In this document: positions 1 through 64,000 of the stretch, piece by piece
Layout: the number at the start of each line of letters is the position of its first letter
How positions within the stretch are numbered: position 1 is the stretch's first letter
Source: Klebsormidium nitens
Taxonomy: Eukaryota; Plantae; Klebsormidiophyceae
DNA: 64,000 nucleotides
Direction of reading: 5' to 3'
Assembly (NCBI GenBank): GCA_000708835.1
Contig: DF237011.1
Location: 186,001 to 250,000 of the forward strand
Notes under the pieces: model-generated
Seen by the model: only the letters and a program-made list of their open reading frames with translations
Told to the model about the DNA's origin: nothing
The model's database searches: none
Position numbers and translations under genes: made by a program

Positions 1-3000
1 CCGAGCCCGCAACCTTGTTGAAGATGGTCGACAGACTCATGGGCCTGAAAGAAGGAAGAAAGATGAAACGGTAGTTTTTCGAGACGGGTCTGACCTCTCC
101 CTATGGGCCTGAAAGAAGAAACAAAGATGAAACGACACTTCTCCGGGACGATTTTGACCTCTCCCTATGGGCCTGGAAGAAGAAAGAAAGATGAAACGGT
201 ACTCTCCAGGAAGATTTTGACCTCTCCCTGCGCGGAACTGGCTCAACACCGGAAAGTCGATACCTTTCGAGCAAAGATCCGGACCAACTCGAGATGTAAG
301 CATCAAGTGCTTCGCCCAGGATTCTCATACTTCGAATTTGCTTGAGATTGTGCACCCAGTTTGATTTCGATATGAAGCGAAATCAAACATTCAAGTTTCC
401 ATTAGAGCGCTCTCAGTGAAGCGAGTCTCCAGTCATTACGGGCAGTGGAAACTAAGGGCAGATCAAGCAGATCTCCGGGACGAGTATGGCTTCCTAGCTA
501 GGTGCGGCTTTCAAGGACCGACGGATGATGTCTTTTGTCGTCCTTCTGACAAGGTAAGGAGGCGGGACCCCAGAACTTCTGACCAATCCGCTACATGGGC
601 CAGAAGCTCTCACAGCAACGAGTATTGCCAGTCAAGAAGCGAACAAGCTGCAAAACGCGACCAATCTTTGTCTCAAGAAGAGCCATGGCTTGGATGCCAT
701 ACGCAGTTTTTCATCGACGAAGGCTTGAAGACATGAAGGCCGGTAAAAAACGATGCAATCATCATGTGGAGATTGAGATTGAACATAGAGAAAATGCAGA
801 GATATCGGTCCGCTCAAGAGCCTAGCAAGAAAGTACACAGAACTTCCATAGCGATTGCGTACCTGGAGATAACCTTGCTATACCCCGGCGCCACTTTCTC
901 CGACACCAGGTCCCGGAAGTCTTGAGCGCACTCAGCCTTCTCTAACCTCTCCAGTATCCGCCTGATGATCCTGTTGCGCTCCAGCTGCCTTTGTCTTGAC
1001 GTGTAAGTGAACGGGGGGTGCGAAACAGGGGATGGGTTGGCACCATGCACGCTTCTGACATGCTTCTTAGACCGCTCCTCTTCAGAGTCCCGCAACCTCT
1101 TGGATCCACCCCCCTGAGAGCCTTTGATATCGCTGCTGACCACTATTATGCCAAAGGCGTCATAGATGTGACCCAAAAGGGCCTCCGTGGAGACTTGCTT
1201 GCCGCGCACGTCGCTTTTCCCCGTGAGAATGAGAAACAGCAGACGGAGGGTTGGGCCGTGCAACGGCGCGAGCGCAGACCTGTCGACCTGCGACCCCGTT
1301 TCGAGAACTTCCCCGCGGAGCTTTTCGGGGCCTCGCTGTTTGATGAGCCCCTCCAAAGCGTAGAGAAGCTGCTTCCCGTTGTCGCCTGCCAGAGAGTGGT
1401 CCAACGTCGTCCAGGAGTCGGGATGGTAAAGGAGGTCGTGTAGACTCGTCTCAGCGCGCGCAGAAAGCTGCAAGAATGAACAACCCCGCAAGTTACAAAG
1501 AGCTTGCCTTCTTTTACGAAACTTGGCTACTAGATATGTATTCAAACGTCTGAGCTGACCCCAAGCGACTGACACACACGAACGTCTGGACAAGAACCGA
1601 CGGAAAAGCACGTTCTCCGTCTCAAAAAGGGGACTCGATCAAACTTTTTCTGGGACCAAGTAAAACCCTGCTACATGCGACTAATTCAGGCCCCACATTT
1701 TGTTGTCAATGAATTTGAAGGCTGCCCACGCTGCTCTCTTCTTGCATGACATATGGCACACGGGAAGCAAAATAGCTGACCGAAAGTTGAAAGAAACTTG
1801 TTTGAAGTTACAACACCAAAATCAGACTCATGCCTTCAACAGTGACCAAACATCCAGTGCCAAACTGGCGAATTGACCCTTATGACATGGGCGAATCGTT
1901 TAATTTCCGAACCCATTTCGGTGCCCAATCTGGACAACGTCCAAACCAAGGCGCCTTGCAGTGATGAAGCTGCAAAACAGGAACAAAGGTCCCTCCAGCC
2001 CCTTACCTCCCCAGCGCTGGACTGTCCGGTGTTGAAATCCTCTCTGCGCTCATCCGACTCCGCGGACGTATCTTGAGAATCGCCGTCAGCTTCTTCGGTT
2101 TGTGTCTCGCTTCCGGTAAGTTCACACGCACCAGCATCGCTCCGACCAACACCGCCCTCCTCCGTTCTCTCGCCCCCCGACCTGCCATCACGTTGAATGT
2201 TCCCCTCTGATTTGTGCCCGGTTGAAGGCCCCGAGGTTCTCGCCATAGCCGCTGCCGAAGCGCTAGGGGTGGTGGTTTCGGAAGGGGGAGTGCCCGGCGC
2301 CTCTGGAACGTTTCTGTGGAAAGTCAGAGGATCCCGAGCGACGCTCACTGGCTTCCCGGGGGGGGTGTGCACGTCTCCAGCCGGCTGCGCCTGCGGAAAA
2401 AACGCCCAATGTTAAGACGGAGTCCCGTCATTGCAGCCTTGTGAGTCGAAAAGTATACGTTAGAATGCAAAACACAGATAGGTGCTTACTTATTACGAAG
2501 GGTTAGCTGACACGAGACTGAAGCACTTGCTTCTCCACCTGCTTAACGCAGAACAGAACAAGTTGATGCAAAGCAGAACTTCTGGAAAATATTCTTTGCT
2601 GGTCAAAACGATGAAACAATGATTAATGCTGGCTTCCATTGCAGCCTGGTAGAAGATCCCACAAAAGCATGCCTACTCCTAGTTTCGCAAACCAGGCTGG
2701 CTCAACGTTTCCAGAAGCCAGCATTCACTTGACCTTGGAAAGTGGGAAGCAGTTACTGCGTGTACCAAAACTTGGACCCCCAGAATACTGAGATGCATGT
2801 TATCGAAGCTCTGTCGACCCTATCCCCCTCACCTTTGAACTTTGCACACGCGCGTCCAACCCTGTCGACCCTTCTCCGGGAGGCCTCGTCTGGCCAACTT
2901 GAATCGATCTGCGGACTGTCTCCCCATTGCTCGAATCCGGTAACCGGTTTGGAGAGGCCTTCGAGCTAGGCAATAGCAAAGCACATCTTTGCTTATGCTG

Positions 3001-5299
3001 TGCCAAATCGTTGCTGTTCCCAAGGAATGTGCATCTCTTGCTTGGGCACCGGCGCGCAACCTCTGGGCAACTCTCCTGGCAAGGAAAAGCATAAGTGACA
3101 AGACTTACAGTCTGGATATCAGATAGAGAAGCAGTCTGCTTCCGATTTGGAAATCATGTGATCCATGTACAGACCATGCAGATTTATCCGACGGGGGTGA
3201 TTACCAGCATAATTCCAGGCAGTCCGTTTCGTGAGCTAAGATGTGGGGGAAGTGGCTTGACTAGAAGAAGATGACCGGAAGCATAAAGTTTCTCAGCTGC
3301 TTCTGGTCACGTCTGGCTGCAGCCAGTGAACCTATCTCCTCCTTTACAAGGTGGCCGAGAGTCGAACACAAGGATCACAGAACCAACTTTTCCTTTCTGA
3401 CAAGATGGACGGCGATGATTGATACCAGCTAGCGATTACTCACGAAGTTCTTTGACCTCCTAAGCCAATCTTGATATCTTTTGGGGTTTCATAACCGAGC
3501 ATAGACGGCCCTATAGCAGGTCTTCGGCAGCCAGTCAGCTTTGAAAGCGCTTCCTTCTTGGCAGATGCAAGGTACTTTCCTGCCAAAAGACGTCCGGCCC
3601 CTCGGGTTGTAACTGTTCAATTGTGTTGAAAGTCAAAGACGGCGCACCTGGAGATGGGGCACTAAGTTCGGGTAGAAAATCACTCCGCTGCATAGTTGGC
3701 ACCGTATCCTGCACCCTTTGGCGTGGCTGCTCCGGTTTCGCTCGGCCAAGATGGTCTTGCAGCGTGTACATGAGGACAGGCGGTATCCACACGTCCTCTG
3801 ATGCGCTTGCATTTCAGTCCCCTTGCCGACGTACGGGCAGCCCGCTCCATCCTGCCAGCGTAAAGAGTGTCTCAGCCTATGCAACAAGGTAGCAACGTTT
3901 GATCGATTTAAAAGACTCCCATCTTGATCACCACAAGCTATCGAGCGACCAGTGTTCTTGTCTCCGAACAACTCAAGAAGTGGGAGTACTGTTTTCAAAT
4001 ACGTTTCAGCCACTAGGTACAAGTCTAACTCAAGCAGAGCAAGGCGAGGATAAAGTGCAAGCTCTTCAGCAAATGGGAGAATAACGAGGACGCAGACTTC
4101 TTGCGTTTCACTCCGACCAGCAGTGTAGGAGAAAAGAACAACCTTGGCCCAAACCCTTGAGAGTGTGTCTAACCACAACTCACGATCCCAACTGTGGACT
4201 TGATTTCAGATGCCAGACTCCCAAATCCTGGAAGGCCTCAAAAGTTCTCCAAGGAATGTTTCTCAAACAGACTTCTCTGATGCTAAAGAGCGCAGCTTGA
4301 TTCGAGGTACTTTCAGTATTCTGAGCAGAGCGACTCACTCCTTGGACTTAAAAATACTCTTCCCAATACTGTGTAATAATATTTCCCGATGATCAACCAA
4401 ACCTGGCAGTATGAAAACCACTCTACACAAGCCCTGTCGCTTGGCCAACTTACCAGTTCCCACCCGTCAGTTGCATGGTTGAAGACCATCGCATGCGGGC
4501 AATGTACGCGCAAGCTAAGGACCACCTTGCGCAGGTGTCCATTGCGAACCACCGTCTCGAACACTTGGCCTCCACAACCAGCACTTTCCCCGCAGTGACG
4601 TTCCAGACAGCCCTCACAGAAGCTGTCCTCACAGTCCTTGCAGACGACTGGGTCACAAAATACCTTTCTGCAAACAGTACATCTGCAGAAGGAGGGGGGC
4701 AAGTCAGAAAGGAATGAATGTGGAACCAAAGGTAGCGCCTTTCTTAAGGGCTGAAGTCCTTGATTTTTGACACAGCTTTCCAAGGGTAATTCAGCCAACA
4801 GATCGCTTGAGACTTGATTATCAACTTCAAGTTGCATTCTGACAATCTGTTGAAAAGTGTACTTAAACTATTCGAGGATTATCCACCACTAGACCAGGGA
4901 AGATGCTTCCAGCAATGTTCCAACAAAGAGCAGATTGTGGTCCAAGGTCCCTGATCTTGAGATTGCTAAGGGGTCAAGCGTAAGAAGAGGCAAGGAGAAA
5001 GTAAATCTCTCTGAGACATCTAGTAAGAACAGAAGCTTTCAGACATTTTAGGAAGGCTCGCTCAAACTGATGTAATCAAGTGGCCGTACAAGGTCCGCAC
5101 AAACACATCACCTGCACAAAGACGATGGATCCTCCCCAGGTGTTGCCACCATCAACTCATCAACGCTTGGCGCCCTAGGAACTCTTGGTAAAGCTTGGTC
5201 CACCGGACTGCTTGCCAGACCTATCTCTGGCGTGCTTAATGCGGCAGCACCGGCAGGTGGACTCCCAGGGTAGTTGTGATACCGAAAGTAGGAAGCCAT
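1..5299 (-). CDS. Multi-exon gene: atypical RING + TRAF-type zinc fingers + low-complexity linker + bromodomain; 3' end beyond the left edge
   Basis: Exons 5299-5112, 4682-4403, 3851-3648, 3075-2833, 2390-2007, 1467-863 and 44-<1, all GT-AG with consistent phases (2,0,0,0,0,2). RING-like CTVC..CKDCEDSFCEGC..CGESAGC followed by LRVHCP. TRAF-like fingers GCPYVGKG..MQAHQRTC, CTRC..HAKGC, CQLC..HLQ|ESCP and CPSKRCTFLGN..LAQHKQRC. Bromodomain N-half ILERLEKAECAQDFRDLVSEKVAPGYSKVISR|PMSLSTIFNKV is completed across the last intron. A good acceptor just upstream of the ATG means an extra 5' exon is possible. Confidence 0.85.
39..229. repeat. Three tandem ~64-bp copies, each carrying the 3' splice site of the bromodomain exon
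   Basis: atgggcctg(a/g)aagaa...gatgaaacg...tgacctctccct occurs three times. On the minus strand each unit contains pyrimidine tract-CAG|GCCCAT. Confidence 0.9.
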
Positions 5300-6949
5300 C
5301 TCCAGGCCGCAGACTGGATGAGAAAAGGGGAAGCAAATGACTGCAGGAGGATGAGGCTAGGATAAGCTACAACCCGCTGCGCTTAGAAGGGCTACCGGCG
5401 GTAGCCTACCGCGCGCGTTGCAGTGTCTCTACGATGTCTCAAAACCAGTACATACTTCCCGACCTCCCTGCAATCGCAGTCACTGCAGCTTTTTGGGGGT
5501 CACGTGCAGCTCAATTGAGAAGCGTTCTTCTACCTGAGCTAAGCTACCCCAATACCCTGCTTCCCTCCTCTGTTGTGCTCTTTTGACCGCTGTGATCAAA
5601 TGTTCAGCTCATGCATTCATGAGTGCTAGCTCATGCACCTCGTCTTGGAAGTTGGCCAGGACTTATCGAATCGCTTTGGGATCTGGGGGGAAGGGTCCAT
5701 GTGCAACTCAAATGTGACAGGCAATGTTTTTACCGTCGATTGACAGGGGCAGCCCACTGGCTTGCTCTCTGATCCATCCGATGGCAGCCGCATCAGATGC
5801 CCCCTGCCGACCTGCAATGCGCATTGCGGTCGGCATTTGTTTTGACACTGACAGTGGTGTGATGGTTTATCATACAAACTCGTCGTCTATCTGGTGTCAA
5901 AGCGTCCAAGCAAGCAAGTTGGTTCCCACTTCAAGTTCAAAGTTCTCTGATGAGTCTGACAGTGAGTATACTGTATAGTCTCTATGCTCATTCTGTACAT
6001 TTCAGTTTCTGACTGTCCTGAAACAATTGCTCAGGCTTTGCACCGCGCTGCTTTCTCAGGTCCCCTCCTTTGGTTGAGCTCCTTGAGGCTCGCAGAGCCG
6101 GCAATCCACCCGCCAGATTCCGAGCAGGATTTCAGAGGCGTACGCATTGCTAACCGTCAACACAATTGCGAAGGCAGCTCATCGTCATTGCTTGTAAGAA
6201 CGTAATCAAACGAACTTTTGCGTTGTCATCAGGTGTAATATGCAATGAATTTTGACTTGTCCGTTGGATTGCTTGAATGTTTAGGTGGTGGTTGCAGCTA
6301 GATGGAAGAATGTCACTTGTCTCGCTTTTGGATAAGGATGATTTATGGCCAAAGCCACATCAGCACCCCTGGGTATGACTAGCATTCCGCAGGTGATTGC
6401 GTTTGATGTTTGGACTTGATGCAAGTTTGTGAAGCTTGGGAATGTCACTTTGGTGTATAGAATTGAGCTGTCTTCCAATTGTGTGCATAGGCATGCACGA
6501 GAGATATGGGTACGTTACTTCCCTGAGCTTGTTCAACATCTTAGCTTGTCATCACTTTGAGGAATCATCACATGGACACAATCCTTACACGACAGTACCT
6601 GGCATGTGCCCAAACATTTTGCCTTGTAAATGAGCAGGGTCTGATCTCTGCATTTCTGCATTTGCCTGAAACTTGCGTTGTAAATGCGAGCTTCTGTTCC
6701 TGACGTTTCTTCTGTAGTAGTTTGCAATCAATGGAAACAGGCTTGTTGGGGAAGGGTCTCTATATCGGCAGGCTGAGAGAAAATCACCCCAGGGGCAAAA
6801 GCTGTGTCCAATTCTCATATTATTGTTGCTTTCCTTTGGCTCAAAACCCATTGCTACATGATCACAAGACTTCATACCGGAAATTGCAACGCACTTGCAA
6901 GAAAAGAAACTGAAATTATCCGCACTTGCAGTTTTGCACATCAGTGTCA

Positions 6950-9900
6950 ATGGAGACTGCCAGTTCCTCAGCATCTGCGGCAAGCGCCAGGAACGTCCAA
7001 GGAGAGAAAGAGCGCCAAATTGGGGCGCAGGCTGAACCCCATTCACATGGTGCAACAGGGGGGGTTCCAGAAATAGGAGCTGCGGCAACAGAAGCCCGGC
7101 GGATAGAAAAGAATGGCGTGGACACTGGGGCTTCTCAAAAGGCTCCTCACTTCAGCAACATGTCGGCTGCCTCGGTACAAGAGCAGAGCCACTCCAAGGC
7201 AGAATCAAGGAGCATTCCCATACCCTCAAAGTCCGTGTCTCAGCCTCAGCCACAGGCCTGCTGTGGAGAGGCGACTTCTCCTTCCACCCCTCCTCTTGGG
7301 CCTCAGACAGGGACCCTCCCTCGCGAGGGCATTCTGTCAACAGCAACACGAGCAGCCCTGGAGGAGCGGCAGTCCTCGAGAAGAGACGCTACCTGCCACA
7401 GCCCTTCCCCTTCCAGAAGGAGGCCCCCTCTTTCCCCCTCGTCAAGCTCTGGAGGCATGACCCCCCCAAAACCACAAGGGGCTCCGTCTCCAAAACCGCA
7501 GAAGACATTCCACAACCCGTATGCTAAGAGTCCCTTCAGAGTGACGGGGTTCAATCCGGGGTCGCCTAGGGCACCAGTCCCTTTGGCACAGCTCTCTGCA
7601 GAAACGGAGAATGAGCTGTTGCAGGCAACGCAGAGGGGGCTGTTTTCGGACGACGACGTGGCAGAATCTGAGCGGTCGCCCAAAGACTTTGGGGGAGGGT
7701 GTGGGTCAGCGGTCAGGGGTCCGAAGGAGTCAGCAGTGAACGCTGGAGGACTGAGTCAGGGAGTTGACGAAATGGAAGTCTCAGGAAGGAATTCTGGGGG
7801 GGGAGTGACGAGTGGGAAGGGCTGTGAAAACGAACAGGCAGAACCGGAAGGGACGAGTCCGGGCATGTCTAGGATGAACATTTCTGGCGGAGATACAGAA
7901 GCAGGAGAGAGCGCAGTAACTAGGAATGGAGAGGCGGAGCTGGAGTCAAGGAAAAGGAAGTCGGAAGAGTCTCCTGAGAAGGTGCGCGCGGGCGCAAGTG
8001 GATCTATGGAGGTAAGAGGGCATCCCATACCGAAGCAACCCCAAGTGAGCAGTCCAGCAGATGTTGAAATCGAAGGAGGGTGTCATTCTGGACGCATCTC
8101 AGGATCGCCGCGCCGGCAACCAGACAGTGCTTCCTCGCAAAGCCCCAGTATATCGGCATCAGGCCGTGCGGCCGGCGGACTAAGCGAGCAGTCTGAATAT
8201 CACGACCCCCCAGAGCAGGAGCTAGAAGAAGCTGAGGCTAGTGTAGCGCAACCATCCTCTTCCCTTCCTCCCAGACCTGAGCTAAGTGCAGCGTCTCGTG
8301 TCCGCAGCTCTGACGGTGGCAACAAGCGCTCAGCACGCGACAGGTGGCGCAGGGCTAGGTTTCACGTGGCAGCAGCGCGGGCTTTTGCGTACGGCAGGGT
8401 CGGTGGCTTCTCGGAGGTTACAGAACCGGAGATCAGAGGCGCGGCGACCGGGACGGAGCTGGAAAGGACAGGTGAGCGGCAATTGGCGGGGTGGGTTTGG
8501 TGTCGCAGATGCACCTTGAGTTTGCAGATGAGACATTGCATACTGTGATGGCCGTGTTTCAGTTGTTCACACTTCAGGATTCTGGCTTGATCTGCTGCTG
8601 GTGTAAAAAAGGACGTCCCGATAAATACAAGCCTCGTGGGATAGCATGCCGTCGTTCGAGACGCCCAAAACAGAGGGTTTCGGGCAGTAGAATCATTTCT
8701 GCACCGTCAGCAAGAGGGAAGGTCAACACTAGGAGTTCAGTCATTCTATTAGTGTACCCTTCCTTCCCGTCAACTTTTCTCATGACAGGTTTTTTGCAGA
8801 GTTTTCCGTAGGTCCTATGAAGCATCCTTTGCTTCAGGGGTTTCGAACTTTCTATTATTCTCTTATCTGCTTCGAGTTGATGGCCCCGCGAAAAGACGGG
8901 CCGTTAAGCTGTCAAGGTCTCAGCGTAAGCTTTTACCGTGATTTATTCTTCTGTGACCTGGACGGCTCGTTGTCAGCTTCAGTTCAGGCTCCGTTCCTGG
9001 CCTTGTACAGGCCTGTACCAGCTCTTTTCCTGACTTTCAATTTTTTTGCCTCATGGAGTAACACGAAAGAGTCGGAAGTGACAAGAAGGAAGCGGCAGTC
9101 TCCGTTGCGAAGTAGTGACGATCAGCAACAGGAGCTCACAGCTTTTTGCGTCCCTTTTTGCTCCGGTTGCCAAATCATCCAAACGTGATCCGCAAACTTT
9201 GATACATGGGAGACTTTTCAGAGCTGATCAGACGGTCGAAGAACAGGAAGCATGATCCGACCGAACGCAACCAAAAGGTAAGTAGAACGCAAGGAGCTGA
9301 CGTCATCGAAAGACGTTTGCTGACGTCATTCTTTCGTCGTGTTTGCAGAGGAGCCCCTCAATCCCGCCAGTCCCGACTCGATCGTCCGCTCGGCTTCCAT
9401 AACTCAGCCGAAAGCGGGCGTTCCTGTGAGCGACGTTTCTCAAGACAGGGGCCGGCGCAGGTTCGAAGGGATACAAGTCATCGAAGATCGAAGCTGGCTG
9501 GTCGTCTTCTCGGACTTCTACATAGCTGTGCTCAAGGTGAGATTGCTTTCCGGGGACGTCCCTCTCAGATGGTGCATGGATTCTGAGGACGCTTCATGCC
9601 CATTCTGCCAAACTAGCCGGCCTACCCGTGTTCGTTTCGGGCCCGCTTTCAGATGACAAGTCGTCGGATAGCCACATTCTGAGCAAAGAACGGTCCACGT
9701 TCTGCATATTTGCCAGTAAAGGTCGGGCGACCGGAGTTGAGGAAATGTACAGTATTTCTAGGTTTCAGATCAATGGGCTCTCAAGTAGTGCGTTCACATA
9801 TCGATTGACGTGCCTTCGATACGTCTGATGTTGTCACGGTTCCACTGAAGGTTTCTTTCTGGAGCGGGATAGATTTGGGTTTCCCAGTGCCTTACGTGGA

Positions 9901-12900
9901 AAGAATGGATAGAAGGGACCCTGCTATGCATTCGGCTTTGGTCAGCTTTAAATGGTCCTGTCACCAACTTGGTGTCGATGTCGTCTTACTCTCGCCTTTG
10001 ACCTTCTGACTATGTGTTTACGAGAAACCTAGTGAACAATTGCCTTTCAACTTTCGCGCTGCACTATTGAATGCTGTGCGCTCTCCATGCCACCATTCTC
10101 TGCCTTCTAAAATGCGAAGAAAGAAACGCTTAAAACTTTGCCAGCTTTCCCGTCCGATTGCTGGGTGCTCCCTGCTACCACATACCGGCCAGCGATGCAC
10201 GAAAGCCTCTTTCGTAGTGGTCATGGTTCCTTTTCGCCCTCCTATATACCTTCCTTCGGCCTCTTGTACGTTTCTAACGCTCTTCTCATTTTCAGGCCCC
10301 GGTGCTGCTCTTTGTGGCCGTCATTTTCCTCTTCCCCGCCCTCTTATGCCTCTTCTTCGTTCCCTTATACCTCCTCGACCTGGCTGGTCTTCAGTGCGAC
10401 GATTGCCAACCCCCCCTCCCCTCAGCTCGCCTAGAAGCCCCCCCGGCGCCTACAGAAACTCATAGCCTATGCCACGTGCTACTGTATAGCCTATCGCTGT
10501 CGATGCTGTTCGGGGGCTCGCCGGTGCAGGCCCACAGCCGGTATACGCTATTGGTCGCAAACATTCAAACGCTGGCGGCAAACTTCACGTTTGTCTTCCT
10601 GAGCGGAGCAGGTCAGTGAGTCTCTCGTGTTCCCACCTTTCGTTTCGCAGGTTTTCCGTCCATTTGAAGCACATTCATAGGTCAAAAGCGAGCGTCTGCT
10701 CTCGTCCTGATGTGAAGGGATACTGTTTGCTTTTGGCTTCTTGTATGACGATGCTTTCTGACTAGGCGCTCGTCTGCACCCCATTGGAGTATTTGTCCGT
10801 TTCATTCGTCCACTTCAGCCCTGCTCCCTGTTTGTCACTCGCAAAAGTCTGTGGTACTTTTGAACACATGACATGTCTCAGTGGGACTCCAAGGCATAAG
10901 ACCATGAAAGCTGTTGAGTACCCGTTTGGATTGGTTCGTCAGTCGTGTTAAGCTGAAGATATGATTTATTCAAATGTCAATAGTTATAGGCGACGGTATT
11001 GAGGACGAAGATATCTTCTCCTGTTGCGCATAGCAGTTTACCTTCTGCGCGGCCTCCACTCGGAGGAGCTATTCAGAATTCCAGCTTGACATTCGAGTAG
11101 CTTACGTCATGTCTCAGCACATTGACGCGTTCGGTATGACAACAGTCACCAGCATCTTTGAGCGTCTTTCGCGCAACCGGTTCTGGTGTCCAAAAAAAAC
11201 ATTTTTTGCGCTGACAATTTCCACTTCACAATGCAGTGTTCTCACGTATGTCCCAGCGATCGCAGCCGGTCCAGTGCGCGCGCAAGGCGGTGATTCGGCC
11301 GGATGACGTCACCACAGCGGGCGGCAGCGTCAGCGAGCGCTTCAGGTGGGCACTGTTTCAGAACTCGTCTTCTCAGGGAAATCAGAGTACTTTTTTCTGG
11401 CTGTTGAGACCGCTTTGTCTGTGTTCGCAACATAGTCCAGATACTGAGCACAGGACCTGCAGAAAACGTGCCTACTGAGAGACAAAAAGCGAATGGAAGG
11501 CTCGAAGGTACCTGCCCGAGCCGTTCACTGCGCAATCATGTGCAGATTCGACGTCGATTGGAGGGAACGAAACGACCTCTGACAATTTGCTTGGACGATT
11601 AATGAGTGCGCAAACGTAAGTTGTGCAAAGTTTTCGATACTGGTGTGAAAACCCAATGACCCGCGCATATTCACACCATACTCGGTCTGCATCACCAGAT
11701 TACTGCCACAATATCATTGCTGACCGAGCGCATTCACACCGTGCAGGGTGTTCCTGACGAGGCTGGTGTTAAAGGGCCCGATGCCCGCAGTGATGGTGGA
11801 CGTCCGCATCAAGCTCACGTTCCGGATCTTCGTCCAACAGCGGAACGGATCCGTCTTCTGTTCGACGGCGGCGCTGGATCTGGTCCGGCCAGAAGTGGCC
11901 TATCTGCAGTACGGAATAGCGGTGAGCATTTTCGCACTCGCGGAGTTTCGAGCGTTTTCTGCCTGGATCGGTTTTCGATTCTTAACAGGCCGCGTTCCGG
12001 TTCCCTTTTGTGGTCAACCGCAGCGCTGAATCTGGATCCGTTTAAGAAGTGGCGTATCCGCAGCACGGCACAGCGTTGAGGGCACTTACGTGTTTCGTTG
12101 TTCCTTGCCTTTTCCTATAAAGCTCTTCACGATGTCAGTGAGCGGAAATCAGCAGCGGAAACGGATCCGTCGTTTGCTCGAACACAGCGCTGACTTGAGT
12201 CTGCCTACAAGAGGCCTATCTTCAGTACGGGATAGCGGTGGGCATTTGGGCTTCTGAAGCGTTTTCTTGATTTTGAATGTCGACTACAAGAACCACGTCC
12301 ATCAAGGGTATAGTCGAACCGCAGCACTGGACTTGGTTTCGCACACACCGTAAGCTTTCAAACCGCAAACCCAAAAGCTCTTGAGATGTACCAACAGCTT
12401 CCAAACCCGTGCTTTCCTCGCCTCAGGTGAAGCACGTGATCGACCGTAACAGTCCACTCTACGGCCACACGCGGGAGTCGCTTCTCGCGGGCGACGCCTC
12501 CTTCTCTTTCACGGTCCTCGGCACTGAGCGCGCCAGCCTCCAGAGCGTCTTCCATATGCAGGTGCGTCTTTTGATTCGTTTCGTCCTGCCCTATTTAGGC
12601 GTGTCTGAGACAGGTAAACCGTGGCTTCGATCAGGACGGCCGGAGCGCGCCAGCCTTCAGAGCCTCTTCCAAATGCAGGTGTCCGTCAGATCTTCAGGGC
12701 GCTGTTACTCTTTTAAAGGCGTGTCTGGGACCAGGTAGAGAGCCTGTCAACCCTGGCTTTAGCCGGAACGGCATGGAGCGCGTCAGCCTTCAGAGCCTCT
12801 TCCACATGCAGTTAAGCAGGTGGACCGCAGATTCTCGAAACGGGTGAGGGACGACCGAAGTTCGCAGCGCTTCCGTCCAGATTTGACGTTGGAAGGAGAT

Positions 12901-14390
12901 GGAACGCTCCAGACGTCTTGTTCGTGGCTGGATGTGTCATGGTTTGCATAGACTCAGGTACCGGAAGCCCTTCTGCCAAGATGTGCCGCCAGTCTTTGCA
13001 GACTGGGGTTTTATCGAATTGGAAGGTAGCGTTGCGATATCGAGTATTGCCATGTTCTGTGGTCTGCATGTAAGTGTTTGATTCTCATTTCGCGATAGCG
13101 CTATTTATCGGTTACTTCGAAAGCAGGTCAACTACCTAGCCTTGCCTTTCCATGACCAGCATCGACGTGCCGTCGTCGAATATGGTTGTCAGTTGGCGGT
13201 CTACGCTCAACCTATATTCCCAGGGCTTTCGGAGGACTCCTATTCTGCAAGATCGAGTGCTGCGATCGGAGTACTACAAACCAGCTTTAGGCATGCTACC
13301 TGGTTTCAGACTCTTTTACATTTCCGCCCCAGGGTTTACAAAGCGGATTTTGCACATGATCAGAGACACTGTTTCCCTTAGGTATTTGTCTCCGTCCAAC
13401 GGAAAGGCGTTCCTTCTTACTACTTCTGTCCTAAAGGCCTTACTTTCTTAGTAATCAATGTTGAATATAAGGAGCTTGACCAACGTTCTCTTTGCAGGAA
13501 TACTTTATGTCGGATGGAGACATCGCCTGGGACAGCGATTTTTTCAACATCATCTCCATCGACTCTCGGGGCATCCGAGTGATCGACCACACCCAGCTGG
13601 ATACGCTCAGCGTGTTCCGGAGCGCAGCCCAAGTCCCCCGGGCGATCACAAGAATGCAAAACCTCGTCAGAGCGACAAGAACAGGTGGGTTTGAGATCTT
13701 AGGGTATACACTTGATACCTTCCGTGGTTGGATGTATTAAAAGTCTCTTTTTCGTTGTGTGGGGGGTAAATAGTCGTGCGAACGGAAACGGATTCTAGAC
13801 ACCGAAGCCACCCGATTGTGATTGCGCTGATTACGGGGGCTCCTTTGCTTACAGGCTCCAAGAGTTCCCTCTCTGAGACAGAACAGTGCCAAGAGGGAGA
13901 CCCAACCGACAACAGCGGTAAGAATCTGGACAGGACTCAAGGCAGTGATGTACCGGACGAAAGCTCGGCCGGCGTGACTCAGAAAGGGGTCAGATCAGAC
14001 ACTTCGGACGGCTCTCGGATGTCCGAAAGTGGTCAGGTCGGAGAAACCACTCGAAAGGGGGGTAACTTGGAAAAGCCGAGCACGGGAAAACTGAAAGGGT
14101 CAGTCGAGGGGACGAGTGATCGGGGCAAAGGGGAGGAGACTGGACAGAGTGCCCGGAGGAAAGCGGAGGAAGTTGGTGGGGCGAGTAAAGGAGAGGAAGA
14201 GATGGTGGGCGATGTGCTGGGAGGGTTCACTGGGCCCGCATCTGACTTTGGGAGGGGTCTCTCCCGGGAAGCGCTGCAAAGCCTGAGGCAGCGGAAGATC
14301 GATAGAGAAGGAAGGGCGAAGGAAGATGCGGGAGAGAACGCTCATGAAGGTAAGGGAGTGACGGCGCGTCGTTATAATGCAGGTTTTTGA
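6950..14390 (+). CDS. Inward-rectifier (Kir/IRK-family) two-TM channel-like protein, ~1055 aa, with a non-canonical filter
   Basis: Exons 6950-8471, 9349-9536, 10296-10611, 11237-11345, 11747-11921, 12427-12561, 13498-13684 and 13855-14390; phases are consistent (3168 nt). Kir hallmarks appear in order: FSDFYIAVLK|APVLL (slide helix/M1), LLYSLSLSMLFGGS (pore), M2 ending GAVFSRMSQ, KAVI, VRIKL, VKHVIDRNSPLYG..ESL, TVLGTE, EYF..GDIAWDSDF, RVIDHTQLDT. The start codon is inferred, and a possible extra donor at 14350 makes the exact C-terminus uncertain. Confidence 0.85.
12020..12248 (+). repeat. Decayed intronic copies of the 3' half of channel exon 5, including its donor site
   Basis: 12150-12248 cagcggaaacggatccgtcgtttgctcg...ggcctatcttcagtacgggatagcg|gtgggcattt matches the exon end cagcggaacggatccgtcttctgttcg...ggcctatctgcagtacggaatagcg|gtgagcattt. 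A more decayed copy lies at ~12020-12070. Confidence 0.8.
12526..12815 (+). repeat. Triplication of the 3' end of channel exon 6 (ERASLQSxFxMQ)
   Basis: gagcgcgccagcct(c/t)cagagc..cttcca.atgcag occurs at ~12526, ~12644 and ~12776. The second copy keeps a GT donor; the third has TT. Confidence 0.85.
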
Positions 14391-16349
14391 GAGTGAGGGC
14401 CATCTAGCTGACATGGTGTGCTTAACAGTCACGTTGCCGTAAAGGAATTGTACTAGTCGAGTTCGACCCTTAAGCACGCTGAGAGAGGATGGTGAAATAG
14501 ACGGAAACGGAGTTGTAAATTTCTGGAGGAGATTGAGTATAGGTTTTCTAAGTCGAGGCGAGCGCCTCCAGCCAAGTCGAAAGCCGGATCGATCAGAGTC
14601 CAGTTGAAACCTGCCTTATCTTAAGATGTGATCACATGCAAGCGTTTGGAACTGGATGGGTGCGGGCATTTGCAATCCCCGGCCAATAAGTCACCGACTT
14701 TACGTTGTATGGCCCGCTCGATCAGGCGTTGCTAATTACCGTACTAGGGTCGCCGTCTGTGTCGGGATACGGATCGTCGACTCGAGTGCTTTTGGTCGGA
14801 TGCATTGTCGAAAGGCCTAGCTAGCTTATGACCGACACACAGACGCGTCGGCCCTGAGTCGAGCTAGTACTATAAACGGCGCGGCCACGGGCAGCAGCTC
14901 TATATATGATCGTATTGGACGAGGGATGATCACTCCAATCCATGCAAACAAACGTGTGAATTAACATCGTCGATCCGAGTCAGACGGCCGGGCCAGCTCG
15001 ATCATGAGGCCGGGGATCATTTGGCTTGATTTTGCAAATTAATCCGCGGCTGGGCATGATGGCCGCCAACGGTACGTGCGTAGCTCTATTGATGATAATA
15101 ACATTGAGGTTACAAATGCCATGCACCTGTCGGCAGCAATTCAATATTTATTTGGCCCCGGCCCCCCGGCCGGGACCATCATTATATGGCCCCGGCCGGC
15201 CGCTGGACCGGTCTCCGTTGTACGTTAAGTTCTAGGCACATTGGATTGCAGCATACAAAGCGTCTGCTCTGATGTAATTACCTACTCCAGATACAATTTT
15301 TTGGTCAACAATCACATATACCAAGTCGATCGACGACAGAGACATTTCGTAAGCAGAAGATCATCAACTTACGTTGGACATTCGACGGTTTATTGTATGA
15401 TGTATGAGTCCGTATTGCATGAGTCACTGAGTCCGTTGCATCGAGTTGTTGTGTGGAGAAAACCTGTTAAGAGTTACAGTGACTATGTTGATGGTCCATG
15501 CTTATTACGAGCTCGTAATTAGTAAGCAGACATCCAACAGTGGTTGTCGGATCATGTGTATTGGATACTCTCACATCACGCGCAGCGTGTGACGGGGCTA
15601 GGGAGACGGCAGTCATCTTTGTCAGCTAAGGCAGCTTTATAGTGCCCAGCTCACGCTAAGTTCAGGTCACTACTAACTGATTACGTCCTGTACAGGGGAT
15701 CATCCTGCGGAAGCCACTTGTTCACTGCGAAAGGTATGGACATCTCCATCCATGTACCACTTTGCAGAGTCATACAACATTCTGTCTGGCTCGGGGTCCG
15801 GACTCGGTCATTCCCAAAGATTTAGAGGTTCTCGTGCTCCGACGTAACTAGCCGACGGACCCACCTTACGGTTTACTAGGTTTGTACTGTCGGACTATTG
15901 ACCAACCCCAAAATCAGCCGTACCCCGAGTCCCGGGTACTGTTGTAGTCGACATGGATATATAAAGTCGATCATTCAAATCGAACACTTCTTTTGCAATT
16001 TCGGTCACCATTTCTACAGGGATGTTTTTACAACGACACTAGAGGATTTGTGCAAGAGATTCATCTAATACATCCGATGTTTCAAGGCTGGACGCGTCAG
16101 AAGTATCCCGCACATCCGAGCCACTGCGCAACCTAGAAGGGTGGCAGGGCGCCCTATCTTAAAACCCGCACCTAGAAAGAGCTGCTCGACCGAGAGCATC
16201 TGAAAGCCTTCTATTCGCTAAACAAGCATACCAAACCCCACTATCCCACTACACTGTTCAATCAAGTGAACGTTCACTAAAGCCTCCCCACAGCTTTCCT
16301 CTGAGCATTGCAAACCTGCCAGCTCCGCTCGCGCCCGCGCGCATGCGCC

Positions 16350-16968
16350 TCAGTCACGATCCCATTTGTACAGCAGGAAATACTTCAGCACTTCGGCGGC
16401 TCCCGCGGCCGCGAAGAGCGCGATCGCCTGCTTGTAGTTGTCGTCGCGAACCGCGCGGAACGCTCCGAAGCACAGCGCTCCTTCTGCGGCGAGGCACAGC
16501 GATGACGTGTGCACCACCTGGGAGATGACGTAAGCGGAGCTGCGGGCCATGACGTCCTGGAAGTCAGCAGAAGGCTGGCGCGGAGAAGAGTCGGATGAGA
16601 AGAGTGTTCTCCAGAGCTCGTTGGAAGAAGACTCGGAAACGCTGATAGGAGAGTCAGAGACACGAAGACCGGGGAGGACGGGTCCGGAGCTGGACGTTGT
16701 TGAAGAGATAGGCTTGTGGGGGAAACGCTGAGAATATTGTTACGAGATCGTTACTGCAGGAAAGTGAGAGATGAGAGGGCACTGCTCAGAATGAGATTTG
16801 CTGGACGAGCAGGGTGATTTTAGTTAGGCGGCAAGAACTGGCCTGGGCCACAAAAGCGGGTGCTCGAACGATTTCGGAAAAGGAATCGCTACACTAGGCA
16901 GAGGATTTTGAGGAACGCAGCGAACATGGAATGTGCTAAATCCGTACCTGAGAACTCAGCTTCTTCAT
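16350..16968 (-). CDS. Small two-exon protein (~132 aa) with a Ser-rich N-terminus and hydrophobic C-terminal segments
   Basis: Putative exon 16968-16948 (MKKLSSQ|GTACGG) spliced to 16727-16350, 126 open codons ending ..SSLCLAAEGALCFGAFRAVRDDNYKQAIALFAAAGAAEVLKYFLLYKWDRD*. No family recognised; the first exon is tentative. Confidence 0.45.
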
Positions 16969-17493
16969 AATATCACGTATAAGAGGGACTCATATCTGTC
17001 AGCTAATTAGCTAGCGAAGGGGCTGCCAGCGTCGGCGCCATGCAAGGTTTCGACACCGTATGAACGAACGGCGGCGGATGCAGTGCGTGCCCACCGCGCG
17101 CGGCGGCCGCGCAGCTGTAAACAGGCGGGCGCGCTTGGTGGCCAGGGTTTGAGACAGGGTTCGCGGGTTGATTTGACGGAAGTTGACCGGGTGGGGGTGC
17201 CCACTTCCATATGCCAGCGCAGCGCCGTACGGTTTAATCTGCTTGACGCCGGAGTCCGGAGGGGTCAACGGAATCTCCGGCTTTGAAGCTGGGTTCCGTA
17301 CCGCACGCTTTCGGCCCCCGAGTGCCGCATATGGGCCGGCTTGCCGGCCAGCACTGCATGAAAGTTTGATCAGATCGATGATGCTCAGCTCAGAGTGGAA
17401 GGAACCCATAATCCAACGGTTGTTCTGCAACAGCTTACAAGTTGCGGCTATGCGAGCGCGGCAGCCAGCGCTTAGGCTGAGCTGCCAGGCAAA

Positions 17494-17693
17494 GGCTTGC
17501 GATTGCCCACTGCATATGTTGGCCAGCTGGGCGCTGCGCTTATGCCGGAAGCAGCAGCGCTGCAAACATTCAGCAAAGCCTATATTTCCAGATGGCCAGT
17601 GCATGCGCTTATGCCGGAAGCAGTAGCGTTGTAAACATTCAGCAAAGCCTAAGCTGGCCAACATACCTATGTTGCAGTGGGCAGTGGCAAGTC
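17494..17693. mobile_element. Foldback/MITE-like element with an internal 69-bp-period direct repeat
   Basis: Left arm ggcttgcgattgcccactgcatatgttggccagct (17494-17528) is the imperfect inverse of 17652-17693. Inside, tgcgcttatgccggaagcag..aaacattcagcaaagccta occurs at 17535 and 17604. No TSD found. Confidence 0.55.
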
Positions 17694-18468
17694 TATGCTA
17701 GCTTGCAGGATATACCTAGTAGCCTGCATGATTGTCCGCATGATCATGTCAGGATACCCCTGTGATTCTAGGATCGAAGGGAGGAATGGCAGCTGCCAGC
17801 GACAGCTGCAGATCGACCACAGCTGATTATCACTGCGCAGGCAGCTGGCGGAGCTCGCACTGAGCAGCATTGGTGACACATGCTCCGACATATGCATATG
17901 CAGCTGAAATAACGGCAGCTGAAATAGCTTTGGCGTGCGTATGTGTACGTCGCTTTCGAGTCTCGACAACAGAATCGTACGGCAGCTTCCATACAGCAAC
18001 ATTTATTACTCGACGTACGGTGCAACTAAAGGAATTAATGTGCTTGCCCAAAATCAGCAATTCTGAAGACCGGTACGTACTGGCAATGGGCACTCTGAAG
18101 GCCGACGGCGAGCCTAGAACTGAAGGCAAAAGTGAAGATGGATTTCAAAAGGACTTAATAGCTTCTTGAATAATTGAAGCTGAGGCATATCCGTTGTCGA
18201 GTAGACAAATGTGAATCAAGATTCTCGTGAACCAAGCAGGATTTAGTATGTCGTTGTCAATTCTCGTCACAGGAAATGCTGATAATCAGCTTTGCACAGC
18301 TTCAAATTAGCAGCCTCAACCTGAGACGGCAGATTCAATGTGTGCAGCACTGAACTAGTATTCAAGTATTAAAGCAGGCTGCACCTAAGCCACGTCTCGT
18401 CTGACTGAATGATAGGGCCATCCGGACGACAGTCACATATACGACCGCTTCTCCTCTTTGCTTCTCCG

Positions 18469-18476
18469 TATAAAAG
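18469..18476 (+). promoter_or_regulatory. TATA box of the secreted-protein gene
   Basis: TATAAAAG about 170 bp upstream of ATG 18641, followed by a pyrimidine-rich leader. Confidence 0.55.
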
Positions 18477-18640
18477 CCAACTGCAAGCTTTACCCTCATC
18501 ACAACTCTGCGCTACCAAGACTCTTCTAATCTCCAACTGCAGCTACTAGCCCTCAAGTGACCACTTTCGCGTTCCAATCAAACCTCTTCCGAGCCGACTG
18601 CTGAACCTCTGCTCACAGGCCCCGTTAACGTGCTGACGTC

Positions 18641-20987
18641 ATGGCAAAAGCAGCCTTCTTCCCTCTCGCCTTGGTGGTGGCGTTCCTCGGTTTCATGGCG
18701 GCTGGCGCTCAGGCTGCCGAGGCGAAACCAGAGGACTGCCCCTATTGGGTCGGCTACGGTCCTGTGGGTTTGTCGTCGGGAGATACCGTCTGCGCCTTGA
18801 ACGGTGAGTGTCGCAGAATATGACCATTTTGGATCGATTGACTAATTTGGCATCTATATGGTGGAATGCCTGTGATCAGCAAAATGGTTTAGAGCTCTGT
18901 CCTTTCTTGGATTGATGCTCATGAGGAATTTCTGAAAGCCCTCAGCTGGTCGATTCCGAGCTGAAATACAGTTTTGGAGAGCGCACGCTGAGAGTGTTTG
19001 TCCACGCAACGAATGGACGTGACACTAATTTCGATACTGCCTTGCTCATGTGATGTTCTGGATCCTCGCCTGGGTTGTGTGTGATGATTTGGAGAACTGA
19101 GGCTGCCAGCAGATCTGCTTATGCTATACTACGGGAGAAGGGGCGCTGCTTATTTAAGGGGTTTTCCTATAGATTTTGACGTCCATTAAGTTGCTCTGGT
19201 CGCATCAAGGTTCTGGTATTGAATGTGGCAATAGATTTACTTAGGTGGCCCTTTGTGGGAGCCCGACTTTAAGCGGTCTGTTCAAGTTGGCCACACGGAG
19301 AATCATAGAAGTCCGTCCTTCATAATCCAGCTCAAGACTCCCTTGGTGACGCGCACGTGGGCGTTTGTAGGATAATTTTGACCAACATTATTGAGGTCAT
19401 TGTATGTACATTGTAATCTAGCTGCGGCTGCTTTGGGAAGTCTGCGCGACATTGATGCATCATTAATCTAGGCGGAGGCAGGCAAGAGGTTCAGCCTTTG
19501 CATTTTCACCAGCCTCTAGTAGCTAGATCCAGCTTATGTACTTTAATTCATACTCTGCTTCTTTCGTCGCGGTTTCAGTTGCCTTCAATTTCAAAGGAGG
19601 CCTCTCAAAAAGTAGTACTCTTATGTGCTTTACACAATCAGCTATATCCGATATCCGAGGCTCGAGGACTCACGGTCGCGCAAACGGATGCAGGCAATCT
19701 GGGCGACAGTTTCGATGTGTCTGGCGGGCCCGCCGTCAGCTCCTGCGCGGACATTCTGTTTAAGATCATCGACGTCCTTTACAAGAAGCAAGGCAGCTAC
19801 CAATGGGCTGACGTGATGGAATTCATGAGCAAGGAAGCGTTCTCAATGCTAGACCCTGCACTTAGGAAAATGCAGTTCAGGGAGAGCGTTGACCTTCGTG
19901 CGGTCGAGGCGAATGCAGTGAGTACTCCCTCTCACTCTACCGGTCATCAGGAGCGTCGGATTACGTTCATCAGACGGCGCAAATTGCGATCTCTCTGTCT
20001 ATTTCAACCCACAAGCGTTCGTAGGTTAACAGAGCTTCAATATCATTGCCTGGTTCCTTCTCGGCTCGGAGTTTCCGCCGCACTCGCTTCTTCTTTACTG
20101 TGCGCTGCCATTTTGTCCGACGTTTTGTCCGAGTCTGCTTGCGTGGCACAGATCTTTACTGTCAAGTCCTCTGACGACGATTCAAAGCTCAGACAAACCG
20201 TAGCAGAAAGACTCCATCTCTTGATCCTGCAACTTTCCTTGGATCTACTTTGATAATTTGATCAATAGAAAAAGCGAAGTCACTAGTAGCTATAGGACAG
20301 TCGCCCGAGATTTCCTCTACTTTGTGTAACTGAAGCAAGTGATCTCCTGCTCTCCTATCTGATAGTACAGGTAATAATAACCCGTGAGAAACGTGTGTTT
20401 GGAGGGCTGTGTTCTTAGTGTTTACTGAGGACAAACAAAGAATTGCTCGCTTCTTGCCTGAAACAATCTTCGACATCAACCATTCCGAGCTCTTTATCCA
20501 ATTTTGGTTTTCTGCCTGGAGCCGTCAGGAGGATACCGATCACTCAAGTCTGAAAACTAAGGTCAAGTCTACCGGTCCAAAGCAAACCCAAACATATTGC
20601 ACCCGAATCCATGTCCTCAACTGCACCCGAACCCATGTCCTCAACCCCCAATAAACCTCAGGAGCCAAACGTCCGCCGTTGCTGACGTCATGACCCACAT
20701 AACTAGCCTATTCCTTACAGTCCCGAAGCGCCCGCTGACGTCATTTTGCTGTTTCCGTCCCCTCGCAGCTGTCCATGGTGAAGGTCATGCCCGGCCAGTT
20801 CGTTCTGATGGACATCGTGCTTGACACTTGGGTTGGCCCCAAAGTGCGCTTCTCGAGTGGCTGGGCCCTCGACAGTGTCAGTACTATGCCCGGGGGCCGC
20901 AAGCTGGCAGCTGCTTCTGACGGCCGGAAGCTGGCGGCCGCGATGAAGTGGAAGCTGATGTCGGTTTCTAATATCTTCCTCTTTTGA
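18641..20987 (+). CDS. Secreted protein, ~200 aa, three exons, possibly NTF2/SnoaL-like fold
   Basis: Exons 18641-18803, 19694-19917 and 20769-20987 (phases 1, 0). Clear signal peptide MAKAAFFPLALVVAFLGFMAAGAQA, then helices, beta-like strands and a terminal ..KWKLMSVSNIFLF*. The fold call is inference only. Confidence 0.75.
20598..20645. repeat. 24-bp tandem duplication in an intron
   Basis: tgcacccgaa(t/c)ccatgtcctcaac occurs twice. Confidence 0.9.
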
Positions 20988-23077
20988 GCAGATTGTTTTG
21001 GATAAGTTCAGCCCGGTATCATCATAAGCAGGAGTACCGTGAAGTAACCTTAGCGATTGTATCAGAGTCAGTAAAATTTAGCGGTATTGGATCAATGGCT
21101 TCACTGCTAGTGTTCTCTGGATTGTAGCAGCGCTATAGTTCTACTAGCCACCAAGCAGAACCATTTGTGCTGATTCCGATTGGTTCTTCATAGTCCGTAA
21201 GATTCACCGAGTCGTATATACGTAGTGGTTATGGAGAAGGCATTTTGACGATTTGAATTGAGGCAGATTATGGTAGCTTGATCTATCACAAGTTTTCAAC
21301 AAACCTGGATTGTGTCTTCATTCTGACTGTCTAATATATTAGTGCGTTCTCCGTACGTAAGTTTCCAAATTAAAAGGACAGCAGCCCACCGAAATTTTTT
21401 GATATGATGCTTGTCTTTTAAGAGGAGAGTCACTGGCGCGCCCAGGATAAGCATTTGGATAAGCAGATACCCATAACCGAACGGAACGGCGCTTGCATGG
21501 GTTGCACTGATGCGAAGCAAAAAACGTCGTAACTCACGGTCGAGCTGACGGACCGGCTTAGGCTTGATGCCTTCATCATGTGGATTGTGTACTTTGTCTG
21601 CAAAAACGCCCTTGAATCATAAATGCGTGATTTAGCATGCCTACTTCTTCACTCAATCATCATCGCATCCAGCCAAATCTTGGTGCTGAAAGGTTCTTAC
21701 ACTCGACATGTCAGCTAGCGCACGCAAGCCTGCTGGTCGTAGTATTTGCGAGAAAGTTGCCAGCTCTCGGTCTGCGCCGGGTTCCGCGTGTCGCGACACT
21801 CGAAGCGCTAGCTGCAAAATGGCTTTGCTTTTGATGAAGCGACAATTCACCTGCTCATACGGGCCATATGCCGGCGTCGTACTAAGTACATAAGTTGCCA
21901 ATTTTGATGCGACGAGCTGATCCGATCAGCTCGTCGTAGTGCCTGATGATCAGGCTGCTACTTTGCAACGAACCAAGATCTTTAACGTTCATGTGGACCA
22001 TAAGCACAAAGCCGATTCAGGTCTTCTGCCCGTCGCGCTATTGGCCGGCAGGATCGATCATTCAAGTCGCCCACGAGTTACTTCGGATCGACTTGGAAGT
22101 GGGACCCCTGGGCCAAGGTATAGTTGCATGACATGATCTGATGAAGTTCGATTGCTGCATCGTGAGGCGTCATGTAGTATCTTATATAACTGGGCGCCAC
22201 GTTAGTACGGAAAGAGCAATTGAGCGGAGTAACCGGGCCGTCCTCTTCAAGTTTGAATGCAACACCGATCCGATTTGTCAAACTTGATCAACGCAGATTT
22301 GCTACATGAAGTCAGATTATCGCGCACAATAGGCGCAGGCCTTCTTAGACAACGTCAAGGTTAAATATAGGAGTCGCACTGAAATTGAAAGGTGAGACGA
22401 ATGATAATCCATGGTCCAGCCTTGAAGAAGTTGAACGCTAACCAAATCCAAATTAGGAGAATCGGGCAAGCGCCCAGACCCGTGGCTCCAGCCTGCTAAC
22501 GAGAAGACGGGCTCGATTGAAGTTTGCATCGCAAACTCAAGTTCGATCTAAGCTGGTTGTACGTGGATAACCTGGCACTATCGTTGCAAAGCCAGGAGAA
22601 TCTACGCGGCGTCGGTCCCGTTTAAATACTCTAATCCGCGACTTGTACTTTTGCCTCTTCCACAGACTCAGAGTTTTACTCTCTCTTTACAAATATTAAC
22701 CGGCATCTACAAGTCTCACATCGGCGATTTAGTCTCACGTGACTTTCTCAATTGACAAGCTGCTCAGTTAGAAGAAAGCAAACCGACAACGTAACTTGTC
22801 GAAGGTTGTGGTTGGGTGCCAATCTACCGCGCGGGCATAGGTAGGGTTGGGTTACCATCTACTCGTGTCAACGAAGTTCTGTTTAGATAGAGGTACATCC
22901 ACGCCTCAGCAAAAAGGATACTCAACGTCTCTTCTTCCTACCGGCGGCTCTGGTTCAAAGTACGCAGGTTCAAAATTGCCGTTCTTTCCAAGCAACAATT
23001 CAAACGGTTGGGGGCCACAACTCTTTCGGACCCTTTGAAGCGTCTCCTCAACCTTGAATCCTTGAAACGATAGAACC

Positions 23078-26000
23078 CTAAAGGTTGGGAGGCACGAATC
23101 CGTTGGACTTGCACCGGGGAAAGAAGTTCCCCGGGGGGTTGAAGCCGTCACAGCCGTCATTGTCGCAACAAACGTAGCGTCCCTGCGGATCGTTGTTGTA
23201 CCAACAGCGGATCGGGAAGGCTGACGCGGCTCCTGAGCCGCACACTCCTGTGGACGAAAGCAGCGAGTCAGCATGACGTCTGCAAGCTTGTGTTACAGAA
23301 TGTCGCAGCAATGCTTTCTTCACAGCTAGGGGTCCTATTGCACCAGCAGCGGTCCGCGAAGGCGGACCCGGCCCTTGAGCCGCATACTCCTAGCTGCATA
23401 GAATCTATCGACGTCAGCATGAAGTCAGCAATTTTATATTGAGCTGGTTCTTAAAGAGCGAAAGACTCCGAAGGATCGACGGAGGGTCAAATGGGCTCCC
23501 AAAGTTGAAGTCTCCACAAAGATCGAAAGATTTCCGAAATCCAGTCTCAAGCTCCGCTTTCATGAGGGTCCCTGCAGCCGACGGACTAAGACGAAGTGGG
23601 TTGTGCATGCTCAAACGAGTGCAAAAGGGCTCTCCGAGTTTCGACGTACACTCGGAGAAGCAGATCGAGTCCAGGGACTTCTTCGGTGTTACAGGTCTAG
23701 ATTCCGAAATTTGAGGGCGGCGAATGGCCGCCTCCCTTCAATATATCTACGTGAGTTTCATCCTTATGAGAACGCGTTCTGAGCGAAATAGGAACCTATC
23801 ACTCCGCTGACAAACCGGACGGAGCCCAATGTTTCATCCGGATCAACACACGGAAACAAGTTTGGCCATCGCCAAACCTCCTTACCCGCAGAGGTTTGCC
23901 CATCTTAACCCTGATTCGAAACATCTTCAGCTCACCTTGCGGTCCACCAGACGTAGGTGTGGGCCCGGGAGGCAAAACTTGGTTTGGGGGCACGTATCCA
24001 AAGTTCTTGCAGCGCGGGGTTAGGTTATCGGCGTTGAACCCGTCGCAACCCTGGTTATCGCAGCAGACGTATCGCCCCAAGGGGTCGTTGTTGAACCAGC
24101 AACGGGTAGGGAAAGGTTCGGCGCCCGTCTTTCCGCAAACCCCTGAAGAAATGGGATTTCAATTTAGACGGGTTAGGACACCACTGATCGAGGCGCCACG
24201 TCACTTAGCAACGACCTCAATTTTCAATGAACAGAGGTTGATTGTGCAAGATCGGCATCCTCCCGTAAGGATGTCGATGGATGTTTCTTCCAGAATTCGT
24301 AAGGAATCTGCGCGGCGATTGTATCCATATGGGATAATCACGGAATCCTGGGCGGCCAAGTCTTCAGCGGGCCATCATGTCTTAAGCACCAACGTGTTCA
24401 GAAGACCGTTATTCGTTTCAATCTAGACTAAGGACAGTCGACGAAGGTTGATGAAGGTTGATGGACAAAATAACAATCTGTGAAGCTGACAAGTTTCAGA
24501 AGGACCAGTCCCGAGGACTCAACCCTCCGAGCTTCTTCGCGAGAGGTAGTCCGCCCGAGTGAAGCTGACTGAATTGGATGCTCGGAAGTCAATGGAGTTC
24601 CAAACGGTATAGCTGCCTGACAAACGTTTCAGCACGAGTTGATGTTAACAGGGCGTAAAGTGGGCCTGTTGAAGATCGTTCATATACGCAGCCCTTGGAC
24701 AACTTGTTACTCATCGGTCGCGAAAGTCAGGTTGTGGGTCAGAAACTAATGCGTCCAGCACTCTCGCAAAAAGAATGAATAAGCACTCCGGAAGACTGCC
24801 AGAGATAGAGAGACGGAGAAAAGGTTTTAAGTGGCTGCCCAGGTGGAGCTAGACCAAGACTAGAACGGTTACATCCGCAGAAAACGTTGCTTACGTTCGA
24901 AAGGATACCGTTCGGCGGCGCGGTTTTTTGAGTGCCGACAGGAACCTACTGAAGACTTTGATATGTGTACTGTCTGAGAGATGATGGAACAGCAGCTCGA
25001 TCAAAGCATCACGGTCTACCCAGTCGGACGTAAGCCTTACCCTGGTCAGTTGTAGGAGGCGGGGGCGGCGCTCCATTCTCGCCGAAGTTCGGAGGCACGT
25101 ATCCGAAGTTCCTGCAGTGGGGGGTGAGGTTGTCGGCGTTGAATCCATCGCAGCCTTGGGCGTCACAGCACACGTATCGGCCCTGCAGATAGGCAGATGG
25201 GGTCTTTTCTCATTCTTCGAACATCCCGCGCGCGATTGATTGAAACCCAGGCCACTAGGAAGAAGTAAAACGGCAGCATTCATTGTTAAAAGCGTAACGT
25301 TGACCTCTTAGATTGACGAGTACGCCCCTGAACTCGAAGCTCCCTGTCAATTGAAGCTAGAATGGACGCTACATCAGCAAAAAAAGCCCACCTGGGTCAA
25401 CGGCTGGGTCATAGAAGATAACGTCAACCCAATGAGGTTAATCCTACCAAGTGGGCAACAAGGGTTAGCTGGTTCATGATTACATTTTTACAGAACACGT
25501 CCACCTAGGTTAAATTGGGTCAAGGTAAGGATAAACCGACGAAACAGCCCACTAACCCGGGGGTCGTTGTTGAACCAGCACCTCTGCGGGAAGGCAGCCG
25601 CGTCCCCCTGTTTGCCAGACAGGCCTTGGTCCCCTGTATACGACAGATCACCGGGTTTGCGCGTTGACATGCCAGAATCTGAGCATACGTCTGTAAGAGG
25701 GGCCCTAAGCTAACAAGTAAGGTTGGATGATAGAAGGTACTTCCGACGGGAAACTAGAAAGGTCTCTCCTCTAAGACGTTTCCGAGTTCGTTCTCTTTAA
25801 ATACCAATCATGATGCCAAATCAAGAGCCCCTGGAAAGCACAATGTCAATCTGAACACGAGTCAATCGAACAAAAGCTGGCTCGAAACTGTTTCCATGAA
25901 GGTAGGATGGTATAAGGTGCCCATTGAAGGCGTTTTAGAGACTCTAGTCTAAACCGCGCTGAAGCAGCACGCGGCCCAGCATCTATACAGACAAGGTGCA

Positions 26001-29000
26001 GCCCTTACTTATAGCCATCGGAAGTACGGTCTGATCCGACAAATCCGGAGCAGTCTGCTCTGAACTCGCAAGATCACCGTAATCGGAGCAATTGAATTTG
26101 AAATCTTCGTACCAGTGATCGGCCCGATGGTAGGAGGGGGGGTGGGAGGCGGAGTAGGCGGTGGGGTTCCATTCTTGGGCGTAGGGTTAGGACCCGGATT
26201 TCTGCAAAGAAAAGCGGCGTCTCCATTAAACGTTAGAAGAAGGTTGAATATTTCTTTGATTGAAAGTTGGCTCAATGCAACGTTAAATGAAAGCGGAGCA
26301 AGATTTCGTCAGACTCTTGGAAACCTCGTTCAGTCGGTTCTGGTCAGCTTGAGCGGACACGCTTAGCTAGCGTCCCATGATAAGCTCTCAGGGCGATTCC
26401 TTCCATGGGAGTCTAGCTTGAGATTCACTGAGGCACATTCAAGTAATGCTTGATAGCAAGACGGTCCGCTGGAAGTAGCTGGGCACATGATTGATCGTTT
26501 CTAGTTTGATTGGTGGTAGGCGATCAGTTTGTATCCGGGGAGACTTGCGCAATTGGCGCATCCGCAGTCTCAAAGGCTGCAACTTGAACAACCCTCTTTT
26601 TCTAGTCTTCAAATTTCCACAATATGAGCAGATGACGAAAGAACGATGACCATCTCAGGCCCTACGTATTTCCAACAGACTTGGATTTAATCATTTGGCC
26701 CATGTCACGGACTCGTATGTCTCTTTGTGGTAATGGCGCCGAGTCGATCAGTCCGATGCGAGCAGCCAGCCGACTTATCCAAGATTCTGCTATGGCCAGC
26801 TTGCAGCAATGGCCATTTTCCCCCTGATATTTGAAGGATTCTCACACTCGCACAGCCCGTCAAACTTACGGAAGTTCGCACGTGCTCCCCTGGAAGTTGC
26901 TCGGGCAGACACATTCGAAGGCGCCGTTGACACCATTAAAGTCTGCGAGTGCATAGCATGTGCCTCCGTTCTTGCATGGGCTAGGATTGCACCGGTCGGT
27001 TCCTGCATGGTACGAAACTTGAAAGCATCGAGATCTGCTTGAGCGCTTTGTTCGAACAATGAAATCAACAAATATAGAAGCAGGCAAGTGGCAATTGAGA
27101 ATTCAACCTATGAGGCAAGCAGATAGTTTCTTTACCCAAAGACCTATCTCATTCCCCATGCCCAAGTGCGCTTTGAAATTCACGGATCCCTCCTGATCGG
27201 ACAGAAGGCCTCATGCGCAATTGGCAACCAACCTCGTGACACGGGGCAAAAGACCCCTCAATAAGCACGATTCGGAGAGTCCAGCGCTAGTAGATCCAGA
27301 ATCCAAACAGCGCCTAGCGTGCAGCTGACACGCTGCCTAATTGCTCGAGTTTACCGTGCAAATTCAATGAGCCTGCAGCTGCCGGATTTGAGAGCGCCTG
27401 GTGTGCTTCTACTAGAATATAAGTTCTCCTCAGTCACTCGGACTTGGGGCAGGGCCTCTGCAGATGGTGTCTTTGAAGCATAACGACTTAGAGAGCAGAT
27501 ATTCGGGCTCGAGTCCTTTCAACAGAAGGCTTGCTCTGATCCACGTTTGAACGACAGGATGCAAGTCAGGCCTCAGACATGCTACACAGCTAAAGCGCAC
27601 TGTCAACAAGCGCTCTGACGTTATGAAGCAAGAGCGTCGCTGCAGACCTTCAAAGATGCGTGCATGACATCATACCCACTTTTTGTTCCTGTGTGTGAGA
27701 ACACCGAACACAAACCAGACTTGGAAGGAGGGGGTTGAAAAGAGACTTGTAGAGGCAGAAAGAAGTTCATTAAAAGTACCTGGCACGTAGCAGAAGTCTT
27801 CGTAGATTCTATGGCTGAGCACAGAAGGGGCATTGCAGGTACAGACGGTCTCGACTGTGGTGCGCCCCGAAATGGAATACACTTTGAGCTTACACTGGTT
27901 ACCTGCAGGGGTAACACTAGCGAGATGAGCATGAGTAACAGCATCAAAAACGTGGCATCTGTGCAGCCTGTTTAGCAAAGGGGAAGGTTCAAGTCCGTTT
28001 TAAGGTGAGCGCGCGTTTCTCTAAGCTAGCGGGTTTTCTTTTTAGAACTCGCTTACAGACAAAACCGCCCAAGTCTTGGAAGCGCTTGGTGGGTTGGCCT
28101 CCCTGTTGGACAGAATGCAAGTCGGTTAGTTGCCCCTTTCTGTCTGTCATTGCTTAGAGCAAGTGTCTCTGTGAGTACTGATGTCTGGGACTCAGTGGTG
28201 GGGCGACATGGAGTCTGGGCCAGCAGCCTGATTCCCACTCATGCAGAAAAAGTAGCCCGTCCGATGTAGTCAACAGAAAGGCTAAGTACAAACTGGGAGG
28301 GGCATCCTATAAGGTCCATTCGGTCATGTCCAAACCAAGCCAGAACGGAGCCATTGACTAAATTTTGTCAACATCAGAGTTGAAAGTTTTGTAATTCAGC
28401 AACTACCAAATCCAATACAAAATGCACTGTTTCAAACAGCCTGGCAAAGTCTGACAAAGGGTTGAAGAACAGGGCTCAGCTGGCATTGACAATGTCACTG
28501 ACTGAGTCAAGACCTTCCTCAATTGGAGGCAAGGCTTGCGCTCTCACTCTTGTTGTCATTGTCATAGGACTGCTAGCTTACTATATGGGAGATGTGCAAT
28601 CACATCCTCATGGTAGGAAGTTAAACAGGGAACTCAGGCTTCTGACTCTGCTAGATTCTGAACAGAGTCGATTCTTTGTTAGAGTTTGGGAATTGCACTT
28701 TGACCATTCTGACGAGAGTTTCCTCAATGAGCGCCATTAGGAGCTGACATGTCAGTATTCCCAAGTGACTGATTCTGTCCTAACGGAGACAGAACCAAAT
28801 AAATTTTCTGTCTCTGTTAGGGGGGCTAGGACTATCCGGACGAGGAAATCAAGCACACTTTTCATTGAGCTACCGTGCTCTGGAAGCAAGCACGTCGTAA
28901 GAACGTCCGTTCAGCCATTTCGAGCTTCCCCCTTTTAGATCGCTGAGTACTTCAGTCGCAATTCAACCCATGACCACCTATTACACAGGGCCCCTACTAG

Positions 29001-29404
29001 AATGGCCTCGGATTAAAGCCAGATATTCTGGTCCAAGCTGGTCCAAGCTCAGGGCTGGTCCAATCGGCAACTCTCTGTGTCTCAACTTCAGCTCCCCAAG
29101 GAAATCATAAATGCCGATCACCACATCCTGCAACAGGTAAGGACACATGCAAGAACAGCGCACCCAAAAAGCGCAGATTGATAAGGAAACACAGATTACC
29201 TGCACCGCAGGGCCCAGGATTCCCGTAGCACGGATCCGCACGGCATTCGGAGGGCTCGGTGGGCCCATATATAAAGTAGTTCCATACAAAGAACCCCGTG
29301 GGGCAGGAGAGTGAGTCGTCAAGACTCTGAGAAAAACTCGCTATAGGAAAAGAGAGCCAGCTTGCAATGATCAGGAGCAGAGCGCCGGTGTTGCGGAACG
29401 ACAT
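23078..29404 (-). CDS. Paralog A: secreted EGF + Pro-stalk + 3x six-Cys module protein, 381 aa
   Basis: Exons 29404-29200, 27902-27780, 27002-26870, 26201-26113, 25633-25557, 25182-25041, 24142-23936 and 23247-23078; 1146 nt, open. Signal peptide [25 protein letters not shown]; [32 protein letters not shown]. Confidence 0.9.
23324..23389 (-). pseudogene. Decayed duplicate of the 5' end of paralog A exon 8 inside intron 7
   Basis: TAG|GA GTA TGC GGC TCA AGG GCC GGG TCC GCC TTC GCG GAC CGC TGC TGG reads [16 protein letters not shown], against the true exon [16 protein letters not shown] 142 nt downstream. Confidence 0.75.
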
Positions 29405-31196
29405 CGTGGGGAAGATTCTGCTAGCACCAGAACGATTGCTGAGTAAAGATGTCCAATCTACATGCTGCTTTCAACAAATATACGAGCTGCCGTCCTAGCT
29501 CTTTTCAGACCCCTGTCCGCCTGTGAACAAACTATGCCTCCAATGCTCATGAGTGGTGGAAGGACGTCGTGTGAAGGGCTTCAGAAGTGTCGGCGCAACT
29601 CTTCTCAATTTCTTGTGCGCAAAGCTAGTTGCACTGCATTCAAGCGATGCTCCCCTAGCAATGCAGGGAGTTGCTCACTGCGAATCACCGTCAATTCGAA
29701 CTCTAGCTAATTGACCCGCCGCCAAAGCGCCCTGATTGGCAGAGCCTACCTAGGTACCTTAGCCATACTGTGGATGCATTATGCGACTTTACCTTCGTGT
29801 GTCAACATCTTCTTAGGAATGGCCCGGTGATCCCGTGATCCACACTGCAGTGTGCACAGCATCAGTGATCACGTAGGGTGATTCCGTCTCGGCAAATGAC
29901 GCACTGCTGACGGATGAGTCAGAGCCAGCAGCTGCCACGTCCTGGCAGGCTGGCACATTTCCCTGAAACCTTCGACCCCTGTGACGGGCGCGCGGCCGCG
30001 GTCGCTTCAAAATTCAAGTTGAGTACGTCCCGGCGGCGCCGGCCGCGCGATCTCGGCCGGTCGATCACTGTTGACAGCCGTTCAGACGTTGAACGAATAC
30101 CGAAGGCGGATGTCACCAGCTGATGTATCTTATATCTAGCTCACTGCATAGCTATCGATGAAAAATCAATTTCTCTGAATCATGACTGCAAGGCTCATCA
30201 GAAGGCATCATTCAAGTTACATATGTCGATCATGCAAGTACGCCACTCATGAAGCTTTGCAGTACTACAGCATAAATATACAAGCCCCATACAAGCTATA
30301 GTGCGGCCGGACATACTAACTCTGATTGCTGGCGGCTTGGACTGCCGTAATGATGCCGCGCTGAGCCACGCTACAGAGAATGCATAAGACCCTGCTTGTT
30401 GCAAACGTGCCATAAAGCAGCGCATACAGCCTCGTACCGTATAGTCACAGCAGAGTCGGCAGGCCCAGCTCCTTATAATTAGCTGTCATCATTGCACGGG
30501 AGTGGGAGACTGACTCATAGCTTTTAAGCCTGACTGCCTTAAAAGCACGACGCACGAGATGAATGAATGTGCGAAGCCGGATGAGCCAGAGTACAAGGAC
30601 TCTAAACAATAAAAGAACGCTGATGGACTTGCATTTTCACTCAGAACGCAACCTGCAAGCGGTTCGTTCGTGAAAGATTAGTTATCCTGCATGAAGTTAG
30701 CAAGAAACTAGGCGGCGCTACTGTGACGTGATGATGTTTTGTTCCTTGAAAGAGTGGTGACTAATCGACTCTCTTCCTTTACAGACTATCTCTCGTACAG
30801 TAAATCAGCATCTAAAACTCGAAGTGCAGCGACTTCGAACCGATTCAAAGGGCGACAGTCTATTATCACGTCTCTACAAGCTGCCTAATCAGAATCGAGC
30901 TAAACGAGAAACAAGCGGTCCTTGAATGCCAGTCTATATAACCGTGTGGGCATAAATAAAAGGTGCGGCTATCTGTTCGACAACTAAGCAACGGTCAAAA
31001 AACAAACGTCTGTGTGCACGGGACGGCCAAAAGTGCATTCAGCAGCTGGTCTCTCTATCAGCGTCTCTATGTCAAAAGCTCCTTTGAATCCCACGAGGTT
31101 CCCAAGCAAAAATTGGGAAGTGGGGGGGCAAAAACTTGTTGGGACTGAGAAACCTAAAACCTCGAAACGTCTTAACACCCTAGAAGCCCTAAAGCC

Positions 31197-34100
31197 CTAG
31201 AGGCTAGGGGGCACGAATCCGTTGGTCTTGCAGCGGGGGAAAAGGTTGCCCGGCTGATTGAAGCCGTCACAGCCGTCATTGTCGCAGCAGACGTATCGGC
31301 CCTGGGGGTCGTTGTTATACCAGCAGCGGTTCGGAAAGGCTGACGCCGCTCCTAAGCCGCACACTCCTGCGAGGATACACTTGACGTCAGCATGACGTCA
31401 GCAAGCTCGGAATTGGAATTCAAATGACCCGGAGCGGGAGGTCACGGAGTCAGAAGGTAGACGGAGGGATGGAAGAGGATGCCGGAGCTTCGAAGTCCCT
31501 CGCAGAGGATTATCACACGTCCTGTCTAGAAGGTCCCTTCCGACGCAAACATCGAGAAACAGTACCAGCAAAAGCGGCGATCGAGGCGAGCTTTGCAGTA
31601 CCGCAACGAATTCTGAAGGGCTTCTGCCTCTTCAAAAGAGAAAAGCCGGAGTCGGTAGCCTTATTTCGGGTGCACGGAATCAGGTTTGGGACTGGGAATC
31701 CTGAGCAGAATGGAGTAAGCAAGGGCCAACGCCCTTCCATGCTGATCCTGATCGGCTATTCTGGCACAGCGGCACAGCAAAGTGCTCGGCAAACTTACTG
31801 CTGATTTGCGTTTGGCACGGGGCAACTTAAGTTGTTCATACCCTCTTGTTAAAAAAAGCAAACCCATGTATAAACCACGTCGAGCATGAAACTTTCACCC
31901 CTTTGACCATATTTCAAACCAGCTTGTAGCCAATCCCTGTTCATTACTAGTGGATCCTGGGCACGGGAGGCGGAGGCGCGGATAAACAAAGGACGTGACC
32001 CGTATCTGCGCATGGTAACCATGAAGCAATTTAACCCCAATTTAACCCAGTTTTGAACTCACCTTGCGGTCCACCGGTGGGTCCGGGCCCGGGAGGCGGA
32101 GTGCGGGCGAACTTCAAGATGTCGGGCACCAAGCCAAAGTTCTTGCAGTGCGGGGTTAGGTTATCGGCGTTGAACCCGTCGCAACCCTGATTATCGCAGC
32201 AGACGTAGCGCCCCAGGGGGTCGTTGTTGAACCAGCACCGGGTGGGGAAAGGTTCGGCGCCCGCCTTGCCGCAAACCCCTGAGGAAAACGGGTACGTTTC
32301 AAGTATCAGTCGGGTCGGAGTCTTTCCCATACAGCTTTCAGCTTAGGACAGATATTCTGTTTCATCGAGTGGTCGATGAGCTGAACGGCTCAGGCCCAAT
32401 TGTTTGCTCACCTAATCAGACTTTTATCCTCACTCAAACAAAAGGATTCTGCAAGAACGGGAACTCTTACCATGTTGCGTGGACAACAAAGGCGATGAGT
32501 CTGTTCGTCGACGGAAATCAGTCCTTGACAATCCTCATTGAGGACTGGTTACTCCTGCGCTGATAGGTTGCAAGTCCTTCAGCTAACCAGGTCACAAAAG
32601 CACTGGCGCGAGAAAGGAGTAACATACTCATCATGATCTGAGTTGTCGAGCTGGTTAGATCTTTGATCAGGTTAACAAGGTTCAGTGAACCTCATTCCGG
32701 ATCCGTTCGTTTGGAGTTCTCCGCACGCACGTATTCAGTTCGTTTCGGGACGAGAGTACGATAGTGAAGAATCCAACATGAATCAGGGTTCGACGCGACT
32801 CCAAGACGCAAAGACGAGTCTCCGTGAAAGCAAAGCGGACCAGAAGGTCGTTCACATCGGCAATCCTTACACTCATTCGTTCCCCACTGAGGACGAACGA
32901 CGGTCAGGATTGTAAGTTCGGAAGTGGTATCAAATTTGCTCGTCGAAAGGCCCGGCCTGAGACATCCAGCTTCTTTGCACAGATAAGTTCGCAGCACTCA
33001 AAGAGGAATCACAACCCAATGTCAGAAGCTACGCGCAATCTGCTGAAGCGGCTTCCGATATTAGCGGAGATTGTTCTCCGGTTATACACGCGAGGAGACA
33101 CCGACGTCTGGTGGTGTGTCATTGGGGTGCTGAACGTTTGCTGTGTACACTGTCCGACAATAACCGGAATCAAGGAAACAAGTCATAGAGAGGTTGACCT
33201 GAACCTTACCCTGGTCAGTCGTTGGAGGCGGGGGCGGCCCTCCGATTTTGCCAAAGTTTGGAGGCACGTATCCAAAGTTTTTGCACTGTGGGGTCAGGTT
33301 GTCTGCGTTGAATCCTTCACACCCTTGGGCGTCACAGCACACGTATCGGCCCTGCAGGTAGTACCAATAAAATGCTAACACTCTTTAAGGTGTTCAATCG
33401 AGTCCTCGTTGAGATCGGGTACGCATCCAACTTCGGCAGCATCCGAATCCAGAAGTTCAAGCGTGAGCTTCAAGAGACAGTTCGGGACTTCACCCCTTGT
33501 TTCATCGAAATTCGTCTCATACTAGCTGAAACTTGGAGCTAGACCAAACAGAGACGAAAAGCCCCCGGCTCACATGAGTTTGGCTTCGTTGCAAACTTGG
33601 AAAACCCACATGGCTTAGCTACAGTGATTCTAAACCAACAGAAATACCCACATGGGTTAGCGAGGACACGATAGTCCTCAACCCACCGAAATGCTCACTT
33701 ACCTCGGGGTCGCTGTTGAACCAGCACCTCTGCGGAAAGTCAGCCGCGTCGCCTCTGCCACAGATCGGGCCTTGTTCCACTGTATACAAGCATAGCCGGA
33801 TTAGAACCATAACCATGCCTGGTCAAGTCTCTGAATCAGATTAGTGCCCAGGAAAAAGAGACCTTAACCGCAATTGGTAACCGCACATCGGGGCCGGCCG
33901 GATGATAGTAAATACTCCCTAAGCAATCTAGGAGGGTCTATTAGTTTTCCTGACTTCATGCATGTACTTTTTCTTTCCAGCCTAGATGCCAACGTGGGGG
34001 CGTCTAGCAAGCAAAGCTGGCCGCTGCTCGACTGATCAAAAGAGAGATCTGCACCAAACCGAGACGCAAAGGGTAACACGGTAATGAATGACGTTTCTCG

Positions 34101-37094
34101 GGCTCATTGTGATACATGGCTCCACGCTCCAGCAGCAAGCAGCATACCAGTGAAGGACGAGCTGAATCCTTTGCCAGCGATTTGTAAACAAATCTGTAAG
34201 AGAATCTGCAGCAAAAGCATGCCATCCGAAAGTAGATTGAGAAACGAGAAGCGTAGCACCTAATGAAGGCAGAGAAGATACAGCTTGTGCCAGCGACTCA
34301 TACACGGATAGGACAGTTTGGGCAGATTGCATGCATCTTAAAGTGAAGTAAAGCGAAGCTCGACTGAAAGTGTCGTACCAGGCGGTTCAACGACAATGAT
34401 AGGTGTGGGAGAGGGAGTCGGAGTGGGCGGCGGAGGTCCAGTCCTGGGCGCGGGGATGGGAGCTGGGTTTCTGCAAACAACGGAGCTACGGTTTCAGTGA
34501 CTCATATTGGTTAAAAGATCTTGGTCGAGTGTCTTTCGACCAGAGGGAGAGCGCCCTTTTAGAGAGCCTGACTGGTCAACATATGGTCAACACGAGATGG
34601 ACAGAACGGATAGGCGGTAAGCTGCTCACATGCTCGTTATGAAACCGGTCAAAAGAAGGCAATTCCCTTGACCTTTTAGAATGACAGATAGCTTGTTCAG
34701 TTGACCTGGTCTTGACCAAATTCGTTGGTGTCTCCGAGTGGGCTGCCATGCAAACCCCTTTGAATTGCTCCAACTTGATAAGGGGATTAGCAGGGGACAT
34801 AAACCAAGACGGTGGGGCAGAACCTGAGCACGTAACCCGTTGAAAATAACAGTGACGTCTGTGGTGCCTGGACCTGACGGAATTCAGAACGGGATTCAGA
34901 ACGGTATTCAGAGCGGTTTGTATCGAGGTTATGCAAACCATCGAAAACGAGAAAAGGAGCATGGGACTGATCTAAACCGTCTGTGACCTGAACCGTGACT
35001 CTTGCTGAAACGGAGACGAGTCAATTCCAGCGTCCAGTCGTCTTCTGGCGGGTGAGGCAATGCCGCCTTCCAAGTTGTTTGGGAAAATTTTGATTACTCG
35101 CAAACTCACACAGCTGTCAAACTTACGGGAGTTCGCAAGTGGTTCCCTGGAGGTTACTGGGGCAGGTACACCTGAAGGCGCCCTGGACACCGTTGAAGTC
35201 TGTGACTGCCTCACACGTGCCTCCGTTCTTGCACGGGTTTGGGTTGCACCGATCGGTTCCTGCTCGGTAAGAGGATTCTGTTTGGAAAATGTGAAAGCCC
35301 CCATGTAAGAGTCTTCTGGCATCGATTTTTGTTCGGATATCAGGGAAGAGACCATCTTATCAGAGCAGCAGGCCTCTTTATCGAGGTAGAAGATCGATCT
35401 TGACTTCGGACAAAAGTTAATAGGATTGGGAACGAGAGTTTCCACTTTTTTGGCCCATACAACGGCCGCCCAGCCTTTACCTCGCAACACTGCCTAGCAT
35501 TCACTGTGTTTCCAGATTTATATATGACATGCAGCTACTGCCAAACTTGGTGCGGCTTGGTTATGAAGAGCTCTTTAATTAATAGAGACATTGGGTGAGG
35601 CCTAATGAAATGCCCTCAAAAGTGTAACAAGTAGAGAGCAAACTCGTTGTCTAAGACTCTCCTCATACGAGAAGCCTTGCTCTGAAAACTTTTAATCAAC
35701 AGCTAGACAGTTATTAGCCAGGCCTTAGACGTTTTATGCAGCAAAAGGGCACCTGCCACCGTCAACTGAGCTCCATAAGGGACAAAGCCTTGCTGCATAG
35801 CACACAATGCATTCATGACTTCATACCCAGCTTTATCTTCCATATGAGTAGAAAGACCTGAAGAATCACTGCATGTAATAATAGAGGAGCCATCAAGAGA
35901 GAAGAGCTTCCAACCTGGGTACCCTGGCACATCGCAAAGAGGAAATAGTAGGAGACCTACTTACCTGGCACGTAGCAAAAGTCTGCGTAGACGATGTGGC
36001 TGAGTATAGAAGGGGCATTGCAGATACACACGGACTCAATTGCGGTGCGCCCCGAGATGGTAGTCGGCTTGTATGTACACTGGTTACCTGCAGGGTTACA
36101 TCACTATGATGAGCTCAAGTGAAAGCTTGAAACATTGACACCTTTGCTGTGGGTCTAGCACAGAGGAGAATCCCATGTCAACCCTTGTCTTGTTACTGCT
36201 TTTGTGCCTGGCAGGTTTGAGTGTGGCTTTTGGCGCGTTTATTGCTAGGATTAGAATGAATGGTACTTGTGAAATTCGATGTCTCTGAAGAGGGAGAGGA
36301 GGTGCGTCAGATGAAGTTAATAGGAAGGCTCCGCCGAAAAGGCCTTGTACAGCCCGGGCTGGCTCACTGTGGCACTGTTGACTCTGGCTGACTTTGGCTG
36401 ACTTGGATTGACTTGGGGAACATAAGCTTGAGGCCTTGGTAGATGAAGAGTACCTCAAAGACACAAAGACTCTGCTATTTGCCATTTTAGATTGTGGAGT
36501 AGAATTTCCGGAGCTATCAGGATCGTTCTTGTGCTGGGAGAGAAGGGCAACATCCCCAAGTAAAGGTGCAGCTGATGACTTTGTGAAAGTTGGACAAAGA
36601 GAGCAGTACAGTGTCAGCAATCTTAAACCGTGACTTCCTGGTCGAAGCGCCCTTGCATTTGGTCAGAGCACAATCTTGAGGCTGGTCTAAGCAGCACCTT
36701 GTTCTGTTTGAGCCAAAACAACAGTGCCTGCAAAATCAAGCTCACTACATACGGCAACATGTTTGTCACTTTCAACCGACTCGTTTCTGACCTTGACCTC
36801 AACAGGGTTTTCAAAATTGCTTTCAAAATTGAGCTCAGGCAACTACGCAATGTGACAAATTGATAGGAACGTCAACGACAATCTTACCTGCACCACAAGG
36901 ACCAGGATTTCCAAAGCATTTATCAACGGCGCACACCGGGGGCAAGGCACCAACAAAATCGTTCAGGCCCGAATGAACCCAGCAGGGCAGGAAAAGTCCT
37001 TGTCGACAATCAGAGAAACAGTTGCTGTGGGAAGAGAGATGCAGCTTGCAATCATTAGCAAAGCAGCAGCGCGAAGCGCCATTGCGGCGACCAT
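31197..37094 (-). pseudogene. Paralog B: same 8-exon architecture, 1-nt deletion in exon 1
   Basis: Exons 37094-36888, 36087-35965, 35259-35127, 34470-34379, 33779-33703, 33351-33210, 32278-32063 and 31366-31197. The signal-peptide frame reads ..CPAGFIRA* (TGA 36965-36963) while [19 protein letters not shown] is in another frame. One extra C (ATT CCG GGC) would restore FIPGLNDF. All other exons are intact. Could be an assembly error. Confidence 0.75.
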
Positions 37095-38291
37095 TTTGCT
37101 GGCACCAAATTAAAAGCTCTGAAAGTTCCCGAAAGTCTAAACCCTGGCGCTCATTAATGTGTCGTCCAACCTCTTTGAAAATGAGCACCTGTGATAAAGC
37201 TTAGCTACAGCAATGGGCCCGATAATTCATCTGAAGAAAGACCTTTCTGTGAAGTGCTTTCTGTAGAATGCTGCTCCTCTAATACCCAGGAGTCGGTCCA
37301 TAATGCATGGGGATGCCGTAACGATTAATCCCAGCTAGTGGGCGCCCCCACTTTGATCCCAGCTCTAGCATTGCTTTTGGCAGCTGCCTGAGCAGCCTGC
37401 TAGCGCCACCCTGCTACCGGTTACCGGTACAACAGTCTAGGGCCGGTCTGACTACCGGTAGCTAGGTTACAGGTAGCTGGGGGAGAATCACATGCAGGAA
37501 CAGTCGCACTCCTGTATCAAACGCAGGGATCAATCATCATAACCCAGTCTTCGGAGTAGCGGAAACTGGCCGCCACCCTGTAAACCTACTTGCGTAAACC
37601 TTTTGGTTACGAGAGCCAAGTGTCGCTGTGAAGTTTCTCTGAGGCCCGGGGATTTGACCAGTGGGACCCAGTACTGCTGACAAGCTGCCAGGTGGCAGCT
37701 GCTTGGCTGGGTAGCGCGCTGCGTCAGCGATGTCGTCATCCGGCGGTCTTCCTCCTCAGAGTCACTCTGAAGTACAATGATGCGTATGCGACATTCTCGC
37801 AAGGGTGACCCCAGCAGGGTCACCCTGCAGGCTGCCAGTGCGAGTCACCCAGGCGGCTCCAAAGTCCAGAGTACGGTACCGGTTAACAAATTTGAGGCAG
37901 TTCCCTATTTTGTCACGGACATCAGCACATGCATGGGTGCCCACTGCCTAGCGCTTGTGCATGTCTAGCTGCAGCTGCTGCTTCATACGGTATAGGTACC
38001 TCATATTTGGAGGGTCAATCTTTGCGCTGAATGGGCGATTCTCTGAGGTCTGCAGAAATTGTGGCAGCTAATTGAGCTGAGGTCCGGGGCTCTATATATT
38101 TTGCTCTGCAATTCTTCAAACACGCAGCAGGAGGGTCGGCATTTCTGGCACAATATCGCCAGGACTTTCCCGCACAGACGCAACGCTGTAGCGTCTTCCC
38201 TCCGGGGGCTGATTGGTTCTGCATCTCGAGCTAGATTCGGATTGAGCAGCCATCAAATTGCCAGGGACCGCCTTTGGCGCCAGCTAGCGCA

Positions 38292-41200
38292 ATGGTGGTC
38301 ACAATGGCGCTCCGCACAACAGCGCTCTTCCTGATCGCGAGCTGCCTCTCTCTTCCTGCGTCGGCGGCGGACGACTCTCAGAGTATTGTCGAAAGGGACT
38401 ACTCCTGTCCCCCCGGCTTCATTCCCTTGCCCAATCAGGGCGCCAACTATAACCCCAGTTGCGCAGTCGATCGCTGCTACGGGACTCCTGGCCCTTGCGG
38501 CGAAGGTACGTTGCGCTGTATGCCGTTTGCATGATAGTGTCCTCTTTTATTTGATTCAGGGATGAATCAGGATTACTATTGAGGATGCCAAGAGCAGATT
38601 GTCAATTTGCAATCACAAGAATGCAGAATTCTTGTCGGATTCTGCAATGAATTACAAAACTTGTGATTGAATCAGGGTTGCAACAGCAGAATCTGATCCG
38701 CAGCGCCTTGTTCACTACTGGCACCTGCACCACGCCCTGGGAAAGAGTCGATAAAGAAATGCTGCTTAGACAGCTGGCAGCCTTAAGCGCTGATTGCTCT
38801 CCCCCCAGGCACGCAGTCATAAAGGTGCCATTGCATGGTAAACTCGAGCAGACTAGGAACTTAAACGTGCTAAATCGTGCTTGTTTCAGCTGCCCGTGCT
38901 GCTCTGCGCATCTCAATGTCTTTGGCCCCTCTGTCTTTGGATGACTGGCCCTACTCTCCCGAATCGGTAGAGTTCTGTCCCTTTATCAGTTACTTCGTTG
39001 TCCTTCCTAACCGAAACCTGTCCTTACTCCCTTCTCCGGCTGGTTTCCTGCCTCCCCATCTGACTCTTTCTCAGCTGTGCTCAGCTCTTCCTTAGGACTG
39101 TTTTCGCATTATCAACTTGGACGGAGAAGTTGCAGAGGAACTCACAGGAGATCTTGGTTGCTAACCAGGCTGACTACCAGACTGAGTCTCAGGTTACTAG
39201 CCAAATATCCCAGCTTTGACCTTCTTCCGGGGCTGGTTGAAGCCCAAGTCTGGTTGCTGGACATATAGCCAGTCTCTGACCGGCCATAAACAGCCCCTAA
39301 CCATCCATGCTTAACAGCCAAAACCTGGTGTGATTGTGTATGGTACGTTGATCGCTTCTCATGGAGTAGATTCTCAAGGCAGGAGGACAGATAGCCCTGG
39401 TGGAGTGGATTGTATATGCTGACGTCTTCTCCTGCTCATCAAGGTGGTGACATGTCACATCTGCAGGTAACCAGTGTACATCCAAAAAGTCTACGGTCTC
39501 GGGGATATCTACATTCGAGTCTGTGTGTACCTGCTCGGCGCCTTCCGTGCTCGCCCACATTGTCTACACGGACTTCTGCTATGTGCCAGGTACTTATAAC
39601 GAACGTCTCACTATGGCTATCTACTTCTCAAGAGTTTTCATAGTAACTTCTGGCTGCTAACCGTACTGATTTAAATATCAGAGTCGAGTCTCAGGTTATT
39701 GGACAGATAACCGGGCTCTAACCTTGTTTCAAGGCTGGTTACCGCCCAAGTCTGGCTACTCGACAGTTAACCACTTTGAAACGAGCCCATAGCCAGCCCC
39801 TAGGTGTCATCGTTACGAGCCAAAAATTCCTGTGAATTTCGCACAGGCCTAGCAAGGTCTTTTACTCCCCGACATGTTTCCCTACGTGCCAGGGTACTAG
39901 TTTCCGGGTTAAGTTCCTTCCTCTGTGTCTTCCCTGTCAGATCTTGTGCATTCCATCTCTTTCGCCGGTGTTTCGACTACTCACAGTGGACGAAGGACAG
40001 GGTAGTGTAATGAAGCTATGCATGCATTTGAAGGTCCTGCAGCAAGGCTTTGTCAAAAAAAAAGGGTGTTAACGGTGCCAGGCTTCTACCATGTAGCATG
40101 CCTGAGGCCTTGCTTGGCTGGGGTATGCTAACGTCTAACCAGCGTGGTTAAAACACAAGTTTTTTGGAGAAGGAAAGGTTGAACCCAAAGAGTTTCCCTC
40201 CGAGTGGACATGCTTTGGAGACACGTCATCAGACCTCCTCTCATGTCCCTGTGATGGAAGACTACTTATCCAAGCACCAACCAGATTTGAGGAGCTGAGA
40301 CGATCCTGCAAGTGTAATCTAAAATATGTGGGGTGTGCAGCGCTTATAAGCTGCGGGCTAAGCTTCTCAGACTCGATTCTCAGATACGTGCTTCAATTCA
40401 GATGTTCCCTCTCCAAGTTGAAAGTTTGCTGCCCCGCTTAAGAGGCTTGTGCTCGGTTAAGGTGTTCTTTTTCCCCCACCGTCACCTAGGCGTGTGGAGC
40501 TGCTAAAAGTCCCATTACGGATACATCAGCTACTTTAGTTTGCCAAATTGAATCCTTCTTGCTGCGCAGGGACTGATCGCTGCAACCCCAACCCGTGCAA
40601 GAACGGAGGCACTTGCGAGGCAGTCGCGGACTTCATCAGCGGTGAAAAACGGGCCTTTGTTTGTACCTGCCCCCAGAACTTCCAGGGGGTCACTTGCGAC
40701 CAGCCGTAAGTTTGATGGCTGCGTCTGTTTGCGAGTGATTAAAAGTTCCAAAACCACGTGAAAGTTGCAGGGCAGAGTTTGAAGGGTGGCCGCTTATATG
40801 GGCTCGTCCCCATCACGAAGTTCTAATGCAGATAGGTCTTTTGACGGGGTCGAGTTCAACACTTGTGAGGGTCTGACTTTGGAATGCGCTTGGTCACCTT
40901 TCGAAGAGTCTTTATACTAAACATTCTTGGAAGTCAAAAATAGGGAGAGGCGTCGCTCAATCATGCTCCTAGATCCTACTACTCCCAACCTTATACAGTG
41001 ATCGGACACAAGCAGCTGGTATGCACCGTTATCCATCTCGAGTAAAGGGTAATCACGTGCCCTTCAAACGGACCCTCGATCTAGCTTGCTTAATGTACCC
41101 TTAACAATAGGTCTCCCCAGTACCCAAGCTCAACTCGGAACAAAGGATCCATCAGCTGACAAGGACGAGCTCAAGAAAGATTATTCCGTCTTGGAATAAG

Positions 41201-44200
41201 CAGAAAATGTTTGGGCCCGCTTTCGTTTGAAGGGTGTTTTTGTTGAAAGTAGAGGTCGGTTAGACGTCCAAATTGTTGAGTTAGGACGTGGTTACTAGCT
41301 AGTTTAGCTAGGCTAGTTTCGACCGTACGATCTAGAGTTCTTACTCAGTGTGAGCCGTCGATCAAGGAGTTTTTACATGAGGATACTAGAGGGCTAATTG
41401 TAGGCTCGACTAGTGTGACTTGGACGTTTGTATTGTGATGGGAAAATCATACTAAGAGATGCTTGTTGGGAGAAGAGCGCTTCCTTGTGTGAAGGCGCTT
41501 GTGTTGAGGGTGGTCAAAGCCCCGTTGGTTTCAAGCATGTACGTATGATTTCAACATTTCTGACCCAATTGACCATCTTTCAGCCTAGCACACTGACCGG
41601 GCAGACCGGGATGCATTAACCAAAAAGGGTTGTTGACAACTTCGCTCTGTTTGTGCAGAAGCGAGAATCCGGCACCCACTCGCAGGAACGGAACCTCGCC
41701 CCCAACCCTGCCTCCCACTCCCCCTCCTACCACTGGGCCGCCGATTATCATCGATGGTACGAGAACTTAGCTCCGGTTCACAATTCTCCACTTTACTTGA
41801 CTTCATTTTACTCTACTTCACTCATTTTACTTTACTTCACTTCAAGGGAAAAATTGAAAATGATTCTGATTCTGCGAACTGAGAAACAGAATCCAAAGTC
41901 TGATGATTAGATTGAGTTACTAACTGTGAACGGACTTGCAAACTGCTTCCATTCAATTTGCAGGAAAACTTCAAAGTGCTGCGATCTTTGTTGAAACTTT
42001 CAAACGATTACTGATAGTGTCGTTCTGTCTTGGCTGCCGCTACGCTGGAGATGCTTGACCGGATGTTCCGACAGCCCAGGGAACGTTACTCCGTACCCTT
42101 TGCGACCTTCTTAAGAAGTCCTTCAGTTTGTATTTCCGATTTTCCGTCCCTTCCAGCGGTTTGCGGAGTTGCCAGCTTTGCATCGCAGATTAGTTCCTGA
42201 TCTGCGCACGTGAATTGTATATTGAAATTGAACGGCCTCAGGAACGAGTGATCAAGCCGAGAGATGTTCCTCGATTCCACTCGAAGGCATTACTGCTGTT
42301 CAGTTCTACTTTGGACAAGTCAGAAACTCTGTTCCAAACAATTACTATGGTCAGAGTCTGCTTAGATGCCCTTCGAACGTGCATGGTTACATTCAAAGCC
42401 CACTTATTCTTGTTTCAGGAAATCAAGGCCTGTGTGGCCCGGGCGAATTGGCCGAGGCGGCTCCCTTCCCGCAGAGGTGCTGGTTCAACAACGACCCCCA
42501 GGTTAGTGGGCGGACTGCGTGGGTTAAGGACGTGTGTCCCTGCTAACCCATGTTGATTTCCTGGTGGGCTCAGATACATCGTGTGCCAGTTAGCCCTTGT
42601 GGGTTACTCAATTTCAAAGTCAGCCAACCGAAGTCACGTGGGCTCTTCGATTCCTGAAAGCAAGCCAACTCCTTTGGGCTTAATTGCGCTCATTAACCTA
42701 GCTGATTCGTACCCAACTTCATACCAGCTTCGAAACAAGACGTGAAGTCTGCGATGGTCGCTCGAGGTTTCAAACTGAAGCTTCTTCAATTAAGGTTCTG
42801 CAGAAAATTGTGGATATGCAGCCGATCTGATCAACCATGCGCTTGAAAGAATGATAGAAACATTCATTTCTTGCTTGCAGGGCCGATACGTGTGCTGTGA
42901 CGCCCAAGGCTGTGACGGATTCAACGCCGACAACCTCACCCCCCACTGCAAGAACTTCGGATACGTGCCTCCGAACTTCGGCAAAAGTGGAGGGCCGTCC
43001 CCGCCTCCTGAAGGTGACCAGGGTAAGATTTGAGCGAACCTGGTCAGGCGTGACCTTTTGACAGTGCGCTGAAACTGTTCTAATAGCGTTTGCCAGGCAA
43101 GCTGTACCCCCGATTATTCATGCTTCTGTAATCTACGAAAGAGGCGCCACCCAACGATGCGTCGCCTCTCGGGCCCTTTGTAAGGCAGAAACGTTTCTTT
43201 AGATGAGCCTCTGCTTCTCGGTCTACTAATTTTGGTCGGAAACGCCGTTGAGGGCTATACTGCCTGGTCTTTGGGGATCAGCATTCAAAAGGGCAATTGT
43301 GACGGCTCGCGACAATTGTTCCTGCCGGTGCTTTTTAACCTGGGCCCTGCCCGCTCGAGTAGAGTCACGGTGCTGGTGACCCATACTAGCTATGATCGCC
43401 TACTAATCAGCTGTCCCTCAAACAGCATCGCGGCTCCGATCTTCAATGCAACACGAGGGGATTCGTCTCCTACACGATCCTCAGGCTCTGTTCGGGATGT
43501 CCTTGAATCGAGTACAGCGGTGCCCAGTACTGCACGTCAAGGAACAGAACATTTTGAGGAATCCTAAAGCTCGTGAAAGCCTCCAAACCCGTCTGAATCG
43601 AAACCCCTTTGCCTCAGGCGTTTGCGGCAAGACGGGCGCCGAGCCTTTCCCCAACCGGTGCTGGTTCAACAACGATCCTCTGGGGCGATACGTTTGTTGC
43701 GATAACCAGGGTTGCGACGGGTTCAACGCCGATAACCTAACCCCGCACTGCAAGAACTTTGGTTACGTGCCCGACAACTTCGGCCGCACTTCGCCTCCCG
43801 GCCCGGGTCCCACTGGCAACGGGGGGCCGCAAGGTAAGCTGCAAACCGGGTTTTCATATTGGGTTAGTGTATACTATAACGGGTGAAAGTCTCCGGTTTG
43901 AAGTGGGTTAGACGCCATGGATTTGTTTCCACCTATCAGACCATATGAGCATTTTGCCCCCGTGCGAATGTCGAAGCAGACGTATTTTGCAATGTCAATG
44001 TGCTGTGGCCACGCCAAAAGAGCTAGGCATCGAGGAGCCGTTGAAGCTTAGTCGACTCGCTAGCCTCACGAACCTGGCCCTGATTCTAATTACCGGAAAG
44101 TACGACCGATTCCGTAGTTGCTCGTTGTATTTCGACGCTGGAATTGAAAGCCCTTTTGCAGGCGTGTGCGGGACGGAAGAATTCACTCCGGCTTTGTCCG

Positions 44201-44575
44201 CTGGGAGCACGTACTGATCCTCTTGACCCTCACAGAGTAATATCTCGAGACAGCACTGTGTGAAAATGCGTTCTTAACTTGCGGAAAAGCTATTCAGGCA
44301 TCCCATCTGCTCCTTCGTCAATCCTTCCATTTCGCGACCTCACGCGCGTTACCCGCTCAAATTGCAGCTTGCTGACTTCATGCTGACTTTGAGATTTGCT
44401 CGCAGGAGTGTGCGGCTTAGGGGCGGCGTCGGCCTTTCCGAACCGCTGCTGGTACAACAACGACCCCCAGGGAAGATACGTCTGCTGCGACAATGACGGC
44501 TGTAATGGCTTCTATCAGCCGGGCAACCTTTTCCCCCGCTGCAAGACCAACGGGTTTGTGCCCCCCAGTCTCTAG
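38292..44575 (+). CDS. Paralog C: intact, 393 aa, inverted relative to A, B and D
   Basis: Exons 38292-38505, 39467-39589, 40570-40705, 41659-41756, 42419-42501, 42881-43022, 43618-43833 and 44406-44575; 1182 nt, open, all GT-AG. Confidence 0.92.
39158..39300. repeat. ~150-bp dispersed repeat (MITE-like), copy in paralog C intron 1
   Basis: gttgctaaccaggctgac..gagtctcaggttactagcca..ggctggttgaagcccaagtctgg. Similar sequence at 39650-39803, inverted at ~55700-55840, and more diverged at 51539-51686. Confidence 0.65.
39650..39803. repeat. Second copy of the same dispersed repeat, paralog C intron 2
   Basis: tggctgctaaccg..gagtctcaggttattggaca..ggctggttaccgcccaagtctgg..cagcccctag. Confidence 0.65.
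44162..44217 (+). other. Short in-frame pseudo-exon or alternative terminal exon GVCGTEEFTPALSAGSTY* in paralog C intron 7
   Basis: Good acceptor cccttttgcag|GC GTG TGC GGG in phase 1, like the true module exons; stop at 44215-44217. Confidence 0.45.
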
Positions 44576-44665
44576 AGTGTTAGGATGTTGAGACCTCAGG
44601 TTCTTAGGGTTTTAGGGTCGAGGGGTAGGCGTCGAGGTAAACTCAGAGTTTTTGGGTTAGGGGCT
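44576..44665 (+). repeat. Degenerate telomere-like (TTAGGG/TTTTAGGG) tract immediately after the stop codon
   Basis: ttagggttttagggt at 44604-44618 plus variants. Complementary ccctaaa/cctaaaa tracts follow the stops of A (~23050-23080), B (~31150-31200) and D (~50170-50220). Confidence 0.5.
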
Positions 44666-46366
44666 ACTAGTTTTAATTCAATGGGTTCGTGCCCTCCAGC
44701 TTCTAGAGGTTTAGCTTGGAGACCTGGTCATAACCGGGGGCGGATTTTGCTCGAGAGCCGCCGGTAGGAGAGCAGCCAATGAGTCCCTTTCTGCCGACTC
44801 GTATGCAGACTTTGTCTTCTAACCACGCCTGGTTGACGAGTAGTTAGCCGACCGGTCGAGTTAACGCAACCAGCCACAATCAACTGTCTCTTGTCTATCA
44901 ATCACCCGGGAGCAGCTTGTACATAAAGAGGCCGTAGTTAGTTTAGACTGCGCGCCGCCCAGCTACTGGTCTGATTAGCGTAGTAATGCCGCTTTCGTTT
45001 GTAGACAAGAAGAGGCATAGTCACGCATTAGAGCCTAAGTGTCTGGAGTGGAACTTCGTCACGTTTAGCGCCGCGCAACTGAATGTTCGCATCGTGCAAA
45101 GATGCTGGTCGTCGTTTTGATCCGCTTGAGTTGTCAAGTGTGTGTTCTGGTATAGCTGTGAAGTTTGGATTTCGGTCCGTCAGCTTGATTGATCTTGGAA
45201 TGATCTTAATTGTACGTCTGGCCCATCATCGAATCCAGCTTCGCTACAATATTTAAGATCGCCTTGAACGTACACCGCTAGGCTTTCGATGGATTGATCC
45301 GGCCTCAGGGCCTCTCCTCTTACTCGCACACCGCCATGCATGCCCACGATCATGTAGGTGCTGTGATTCCTGAAGTCTGAGGGCCTGGGTCACCTTCTCA
45401 TCGTTACTATAAGGCATCATAGCAATGATCAGATACGGTGCACACCATGAATAAGCTTAGTAGGACACTGCAGTCACTCTCCTAACAATTTTTCTAAGCT
45501 ACGGTACATAAACCATCGCCGGTCGTCACAGTGTCATGACAAAGATTGAACCGTCATGTACTCATGCATCAATACATGCAAGACGTAAAGCTGAATGGCG
45601 GCCGGAAAAGCGGGCCGTGGGGCGGCGACATATGCCAGGGATAACGTTCACAATGCACATGTATTTTTACATGAGAGTCGGTCCATTGAATGCAGGAGCA
45701 ACAGATCGTGCAGATTTGGCGGCCGCAGTTCCGTTGGACGCATGCATATGAGCAGTCCAAAGTCGTTTCTAGCTGATCCATCGAAGCTTCAAATCATGTT
45801 CGATTTGATCAGTGAGAGGAAAACAAGGTTTGCAGCTTTGAGGGAGCTCGACAGTGACTGGCTTCGATATACTACGACGTTGCACATGAAGTGAACCTTC
45901 CCGACCACTCAAGTCTTGCTACTTGATTACCGAAAAGCGTGATTGCATGTCGAAACCTACTCGGAAGCACACACGGCCCGTGTTTTATTGGCTGAAATGC
46001 CTAGTACTGGTGCATAGATCCTGAGACCAGTCCAGCTTTCAACACCAATCTACGGTGATTGGCGAGTCAAATGGCAACGCTTTCACGGTGATCCGCCGCT
46101 TTTCCGCCAATCTGACCGGCGCTAAGTGAGAGCGCGGGCACACCGAAATTTCGTCCACCGTCAGCGGCATCATTCTGCGGACGTCACACCTCTCCCGGCC
46201 AGGCCAGAGGGCAACTCTGTCCCCGTCTACAGTTTTGGTATCACTTTCTTAATGTAGCTGTGTTCCGGATCCCATTCAGGGTACTGCCGATAGGGTCCCC
46301 CCTCTCAGGTCTTCATCCACGTGCACCATCCGAGAATGGCCCTGATTAGACTGTAGAAGCAGCCGG

Positions 46367-46416
46367 ATATACGACATACGATAGACGATATACGATATAC
46401 GATATACGATATACGA
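46367..46416. repeat. (ATATACG)7 microsatellite
   Basis: Seven 7-bp units, two with single substitutions. Confidence 0.9.
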
Positions 46417-49400
46417 GCCTCATCGTGATTTTGCCCCGCTCTCGCCCTTTTCTTTCTTCTTCCCCTTCCGATTCCGGTCCGCTTCCGCGTGTTCCGCTTC
46501 CTGCCTCCAAACGCCGTCAAGATCCGCCCAATCGAGCGCCAAATCCGGGCAACGTTCTACGCCGTGTCTCCGTTCCGCTCCCCTTCAGCCGTTCCGTTCC
46601 GGCCCCTCAACCGTCTTGCTCTGGCTGCCCGCCGATTATGACGAATGTCAATTTCGCCACAAACTCGACGAATAAAGAACAGTCGCCAAATCTTACAGCG
46701 CTCGCGCCCACAAACTCCTTGCCCTCCACCGTTCCCTCACAGAACGCCCCGCTACGCGCGCGCGCCCGGTTGCCCGCGGCCGCGGCAACGGCCGCTCTGC
46801 TCTCCCCTCTTTGTTCAATAGCCTTTCCATCCTCCTCTTCGTCTCGACGTAGCAGGCTGAGAAATTCTGCGAAGCTCGCATGCGCAAAAACGACCACTCC
46901 CAAAAATCATCTCGCTTTGGGAAATGCTTTGGGAAATGCATTCTTTGGGAAATGAATTCTCTAGATCACACCCGGGCTTCTTCTCATTCTCGGATGCAAA
47001 CGGGCAGCAACCACTCGGCCTCTGTCCGGACAAAGAAGTCAACAATATCGATGACAAGAGGCTATGGAGCGGGCGAGTTCCGCCCATTCTTCGCGCCCTC
47101 TAGATCTTGTCCGGCGCCGGAAGGCCTTTGGACGTCTCCGCCCTGTATACCCTGACCTCGATCTGCTTACCTGAAACTTTGGACAAAAGCTCCACCCCTA
47201 CTAGTGGCCCGAAGAACGTTCTCAGTTCTTTGGTTCTCTGAAAGTAGAGCCCCTTCGCCGCTCTCCTCTTCAAGGAGCCCCCAGCCCCGCCTTTCAGTTC
47301 ACTGCTGTCCGCCCGGTAAGTTCGGGATTCCGGTCTTGCAGATCATCATTTCCGCCGAGCTTCAGTACGTCAGGCGCCCCTCTGTCCTCACTTCCATTGG
47401 AAACTCCGCCTACCCGGGTGGGTTATCCCCCGACTTCGTAGCACCCAAACCCGCCTCATTCTCCCGCGAACCAAACTCCCCGCTGACGTCACGTATACCT
47501 CAGCGTTCTCCCCAGCCTTTTTATTACGGTACGAATGTAAGAACCGTTCCGGTCGCCTCCAAGCGTTGAGCCTCGGCGTCGCCCCCACTTTCCGCCGCTT
47601 CGATCCACGCCTGGGGTTCCGTTGCATCAACAAACACAGGAATCTTTTGCCGTTAACCACCGACGATTATGGGCTTGTTAAGGAGTGGTTATGTGTCCAA
47701 CAGACTTGGGCGGTGACCAGCAGCTGTGGATCAAAGTTAAACACCGGCTATTTATCCAACAACCCGAAATTGAGACTGGTAAACAGCCTAATTAGCGGCC
47801 AGAATTTCTTCTGAAATCTGCGGTCAAAGCAAGCGCGGGCGGGCGAGTGCGGCCCCATCCCCACCGTCGCTTCCCCCTTCCGTTTCCGCTCCATCTTTCG
47901 TTCCGCTCTCAGCTCGCGGGACCGCACCGGACGAAGCCCGTCTTTTCGCAGATATACAGACGGCTCGAAACTTCTAGGTACTTCTGTTCCGATGATAGAC
48001 TCAGCCCTCGTAAGCATCCACCTCGTCACCGTCCGCTTCCGGCTGACGTCACATGCAGCTTGAGGCCTCTGAGGGAGTTCAGCGCAACGAGGCCCCAACA
48101 GTTAGGAACTTAATGTTGGGGCCGAACCAAGTGTCAGTCGATAGGTCCATGTGGGCAATCTTGTGCGCACATTCGAAACCTGCGAGGGGACGGAAAGAAT
48201 AAAGACAGAAAGTCGCGTTGTATCCTTCCAAGTGCCGGTTGATCAGCACGCGGCGACGTCGGAAGTAATCAAAGTACTCTGAGGTCGCCGGAAGGAAGGA
48301 CGACTGCATGTTTCCCCGCGACCAAGAAGCAGGCGCCTCGCTCTTGGTTCAGAGATGCAGAGCGGATGCGTTAGGGGAAGCAAAAGCGTACAGAGGAACG
48401 GCTTCAAATCAGAGGTACTTCGACGGCCGGGCCTGCACCAGAAAGCACGACAATACGAAAAAGCATACAAGCGGAACAAGATCCGATGCTCGGGAAGGCG
48501 CGCGCGGGCACCGCGCTGAGGGATCCTGAGAGGGAGACTCGCGCTTGCCCAACAGCTATTCTGTGCGCGAGCGGCGCAACGTGCGTGCGCGCTGTCAAGA
48601 TCAACGGCGGCCGGACAGGGGCAGCGTTAAAGTTCCATCTTTGTAGCTTTCAATAAAGACTCAGAACCGAGCTGGTCTCAAGGTCAGCTGAGTTGATTGT
48701 TTCATGCGATGGTCGACCGATCGGACTTAAGCAACATATCGGAGCAGGCGCGCGGTCATGCTAAGGAACAGCTCCAGATTTAGAGCGTAATCTGATGCGG
48801 TATGTACTTCAAGAACAATATAGGGGCGTTCAATTCAATCCTGGCAGTATACGAGGGGTACCCGTAATAAGCCAGCTTCTCTCAGGTACATGTCAGCCAA
48901 AAGGGGAAATAACTCCGCCCGTACTCCGAATCAGAGTTCCAAAAATTGATGAAATTGAATTCGAACACTAAAATTATTCGGGTGCATCGCTTTTTATAAG
49001 GGCGGCTCAGACTCGCCGCTGCGCCGATGGTCCGATCACCTTTCTGAAGCATCATAGTATGATCTTGTACTGCAGTGCATGTCCTTCCCAGACTACGGTT
49101 CATGCATGATAAGCTGTTCGAATGCTTGCGAGTATTCATATATCATGGCATCAGTGACATTCAGTTCAGAGCGCCATGCAATTTTGCCGCCTCTTGTGCA
49201 GTGTGTATCAGTCGGAAGACGGTGATTGCAATCGCCCACGCGGAACATATCATCAGTTTTCCACCGAGCCATATAAGAAGATGATATGCAAATGTTCTTC
49301 AGAACAAGGCCATTTGAACAACGTCAACAAATGCGCAGATAGCCGTAACGGATGCTTTACAACCTGACCATTTGTTTCAAATACCGTATGCATGCTGCAT

Positions 49401-51480
49401 ATAGCAGCATACTGCCCCGTACAAGTATACAGATTTCTAACTTGAAAATCAAGGCACACTGACACATTTTGTAAGTTTGTGCGAAGTGAGTTCGACGGGC
49501 GGGTAGGCCAGACAAGGACGCAAAACTACAAAGGTTGACGTACTCAAGTTCGATTGAAGAAGAACGCAAAGTACAATAAGCGGTGCGTTTGTGTGAAAGA
49601 TCAGCTATCGCTGCAACAGAGTAGGCAAAAAGTCTACGCAACGCTACTCGCGACCATGACGTGCTAACGTTATGATCAATGACTATCCGACTCCCTTTCT
49701 TCAAAGGCTATCTCTCGTTACTACTCTCGTTAGTAAATCAGCATCGATCTGGACTGGGAAGTCACTAACTGCACGACCACTGACTGCACGACCACTAACT
49801 GCACGACTCTCACCCTAAACGGACAATTAGGGCAACAGTTTTGTGTCATGTAACTTTCTCAACAAGCTGTCTGATTAGAAGCCGACAAATTTCTAAAGGA
49901 GGGGTGCTTGGGCGCCAATCCACTGTGAGGCAATAAATCAACGGAGCCTAAGCAACGGCGGCGGCTAATCAACTAATCAACGGCGGCCAAGTACTCAACA
50001 ACTAGGCAACGGTCGAAGAGTCGAACACAAATGTCTTTGTGTACGACAATGCACTCAGCGGCGCCGGCTGGTCACTCTACCGGCATCAGTATGCCAAAAG
50101 CTTCTCTGAATACAGTGGCCTCTTCGAGCAAAAACACTGGAGGTGGGGGGGCAAGAATCCGTTGGAGTCAAAAACCTAAAAACGTGAGAAGCGTAACACC
50201 CCAGAAACCCTAAACCCTTTAGAGGCTGGGGGGCACGAAACCGTTGGTCTTGCAGCGAGGGAAAAGGTTGTCCGGCTCGTAGAAGCCAGCACAGCCGTCA
50301 TTGTCGCAGCAGACGTAACGTCCTTGGGGGTCGTTGTTGTACCAGCAGCGGTTCGGGAAGTCTGACGCTGCTCCTAGGCCGCACACTCCTGCGAGAAGAC
50401 ACTCGACGTCAGCATGACATCAGTAAGCTCAGGTTTGAAACGACCTGCAACGGAGGTCGTGAAGTCGGAAGGTCAAACGGGCTTCGGAATCCCTTGCGAA
50501 AAGCGGATTCACACGTTTTGTAGTCCCTTCGGGCGCAAGTATTGGGAAACTAACCGGACGCCAAAGCGGATGCGATTTTTTAGTACCGCAAACAAATATG
50601 CCGAAGGGCTCTTGCAGCTTCAAGACTGTAGAAGCAATTTCCGAGGGAGTCAAAACACGTTATTGGTGCCCTTAGAAGCGGGTTCGGTTTCGAGATTCGT
50701 GAATAGGCGCGATTAGGCAAGGGGCCAACGCACTTCTATGCTGAGCAGCTCTTTCGGCATAGCCAGCATCCTCGGCAGAGTTATTGCTGATTCACATTTG
50801 GGACGGGGCAGAGCGCTTCATACGCAAGAAACAAACCCATGCCTAACCCTCATCGAGCATGCATCATTCACCCGGCTTTAACCATGATCCAAACCAGCTA
50901 CCCTTTTCTTTATTGATCACCTAGCTGGCACGGGAGGCCAAGCGGATAAAGAAAGGACGTGACCCATACCGGACTCGTTTTAACCCAAAGCTTCGTCTTT
51001 TTTAACCTTACACTACCCCAGTTTCCAACTTACCTTGCGGTCCACTGGCGGATGCGACGGGCGCGGGAGGCGGCATGCTACCGGACATGTTGGGCACATA
51101 ACCAAAGTTCTTGCAGTGCGGGGTTAGGTTATCGGCGTTGAAACCGTCGCAGCCCTGGTTATCGCAGCAGACGTAGCGGCCCTGGGGGTCGTTGTTGAAC
51201 CAACAACGGGTGGGGAAAGGCTCAGCGCCCGGCATTCCGCAAACGCCTGAGGAAATGGGGTTTCGATTAGACGGCCGAGTTCGAAGTTTCATACGGGCTT
51301 TGTGATTTCAAGACGTTCTTTGATCGTAGCTGTTAAAGGCACTGCCATACTCAAAAGAGACCCGCAAAATCTTTTCGAGTGCAAAAATAAAAGATTCTGG
51401 GGTTGAGAACACACCGTCTGGTGGAGCGCTATCTGGGTGAGGACATGAGATAATTCGAAGTTCGTTGAGCAGAGTGTCGG

Positions 51481-51738
51481 GCTATCAACGACATAACAAG
51501 TTAAAGAAAAACGTCATAACCAGGCCAACACAGGAAGGTTTGGCTGCTAACCAGGTTCGAAAACCACACTTCAGTCTGGTTCTTTGACCAAGAACCGCGT
51601 TGTAGCCATGTTAAAAGTTGGTACTGTTCGAGTTTGGTCATTGGACAGTTAACCAGCTTCGTTACCGAGTGTGGTTAACCGCCAAAAACCCTGTGCTATC
51701 AACGACATAACAAGTCAAAGAAAGCGTCATAACCAGGC
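51481..51738. mobile_element. MITE-like insert (51539-51686) flanked by ~45-bp direct repeats, paralog D intron 6
   Basis: Imperfect inverted ends tttggctgctaacc / ggttaaccgccaaa (12/14). gctatcaacgacataacaagt.aaagaaa..cgtcataaccaggc occurs at 51481 and 51695. Confidence 0.55.
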
Positions 51739-54280
51739 TAACGTAAACCTTACCCTGGTCACCCGTAGGAGGCGGGGGTGTCGTAGGAGGCGAAGGCGCC
51801 CCTCCGCTTGCGCCGAAGTTTGGAGGATAGTATCCACGGTTCTTGCAGTTGGGGGTGAGGTTGTCGGCAATGAATCCGTTGCAGCCTAGGTAGTCACAGC
51901 AGACGTATCGGCCCTGGAGGTAAGAGGAAAAAGAAGTCTTCGAACACTCTTCGAAGCGCTTGATTGGGATCCGTACGGCTTGACGTGCTCTGTGTCATAA
52001 ATTTTGAGCGGGGAGCCCCGCCTCTCCCAAGAGGGGCAGCATACGTATTCGCTCGACTTGAGCGTGAGAAGTTAAGCGCAGTGATTCACCCCTTGTTTAG
52101 AAGCTAACTAAAGCTACAGAGAATTTGAACTATGTAGTCCAACAAATGAGGCGAAAAGCCCCGGCCCACATAGGTTTGGCTTTGTTGCAAAAATGGAAAG
52201 CTCGCATGGTTTTGCTGGGTTACCTGGTTCTAAAGGACGAGAAAGCCTACATGGGTTGGCGGGACACGGTAAACCGTAACCCACTAAAAAGCCCACTTAC
52301 CTGGGGGTCGTTATTAAAGTAGCACCTCTGAGGGAAAGGGAGCCGCGTCCCCTAGGCCACAGACGCCTTGGTCCAAGTAAGGGCCTTGTATACAAGCAAA
52401 GCCGGGTTAGAACCGTTATCATGGCTGGTTGAGGGTATCTCGATCAGATTGAGAACAGAGTCCGTCTGTTGAGAGGGCCCCTAGCTGACCACAAAGTCGT
52501 AGTTGGGGCCGGATAATAATAAGTACTTTCTAACAAATGTGATGGTCTTTCTCTTGACTCGTTCTTAAGATTGCTACGCCAGTCCAGATGTCAACGTGAA
52601 AATTCCCTCGGGCCAATCAAAGCTGGCAGCTCCACAACTGATCAAACTATTCCGGGCGCTCTGCGAGAGCTGCCGTCACACTCCGGCAACAATCAGCCGC
52701 ATAGCATTCAAGGGCAGAGAAGATAGCTGTGCAGCGACTCATACAACATTGCGACCACAGCGGATTGCATGGAACATCAAAGTCAAAGAAATAAGGCGGA
52801 TTGACTGAAAATCTTGTACCGGACGGCGGAAAGTTGCCGAAGGGAATGGGAGGGCGACTCGACGTCGATGTGGGCGGCGGGGTTGCCGTCCAGGGCGTCG
52901 GTTGGGGAGCTGGATTTCTGCAAAGAAACGGAGCTACAATTTCAGTAACCCATGTTGGTTAAACGATCTTGGTCTAGTATCTTTCGACCAGAGAAAAAGC
53001 GCTTTTCCGAATTTCGTCTTGATCGGTATATCTTGATCAAGACGAGGCTGAAAAGACGAACGGGTTGTAAGCTGCACAAGCTCCTTGAGTAAACCGGTCA
53101 AAGGATTGTTTTTTTTTGCGCAAAATGCGGCCCCTGACTCAGTTGGACCTGATTTTGACCGGATCCGCTGGTGTCTCCGAGTGGACTCTCACACCGATTG
53201 CTTTAATCTGGATTTTGTAAGGGGATTTTAAGAGAATGACACCATATAACCAAGACGGTGAAGTGAGGATGCCGAAGTAGCGACGTCTGTTTTGTGTCCG
53301 GTGACGGGGTCCAGGAGGGTTCTGTATCCCGGTTAAGCAAACAACCGAGGTTGGAAAAAAGGAGCATCGGATTCATCTTAAACGTGAGCGATCGAGAACC
53401 TAGTCTAGCCTCATCTTGCTGATACGAAAACAAGTCGATTAAAAGTTGCCAGTCGACTTAGAGGAAGGTTTTGCTGGCGCGTTGAGCAAATCTCATCCTT
53501 CATGTAGTCTAATTATTTTTGTACATAAAACTTTAAGCATTCACAGACTCAAACGGCTATCGAACTTACGGCAGCTCGCAAGTGGTCCCCTGGACGTTGC
53601 TGGGGCAGGTACATTTGAAGGCACCCAAGACACCGTTGAAGTCTGCGACCGCCTGACACGTGCCTCCGTTCTTGCAGGGGTTGGGGTTGCACCGATCGGT
53701 TCCTGCGCGCCAAGAAGAAATTCTGTTCGGAAAACTGTAAAAGCCCCCAAGTAAGAGTACTTCTTTTGGCATCAATCCATTTGTTTCAATGTCAGGGAAG
53801 AGACCGTCTTTTCAAGGCAGCAAACCTCTTCTCAAAATGAGAATACAATCTTGTCTTCGGTGAAAGACAATTTCCTTGGAATGGAGGTTTCACTTGGACT
53901 TGTACTTGCGCGCAGCCTTCACCTCGCAAAACCTGCCCATTGATTACTCTGTGGGAAGATGTACACTCTTGGCAACAGATGTGTCGAGGCCTGGTTAAGG
54001 GCTCTTGTAATCTATATGAACATTGGGTGAGACCTAGTGAATGCCATGCCCTCATAACCAGAATGACAAGAGAAGAAACTCAGTCTCCTTTCTCAGGAAG
54101 CCTTGCTTTGAACCCCGTTCGAGCATCAGGGCCTAATCACCAATTAGCCAAGCCTCAGCAAAAGGGCACCTTCATCTTTACTACTCATTGTGACTCAGCT
54201 CCATTATGGACAGAAGCCTTACAGCAGAGTCTGACGATGCATGCATGACTTCATACCCAGCCTTATGGTAATTCTGAACA

Positions 54281-54433
54281 GAAAGACTAACGAAGAAACT
54301 GCATTCTGGAGAAGATGGCAGATCAGCCAGAGACACAGAAAGACTTCAAACCTGGCAGCGAAAGACTGACGAAGAAACTGCATTCTGGAGAAGATGGCAG
54401 ATCAGCCAGAGACACAGAAAGGCTTCAAACCTG
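54281..54433. repeat. Near-perfect ~74-bp direct repeat (period 79) in paralog D intron 2
   Basis: gaaagact(a/g)acgaagaaactgcattctggagaagatggcagatcagccagagacacagaaag(a/g)cttcaaacctg occurs twice. Confidence 0.92.
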
Positions 54434-56569
54434 CCATTGAGTACCTGACACGTAGGAAGGGTTCCTAGAGGGAAAGACTTCGGCCTACTTACCTGGCACG
54501 TAGCAGAAGTCTTCGTAGACGATGTGGCTGAGCACAGAAGGGGCGGCGCAGGTGCACACAGACTCGAGGAAGGTACGCCCTGAGACGCCGGTCGTCTTGT
54601 ATGTACACTGGTTAGCTGCAGGGCTACACCCGGGTTAGACCAGGGTGAGTGAAAGCCTGAAAACATGTAACACCTTTGCAGCATTGTCCAGCACAGGGCG
54701 CGGGCTTTTTGTCGACCAAAGACTGCTACTTCTCTTTTGCCAGGCTGATTGAAGTTTGGCTCTTGGCGCGTTGTTTGTTAGCAGCATAGTGAATGTTTTG
54801 GTGAGGATCAATGTCTCTGAACAGGAGAGGCGGAGCGTCAAATGAAGTTCAAGGGACGCGAAAAGGCCTTGTACAGCAGGCCTGACTCACTGTGGCACAT
54901 TGACTCTGGCTGACTTTGGCTGACCCTGGTTGACTCAGATTGATATGGACCAGATTCACAATCCACAGAAGTATCGAACACCTGAATCTACATTAGACAT
55001 CACACAAGAAGCAATGCCTGCCAATAGCTCCCAGGCTCAAAACACGGTCTTCTCCAGAGAGCCTGGCTTTTTGACAAACAAGTACAGGGTTGAGATGTTC
55101 ACAACCCTTTATATTGAGATGAAGCCCACAAAATGGAAGCGAGCAGGTCTTGAGGTCTAATTTCTGATAGGACAGCCAGCTTGCTACTTGATAAAAAAGG
55201 GCAAATGCATTGGGGGGCAGTTTTGACTGGGGACCATAAGCTTCAGGCCTTGCTAGATGAGAAGAACCTCAAAGGACCTGGTATTTGCCATTATGAATTG
55301 AGGAACATCTTTTTCAGGAGCAATCAGGAAAGGTTTTCAGCTGTTTGACCTTTGACAATTGGACAAGAGAGCAGAACAGCTTCAGCGAGCTTCCACCATG
55401 ACCTCCTGGAGGAACTTGGTCCCTTGCATTTGGTTGAGAGACAAGTTCTGAAGCTGATCCAAGCAGCATCTTATTTTTGTTCAAGTCACAAAACAACAGG
55501 GCCTGCATTCTCAAGCTGACTGCACAATGCAGCAATATGTCTGTCTGTCTCAACCAACTCTTTCTTTCACAGAAGACAATACATGACATTGCATGACAAC
55601 AGGAGCTTACATAAATGAGCTCAGGCTGACTATAACACAATGTGACACTCTGATACGTACGTCGGCGCAATTTCATAGGACATTTGGGCCCGTAATGTTG
55701 GATGGTTACGGGCTGGTTAGAAAGTGGGTGTATGTCCAATAGTGAGACTTGGGTGGTAACCAGCCTTGCAACAAGGTTGAAGCCGGGTTAATTGTCCAAT
55801 AACCAGAGACTCAAGTGCAGTTATCAGCCTGGTTAGCGGCCAAAGCTTCCTGTGATACCTTACCTGCACCACAAGGACCAGGGTTCCCAAAGCACTTATC
55901 CACAGCGCACACCGGGGGCAAGCCAAGGACTTCGCTCAGGGGAATGAACCCTGGGGGGCAGGAGAAGTCCCTGTCGGCAATCTGAGAAACAGTCGCCGTG
56001 GGAAGAGAGAGGCAGGTCGCTAGGAGGAGCAGAGCTGCGGCGGGGAGCGCCATCGCGGCGGCCATTTGCTAGCACCAGGAGCTCTGAATGGGAAGGCAAT
56101 CTAAATGCTGCTCAATGAGGTGTCGTCCTGAGACGTTCTAAAAACGAGCTGCACCTGGGAATGAGCTACCTACGACAATGCGAGCTGCAAATGTAGGGGA
56201 GGACAGGAAGGACCTTCTTGCGAATTGCTGTTTGATCTGCTCTGCAAATTATGCTGCCCCTAGTCTATCCATGCCACATGGATGATGGGCCATAATGCGT
56301 GGGAATGCCGGTGATAGGTAGTCTGGACTCTGGACTCTGGGCTCTGATTCTCAAGTCAGGATGTGTGCAGTGACTGTGCACTGTGAGTGGCAGAGCCTGA
56401 GAGACACCAATTTCACTGTGAGTGGCTACACTGTGGTCGCTGAAATTGGCTGGACGCGCCCTGCATTTCCAACGTCTCTATTTGGTACCGTAGCCAATCA
56501 CAAACAGGATGTCGTGTAAAAGGTTTTAACCAGGACAGGTGGACCCAGTGCTGCTGACAACTACCGTAC

Positions 56570-56771
56570 GTACCAATTGTCCGGTTGGGCAACAATAAAA
56601 TATTCTTTGACTTGCCCAAAAATCTGAATTGAAAATAAATTCCAATTAAGGATTTGCAGATCATTTTGCCCCGTAAAAAACCAAAATAAATGCATAAATG
56701 AAGCTGCCCAAAATCCATGAGATACGAAATTAATTATTGGGCAAAAAATTGCTCAACCGGACAATTGGTAC
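56570..56771. mobile_element. MITE, ~200 bp, 23-bp TIRs, AT-rich core
   Basis: gtaccaattgtccggttgggcaa against the reverse complement of 56749-56771, gtaccaattgtccggttgagcaa (22/23). No clear TSD. Confidence 0.75.
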
Positions 56772-56783
56772 GGTACCCGGGTC

Positions 56784-57032
56784 CCGTACTGCCATTCCCA
56801 TTCGCACCAAGCTGGTGCGAATACTAATTATTTTCGAAAGGTTTTTGTTTCGCTACCCGCTTCGACGAAGTTTCAAACTTTCGCAAAAGACCGTTTTTCT
56901 CCCAACCGAGATAGCCTGATTGCTGTCGTTTCTAAATGATTTCTTGTCTCCATTTTCGAACCTCGGTCGAAAGTTTCTTCATTGTTTTTTCGCTCGAAAC
57001 CAATTTTAGTGCGCATGGGAATGGCAGTACGG
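56784..57032. mobile_element. MITE, ~250 bp, 24-bp TIRs, adjacent to the previous one
   Basis: ccgtactgccattcccattcgcac against the reverse complement of 57009-57032, ccgtactgccattcccatgcgcac (23/24). No clear TSD. Confidence 0.75.
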
Positions 57033-57103
57033 TACGGTACTAGGTAGCTCTCAATTTCGCGACGTGTTGCCATGCTCGTTGCTGACTAAGGAGAGTGCCC
57101 GGA

Positions 57104-57150
57104 GGACGGGTAGGGTTGGTTTGGGGGTTAGGGTGGGTGCGGGTTCGGAG
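57104..57150 (+). repeat. 47-bp G-rich motif, directly repeated at 59446-59492; G-quadruplex potential
   Basis: ggacgggtagggttggtttgggggttagggtgggtgcgggttcggag against ggacgggtagggttagtatggtggttggtgtgggtgcgggtgcggag. The first copy has six G3+ runs. Confidence 0.7.
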
Positions 57151-57480
57151 GATATCTCACTTCCTGGTCTAGGTTTCTAGTTTTGTTGGTTCCCCCGAGC
57201 ACCATCCTTCCTACCTACTTTTTAGTACTTACTACTTAGTCAACATGCTCTTCAATAAGTCAACATGAAATTGAGAAGTACGGTATCTGCTGCCAGCTGG
57301 TAGGCTGGTAGCGCTGACTCCTGAGTCAGCGATGCCCGTCATTCGGCGATCTTTGCAGATTCACTCTGTTCAATGACGCTTATGTCGACATTGTGGCTAG
57401 GGTGTGACAGGCTATCTCGTCCTTCTGATGAAGCTACTAGGTAAGACTACTTCAGGCTTGCAATGGTCTTGACTCTTGAC

Positions 57481-58046
57481 CAGTGTTAAGATTAACTTTT
57501 TCAATTGGGAGTCCCGGGACACCTTGGGGTGTGTCATTGGGCGTTTTTTGGACACCCCAGGGATTTCAGTTGGGTGTCCCGGGTGTCCAAGCTGAGGACA
57601 CCTTTCAAGGCCCATTTGGGCGTCCAGATTGCCTCGGTAGTAGGTACATGCCTGTCATCGAGTGATCACACCGATCTTAGCCCAGGTGCTGTTTACAGTA
57701 GGTAGCTCAATTAAATAGCGCTGTACCGGCTACGGTGCGTAGCTAAAGCTGCCGGGCCGTCACCATAATACTACCGTCACTGGTTAGTGTTAAAAGCTTG
57801 ATGAAGCGGAACAAGGAAATTCATCAGGCTATATCAGGAAAATACCAGATTATGAAGAGAAATCGGCCCCCTGCTCGGTAACAAGGGACTTACTTTGGAA
57901 TCTCGGTCTGGCAATTGAGTGTCCTTGAGACCCCCTGACTGGGTCAAATGGGTGTCCTTCGGACACCCTGGCGACCCCCTTCGGGGGCTCATTTTGGCCA
58001 TTGGGGGTCACTTTTACCTGAGAGGGGACACCCAATCTTAACACTG
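57481..58046. mobile_element. Non-autonomous hAT-type DNA transposon, 566 bp
   Basis: Perfect 13-bp TIRs CAGTGTTAAGATT; perfect 8-bp TSD CTCTTGAC (57473-57480 and 58047-58054); many subterminal GGACACC/GGTGTCC motifs in both orientations. An 8-bp TSD with CAG termini is characteristic of hAT. Confidence 0.9.
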
Positions 58047-58311
58047 CTCTTGACATGTCACATACCGTACCTGATGTACCGGTATTAAAGTTAGGCTCTG
58101 CCAATCATACTGTACAGCCTGCGAGTTACCCCAGCCGCGAGTACCTACCTATATTAGCGCCGGTTAGTACCTAGCAGGTATGCATGTACTACCTATGTAC
58201 TTTATGCAGAGACTTCGTGGTCGTCATCAGCCCGTCATCACGCACAGCGAGAGGGGTTCAAATGAGCTTAGAAGTTAGTAGGCCCTGCAGACGCGAAGTT
58301 TGCGCTTTTAA

Positions 58312-59293
58312 CACTAGGACCGATAACTGTTCCCGAAAGGGAACACCGTTCCCTTTAGGGAACACTTAGCAAACGGGCGTTTTGACCGTCGATATTTTGG
58401 GCGGGTCGACGATATTTCTGCCACGTGGCACTTATGGGGCCTTTAGAGGTAAAACGGAACACAAATCCATGACCCACGCCAAATTTGGGTTAAGAAGCAA
58501 GGGTTAACTAGCAAAAGCATTAACCACGGCTAAAAACCCTAATTTTCAGAAAATTGCCGATATAACTATAGAGTTAGCAATGCTAACCATCAATGGTTAC
58601 CCCGGGGGACTCAAAAAGGTGTTTCCACCCGACGACCCTCAAAAAATAGATCACCAAGGTCTTTTTATGCTTCTTCCTAACCAAATGTACCCCAGTTTCC
58701 TGCGCTGTCACGCCTAGAAGTAGGCTATGTTGTCAAACCATATGAACGAGTTGAAGGCCGCTCTTAGCTTTAAAAGGGGGGTTGTATGTATGCATTGCAC
58801 CCATAAGATGCTTGGTGGTTCAAACAAAGTCCTTGTGCCCTACTTTGATCTTCAAAGCTTGGATTTTCAGCCATTTCGCTGGAAAACTGGTTTACCATAA
58901 GATATGGCTTGGTGATATTCATGCTTTTTTACCATGACTATCATGTAGATGCGTAAACTTTCTTATAAAGACCTAGTGGAAGCCCTATCATAAAGATTTT
59001 GCCATTTTTGGATGCGTAGATAGTAGTATATACACCATTTGATAAGTGTTCCCTAAAGGGAACACTGGGATTCTGGGCCCAGAATCTGCTGAAACCCCCA
59101 TATCATTTAGGTGACGTAGGCAAGTCAAAACACCGATTCTATGAAAACCCAAGCTACTAGTATTTAGCAATCACCTATATAGGGATAACCTAAGAAGGGT
59201 TTGAAAAAAATCCGGCAATTTCTTCAAATTTTGGCTTATTTTCGAAGAATTTAGCTGTTCCCTTTAGGGAACGGTTAGGTATCGGTCCTAGTG
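58312..59293. mobile_element. Non-autonomous TIR element, 982 bp, CACTA termini with palindromic subterminal motifs
   Basis: Perfect 14-bp TIRs CACTAGGACCGATA. GTTCCC-N4-GGGAAC occurs at 58329, 58348, 59048 and 59257. AT-rich non-coding interior. The left flank is TTAA and the right is TCCA, so there is no clean TSD; superfamily (CACTA or piggyBac) is unresolved. Confidence 0.8.
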
Positions 59294-61699
59294 TCCATTA
59301 ATCCATTGAAATCTATAATACTGGTCAGTGGTAACTGTAGGGTAGGTAGTAAAGTTACTACCTAGCCTGATTAATACTAGGTGGACCGTGGTACCCGGGG
59401 CCATCGTTCTCTATAGTAGGTTTAGTGAGCTCAAGTCTAGTACTGGGACGGGTAGGGTTAGTATGGTGGTTGGTGTGGGTGCGGGTGCGGAGCGGAATTG
59501 GGTTCAGGTTTTTAGTGTTAGCTCGTTCTTTAATATACTAAACCTTGAGCTCGAGTCGGCCCTGTTCAACAAGATCTTAATTTGTGCCAGCCCTGAAAAT
59601 CTGGGCATGAGTAACTCAGGCTGATATTCATCCAGCCATGTAGGACCTAGGTAGTAGCCTAGCCCCTTGCTGGCCCCTGGCCCCGGGGGCCGGGATACTT
59701 CTCTAGAACAAGTTCAGTTGGTTTGTCGAAATAGGTTTGTCGAAAGTTCGAAACTTTGCACTTCACTCCGAGTAGCCGGTTTGCTGTCCCGACTCCCCCC
59801 TCGCTCGCCTTGCTGCCGTAGTCCGGCATAACGTCAAGTCTCTTTCAAAGTTCAAAATGGGTTATAGAATACATTCCTTATTATGCTTGGCAACACATGC
59901 ATCTGACATAATCAGGTTGAGAACAAAGACGAGAGGTGTCGAAGAAGTGGGCAGTAGAAGCAGAGACGACCGCCGCGTTGGATATCTATGGCTCGGAAAA
60001 AGTTGCAAACCTTAATAGTTCAGGAAGAGGGCGCGCGCGCGCGCTGTGGACGCGCATGTTGTGCAAATGGAAAACTCCCCGCCCAGCCTGAGAAGCTCCC
60101 GTGCACGATTGGCAAAAAGTGACGCGCGCGCTCGGGAGTCAGTGGCGACCAATTAGGGCTGAGATTTGGTCATATTTAGTGAATGGCGTGAGATTCAATC
60201 CAAGCAACCGACGTAACTACTCTCCGTAGACATGGGCAGCAAAAACAAAAGTTTTGTGTGTCCTTCTCACTTTGAGGCATCCAGTATCTTCTTGTTACTG
60301 GCACTTCGCAAACAGTGGCTTCGTGCTTCAGTACGGTCCTTGAAGCTGCAAACGTATGCTAACTCAATGATGCTCGACCGACCACAGAGGACCCCGGATC
60401 GGCGTTATTAAACCTTATAAGGACGGCTCAACCCTTCGGCCAGCGCCCGGCGCAGTCAGCTATGGCCGTTAAGGAACCTGGAAAGCTCTTATACTTTGAT
60501 GCCCCCGTCCCCGTTCGACTAAAACGGGCCGGAGGCTTCGCACGAGTATTCCGCAAACCTCAGATCACAACACCGTACAGTCGGGTACGCGCTTCAGACT
60601 TGTCATCCAGCCGCTGAGGAGTGGCCCCTTGCTCCGCCAGCCGTCTTTTCGTCAGTGCCCGAAGGACCTTCATGTGAGCAGCTTCCGCTCTCGGCTTTCG
60701 TAAAGCTAGCGCCGCGTTTGAGTGCTCAGGCGCAAACACTTTGCAAGCCGGGTGCAGTTCGGAAATCAGGATACACAACACGTCGCCGTACAACTTGCAT
60801 GGTTGCTGTTTTCCTGTTTCGTGTCCACGTACAGAAGTAGAACTAGACTAAGGAGATTCTTTCAAAAGTACAGCAGGTTTGAACTGCAGCTGGTCTTGAC
60901 TATAGACTACGTACAAACGTGTACCATCAGTATTCGTAACCCTACGAGGAGGATAAAGAAGGTCTCGGTAACTGCAGCCGACAACAATTCTGGGGTGTAA
61001 CGGTCGGCTTCAACCGCAGTCGGAAAAATGAATGAGCGACGTACTGCTCAGTTCCACGCAATCGTTGCCGTATACAATAAACCTTTTCTGATCTAGAGGT
61101 GAAGAGGTAGAATTTGTGTGGGCCTGCCTTTCCCGCAGCTTGCGATCGACAGCAAACTTGAAGTCACCGCCAGATTCGACGATTCAAAGACACGAGAGCC
61201 ACACTAAAATCCGAACGGGATGCATCGCCAGTGAAAGGAGCAGAAGGCAGGTTCCGCGTTCACCTAATTCATGCGGCCGGCCACACAGAGTCTAGCTAAT
61301 TTGAACGTTCAATGCGTTGAACAGTATGTAATTGACCAAGTTGAACGTTTCGACGGCTTAATTTTCAACGTTCCCACGCTTCCGCAGTCGAGATGGGTGG
61401 CTCCATGAAAGTGGTTCATAACCTCGGATAAGGCAAGTTAACCCGGCCTCAGGAAGGGCCCATTCACTGCCAGAACTAGTGAGCGGAGACTGAATTATCT
61501 CTGCAAAAGTTCGGCCCGGCCGTAATATATACTCCTAACGGCAGCCAGTGCGAATTCTCACCACGAAACGACATGGCAAGTGCCATGGAGGTGCTTGTCA
61601 TTGTTTGCGCAAATAGCTTCTGTCGTAATACCTATCTGCTTCGATCACTTTTGGGCAGTCACCCGAAAGCCCATCTACAAGCCGGCCTGCGAGCGAAGA

Positions 61700-61718
61700 G
61701 CGCGCGCGCGCGCGCGCG
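61700..61718. repeat. (GC)9 tract; a (GC)7 tract lies at 60031-60044
   Basis: Alternating GC dinucleotide runs read directly. Confidence 0.85.
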
Positions 61719-64000
61719 TCCGCTGAAATCAAGTAGATTCAACTTGAAAACTGGCGTATACATCACACGGCAGCAGCTCACCCGATCCTGTGCACAGAGA
61801 CCTTGACGCGGGAATGAGCAAAGCTGCTGACATCACGTAGGTTCTCCCTGCGCGTCATTACTAGGTTCAGCTTTGCGAGGTTTAAGTATATATTATCCGT
61901 AGCTAGTTCCAACTTCTCCCTTTCCGTCATCAGGAGATGTAACAGTCAGCTGACTGCGGGTAAGCCAACAGATCAACCCTTCATCGCCGCTGCGACATTT
62001 TTACTCGGATTTAATTCCGTTCATTGCCCATATGCAAGCACTTTCGTGTCGGCGGTTATCCGGGAGTCTTGAGTCCGTCACTCCAACGCAGCCCGGGGTC
62101 CGCTTCGTTCTCACGCCGCGCGCGCCAGGATCCACGGTCTCACGGTGGCGCCACCTTGTTTTCAGGGGCCGGCTCCATTCATTTGCGGTAACAAGACTTG
62201 AGTGCAGACAATAACAAACAAGCAGGTGTTTATATTGTATGGTTGATATGGCCTGTCGGCATCGAAGGAAAGCAAGGATATTGGTTAGGCTACACCGCCG
62301 ACTGCGCAGAATCAATAGATCACACTGGATCACACGACGGCTTACTTGAACGTTCTCAGCCCTGGGAATACTGGATTCCAATGGCTCTGTTTCGCTTTGG
62401 AGGAAGTAGGAGCGTCTGAGGTGATTCAACCTCAGCGGGCCTCCCTTCATTGCCTAAAAGTAAGCGGAAAATGGACATTTTGCAACTGTAGCCCAAAAGT
62501 CTGGCAGCAGCCAGTGTGGGCACGATGGTGAAGCAATGAAGAATCCGAAAGGCAAGAGTTCTGTGAGATTCCTTTAGCAAATATCCTATGGCAGGCTGCT
62601 AGGTATCATCTCATTGCCGTCGACGTTTCGGGGTCAACCACTTAAGAAATGACGAGGCGGCCTGTGAGCGAAGCGCGCGCTCTGAACCTCAATTAGCCTT
62701 GCTTCATGAATAACCCAGCGGAGGCTGATGTGGCGCTTTGACGCAAATGAACTGTTATCAGGGGACCCAGACGCAGCAAGAAGCAAATAGACAAACCCAA
62801 AGGTGCCCGCCTCTGCGGGTGTTGGATCCAGAATCGCAAGCATTCGACCTGCATTTAATCCTCAGGAACGTCAGGATCACGCACTTCTGTATAAGAGTCA
62901 TCCGCTGAAGAAGTAAGTCCAGGAATCAGCCCGCGTCGCCGCTACCGACTTGTTGCTTAGACAAAGTCACCTGATCCCAACCAGCTCTGAATACGACAGT
63001 CGCTAACAGCTCCGAGATTCCGTTTTTGAACAGTCGCATGATTTACGCTTTTGCGTTGAGGTGGCTCGGTGGTGGAGCGGAAGCGGACTCGATCAGATCA
63101 GAGGGATCGATGTGGCTTCGCTAAAAGGTGGTGGTTGATATTGATTCCGCAGGGCGATTTCGAGGCCCGTCCTTGAAGGATAGAAGCCGGCTCCTGTCAA
63201 CGGCCGGGCCCGACTGGGTGATATAGATTTGTTTTGTCTGTCAGGAAAAAAAGAAGTCCTTTATTTCGAATCCAGCGGGGGGGAATATAGTTTTTGCTCG
63301 TCCGCCCAATCAATTGATGAGTCAAATGTTCCAATAAATTCGAGAGGTGATGGTTCCAGTGGCTGGAACTAACAGCCAATTTGCTCCATCATTCTCATTG
63401 CCCGGTGACTCTTCATTTGCAACATCCTGGATCGTGTGACCCAGCGCTTCTTAGTTCAGGCGCCGAGTCTCCTCTGAAGTGATCGTAGTATTTCTGAGTT
63501 TTTAGGGTCTTAAGGTTTTTCGGATTTTACCCTAAAACCATTGAAAAAAAGTGTGTTTTCTCTTCACCTTGAGCCGGTGATCCTTCAAAATCCTGCATTA
63601 GGTGGCGATGCAAGCCCTACTCGAGGTCCTGACGTTGCTTTCTCATGGCTTCACGAGCTTCTACTACGTGCGCAGGAGAATTGTGCGTAGCCAAACTTTC
63701 AAATCACGGCCGCAAAATTCAGTTTCGTACTCTTGTATGTTTATCTTTACTTTGCACGCACTGGTAGATCTGACAAAGATTGCAGGATAAGTCTCACTTA
63801 ACGTGGCTAGAGCTGACCTGGCTTTGAAGTTAGCGGTGTGAGCCGTGACCAAAGGTAAATTGCTTGGCCAATAGTATATAGGCTAAGAGGTTTCTAAAAG
63901 ATCTGTAGAACTCGCTAATGTGCTACTCTTCTGAACCGCATGCCTCGGGGTGGACATCATTCTATCGGATCGCGACCTTGCGTTGATCCAAGAGCAGATA

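Follow-up and report, generated by a model that had tools for sequence, protein, structure and literature searches.

A Klebsormidium gene of Kir/KirBac type with L-F-G-G-S at the K+ filter position, and the streptophyte family to which it belongs

Kir-fold proteins are textbook K+ channels. The initial annotation of the window (the whole 64,000-nucleotide stretch of Klebsormidium nitens DNA that was analysed) singled out a Kir-type gene whose pore region, at 10482-10560, seemed to carry L-F-G-G-S in place of the T-x-G-Y-G signature and to have lost the glutamate of the pore helix, and suggested a non-selective or differently selective channel, or a non-conducting subunit. The locus raises the question of whether such a gene is real and intact, whether its filter is peculiar to one alga, and what kind of pore, if any, it might form. 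The gene, as we now model it, is laid out as follows:

6950-14390, forward strand: whole gene, eight coding exons, product of 1055 aa
6950..8471, forward strand: coding exon 1, with the ATG at 6950, a low-complexity N-terminal extension of ~507 aa and the donor CAG/GT at 8471/8472
9349..9536, forward strand: exon 2, onset of the conserved core (..GRRRFEGIQVIEDRSWLVVFSDFYIAVLK), the Kir N-terminal/slide-helix region by family alignment
10296..10611, forward strand: exon 3, the pore module by translation and AF2 model, both flanking joints in transcript contigs
~10302-10373, forward strand: M1, in exon 3
~10455-10502, forward strand: pore helix, in exon 3
10503-10523, forward strand: filter-equivalent loop, in exon 3
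10506..10520, forward strand: L-F-G-G-S, aa 641-645, in the register of T-V-G-Y-G by translation and alignments
~10539, forward strand: start of M2, in exon 3
11237..11345, forward strand: exon 4, end of M2 (G-A-V-F-S-R-M) plus linker, joints in transcript contigs
11747..11921, forward strand: exon 5, cytoplasmic-domain beta strands, joints in transcript contigs
12045-12080 and 12160-12247, forward strand: decayed exon 5 3'-end copies, donor included, in intron 5 (repeat families D1, D3-D5)
12427..12561, forward strand: exon 6, cytoplasmic domain with HVIDRNSPLYGHTRESLLAG, joints in transcript contigs
12643-12681 and 12776-12814, forward strand: decayed exon 6 3'-end copies, donor included, in intron 6 (repeat family D2)
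13498..13684, forward strand: exon 7, where the cytoplasmic domain ends (DGDIAWD..), by joints in transcript contigs and family alignment
13855..14390, forward strand: exon 8, variable acidic/basic tail with a conserved end, stop TGA at 14388-14390

Translation of the modelled exons gives a frame that is open across 1055 codons. Six of the seven splice joints (exons 2-8, all GT..AG) were found exactly as modelled in transcript contigs, in two to four runs each and four runs in total; the joint 9536/10296 is present in three of them. The seventh joint, from exon 1 to exon 2, is indicated by transcript contigs, in which 30 loose letters 5' of exon 2 map uniquely to 8439-8468. Support for exon 1 (6950-8471), whose frame is open from 6914, comes from the final 160-255 nt of transcript contigs and from the ortholog described below, and no Pfam domain was matched in its N-terminal extension. 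At the other end, transcript contigs cover 13851-14450, and with it exon 8, without a break. The count of eight open coding exons given in the initial annotation was therefore borne out by contigs and ortholog, with exon 1 now placed. No use of the decayed copies of exons 5 and 6 was seen in the transcript contigs.

Two other gene models were discarded. One began at an ATG at 9206, with an exon at 9206-9277 and a NAGNAG acceptor at 9351; the transcript contigs reach 8439-8471 instead, and the ortholog agrees. The other assumed a splice within exon 8, at 14349/14350, a point that the contigs cross without interruption; the ortholog, moreover, has kept the C-terminus ..ARRYNAGF. A six-frame scan of 9000-15000 found neither T-x-G-Y/F/L-G nor G-Y/F-G-D/E in any frame, which, together with the spliced transcript contigs from four runs, excludes a hidden canonical filter exon; alternative splicing that supplies a T-x-G-Y-G exon, named in advance as a case against the annotation, was thus looked for and is excluded. 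The gene is intact, spliced as modelled, and expressed.

The ortholog, from a related species (L001, protein P0001), has a pore sequence identical to that of the window, L-F-G-G-S included. Between the two genes the introns are unalignable and the dN/dS ratio of the core is 0.09. Exon by exon, the ratio is 0.39 for exon 1 (colinear from residue 1, 71% identity), 0.14 for exon 2, 0.17 for the pore exon 3, 0.08 for exon 4, 0.016 for exon 5 (98% amino acid identity) and 0.04 for exon 7, and the exon 8 tail is 50% identical, with its final ~60 aa conserved. The window gene is under purifying selection. The argument against decay, previously drawn from open and well-formed domains, accordingly holds on the low core ratio between genes whose introns have diverged past alignment, and a pseudogene reading is rejected on dN/dS and expression.

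Translation of 10296-10610 gives ...HSLCHVLLYSLSLSMLFGGSPVQAHSRYTLLVANIQ...., within which 10482-10560 reads LLYSLSLSMLFGGSPVQAHSRYTLLV, and L-F-G-G-S at 10506-10520 was confirmed. A family profile that includes the window exons places s-L-s-t-t-f-g-g-s-p on the KirBac1.1 segment S-V-E-T-L-A-T-V-G-Y-G-D, gapless from the pore helix to M2 (E 1.7e-19), and the window aligns to the family without gaps across the pore region; it follows that L-F-G-G-S stands on T-V-G-Y-G and a serine on the pore-helix Glu. The ungapped register with the KirBac pore was in this way upheld by means of the family profile, as was the loss of both T-x-G-Y-G and the pore-helix Glu. The same gapless alignment puts a valine at the position of the eukaryotic Kir arginine, two residues past G-Y-G. 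Further along, the M2 end in exon 4 keeps the KirBac bundle-crossing Phe and lower Gly, and aligns to G-L-V-F-A-R-F of KirBac1.1.

Searched against Pfam and the PDB exon by exon, the window gene gave a signal from exon 6 only, which by itself matches KirBac1.1 at E 0.002 and Pfam IRK_C at E 0.04; single exons score at most 14 bits in Pfam, and exon 3 has no match to the Pfam transmembrane model, IRK. Given the exon 6 match alone and family matches at E ~1e-115, the match of the window gene to Kir/KirBac is not due to chance. The Pfam alignment that the initial annotation proposed as a check came out divided across the family: four members (P0019, P0104, P0013 and P0046) score above the cut-off of the cytoplasmic model (IRK_C, PF17655), and none reaches that of the transmembrane model (IRK, PF01007), the best being P0012 at 14.8 bits against 22.7. 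Searched against the PDB, the family profile finds KirBac1.1 (residues 94-310) at the E-value given above, KirBac3.1 at ~5e-18, and Kir6/Kir2 at 1e-10 to 1e-7. An AF2 model of the core of a moss family member (pLDDT 85) matches KirBac3.1 in Foldseek at E 2e-22 over ~305 columns, with TM-scores of 0.58-0.85 among the KirBac matches. The AF2 model of window exon 3 has helices at 3-26, 54-69 and 82-104, and each of its best 37 Foldseek matches is a pore domain of Kir/KirBac type, with none reaching statistical significance (best E 0.13). The Kir/KirBac architecture was borne out by the family profile and the moss model, and, as predicted from alignments and models, the layout is the full one, in which an amphipathic N-terminal helix is followed by M1, the pore helix, the loop and M2, which carries the bundle-crossing Phe, and then by a beta-rich cytoplasmic domain.

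KirBac1.1 (PDB 1p7b) and KirBac3.1 (PDB 1xl4) have their whole fold and architecture in common with the window family, and share with the window gene the cytoplasmic H-V-I-D-x-x-S-P-L-x-G-x-T-x-E-S-L and the G-x-V-F-x-R region of the gate. They differ at the filter, where KirBac, a K+ channel, has T-V-G-Y-G with the pore-helix Glu, and the window has L-F-G-G-S with Ser. Animal Kir1-Kir7 have the same fold and domain order, but score lower than the KirBacs on the family profile (1e-10 vs 1e-19) and are only ~13-20% identical to the family in structural alignments; the family lacks both their G-Y-G and their Glu138/Arg148 pair.

Land-plant members of the family match the spliced product with 44-54% identity over ~320-390 aa (blastp, E 1e-104 to 1e-118), and the window product aligns end to end with ~58 full-core members. 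Members were found in Klebsormidium, zygnematophytes, bryophytes, lycophytes, ferns and gymnosperms. All matches from two word-based protein searches were streptophyte, with no angiosperm, chlorophyte or bacterial member seen. In a quick tree the window sits, on a long branch, with the embryophyte clade (98 SH-aLRT). One of its relatives is Physcomitrium AAT00626 (= P0051, UniProt Q6QF42), which matches the window at 49.6% over 355 aa (blastp, E 4e-114) with a colinear core, and is annotated in GenBank as a "calmodulin-binding ion transporter-like protein". Like the window product, it has the pore helix Y-x-L-S-L-S, F-G-G-S-P, the M2 motif F-V-F-L-S-G-x-V-F-x-R-M-S-Q, the cytoplasmic domain and an N-terminal N/D-R-W-R-R motif. 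It has T-T where the window product has M-L, and the window product has a much longer N-terminal extension (~507 aa, exon 1) and a C-terminal tail of ~180 aa. From its GenBank/UniProt name we take AAT00626 to be MCamb1 or MCamb2 of Takezawa and Minami (2004, BBRC 317:428, doi 10.1016/j.bbrc.2004.03.052). As those moss proteins are cited in later papers (PMC1952061, PMC8655846, PMC4532166), they bind calmodulin, resemble inward-rectifier K+ channels, and are induced by cold, osmotic stress and ABA; going by the same citations, the altered-filter family was first noticed in moss in 2004. In the open literature searched, we found no ion, current, selectivity, tetramer model or calmodulin assay for any family member. 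By these alignments, the window gene is a member of an already known, little-studied family and not a new kind of system.

Among 91 pore segments of the family, none has G-Y/F-G, and every one has other residues in place of the Tyr and the outer Gly of G-Y-G. On this comparison, the altered filter is a trait of the whole streptophyte family and not a one-off. As for L-F-G-G-S itself, whose conservation among orthologs had been put forward for checking, it recurs unchanged in the ortholog from the related species; embryophytes have T-T-F-G-G-S/A-P, and algal clades vary (T-T-L-G-C-E, T-T-F-N-G-T, and a 2-aa deletion, S-T-G-L-Q-P-E). The mean entropy of the embryophyte loop is 0.22 bits, compared with 0.84 across the entire core, and just 8% of 8-column windows of the alignment are more conserved (49 sequences); judged by this conservation, it is functionally constrained. 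The T-T that precedes F-G-G in 47-49 of the 49 embryophyte sequences has become M-L in the window lineage. The window pore Y-S-L-S-L-S-M-L-F-G-G-S-P matches the family Y-A/S-L-S-L-S-T-T-F-G-G-S/A-P at 11 of 13 positions, the two replaced being both threonines. Five more changes (P652R, N661Q, Q666N, A678S, P683R) fall in the pore exon and M2-proximal linker at sites at least 90% conserved elsewhere, and the loop-M2 junction reads H-S-R-Y in the window vs x-S-P-F/Y in the family, with extra basic residues in the window. The comparison indicates that L-F-G-G-S in the window arose by further change from the family T-F-G-G-S.

A further feature bears on how such a pore might be regulated:

8333..8395, forward strand: basic amphipathic motif A-R-D-R-W-R-R-A-R-F-H-V-A-A-A-R-A-F, aa 462-482, candidate calmodulin-binding helix

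The motif AR[SND]RW[RK]R..H.V.F lies ~137-171 aa ahead of the pore helix in 43 scanned proteins of the family and recurs in AAT00626; from its sequence, we infer that this N-terminal basic motif would bind calmodulin. The most likely function of the window protein, to which we assign a probability of about 0.5, is that of a calmodulin-regulated cation pore that is not K+-selective. The protein would assemble as a tetramer, as other Kir-fold proteins do, and would still form a gated pore, with gating by the cytoplasmic domain and by calmodulin on the conserved N-terminal helix. The family loop T-T-F-G-G-S/A-P would keep the inner T-x-G of the K+ filter and lose the Tyr and outer Gly that make the outer K+ sites. 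The NaK filter is T-V-G-D-G, and that of animal CNG channels is T-I-G-E-T-P. By analogy with these short filters, loss of the outer sites would leave a pore with little discrimination between K+ and Na+. The family pattern T-x-G-x-[ST]-P resembles that of CNG channels and retains the inner half of the K+ filter only; we regard this as a functional analogy and claim no homology beyond the pore module. Unlike the window family, CNG channels have six transmembrane segments and a cyclic-nucleotide-binding domain, and NaK lacks the Kir cytoplasmic domain; CNG channels also have a Ca2+-binding Glu where the window family has Gly. In the window lineage, the change from Thr-Thr to Met-Leu would remove the last side-chain ligand and would probably alter conductance or selectivity further.

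An alternative that we consider unlikely, yet one to be weighed seriously, is a Kir-fold protein that does not conduct, its vestigial pore part of a scaffold for sensing calmodulin or a ligand, or of a modulatory subunit of another channel. The window lineage has lost the family T-T and carries the five further changes listed above, and with Leu where the family has Thr, the inner filter end would carry four hydrophobic side chains and could be closed by them. The loop varies among algal clades, even to the 2-aa deletion, a variation as compatible with a structural loop as with an ion filter, and conservation is highest in the cytoplasmic exons (dN/dS 0.016-0.09 vs 0.17 for the pore exon). A ratio of 0.17 is nevertheless clear purifying selection, and two species have kept an identical pore sequence. 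The embryophyte loop belongs to the most conserved 8% of segments, the gate residues of M2 are retained, and none of our searches found, in the window lineage, a canonical Kir with which such a subunit might partner.

A pore adapted to some other substrate, for instance an anion, a divalent cation or a small solute, is improbable; it would make the protein "transporter-like", the term chosen by those who first described the family. In favour are the absence of an acidic residue from the loop, the extra basic residues at the window loop-M2 junction and the "ion transporter-like" annotation of the moss proteins. Against an anion, we know of no precedent for anion selectivity in the tetrameric cation-channel fold with pore helices, since the negative ends of the helix dipoles face the cavity.

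We think it about as improbable that the protein remains a K+-selective channel by means of the backbone carbonyls of a non-canonical filter. The family does keep T-x-G of the signature, with the pore helix and M2 spaced as in KirBac. However, established work on K+ channels has found K+ selectivity to be abolished by changes at the filter glycines, and here none of the 91 pore segments retains the outer Gly or the Tyr; also gone are the pore-helix Glu and the residue equivalent to Kir2.1 Arg148, and the window has lost the Thr as well. An artefact, whether through a pseudogene or through an incorrect gene model with a canonical filter exon concealed in it, is hardly credible. One in-frame stop in the exon-5 equivalent of a metagenome ortholog (L002) might speak for it; against it stand the exon 2-8 joints in transcript contigs of four runs, the absence of T-x-G-Y/F/L-G from all frames of 9000-15000, the 1055-codon open frame with its core dN/dS of 0.09, and the end-to-end family alignment.

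A calmodulin-regulated, non-K+-selective cation pore in the window would allow a wider reading, which we put forward tentatively and at less than even odds: that plants possess an unrecognised class of channel with the Kir/KirBac fold, calmodulin-gated, not K+-selective and possibly Ca2+-permeable, built on T-T-F-G-G-S-P, already present in streptophyte algae, retained as far as gymnosperms, and lost by flowering plants. If so, M-L-F-G-G-S-P would amount to an experiment of nature, the last hydroxyl ligands having been replaced under maintained selection. As far as the sequences indicate, here is an entire Kir-fold lineage that never carries the K+ signature, with a replacement loop that has barely changed in land plants over hundreds of millions of years. 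Should the family conduct, non-flowering plants would have in it a stress-regulated cation pathway of a new kind, and biophysicists who study channels would gain a naturally occurring T-x-G-G-S filter in a scaffold that is well understood, with the T-T to M-L variant of the window as a ready-made comparison for selectivity. The window gene, whose exon structure now has transcript evidence, is an algal-grade member, and shows that the family in its modern form is older than embryophytes.

The plant KCO3 channel shares with the window family just the "Kir-like" label and a 2TM/1P topology (PMC8619664). It derives from the two-pore TPK channels, has kept the K+ filter and lacks IRK_C, whereas the window family is a true lineage of the Kir/KirBac fold. 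In at least one survey of plant K+ transporters, the completeness of the channel screen was checked by a search for the G-Y-G motif (PMC3410407); that screen would pass over the window family.

Translation of 10296-10610 gave a 105-residue open segment containing HSLCHVLLYSLSLSMLFGGSPVQAHSRYTLLVANIQ, in which L-F-G-G-S is read from the same codons (10506-10520) as in the initial annotation; the T-x-G-Y-G signature and the pore-helix Glu, both reported there as lost, are indeed absent from the aligned pore. The segment belongs to a spliced eukaryotic gene, the exons of which were initially assembled from AG/GT boundaries and open frames. For transcript evidence, contigs from four public runs (four studies) that behave as transcript assemblies were compared with 9150-14450. 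The final model comprises eight coding exons, the number originally proposed:

6950-8471, + strand, coding exon 1
9349-9536, + strand, coding exon 2
10296-10611, + strand, coding exon 3 (pore)
11237-11345, + strand, coding exon 4
11747-11921, + strand, coding exon 5
12427-12561, + strand, coding exon 6
13498-13684, + strand, coding exon 7
13855-14390, + strand, coding exon 8

The contigs show that the gene is expressed. They contain six GT..AG joints (9536/10296, 10611/11237, 11345/11747, 11921/12427, 12561/13498, and 13684/13855), which coincide exactly with modelled exon boundaries, and they continue unbroken through the stop codon. Our initial model of exon 1 was dropped, as contigs upstream of 9349 run instead into letters with a unique map position at 8439-8468, followed by CAG/GT; exon 1 as now modelled starts at an ATG at 6950 and has an open frame. 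The protein is 1055 amino acids long, with L-F-G-G-S at residues 641-645. A six-frame scan of 9000-15000 found neither T-x-G-Y/F/L-G nor G-Y/F-G-D/E, and since the transcripts also join the modelled exons, an alternatively spliced exon supplying a canonical filter is excluded.

Lower-depth contigs from the same runs (18-36, vs. 57-126 for spliced forms) carry introns 2 and 6 unspliced (9508-10323 and 12533-13522), and represent pre-mRNA, retained introns, or DNA carry-over. In introns 5 and 6 the final 36-90 nt of the exon before, plus its splice donor, recur as decayed tandem copies, two of which retain the GT, and the locus in L001, an ortholog contig of a related species, has similar copies, including one of the start of exon 7. 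Only the authentic splice sites are used in the transcript contigs.

Decayed exon-boundary copies
12045-12080, window introns 5/6
12160-12247, window introns 5/6
12643-12681, window introns 5/6
12776-12814, window introns 5/6
6362-6454, L001
6901-6960, L001
8416-8502, L001

In fold and in domain order the product corresponds to Kir/KirBac channels. Exon 6 (cytoplasmic) alone matches KirBac1.1 (E 0.002; H-V-I-D-x-x-S-P-L-x-G-x-T-x-E-S-L) and, weakly, Pfam IRK_C; the pore exon alone had no match in Pfam or PDB. A profile of 15 family cores plus the window exons matched KirBac1.1 at E 1.7e-19, KirBac3.1 at ~5e-18, and Kir6.x/Kir2.x at 1e-10 to 1e-7, with matches extending over pore region and cytoplasmic domain alike. 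The s-L-s-t-t-f-g-g-s-p of the profile aligns gaplessly with S-V-E-T-L-A-T-V-G-Y-G-D of KirBac1.1, and its G-a-V-F-a-R with the gate, G-L-V-F-A-R, the M2 gate residues being conserved. The moss core as modelled by AF2 (pLDDT 85) matched KirBac3.1 in Foldseek at E 2e-22; among KirBac matches, TM-scores ranged from 0.58 to 0.85 over ~305 columns. In the AF2 model of the window pore exon (pLDDT 75), M1 is followed by a 16-residue pore helix, a loop, and M2; the best 37 structural matches to this model are all Kir/KirBac, none of them significant (best E 0.13). The Kir architecture of the initial annotation is thereby borne out, while the Pfam comparison it proposed gave a divided answer: several family members reach the IRK_C cut-off, but none of those checked reaches that of the IRK transmembrane model. 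Because the K+ signature, the pore-helix Glu, and the Arg148 equivalent, each sought in the window, are all absent despite this fold, we describe the product as a Kir-fold MCamb-family protein and not as a Kir K+ channel.

A phmmer search with the pore exon gave 48 matches among 1.84 billion representatives, nearly all with the motif L-Y-A-L-S-L-S-T-T-F-G-G-S-P-V-x-A-x-S-P. Cluster look-ups, together with two word-based profile searches, identified the source organisms:

Sources of family members
Mosses: Physcomitrium, Ceratodon, Sphagnum
Liverworts: Marchantia, Riccia, Calypogeia
Lycophytes: Selaginella, Diphasiastrum
Ferns: Adiantum, Ceratopteris
Gymnosperms: Ginkgo, Taxus, Cryptomeria
Zygnematophytes: Closterium, Spirogloea, Mesotaenium
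Other streptophyte alga: Klebsormidium nitens

No angiosperm, chlorophyte, or bacterial member was seen in these searches, whose dependence on shared words and length leaves absence unproven. The spliced product aligns with the family end to end, at 44-54% identity to land-plant members (~320-390 aa, E 1e-104 to 1e-118) and 41% to the Klebsormidium protein. A quick maximum-likelihood tree, in which the window branch is long, resolved three clades:

Clades of the family tree
Clade 1: algal, including Klebsormidium
Clade 2: loop two residues shorter (S-T-G-L-Q-P-E); Mesotaenium, Spirogloea, one Marchantia protein
Clade 3: embryophytes, the window, and one algal transcript (SH-aLRT 98 in this quick tree)

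The short-loop proteins (S-L-S-T-G-L-Q-P-E) are P0046 (Mesotaenium), P0047 (Spirogloea), P0048 (Marchantia paleacea), and P0103, the first three having N-terminal extensions of ~650-790 aa. Sub-threshold Pfam matches to Apolipoprotein/ApoLp-III suggest that the Mesotaenium extension may consist of amphipathic repeat helices.

G-Y/F-G is absent from all 91 pore segments collected. The first Thr of the loop is kept in 60 of 62 non-redundant segments, Met occurring only in the window and its ortholog, and the second, aligned to the Thr of T-V-G-Y-G, in 50. In embryophytes (n = 49 sequences) T-T-F-G-G-S/A-P is nearly invariant, with a mean loop entropy of 0.22 bits vs. 0.84 for the core; stronger conservation is seen in only 8% of 8-column windows. 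Conservation of L-F-G-G-S among orthologs held for L001, which is identical, but not for L002, a more distant metagenome ortholog (T-M-F-G-G-A-P), or for most relatives (T-T-F-G-G-S-P). The L002 loop suggests that the window's algal lineage lost the Thr pair stepwise, from T-T to T-M to M-L.

The gene is under purifying selection and is not decaying, as had been argued from its open frames. L001, a Logan contig from another sample, is colinear with the window protein from residue 1; nucleotide similarity is confined to exons, and introns are no longer alignable. By the Nei-Gojobori method, core exons 2-7 have a dN/dS against L001 of 0.09 (dS 0.44). Taken separately, the pore exon gives 0.17, the cytoplasmic exons give 0.016-0.09, and the N- and C-terminal extensions ~0.4; the two species do not differ in the pore helix or loop. 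L002 (JGI metagenome 3300060284) has an in-frame stop in its exon-5 equivalent (8683-8862, L-V-D-V-*-I-K-L-A-F), which may reflect misassembly, a polymorphism, or a copy that is dying.

The protein would be expected to form a tetrameric gated pore, with a family loop that would keep only the inner T-x-G of the K+ filter. NaK (T-V-G-D-G) and animal CNG channels (T-I-G-E-T-P) are non-selective cation channels with the inner T-x-G only, and the family's T-x-G-x-S-P is nearest to the CNG pattern. Replacement by Met-Leu in the window would remove the Thr hydroxyls, with lower conductance, altered selectivity, or a closed pore as possible results. Variation of the loop in algal clades, together with extra window substitutions at pore positions conserved elsewhere, favors the main rival reading, a non-conducting regulatory protein, but the constraint on loop and gate argues against it.

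The Physcomitrium member (GenBank AAT00626, UniProt Q6QF42) is annotated as a "calmodulin-binding ion transporter-like protein", and we take it to be one of MCamb1/2 of Takezawa and Minami (2004), as that work is represented in citing papers. These describe the MCamb proteins as membrane transporter-like and calmodulin-binding, with a resemblance to inward rectifier K+ channels of mammals, and report their induction by cold, osmotic stress, and ABA (PMC1952061, PMC8655846, PMC4532166). The family is already in public databases, with a moss description dating, by the same accounts, from 2004; to it the window gene adds a new, algal-grade member whose loop is derived. We found no functional study of the family in the open literature. 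At least one plant K+-transporter survey used a G-Y-G search as a check on its channel screen (PMC3410407), and the plant label "Kir-like" has been applied to KCO3, which is unrelated to this family (PMC8619664).

A conserved basic, Trp-containing N-terminal helix, A-R-x-R-W-R/K-R..H.V.F..H-M, lies at residues 462-482 (8333-8395). The window version, A-R-D-R-W-R-R-A-R-F-H-V.., is common to embryophyte members, including the moss calmodulin-binding protein; a pattern search did not find the motif in the Klebsormidium or short-loop clades. Because the moss proteins were, by the citing accounts, isolated as calmodulin binders, the helix is a plausible candidate calmodulin site. The C-terminal tail (13855-14390; L001 9444-10007) shows little conservation (50% identity) outside its last ~60 residues, with ..M-V-G-D-V-L-G-G-F-x-G-P-A-S-D-F-G-R-G-L-S-R-E-A-L-Q-S-L-R-Q-R-K-I-D.. 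and a terminal A-R-R-Y-N-A-G-F; these segments may constitute a second regulatory or binding site.

Follow-up and report, generated by a model that had tools for sequence, protein, structure and literature searches.

A stretch of 64,000 nucleotides from Klebsormidium nitens NIES-2285 (record DF237011.1; the whole stretch is referred to as the window) contains four paralogous genes for secreted proteins made of EGF-like domains, a Pro/Thr stalk and a six-cysteine module. The analysis confirms this cluster. The module is a real, undescribed domain family that is restricted to the genus. The proteins may be unanchored mosaic glycoproteins acting as multivalent binders in the wall or matrix, a reading that we consider evenly balanced between right and wrong.

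Organization of the gene cluster

The four genes, A to D, have eight homologous exons each. The encoded proteins share a common layout, with a signal peptide, two EGF-like domains, the stalk, and three modules of 52–55 amino acids (cysteine order C-C-CC-C-C). The genes are located as follows.

23078-29404, minus strand: gene A, intact open reading frame of 381 amino acids in 8 exons
29404-29200, 27902-27780, 27002-26870 and 26201-26113, minus strand: gene A, exons 1-4
25633-25557, 25182-25041, 24142-23936 and 23247-23078, minus strand: gene A, exons 5-8
23328-23390, minus strand: degenerate copy of only the first part of exon 8 (module 3), inside the last intron of gene A
31197-37094, minus strand: gene B (KFL_000620300), 8 homologous exons
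38292-44575, plus strand: gene C (KFL_000620310), intact open reading frame of 393 amino acids in 8 exons
38292-38505, 39467-39589, 40570-40705 and 41659-41756, plus strand: gene C, exons 1-4
42419-42501, 42881-43022, 43618-43833 and 44406-44575, plus strand: gene C, exons 5-8
50219-56065, minus strand: gene D, 8 homologous exons

An initial annotation of this DNA had described four paralogs with twelve module copies. A six-frame scan of the window agrees with this description. It finds exactly 12 GRYVCC modules, three at each locus, on the strands that had been claimed (−, −, + and −), and no further copies beyond the degenerate 21-residue fragment at 23328-23390. The eight shared exons are also borne out, both by nucleotide similarity that is limited to the exons and by explicit GT..AG models.

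As assembled, only genes A and C have intact open reading frames. The 5′ end of the gene C mRNA is near 37881-37913, and the product is the same as protein P0036 except for the start Met. Three RNA-type runs, each from a different study, show introns 1–5 of gene C as GT..AG joints exactly as modeled, and these joints are absent from a DNA run. Splicing of genes A and C had been named beforehand as a test of the proposal. Gene C is found to be transcribed and spliced, so this test does not refute the proposal. For gene A, only an orthologous A-like transcript (P0037) is seen. The public annotation of gene A (23078-28150, 344 amino acids) lacks the signal-peptide exon. In module 1 of this gene, the first cysteine is replaced by Ser (codon within 25614-25625).

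Genes B and D are probably decaying copies. Exon 1 of gene B has a 2-bp insertion within 36963-36977 that leads to a TGA at 36963-36965. The insertion is reproduced by a contig from the DNA run, and RNA contigs over this exon are absent or barely present. The annotated product of gene B (369 amino acids) has a different start and no signal peptide. Gene D is also annotated with a 369-residue product. In its exon 5 the acceptor is degraded (52370-52392), and an insertion of 1 bp within 52325-52343 gives rise to stops. Skipping of exons 5 and 6 would preserve the reading frame of gene D, as the two boundaries are of phase 1. With two copies out of four broken and one cysteine lost from gene A, the cluster is partly dispensable. 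Together with the stray partial exon and a gene-conversion patch within the cluster, the broken copies agree with the birth-and-death duplication that had been suggested. The label of an undescribed system is too strong. This is an orphan domain family rather than a multi-component system, and its members are already public as hypothetical proteins.

Structure, distribution and evolution of the six-cysteine module

The domains of gene C, and the paralogous copies of its second EGF domain (EGF2), are at these positions.

38292-39589, plus strand: signal peptide and first EGF-like domain (8 cysteines), exons 1-2, from hydropathy and structural alignment
40569-40706, plus strand: EGF domain 2, PF00008 match
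41659-41756, plus strand: Pro/Thr-rich stalk exon, containing TSPPTLPPTPPPTTGPP
42419-42970, plus strand: module 1, split after NNDPQ by a phase-0 intron (42502-42880)
43617-43772, plus strand: module 2, reference copy of the six-cysteine module, on a phase 1-1 exon
44405-44563, plus strand: module 3 (NPPxNxFP type), under stronger constraint than the other copies
26869-27003, 35126-35260 and 53569-53703, all minus strand: paralogous copies of EGF2

The joint that restores module 1 (42501 to 42881) is present in RNA contigs. The cysteines of the reference module are at positions 3, 15, 27, 28, 33 and 45 of 52, corresponding to the pattern C-x11-C-x11-CC-x4-C-x11-C. In an alignment of 37 copies, four of the cysteines are invariant and all six are nearly so. 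The near-invariance that had been claimed for the motifs is complete for GRYVCCD and NxDP (12 of 12 window copies each), and falls one short for the Trp residue, which is Tyr in module 1 of gene D, and for the full cysteine set, which is incomplete in module 1 of gene A (11 of 12 each). Seven aromatic positions are conserved within the 52 residues, as are an NLT sequon in modules 1 and 2 and the flanking segments (…VPPNFG… and …G(D/P/S)QG|VCG). The AlphaFold2 model of the reference module has a pLDDT of 92.7 and four short strands. Each copy would be, by prediction, a β-rich domain of 52–55 residues with three disulfides, and Pro-rich linkers connect the copies.

The initial annotation could not match the module to a known domain, and neither could the searches. 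Pfam gives no family for four module copies at E≤10, including hevein/CBM18 (PF00187), and a sequence profile search of the PDB finds only chance matches (E>1). With the model of the module, Foldseek against the PDB has a best E value of 6.9 and no credible match, and VIA-align (48,161 chains) finds nothing at Z≥2, also in a second look; for a domain of 52 residues both are weak negatives. The ESM Atlas has no usable match to the features of one module or of the three-module region, or to the shape of the module model. In the literature, no paper was found that names KFL_000620290-320 or that joins Klebsormidium, EGF-like and cysteine-rich, and reviews of lectin evolution and of green-algal extracellular matrix do not describe the module.

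A resemblance is seen to knottins and hevein (CBM18), with the same C-C-CC-C-C order, a small β-rich domain, conserved aromatics, and tandem use as in lectins of the wheat-germ agglutinin type. The segment CC-x-x-x-G-C-x-G recalls the hevein motif CCS-x-x-G-x-CG. Knottins are further characterized by disulfides paired 1-4, 2-5 and 3-6 in a knot. However, the loops of the module are much longer (11/11/0/4/11), and the spacing from CC to the next cysteine is 4 rather than 5. Membership in the hevein family was rejected, as there is neither a PF00187 profile match nor a hevein fold match. Trefoil membership and a bacterial or viral origin were also rejected, as was extensin membership because the SP3-5 array is missing. 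Pherophorin membership was rejected as well, since Pfam gives only EGF, weak LDL-A and weak DUF7933 matches for P0036 and eight family members.

When 1.84 billion proteins were searched with a profile of the module, 28 hits were obtained, from K. nitens, K. subtile or contigs that carry no label, and every hit with an organism name is from Klebsormidium. Their public records are named hypothetical or EGF-like only. There are about 15 family genes in K. nitens, with 1 to 4 modules per member, and in some members the module is found singly beside unrelated domains. The partner regions are of extracellular type (EGF, an LDL-A-like stretch, and other Cys-rich regions), and no fusion to an enzyme, kinase or transmembrane segment was seen among the members examined.

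One divergent variant (A6; KFL_000420110 / P0032) is related to the module in profile-profile comparison (probability 96%, E 1.7e-9), with the six cysteines in register. NNDP is missing from it, and CGPxGPDG stands in place of CDGFNxxN. A single copy is present, situated between EGF2 and the canonical modules; none of the four genes in the window has it. A C-terminal Cys-rich tail (A7) is in register as well, but was rejected as a third module subtype because its match is not significant (probability 6%, E 0.006).

The family is under purifying selection. The dN/dS ratio is 0.19–0.26 overall (about 0.2) and 0.045–0.13 for module 3, and selection conserves the EGF pair and stalk together with the modules. 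Since the RNA is spliced and dN/dS is low, the reading as an artefact or a non-coding repeat is excluded. In a tree, the modules cluster by position, with module 3 in a separate clade (support 99/96), and the triplet therefore predates the duplication of the genes. The modules are carried on phase-1 exon cassettes, the form in which the domain may have spread. Modules are almost identical between species, and module 2 of gene C is identical to a K. subtile transcript.

These data bear on whether the proteins could be precursors, cut at the linkers to release the modules as antimicrobial or signaling disulfide-rich peptides, as in plant multi-knottin/hevein-like precursors. Knottin- and hevein-like peptides use the C-C-CC-C-C pattern, and the conserved flanks and variable module number would suit such a polyprotein. 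The linkers, however, are Pro-rich spacers in which dibasic, acidic and Asn/Asp processing motifs are missing, the fold searches find no match to knottins or hevein, and modules that stand singly beside unrelated domains, like the joint selection on the EGF pair and stalk, also argue against processing. We consider this explanation improbable.

EGF domains, stalk and secretion

The EGF2 domain of gene C has six cysteines in EGF spacing and matches PF00008 with 35.2 bits (E 1.4e-8), above the gathering cut-off of 21.5; P0036 has a score of 27.4 bits against the same family. The first EGF-like unit has 8 cysteines and no Pfam match. The N-terminal region (133 residues) is modeled by AlphaFold2 with a pLDDT of 81.9. 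Foldseek matches this model to EGF20-24 of Notch-1 (E 4.2e-4, probability 1.0) and to single EGF repeats (TM 0.75–0.87), and it can be aligned over 121–136 columns to the EGF tandems of Notch, DLL and Del-1. The EGF assignment made earlier is thus supported by the profile match and by superposition of the whole region on tandem EGF arrays. The spacing C2-x4-T-C3 is present in EGF2 (PCKNGGTC); in animal EGFs it is the O-fucose consensus.

EGF mosaics are uncommon in streptophyte algae. The proteins share with the Notch/Delta/Del-1 arrays an EGF2 that passes PF00008 and the structural alignment of the N-terminal region. They differ in having EGF domains only in the N-terminal third, with 8 cysteines in the first unit. 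The likeness of the tandem EGFs, as well as the tandem duplication and birth-and-death turnover, could suggest a ligand for cell-cell or self/non-self recognition (in filament adhesion or mating) whose activity would reside in the EGF pair, with the modules serving as spacers or setting the specificity. On the other hand, dN/dS is low throughout with no diversifying selection seen, the near-identity of modules between species is the opposite of what is usual for recognition loci, and neither a membrane anchor nor a receptor partner is evident. This function is very improbable.

A hydropathy scan finds the predicted signal peptide as the sole hydrophobic segment. Outside it, as the initial annotation had stated, there is no C-terminal segment that could be a GPI or transmembrane anchor: no 19-residue window exceeds KD 1.6, and the last 19 residues are hydrophilic (mean hydropathy −0.4 to −0.5). 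The mature protein has 32 cysteines, an even number that fits an oxidized extracellular protein. From their sequences, the proteins are supported as secreted mosaics without an anchor. With about 30 residues the stalk is short, and it is probably hydroxylated and O-glycosylated. No repeated Ser-Pro(3-5) is found in the stalk or the linkers, only a lone SPPP in one linker.

Possible functions and significance

From this architecture we infer a putative role as lectin, adhesin, cross-linker or defense protein. In this reading, each of the three modules would be a repeat of one binding unit, presented on a rigid glycosylated spacer, and the protein would cross-link or agglutinate its putative ligand, most likely a glycan of the wall or of microbes.

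The seven conserved aromatics, the NLT sequon, the extracellular-type partner regions and the confident model of the module favor a multivalent binder. True carbohydrate-binding modules (CBMs) are often fused to glycoside hydrolases. Against such a binder, this module is never fused to one, sequence and fold searches did not reveal similarity to lectins or CBMs, and two of the genes are broken with a cysteine missing from a third. For the wall of Klebsormidium, a glycoprotein framework has been proposed, the proteins of which were not identified (PMC4927632). This would suit both a multivalent binder and a structural building block.

More specifically, the module may have a new fold and form a lectin- or CBM-like carbohydrate-binding family confined to Klebsormidiophyceae. 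The trivalent proteins, built by animal-style phase-1 exon shuffling, would then be the wall glycoprotein framework, or a surface lectin that agglutinates microbes, in a terrestrial streptophyte that diverged early. We put this forward tentatively, as a doubtful extension of the multivalent-binder reading.

Alternatively, the proteins would be structural components of the matrix that self-assemble or become covalently cross-linked in the wall. The modules would then be the heads for self-association, and no foreign ligand would be involved. The volvocine chimeric hydroxyproline-rich glycoproteins (pherophorins and GP-type wall proteins) provide the model. They too are secreted proteins of the green lineage with Pro-rich, probably Hyp-glycosylated rods and globular Cys-containing domains, are lineage-specific and tandemly expanded, and build or decorate the extracellular matrix. 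They have no sequence relation to the Klebsormidium proteins, which have a short stalk and EGF domains and belong to the Klebsormidiophyceae. The separation of globular Cys-rich domains by the stalk and Pro-rich linkers and the family of about 15 members are consistent with such a block, and the unpaired cysteine in gene A could form an intermolecular disulfide. The shortness of the stalk, the missing extensin repeats and the lack of a pherophorin or extensin domain by Pfam speak against it. Moreover, the surface-type NNDP and GRY segments are very highly conserved across paralogs, which is more in keeping with a specific binding site than with a bulk scaffold. This alternative is unlikely.

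Eukaryotic genomes commonly contain orphan Cys-rich domains. The present family is limited to one genus, and its function is inferred. It adds a disulfide-rich domain that is predicted to fold confidently and has no detectable sequence or structural relatives. Protein evolution by phase-1 exon cassettes is usually linked with animals; mosaic extracellular proteins built from such cassettes (EGF and the novel module) are present in this streptophyte alga. Klebsormidium is a key model for the adaptation of green algae to land, and the family is an expressed, selected candidate for its wall glycoproteins.

Organization of the cluster and gene models

A six-frame scan of the window finds exactly twelve GRYVCC-containing segments, three at each of four loci, on strands -, -, + and - (genes A, B, C and D). 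Nucleotide similarity among the loci is limited to eight blocks per gene, and the introns cannot be aligned. The cluster of twelve modules in four loci described by the initial annotation is therefore correct. In an alignment of the module (52-55 residues with six cysteines, arranged C-C-CC-C-C; copies m1, m2 and m3 in each gene), G-R-Y-V-C-C-D and the last three Cys residues are invariant in 12 of the 12 copies. Relaxed tblastn searches of the whole window, with the module and the N-terminal region as queries, do not find a fifth gene. The only extra match is a degenerate 21-residue fragment (23328-23390) within the last intron of gene A.

The exon junctions were derived from frame compatibility and canonical GT..AG sites, giving two intact genes and lesions in the other two.

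38292-38505, 39467-39589, 40570-40705, 41659-41756, 42419-42501, 42881-43022, 43618-43833, 44406-44575, + strand: gene C, intact 393-aa ORF
29404 to 23078, - strand: gene A, intact 381-aa ORF
36963-36977, - strand: lesion in exon 1 of gene B (TTCATTCGGGCCTGA), 2-bp insertion that leads into TGA
52325-52343 and 52370-52392, - strand: lesions in exon 5 of gene D, a 1-bp insertion within the first segment and a degraded acceptor at the second

In module 1 of gene A, Ser replaces the first Cys (GLSG, codon within 25614-25625), and as a result the mature protein has 31 Cys residues, compared to 32 for gene C. The lesions of B and D and this Cys loss are probably recent.

The exons for modules 2 and 3 each begin in phase 1, precisely at the first Gly of the module, and module 1 likewise runs from phase 1 to phase 1, divided by a phase-0 intron that follows NNDPQ. 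Each module thus constitutes a symmetrical exon cassette. In gene D, exons 5 and 6 (51754-52373) are jointly phase 1-to-1, and a transcript that skipped both would stay in frame and encode a protein of two modules. Between C and D, the spacer (46000-48000) has raised GC content (0.557), strongly negative GC skew (-0.205) and a (GATATAC)n microsatellite at 46366-46416.

The public annotation (GCA_000708835.1) differs from these models. P0036 (KFL_000620310, 389 aa), found in a 90%-clustered protein search, is the gene C model from the second Met on. P0041 (KFL_000620300), from the same search, corresponds to gene B; its alternative N-terminus bypasses the frameshift and has no signal peptide. 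These two matches assign the window to Klebsormidium nitens NIES-2285, record DF237011.1 of this assembly. The product of gene A is 344 aa, with the signal-peptide exon of our model left out, and that of gene D is 369 aa. No genes are called between C and D.

Transcription and evolution of the genes

Of the sequence words of 36800-44600, 21-52% are present in each of sixteen sequencing runs, probably of RNA, that come from five studies. Contigs over 36905-42900 were mapped from one DNA run and three RNA-type runs of three studies. The joints 38505|39467, 39589|40570, 40705|41659, 41756|42419 and 42501|42881, corresponding to introns 1-5 of gene C, are found in all three RNA runs and in none of the DNA-run contigs. 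Gene C is thus spliced, and its transcript starts at about 37881-37913. Contigs (RNA and DNA) break or switch at 42494-42502 into other-module sequences, with loose ends reading GRYVCCDN. These switches are assembly-graph crossings among near-identical module repeats; alternative splicing was rejected.

The 2-bp insertion in gene B is matched without mismatch by a DNA contig, from a run that may be the assembly's own source data. Exon 1 of this gene has no contig in two of the three RNA runs and one low-depth, unspliced contig in the third. Run contigs demonstrate presence rather than absence, and the most fitting description of gene B is silent, or almost silent, at exon 1. An interval of about 1.2 kb (37094-38292) separates B from C, which are in head-to-head orientation, and the C transcript start lies about 800 bp from the B start codon.

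Pairwise dN/dS is 0.19-0.26 over 253-256 codons (dS 0.4-0.63), and 0.045-0.13 for module 3. The module family is real, transcribed and under selective constraint. Exon 6 of A and C (25041-25182 and 42881-43022) has 92% DNA identity, with dS of 0.10 compared to 0.57-1.19 elsewhere in this pair. This points to a local patch of gene conversion; the two paralogs are inverted and lie some 17 kb from each other.

In the module tree, copies cluster by position rather than by gene, and the m3 type is split from the m1/m2 type with support of 99/96. Moreover, gene C and the K. subtile transcript P0035 share an identical module 2, and P0037 resembles an ortholog of gene A with Cys1 intact. The module triplet therefore seems to be older than the divergence of these taxa, and so does the A/C duplication.

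Domain architecture and the orphan module

The predicted proteins have a secreted mosaic architecture. Apart from the signal peptide at the N-terminus, which has an A-S-A motif for cleavage, no segment is hydrophobic. The C-terminal end is hydrophilic, and hence no TM segment or GPI signal is found, in agreement with the anchorless C-terminus noted initially. Of the two proposed EGF-like modules, the second matches Pfam EGF (PF00008, E 1.4e-8, above threshold), and the first, with 8 Cys residues, has no Pfam match. The AlphaFold2 model of residues 22-154 (pLDDT 81.9) aligns over 121-136 columns with the EGF tandems of Notch-1, Delta-like 1, DLK1 and Del-1 (prob 0.95-1.0), which supports the assignment of both. 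Exon 4 encodes the Pro/Thr stalk.

EGF2 (40569-40706; paralogs 26869-27003, 35126-35260 and 53569-53703) carries PCKNGGTC, or C2-x4-T-C3, and NGG.C is invariant family-wide. This spacing is the O-fucosylation consensus in animal EGF repeats. Among single-EGF structures, the best matches are POFUT1/POGLUT1 substrate EGFs.

The module has no Pfam family in four copies scanned, even at E<=10, and no published description of it or of these genes was found in the literature. A 12-row profile finds 28 matches (E<=0.001) among 1.84 billion representative proteins, the weakest of which (for example P0025 and P0026) look spurious. All the named matches are from K. nitens or K. subtile, and the others are unlabelled metagenome, ENA or Logan (assembled sequencing-run) contigs. 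K. nitens has about 15 module genes, all of which carry the annotation hypothetical or 'EGF-like domain-containing', and several of which form tandem pairs. Between one and four modules occur per family member, together with the EGF pair, a stretch resembling LDL-A (below threshold) and further Cys-rich regions; none of the members has a TM domain or one of an enzyme or kinase. One such region (alignment A6) is a divergent module homolog (hhalign 96%, E 1.7e-9), and the relation of the C-terminal tail type (A7) to the module is not significant. The most divergent copy, P0027 (MCGSSGPTSDFPVRCNFPGDNSGKRYLCC…), is located at 6001-6549 of a 30.9-kb genomic contig (L001, Logan SRR23617307), adjoining Tcp11-domain genes, and may mark the family outside Klebsormidium.

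The AlphaFold2 model of the 52-residue module (37-row alignment) is confident, with pLDDT of 92.7, pTM of 0.71 and four short strands. Foldseek finds nothing in the PDB below E of about 7, none of 48,161 chains reaches Z>=2 with VIA-align (nor does any in a second look), the Atlas shape search gives only unrelated large proteins, and a PDB sequence profile search only chance matches. The module is thus still unrecognized, as first described. For such a small domain these negatives are weak evidence, and a new fold is not implied. As modeled, the module is a confidently folding, genus-restricted orphan domain.

Possible function

Pro-rich spacers would separate three near-identical, aromatic-rich disulfide modules, which follow a stalk that is probably glycosylated. 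By analogy with this classic design, we infer that the proteins act as multivalent extracellular binders. An unidentified glycoprotein framework has been proposed for the wall of K. nitens (PMC4927632). The proteins could instead be a self-assembling matrix scaffold, which is unlikely. Processing of a polyprotein precursor into released Cys-rich peptides is distinctly improbable, and a role as a recognition ligand is very improbable. For the binder reading, the ligand would most plausibly be a glycan of the wall or of microbes. The putative binder function proposed initially is plausible. The term 'system' is overstated, and the cluster instead represents a lineage-specific domain family.
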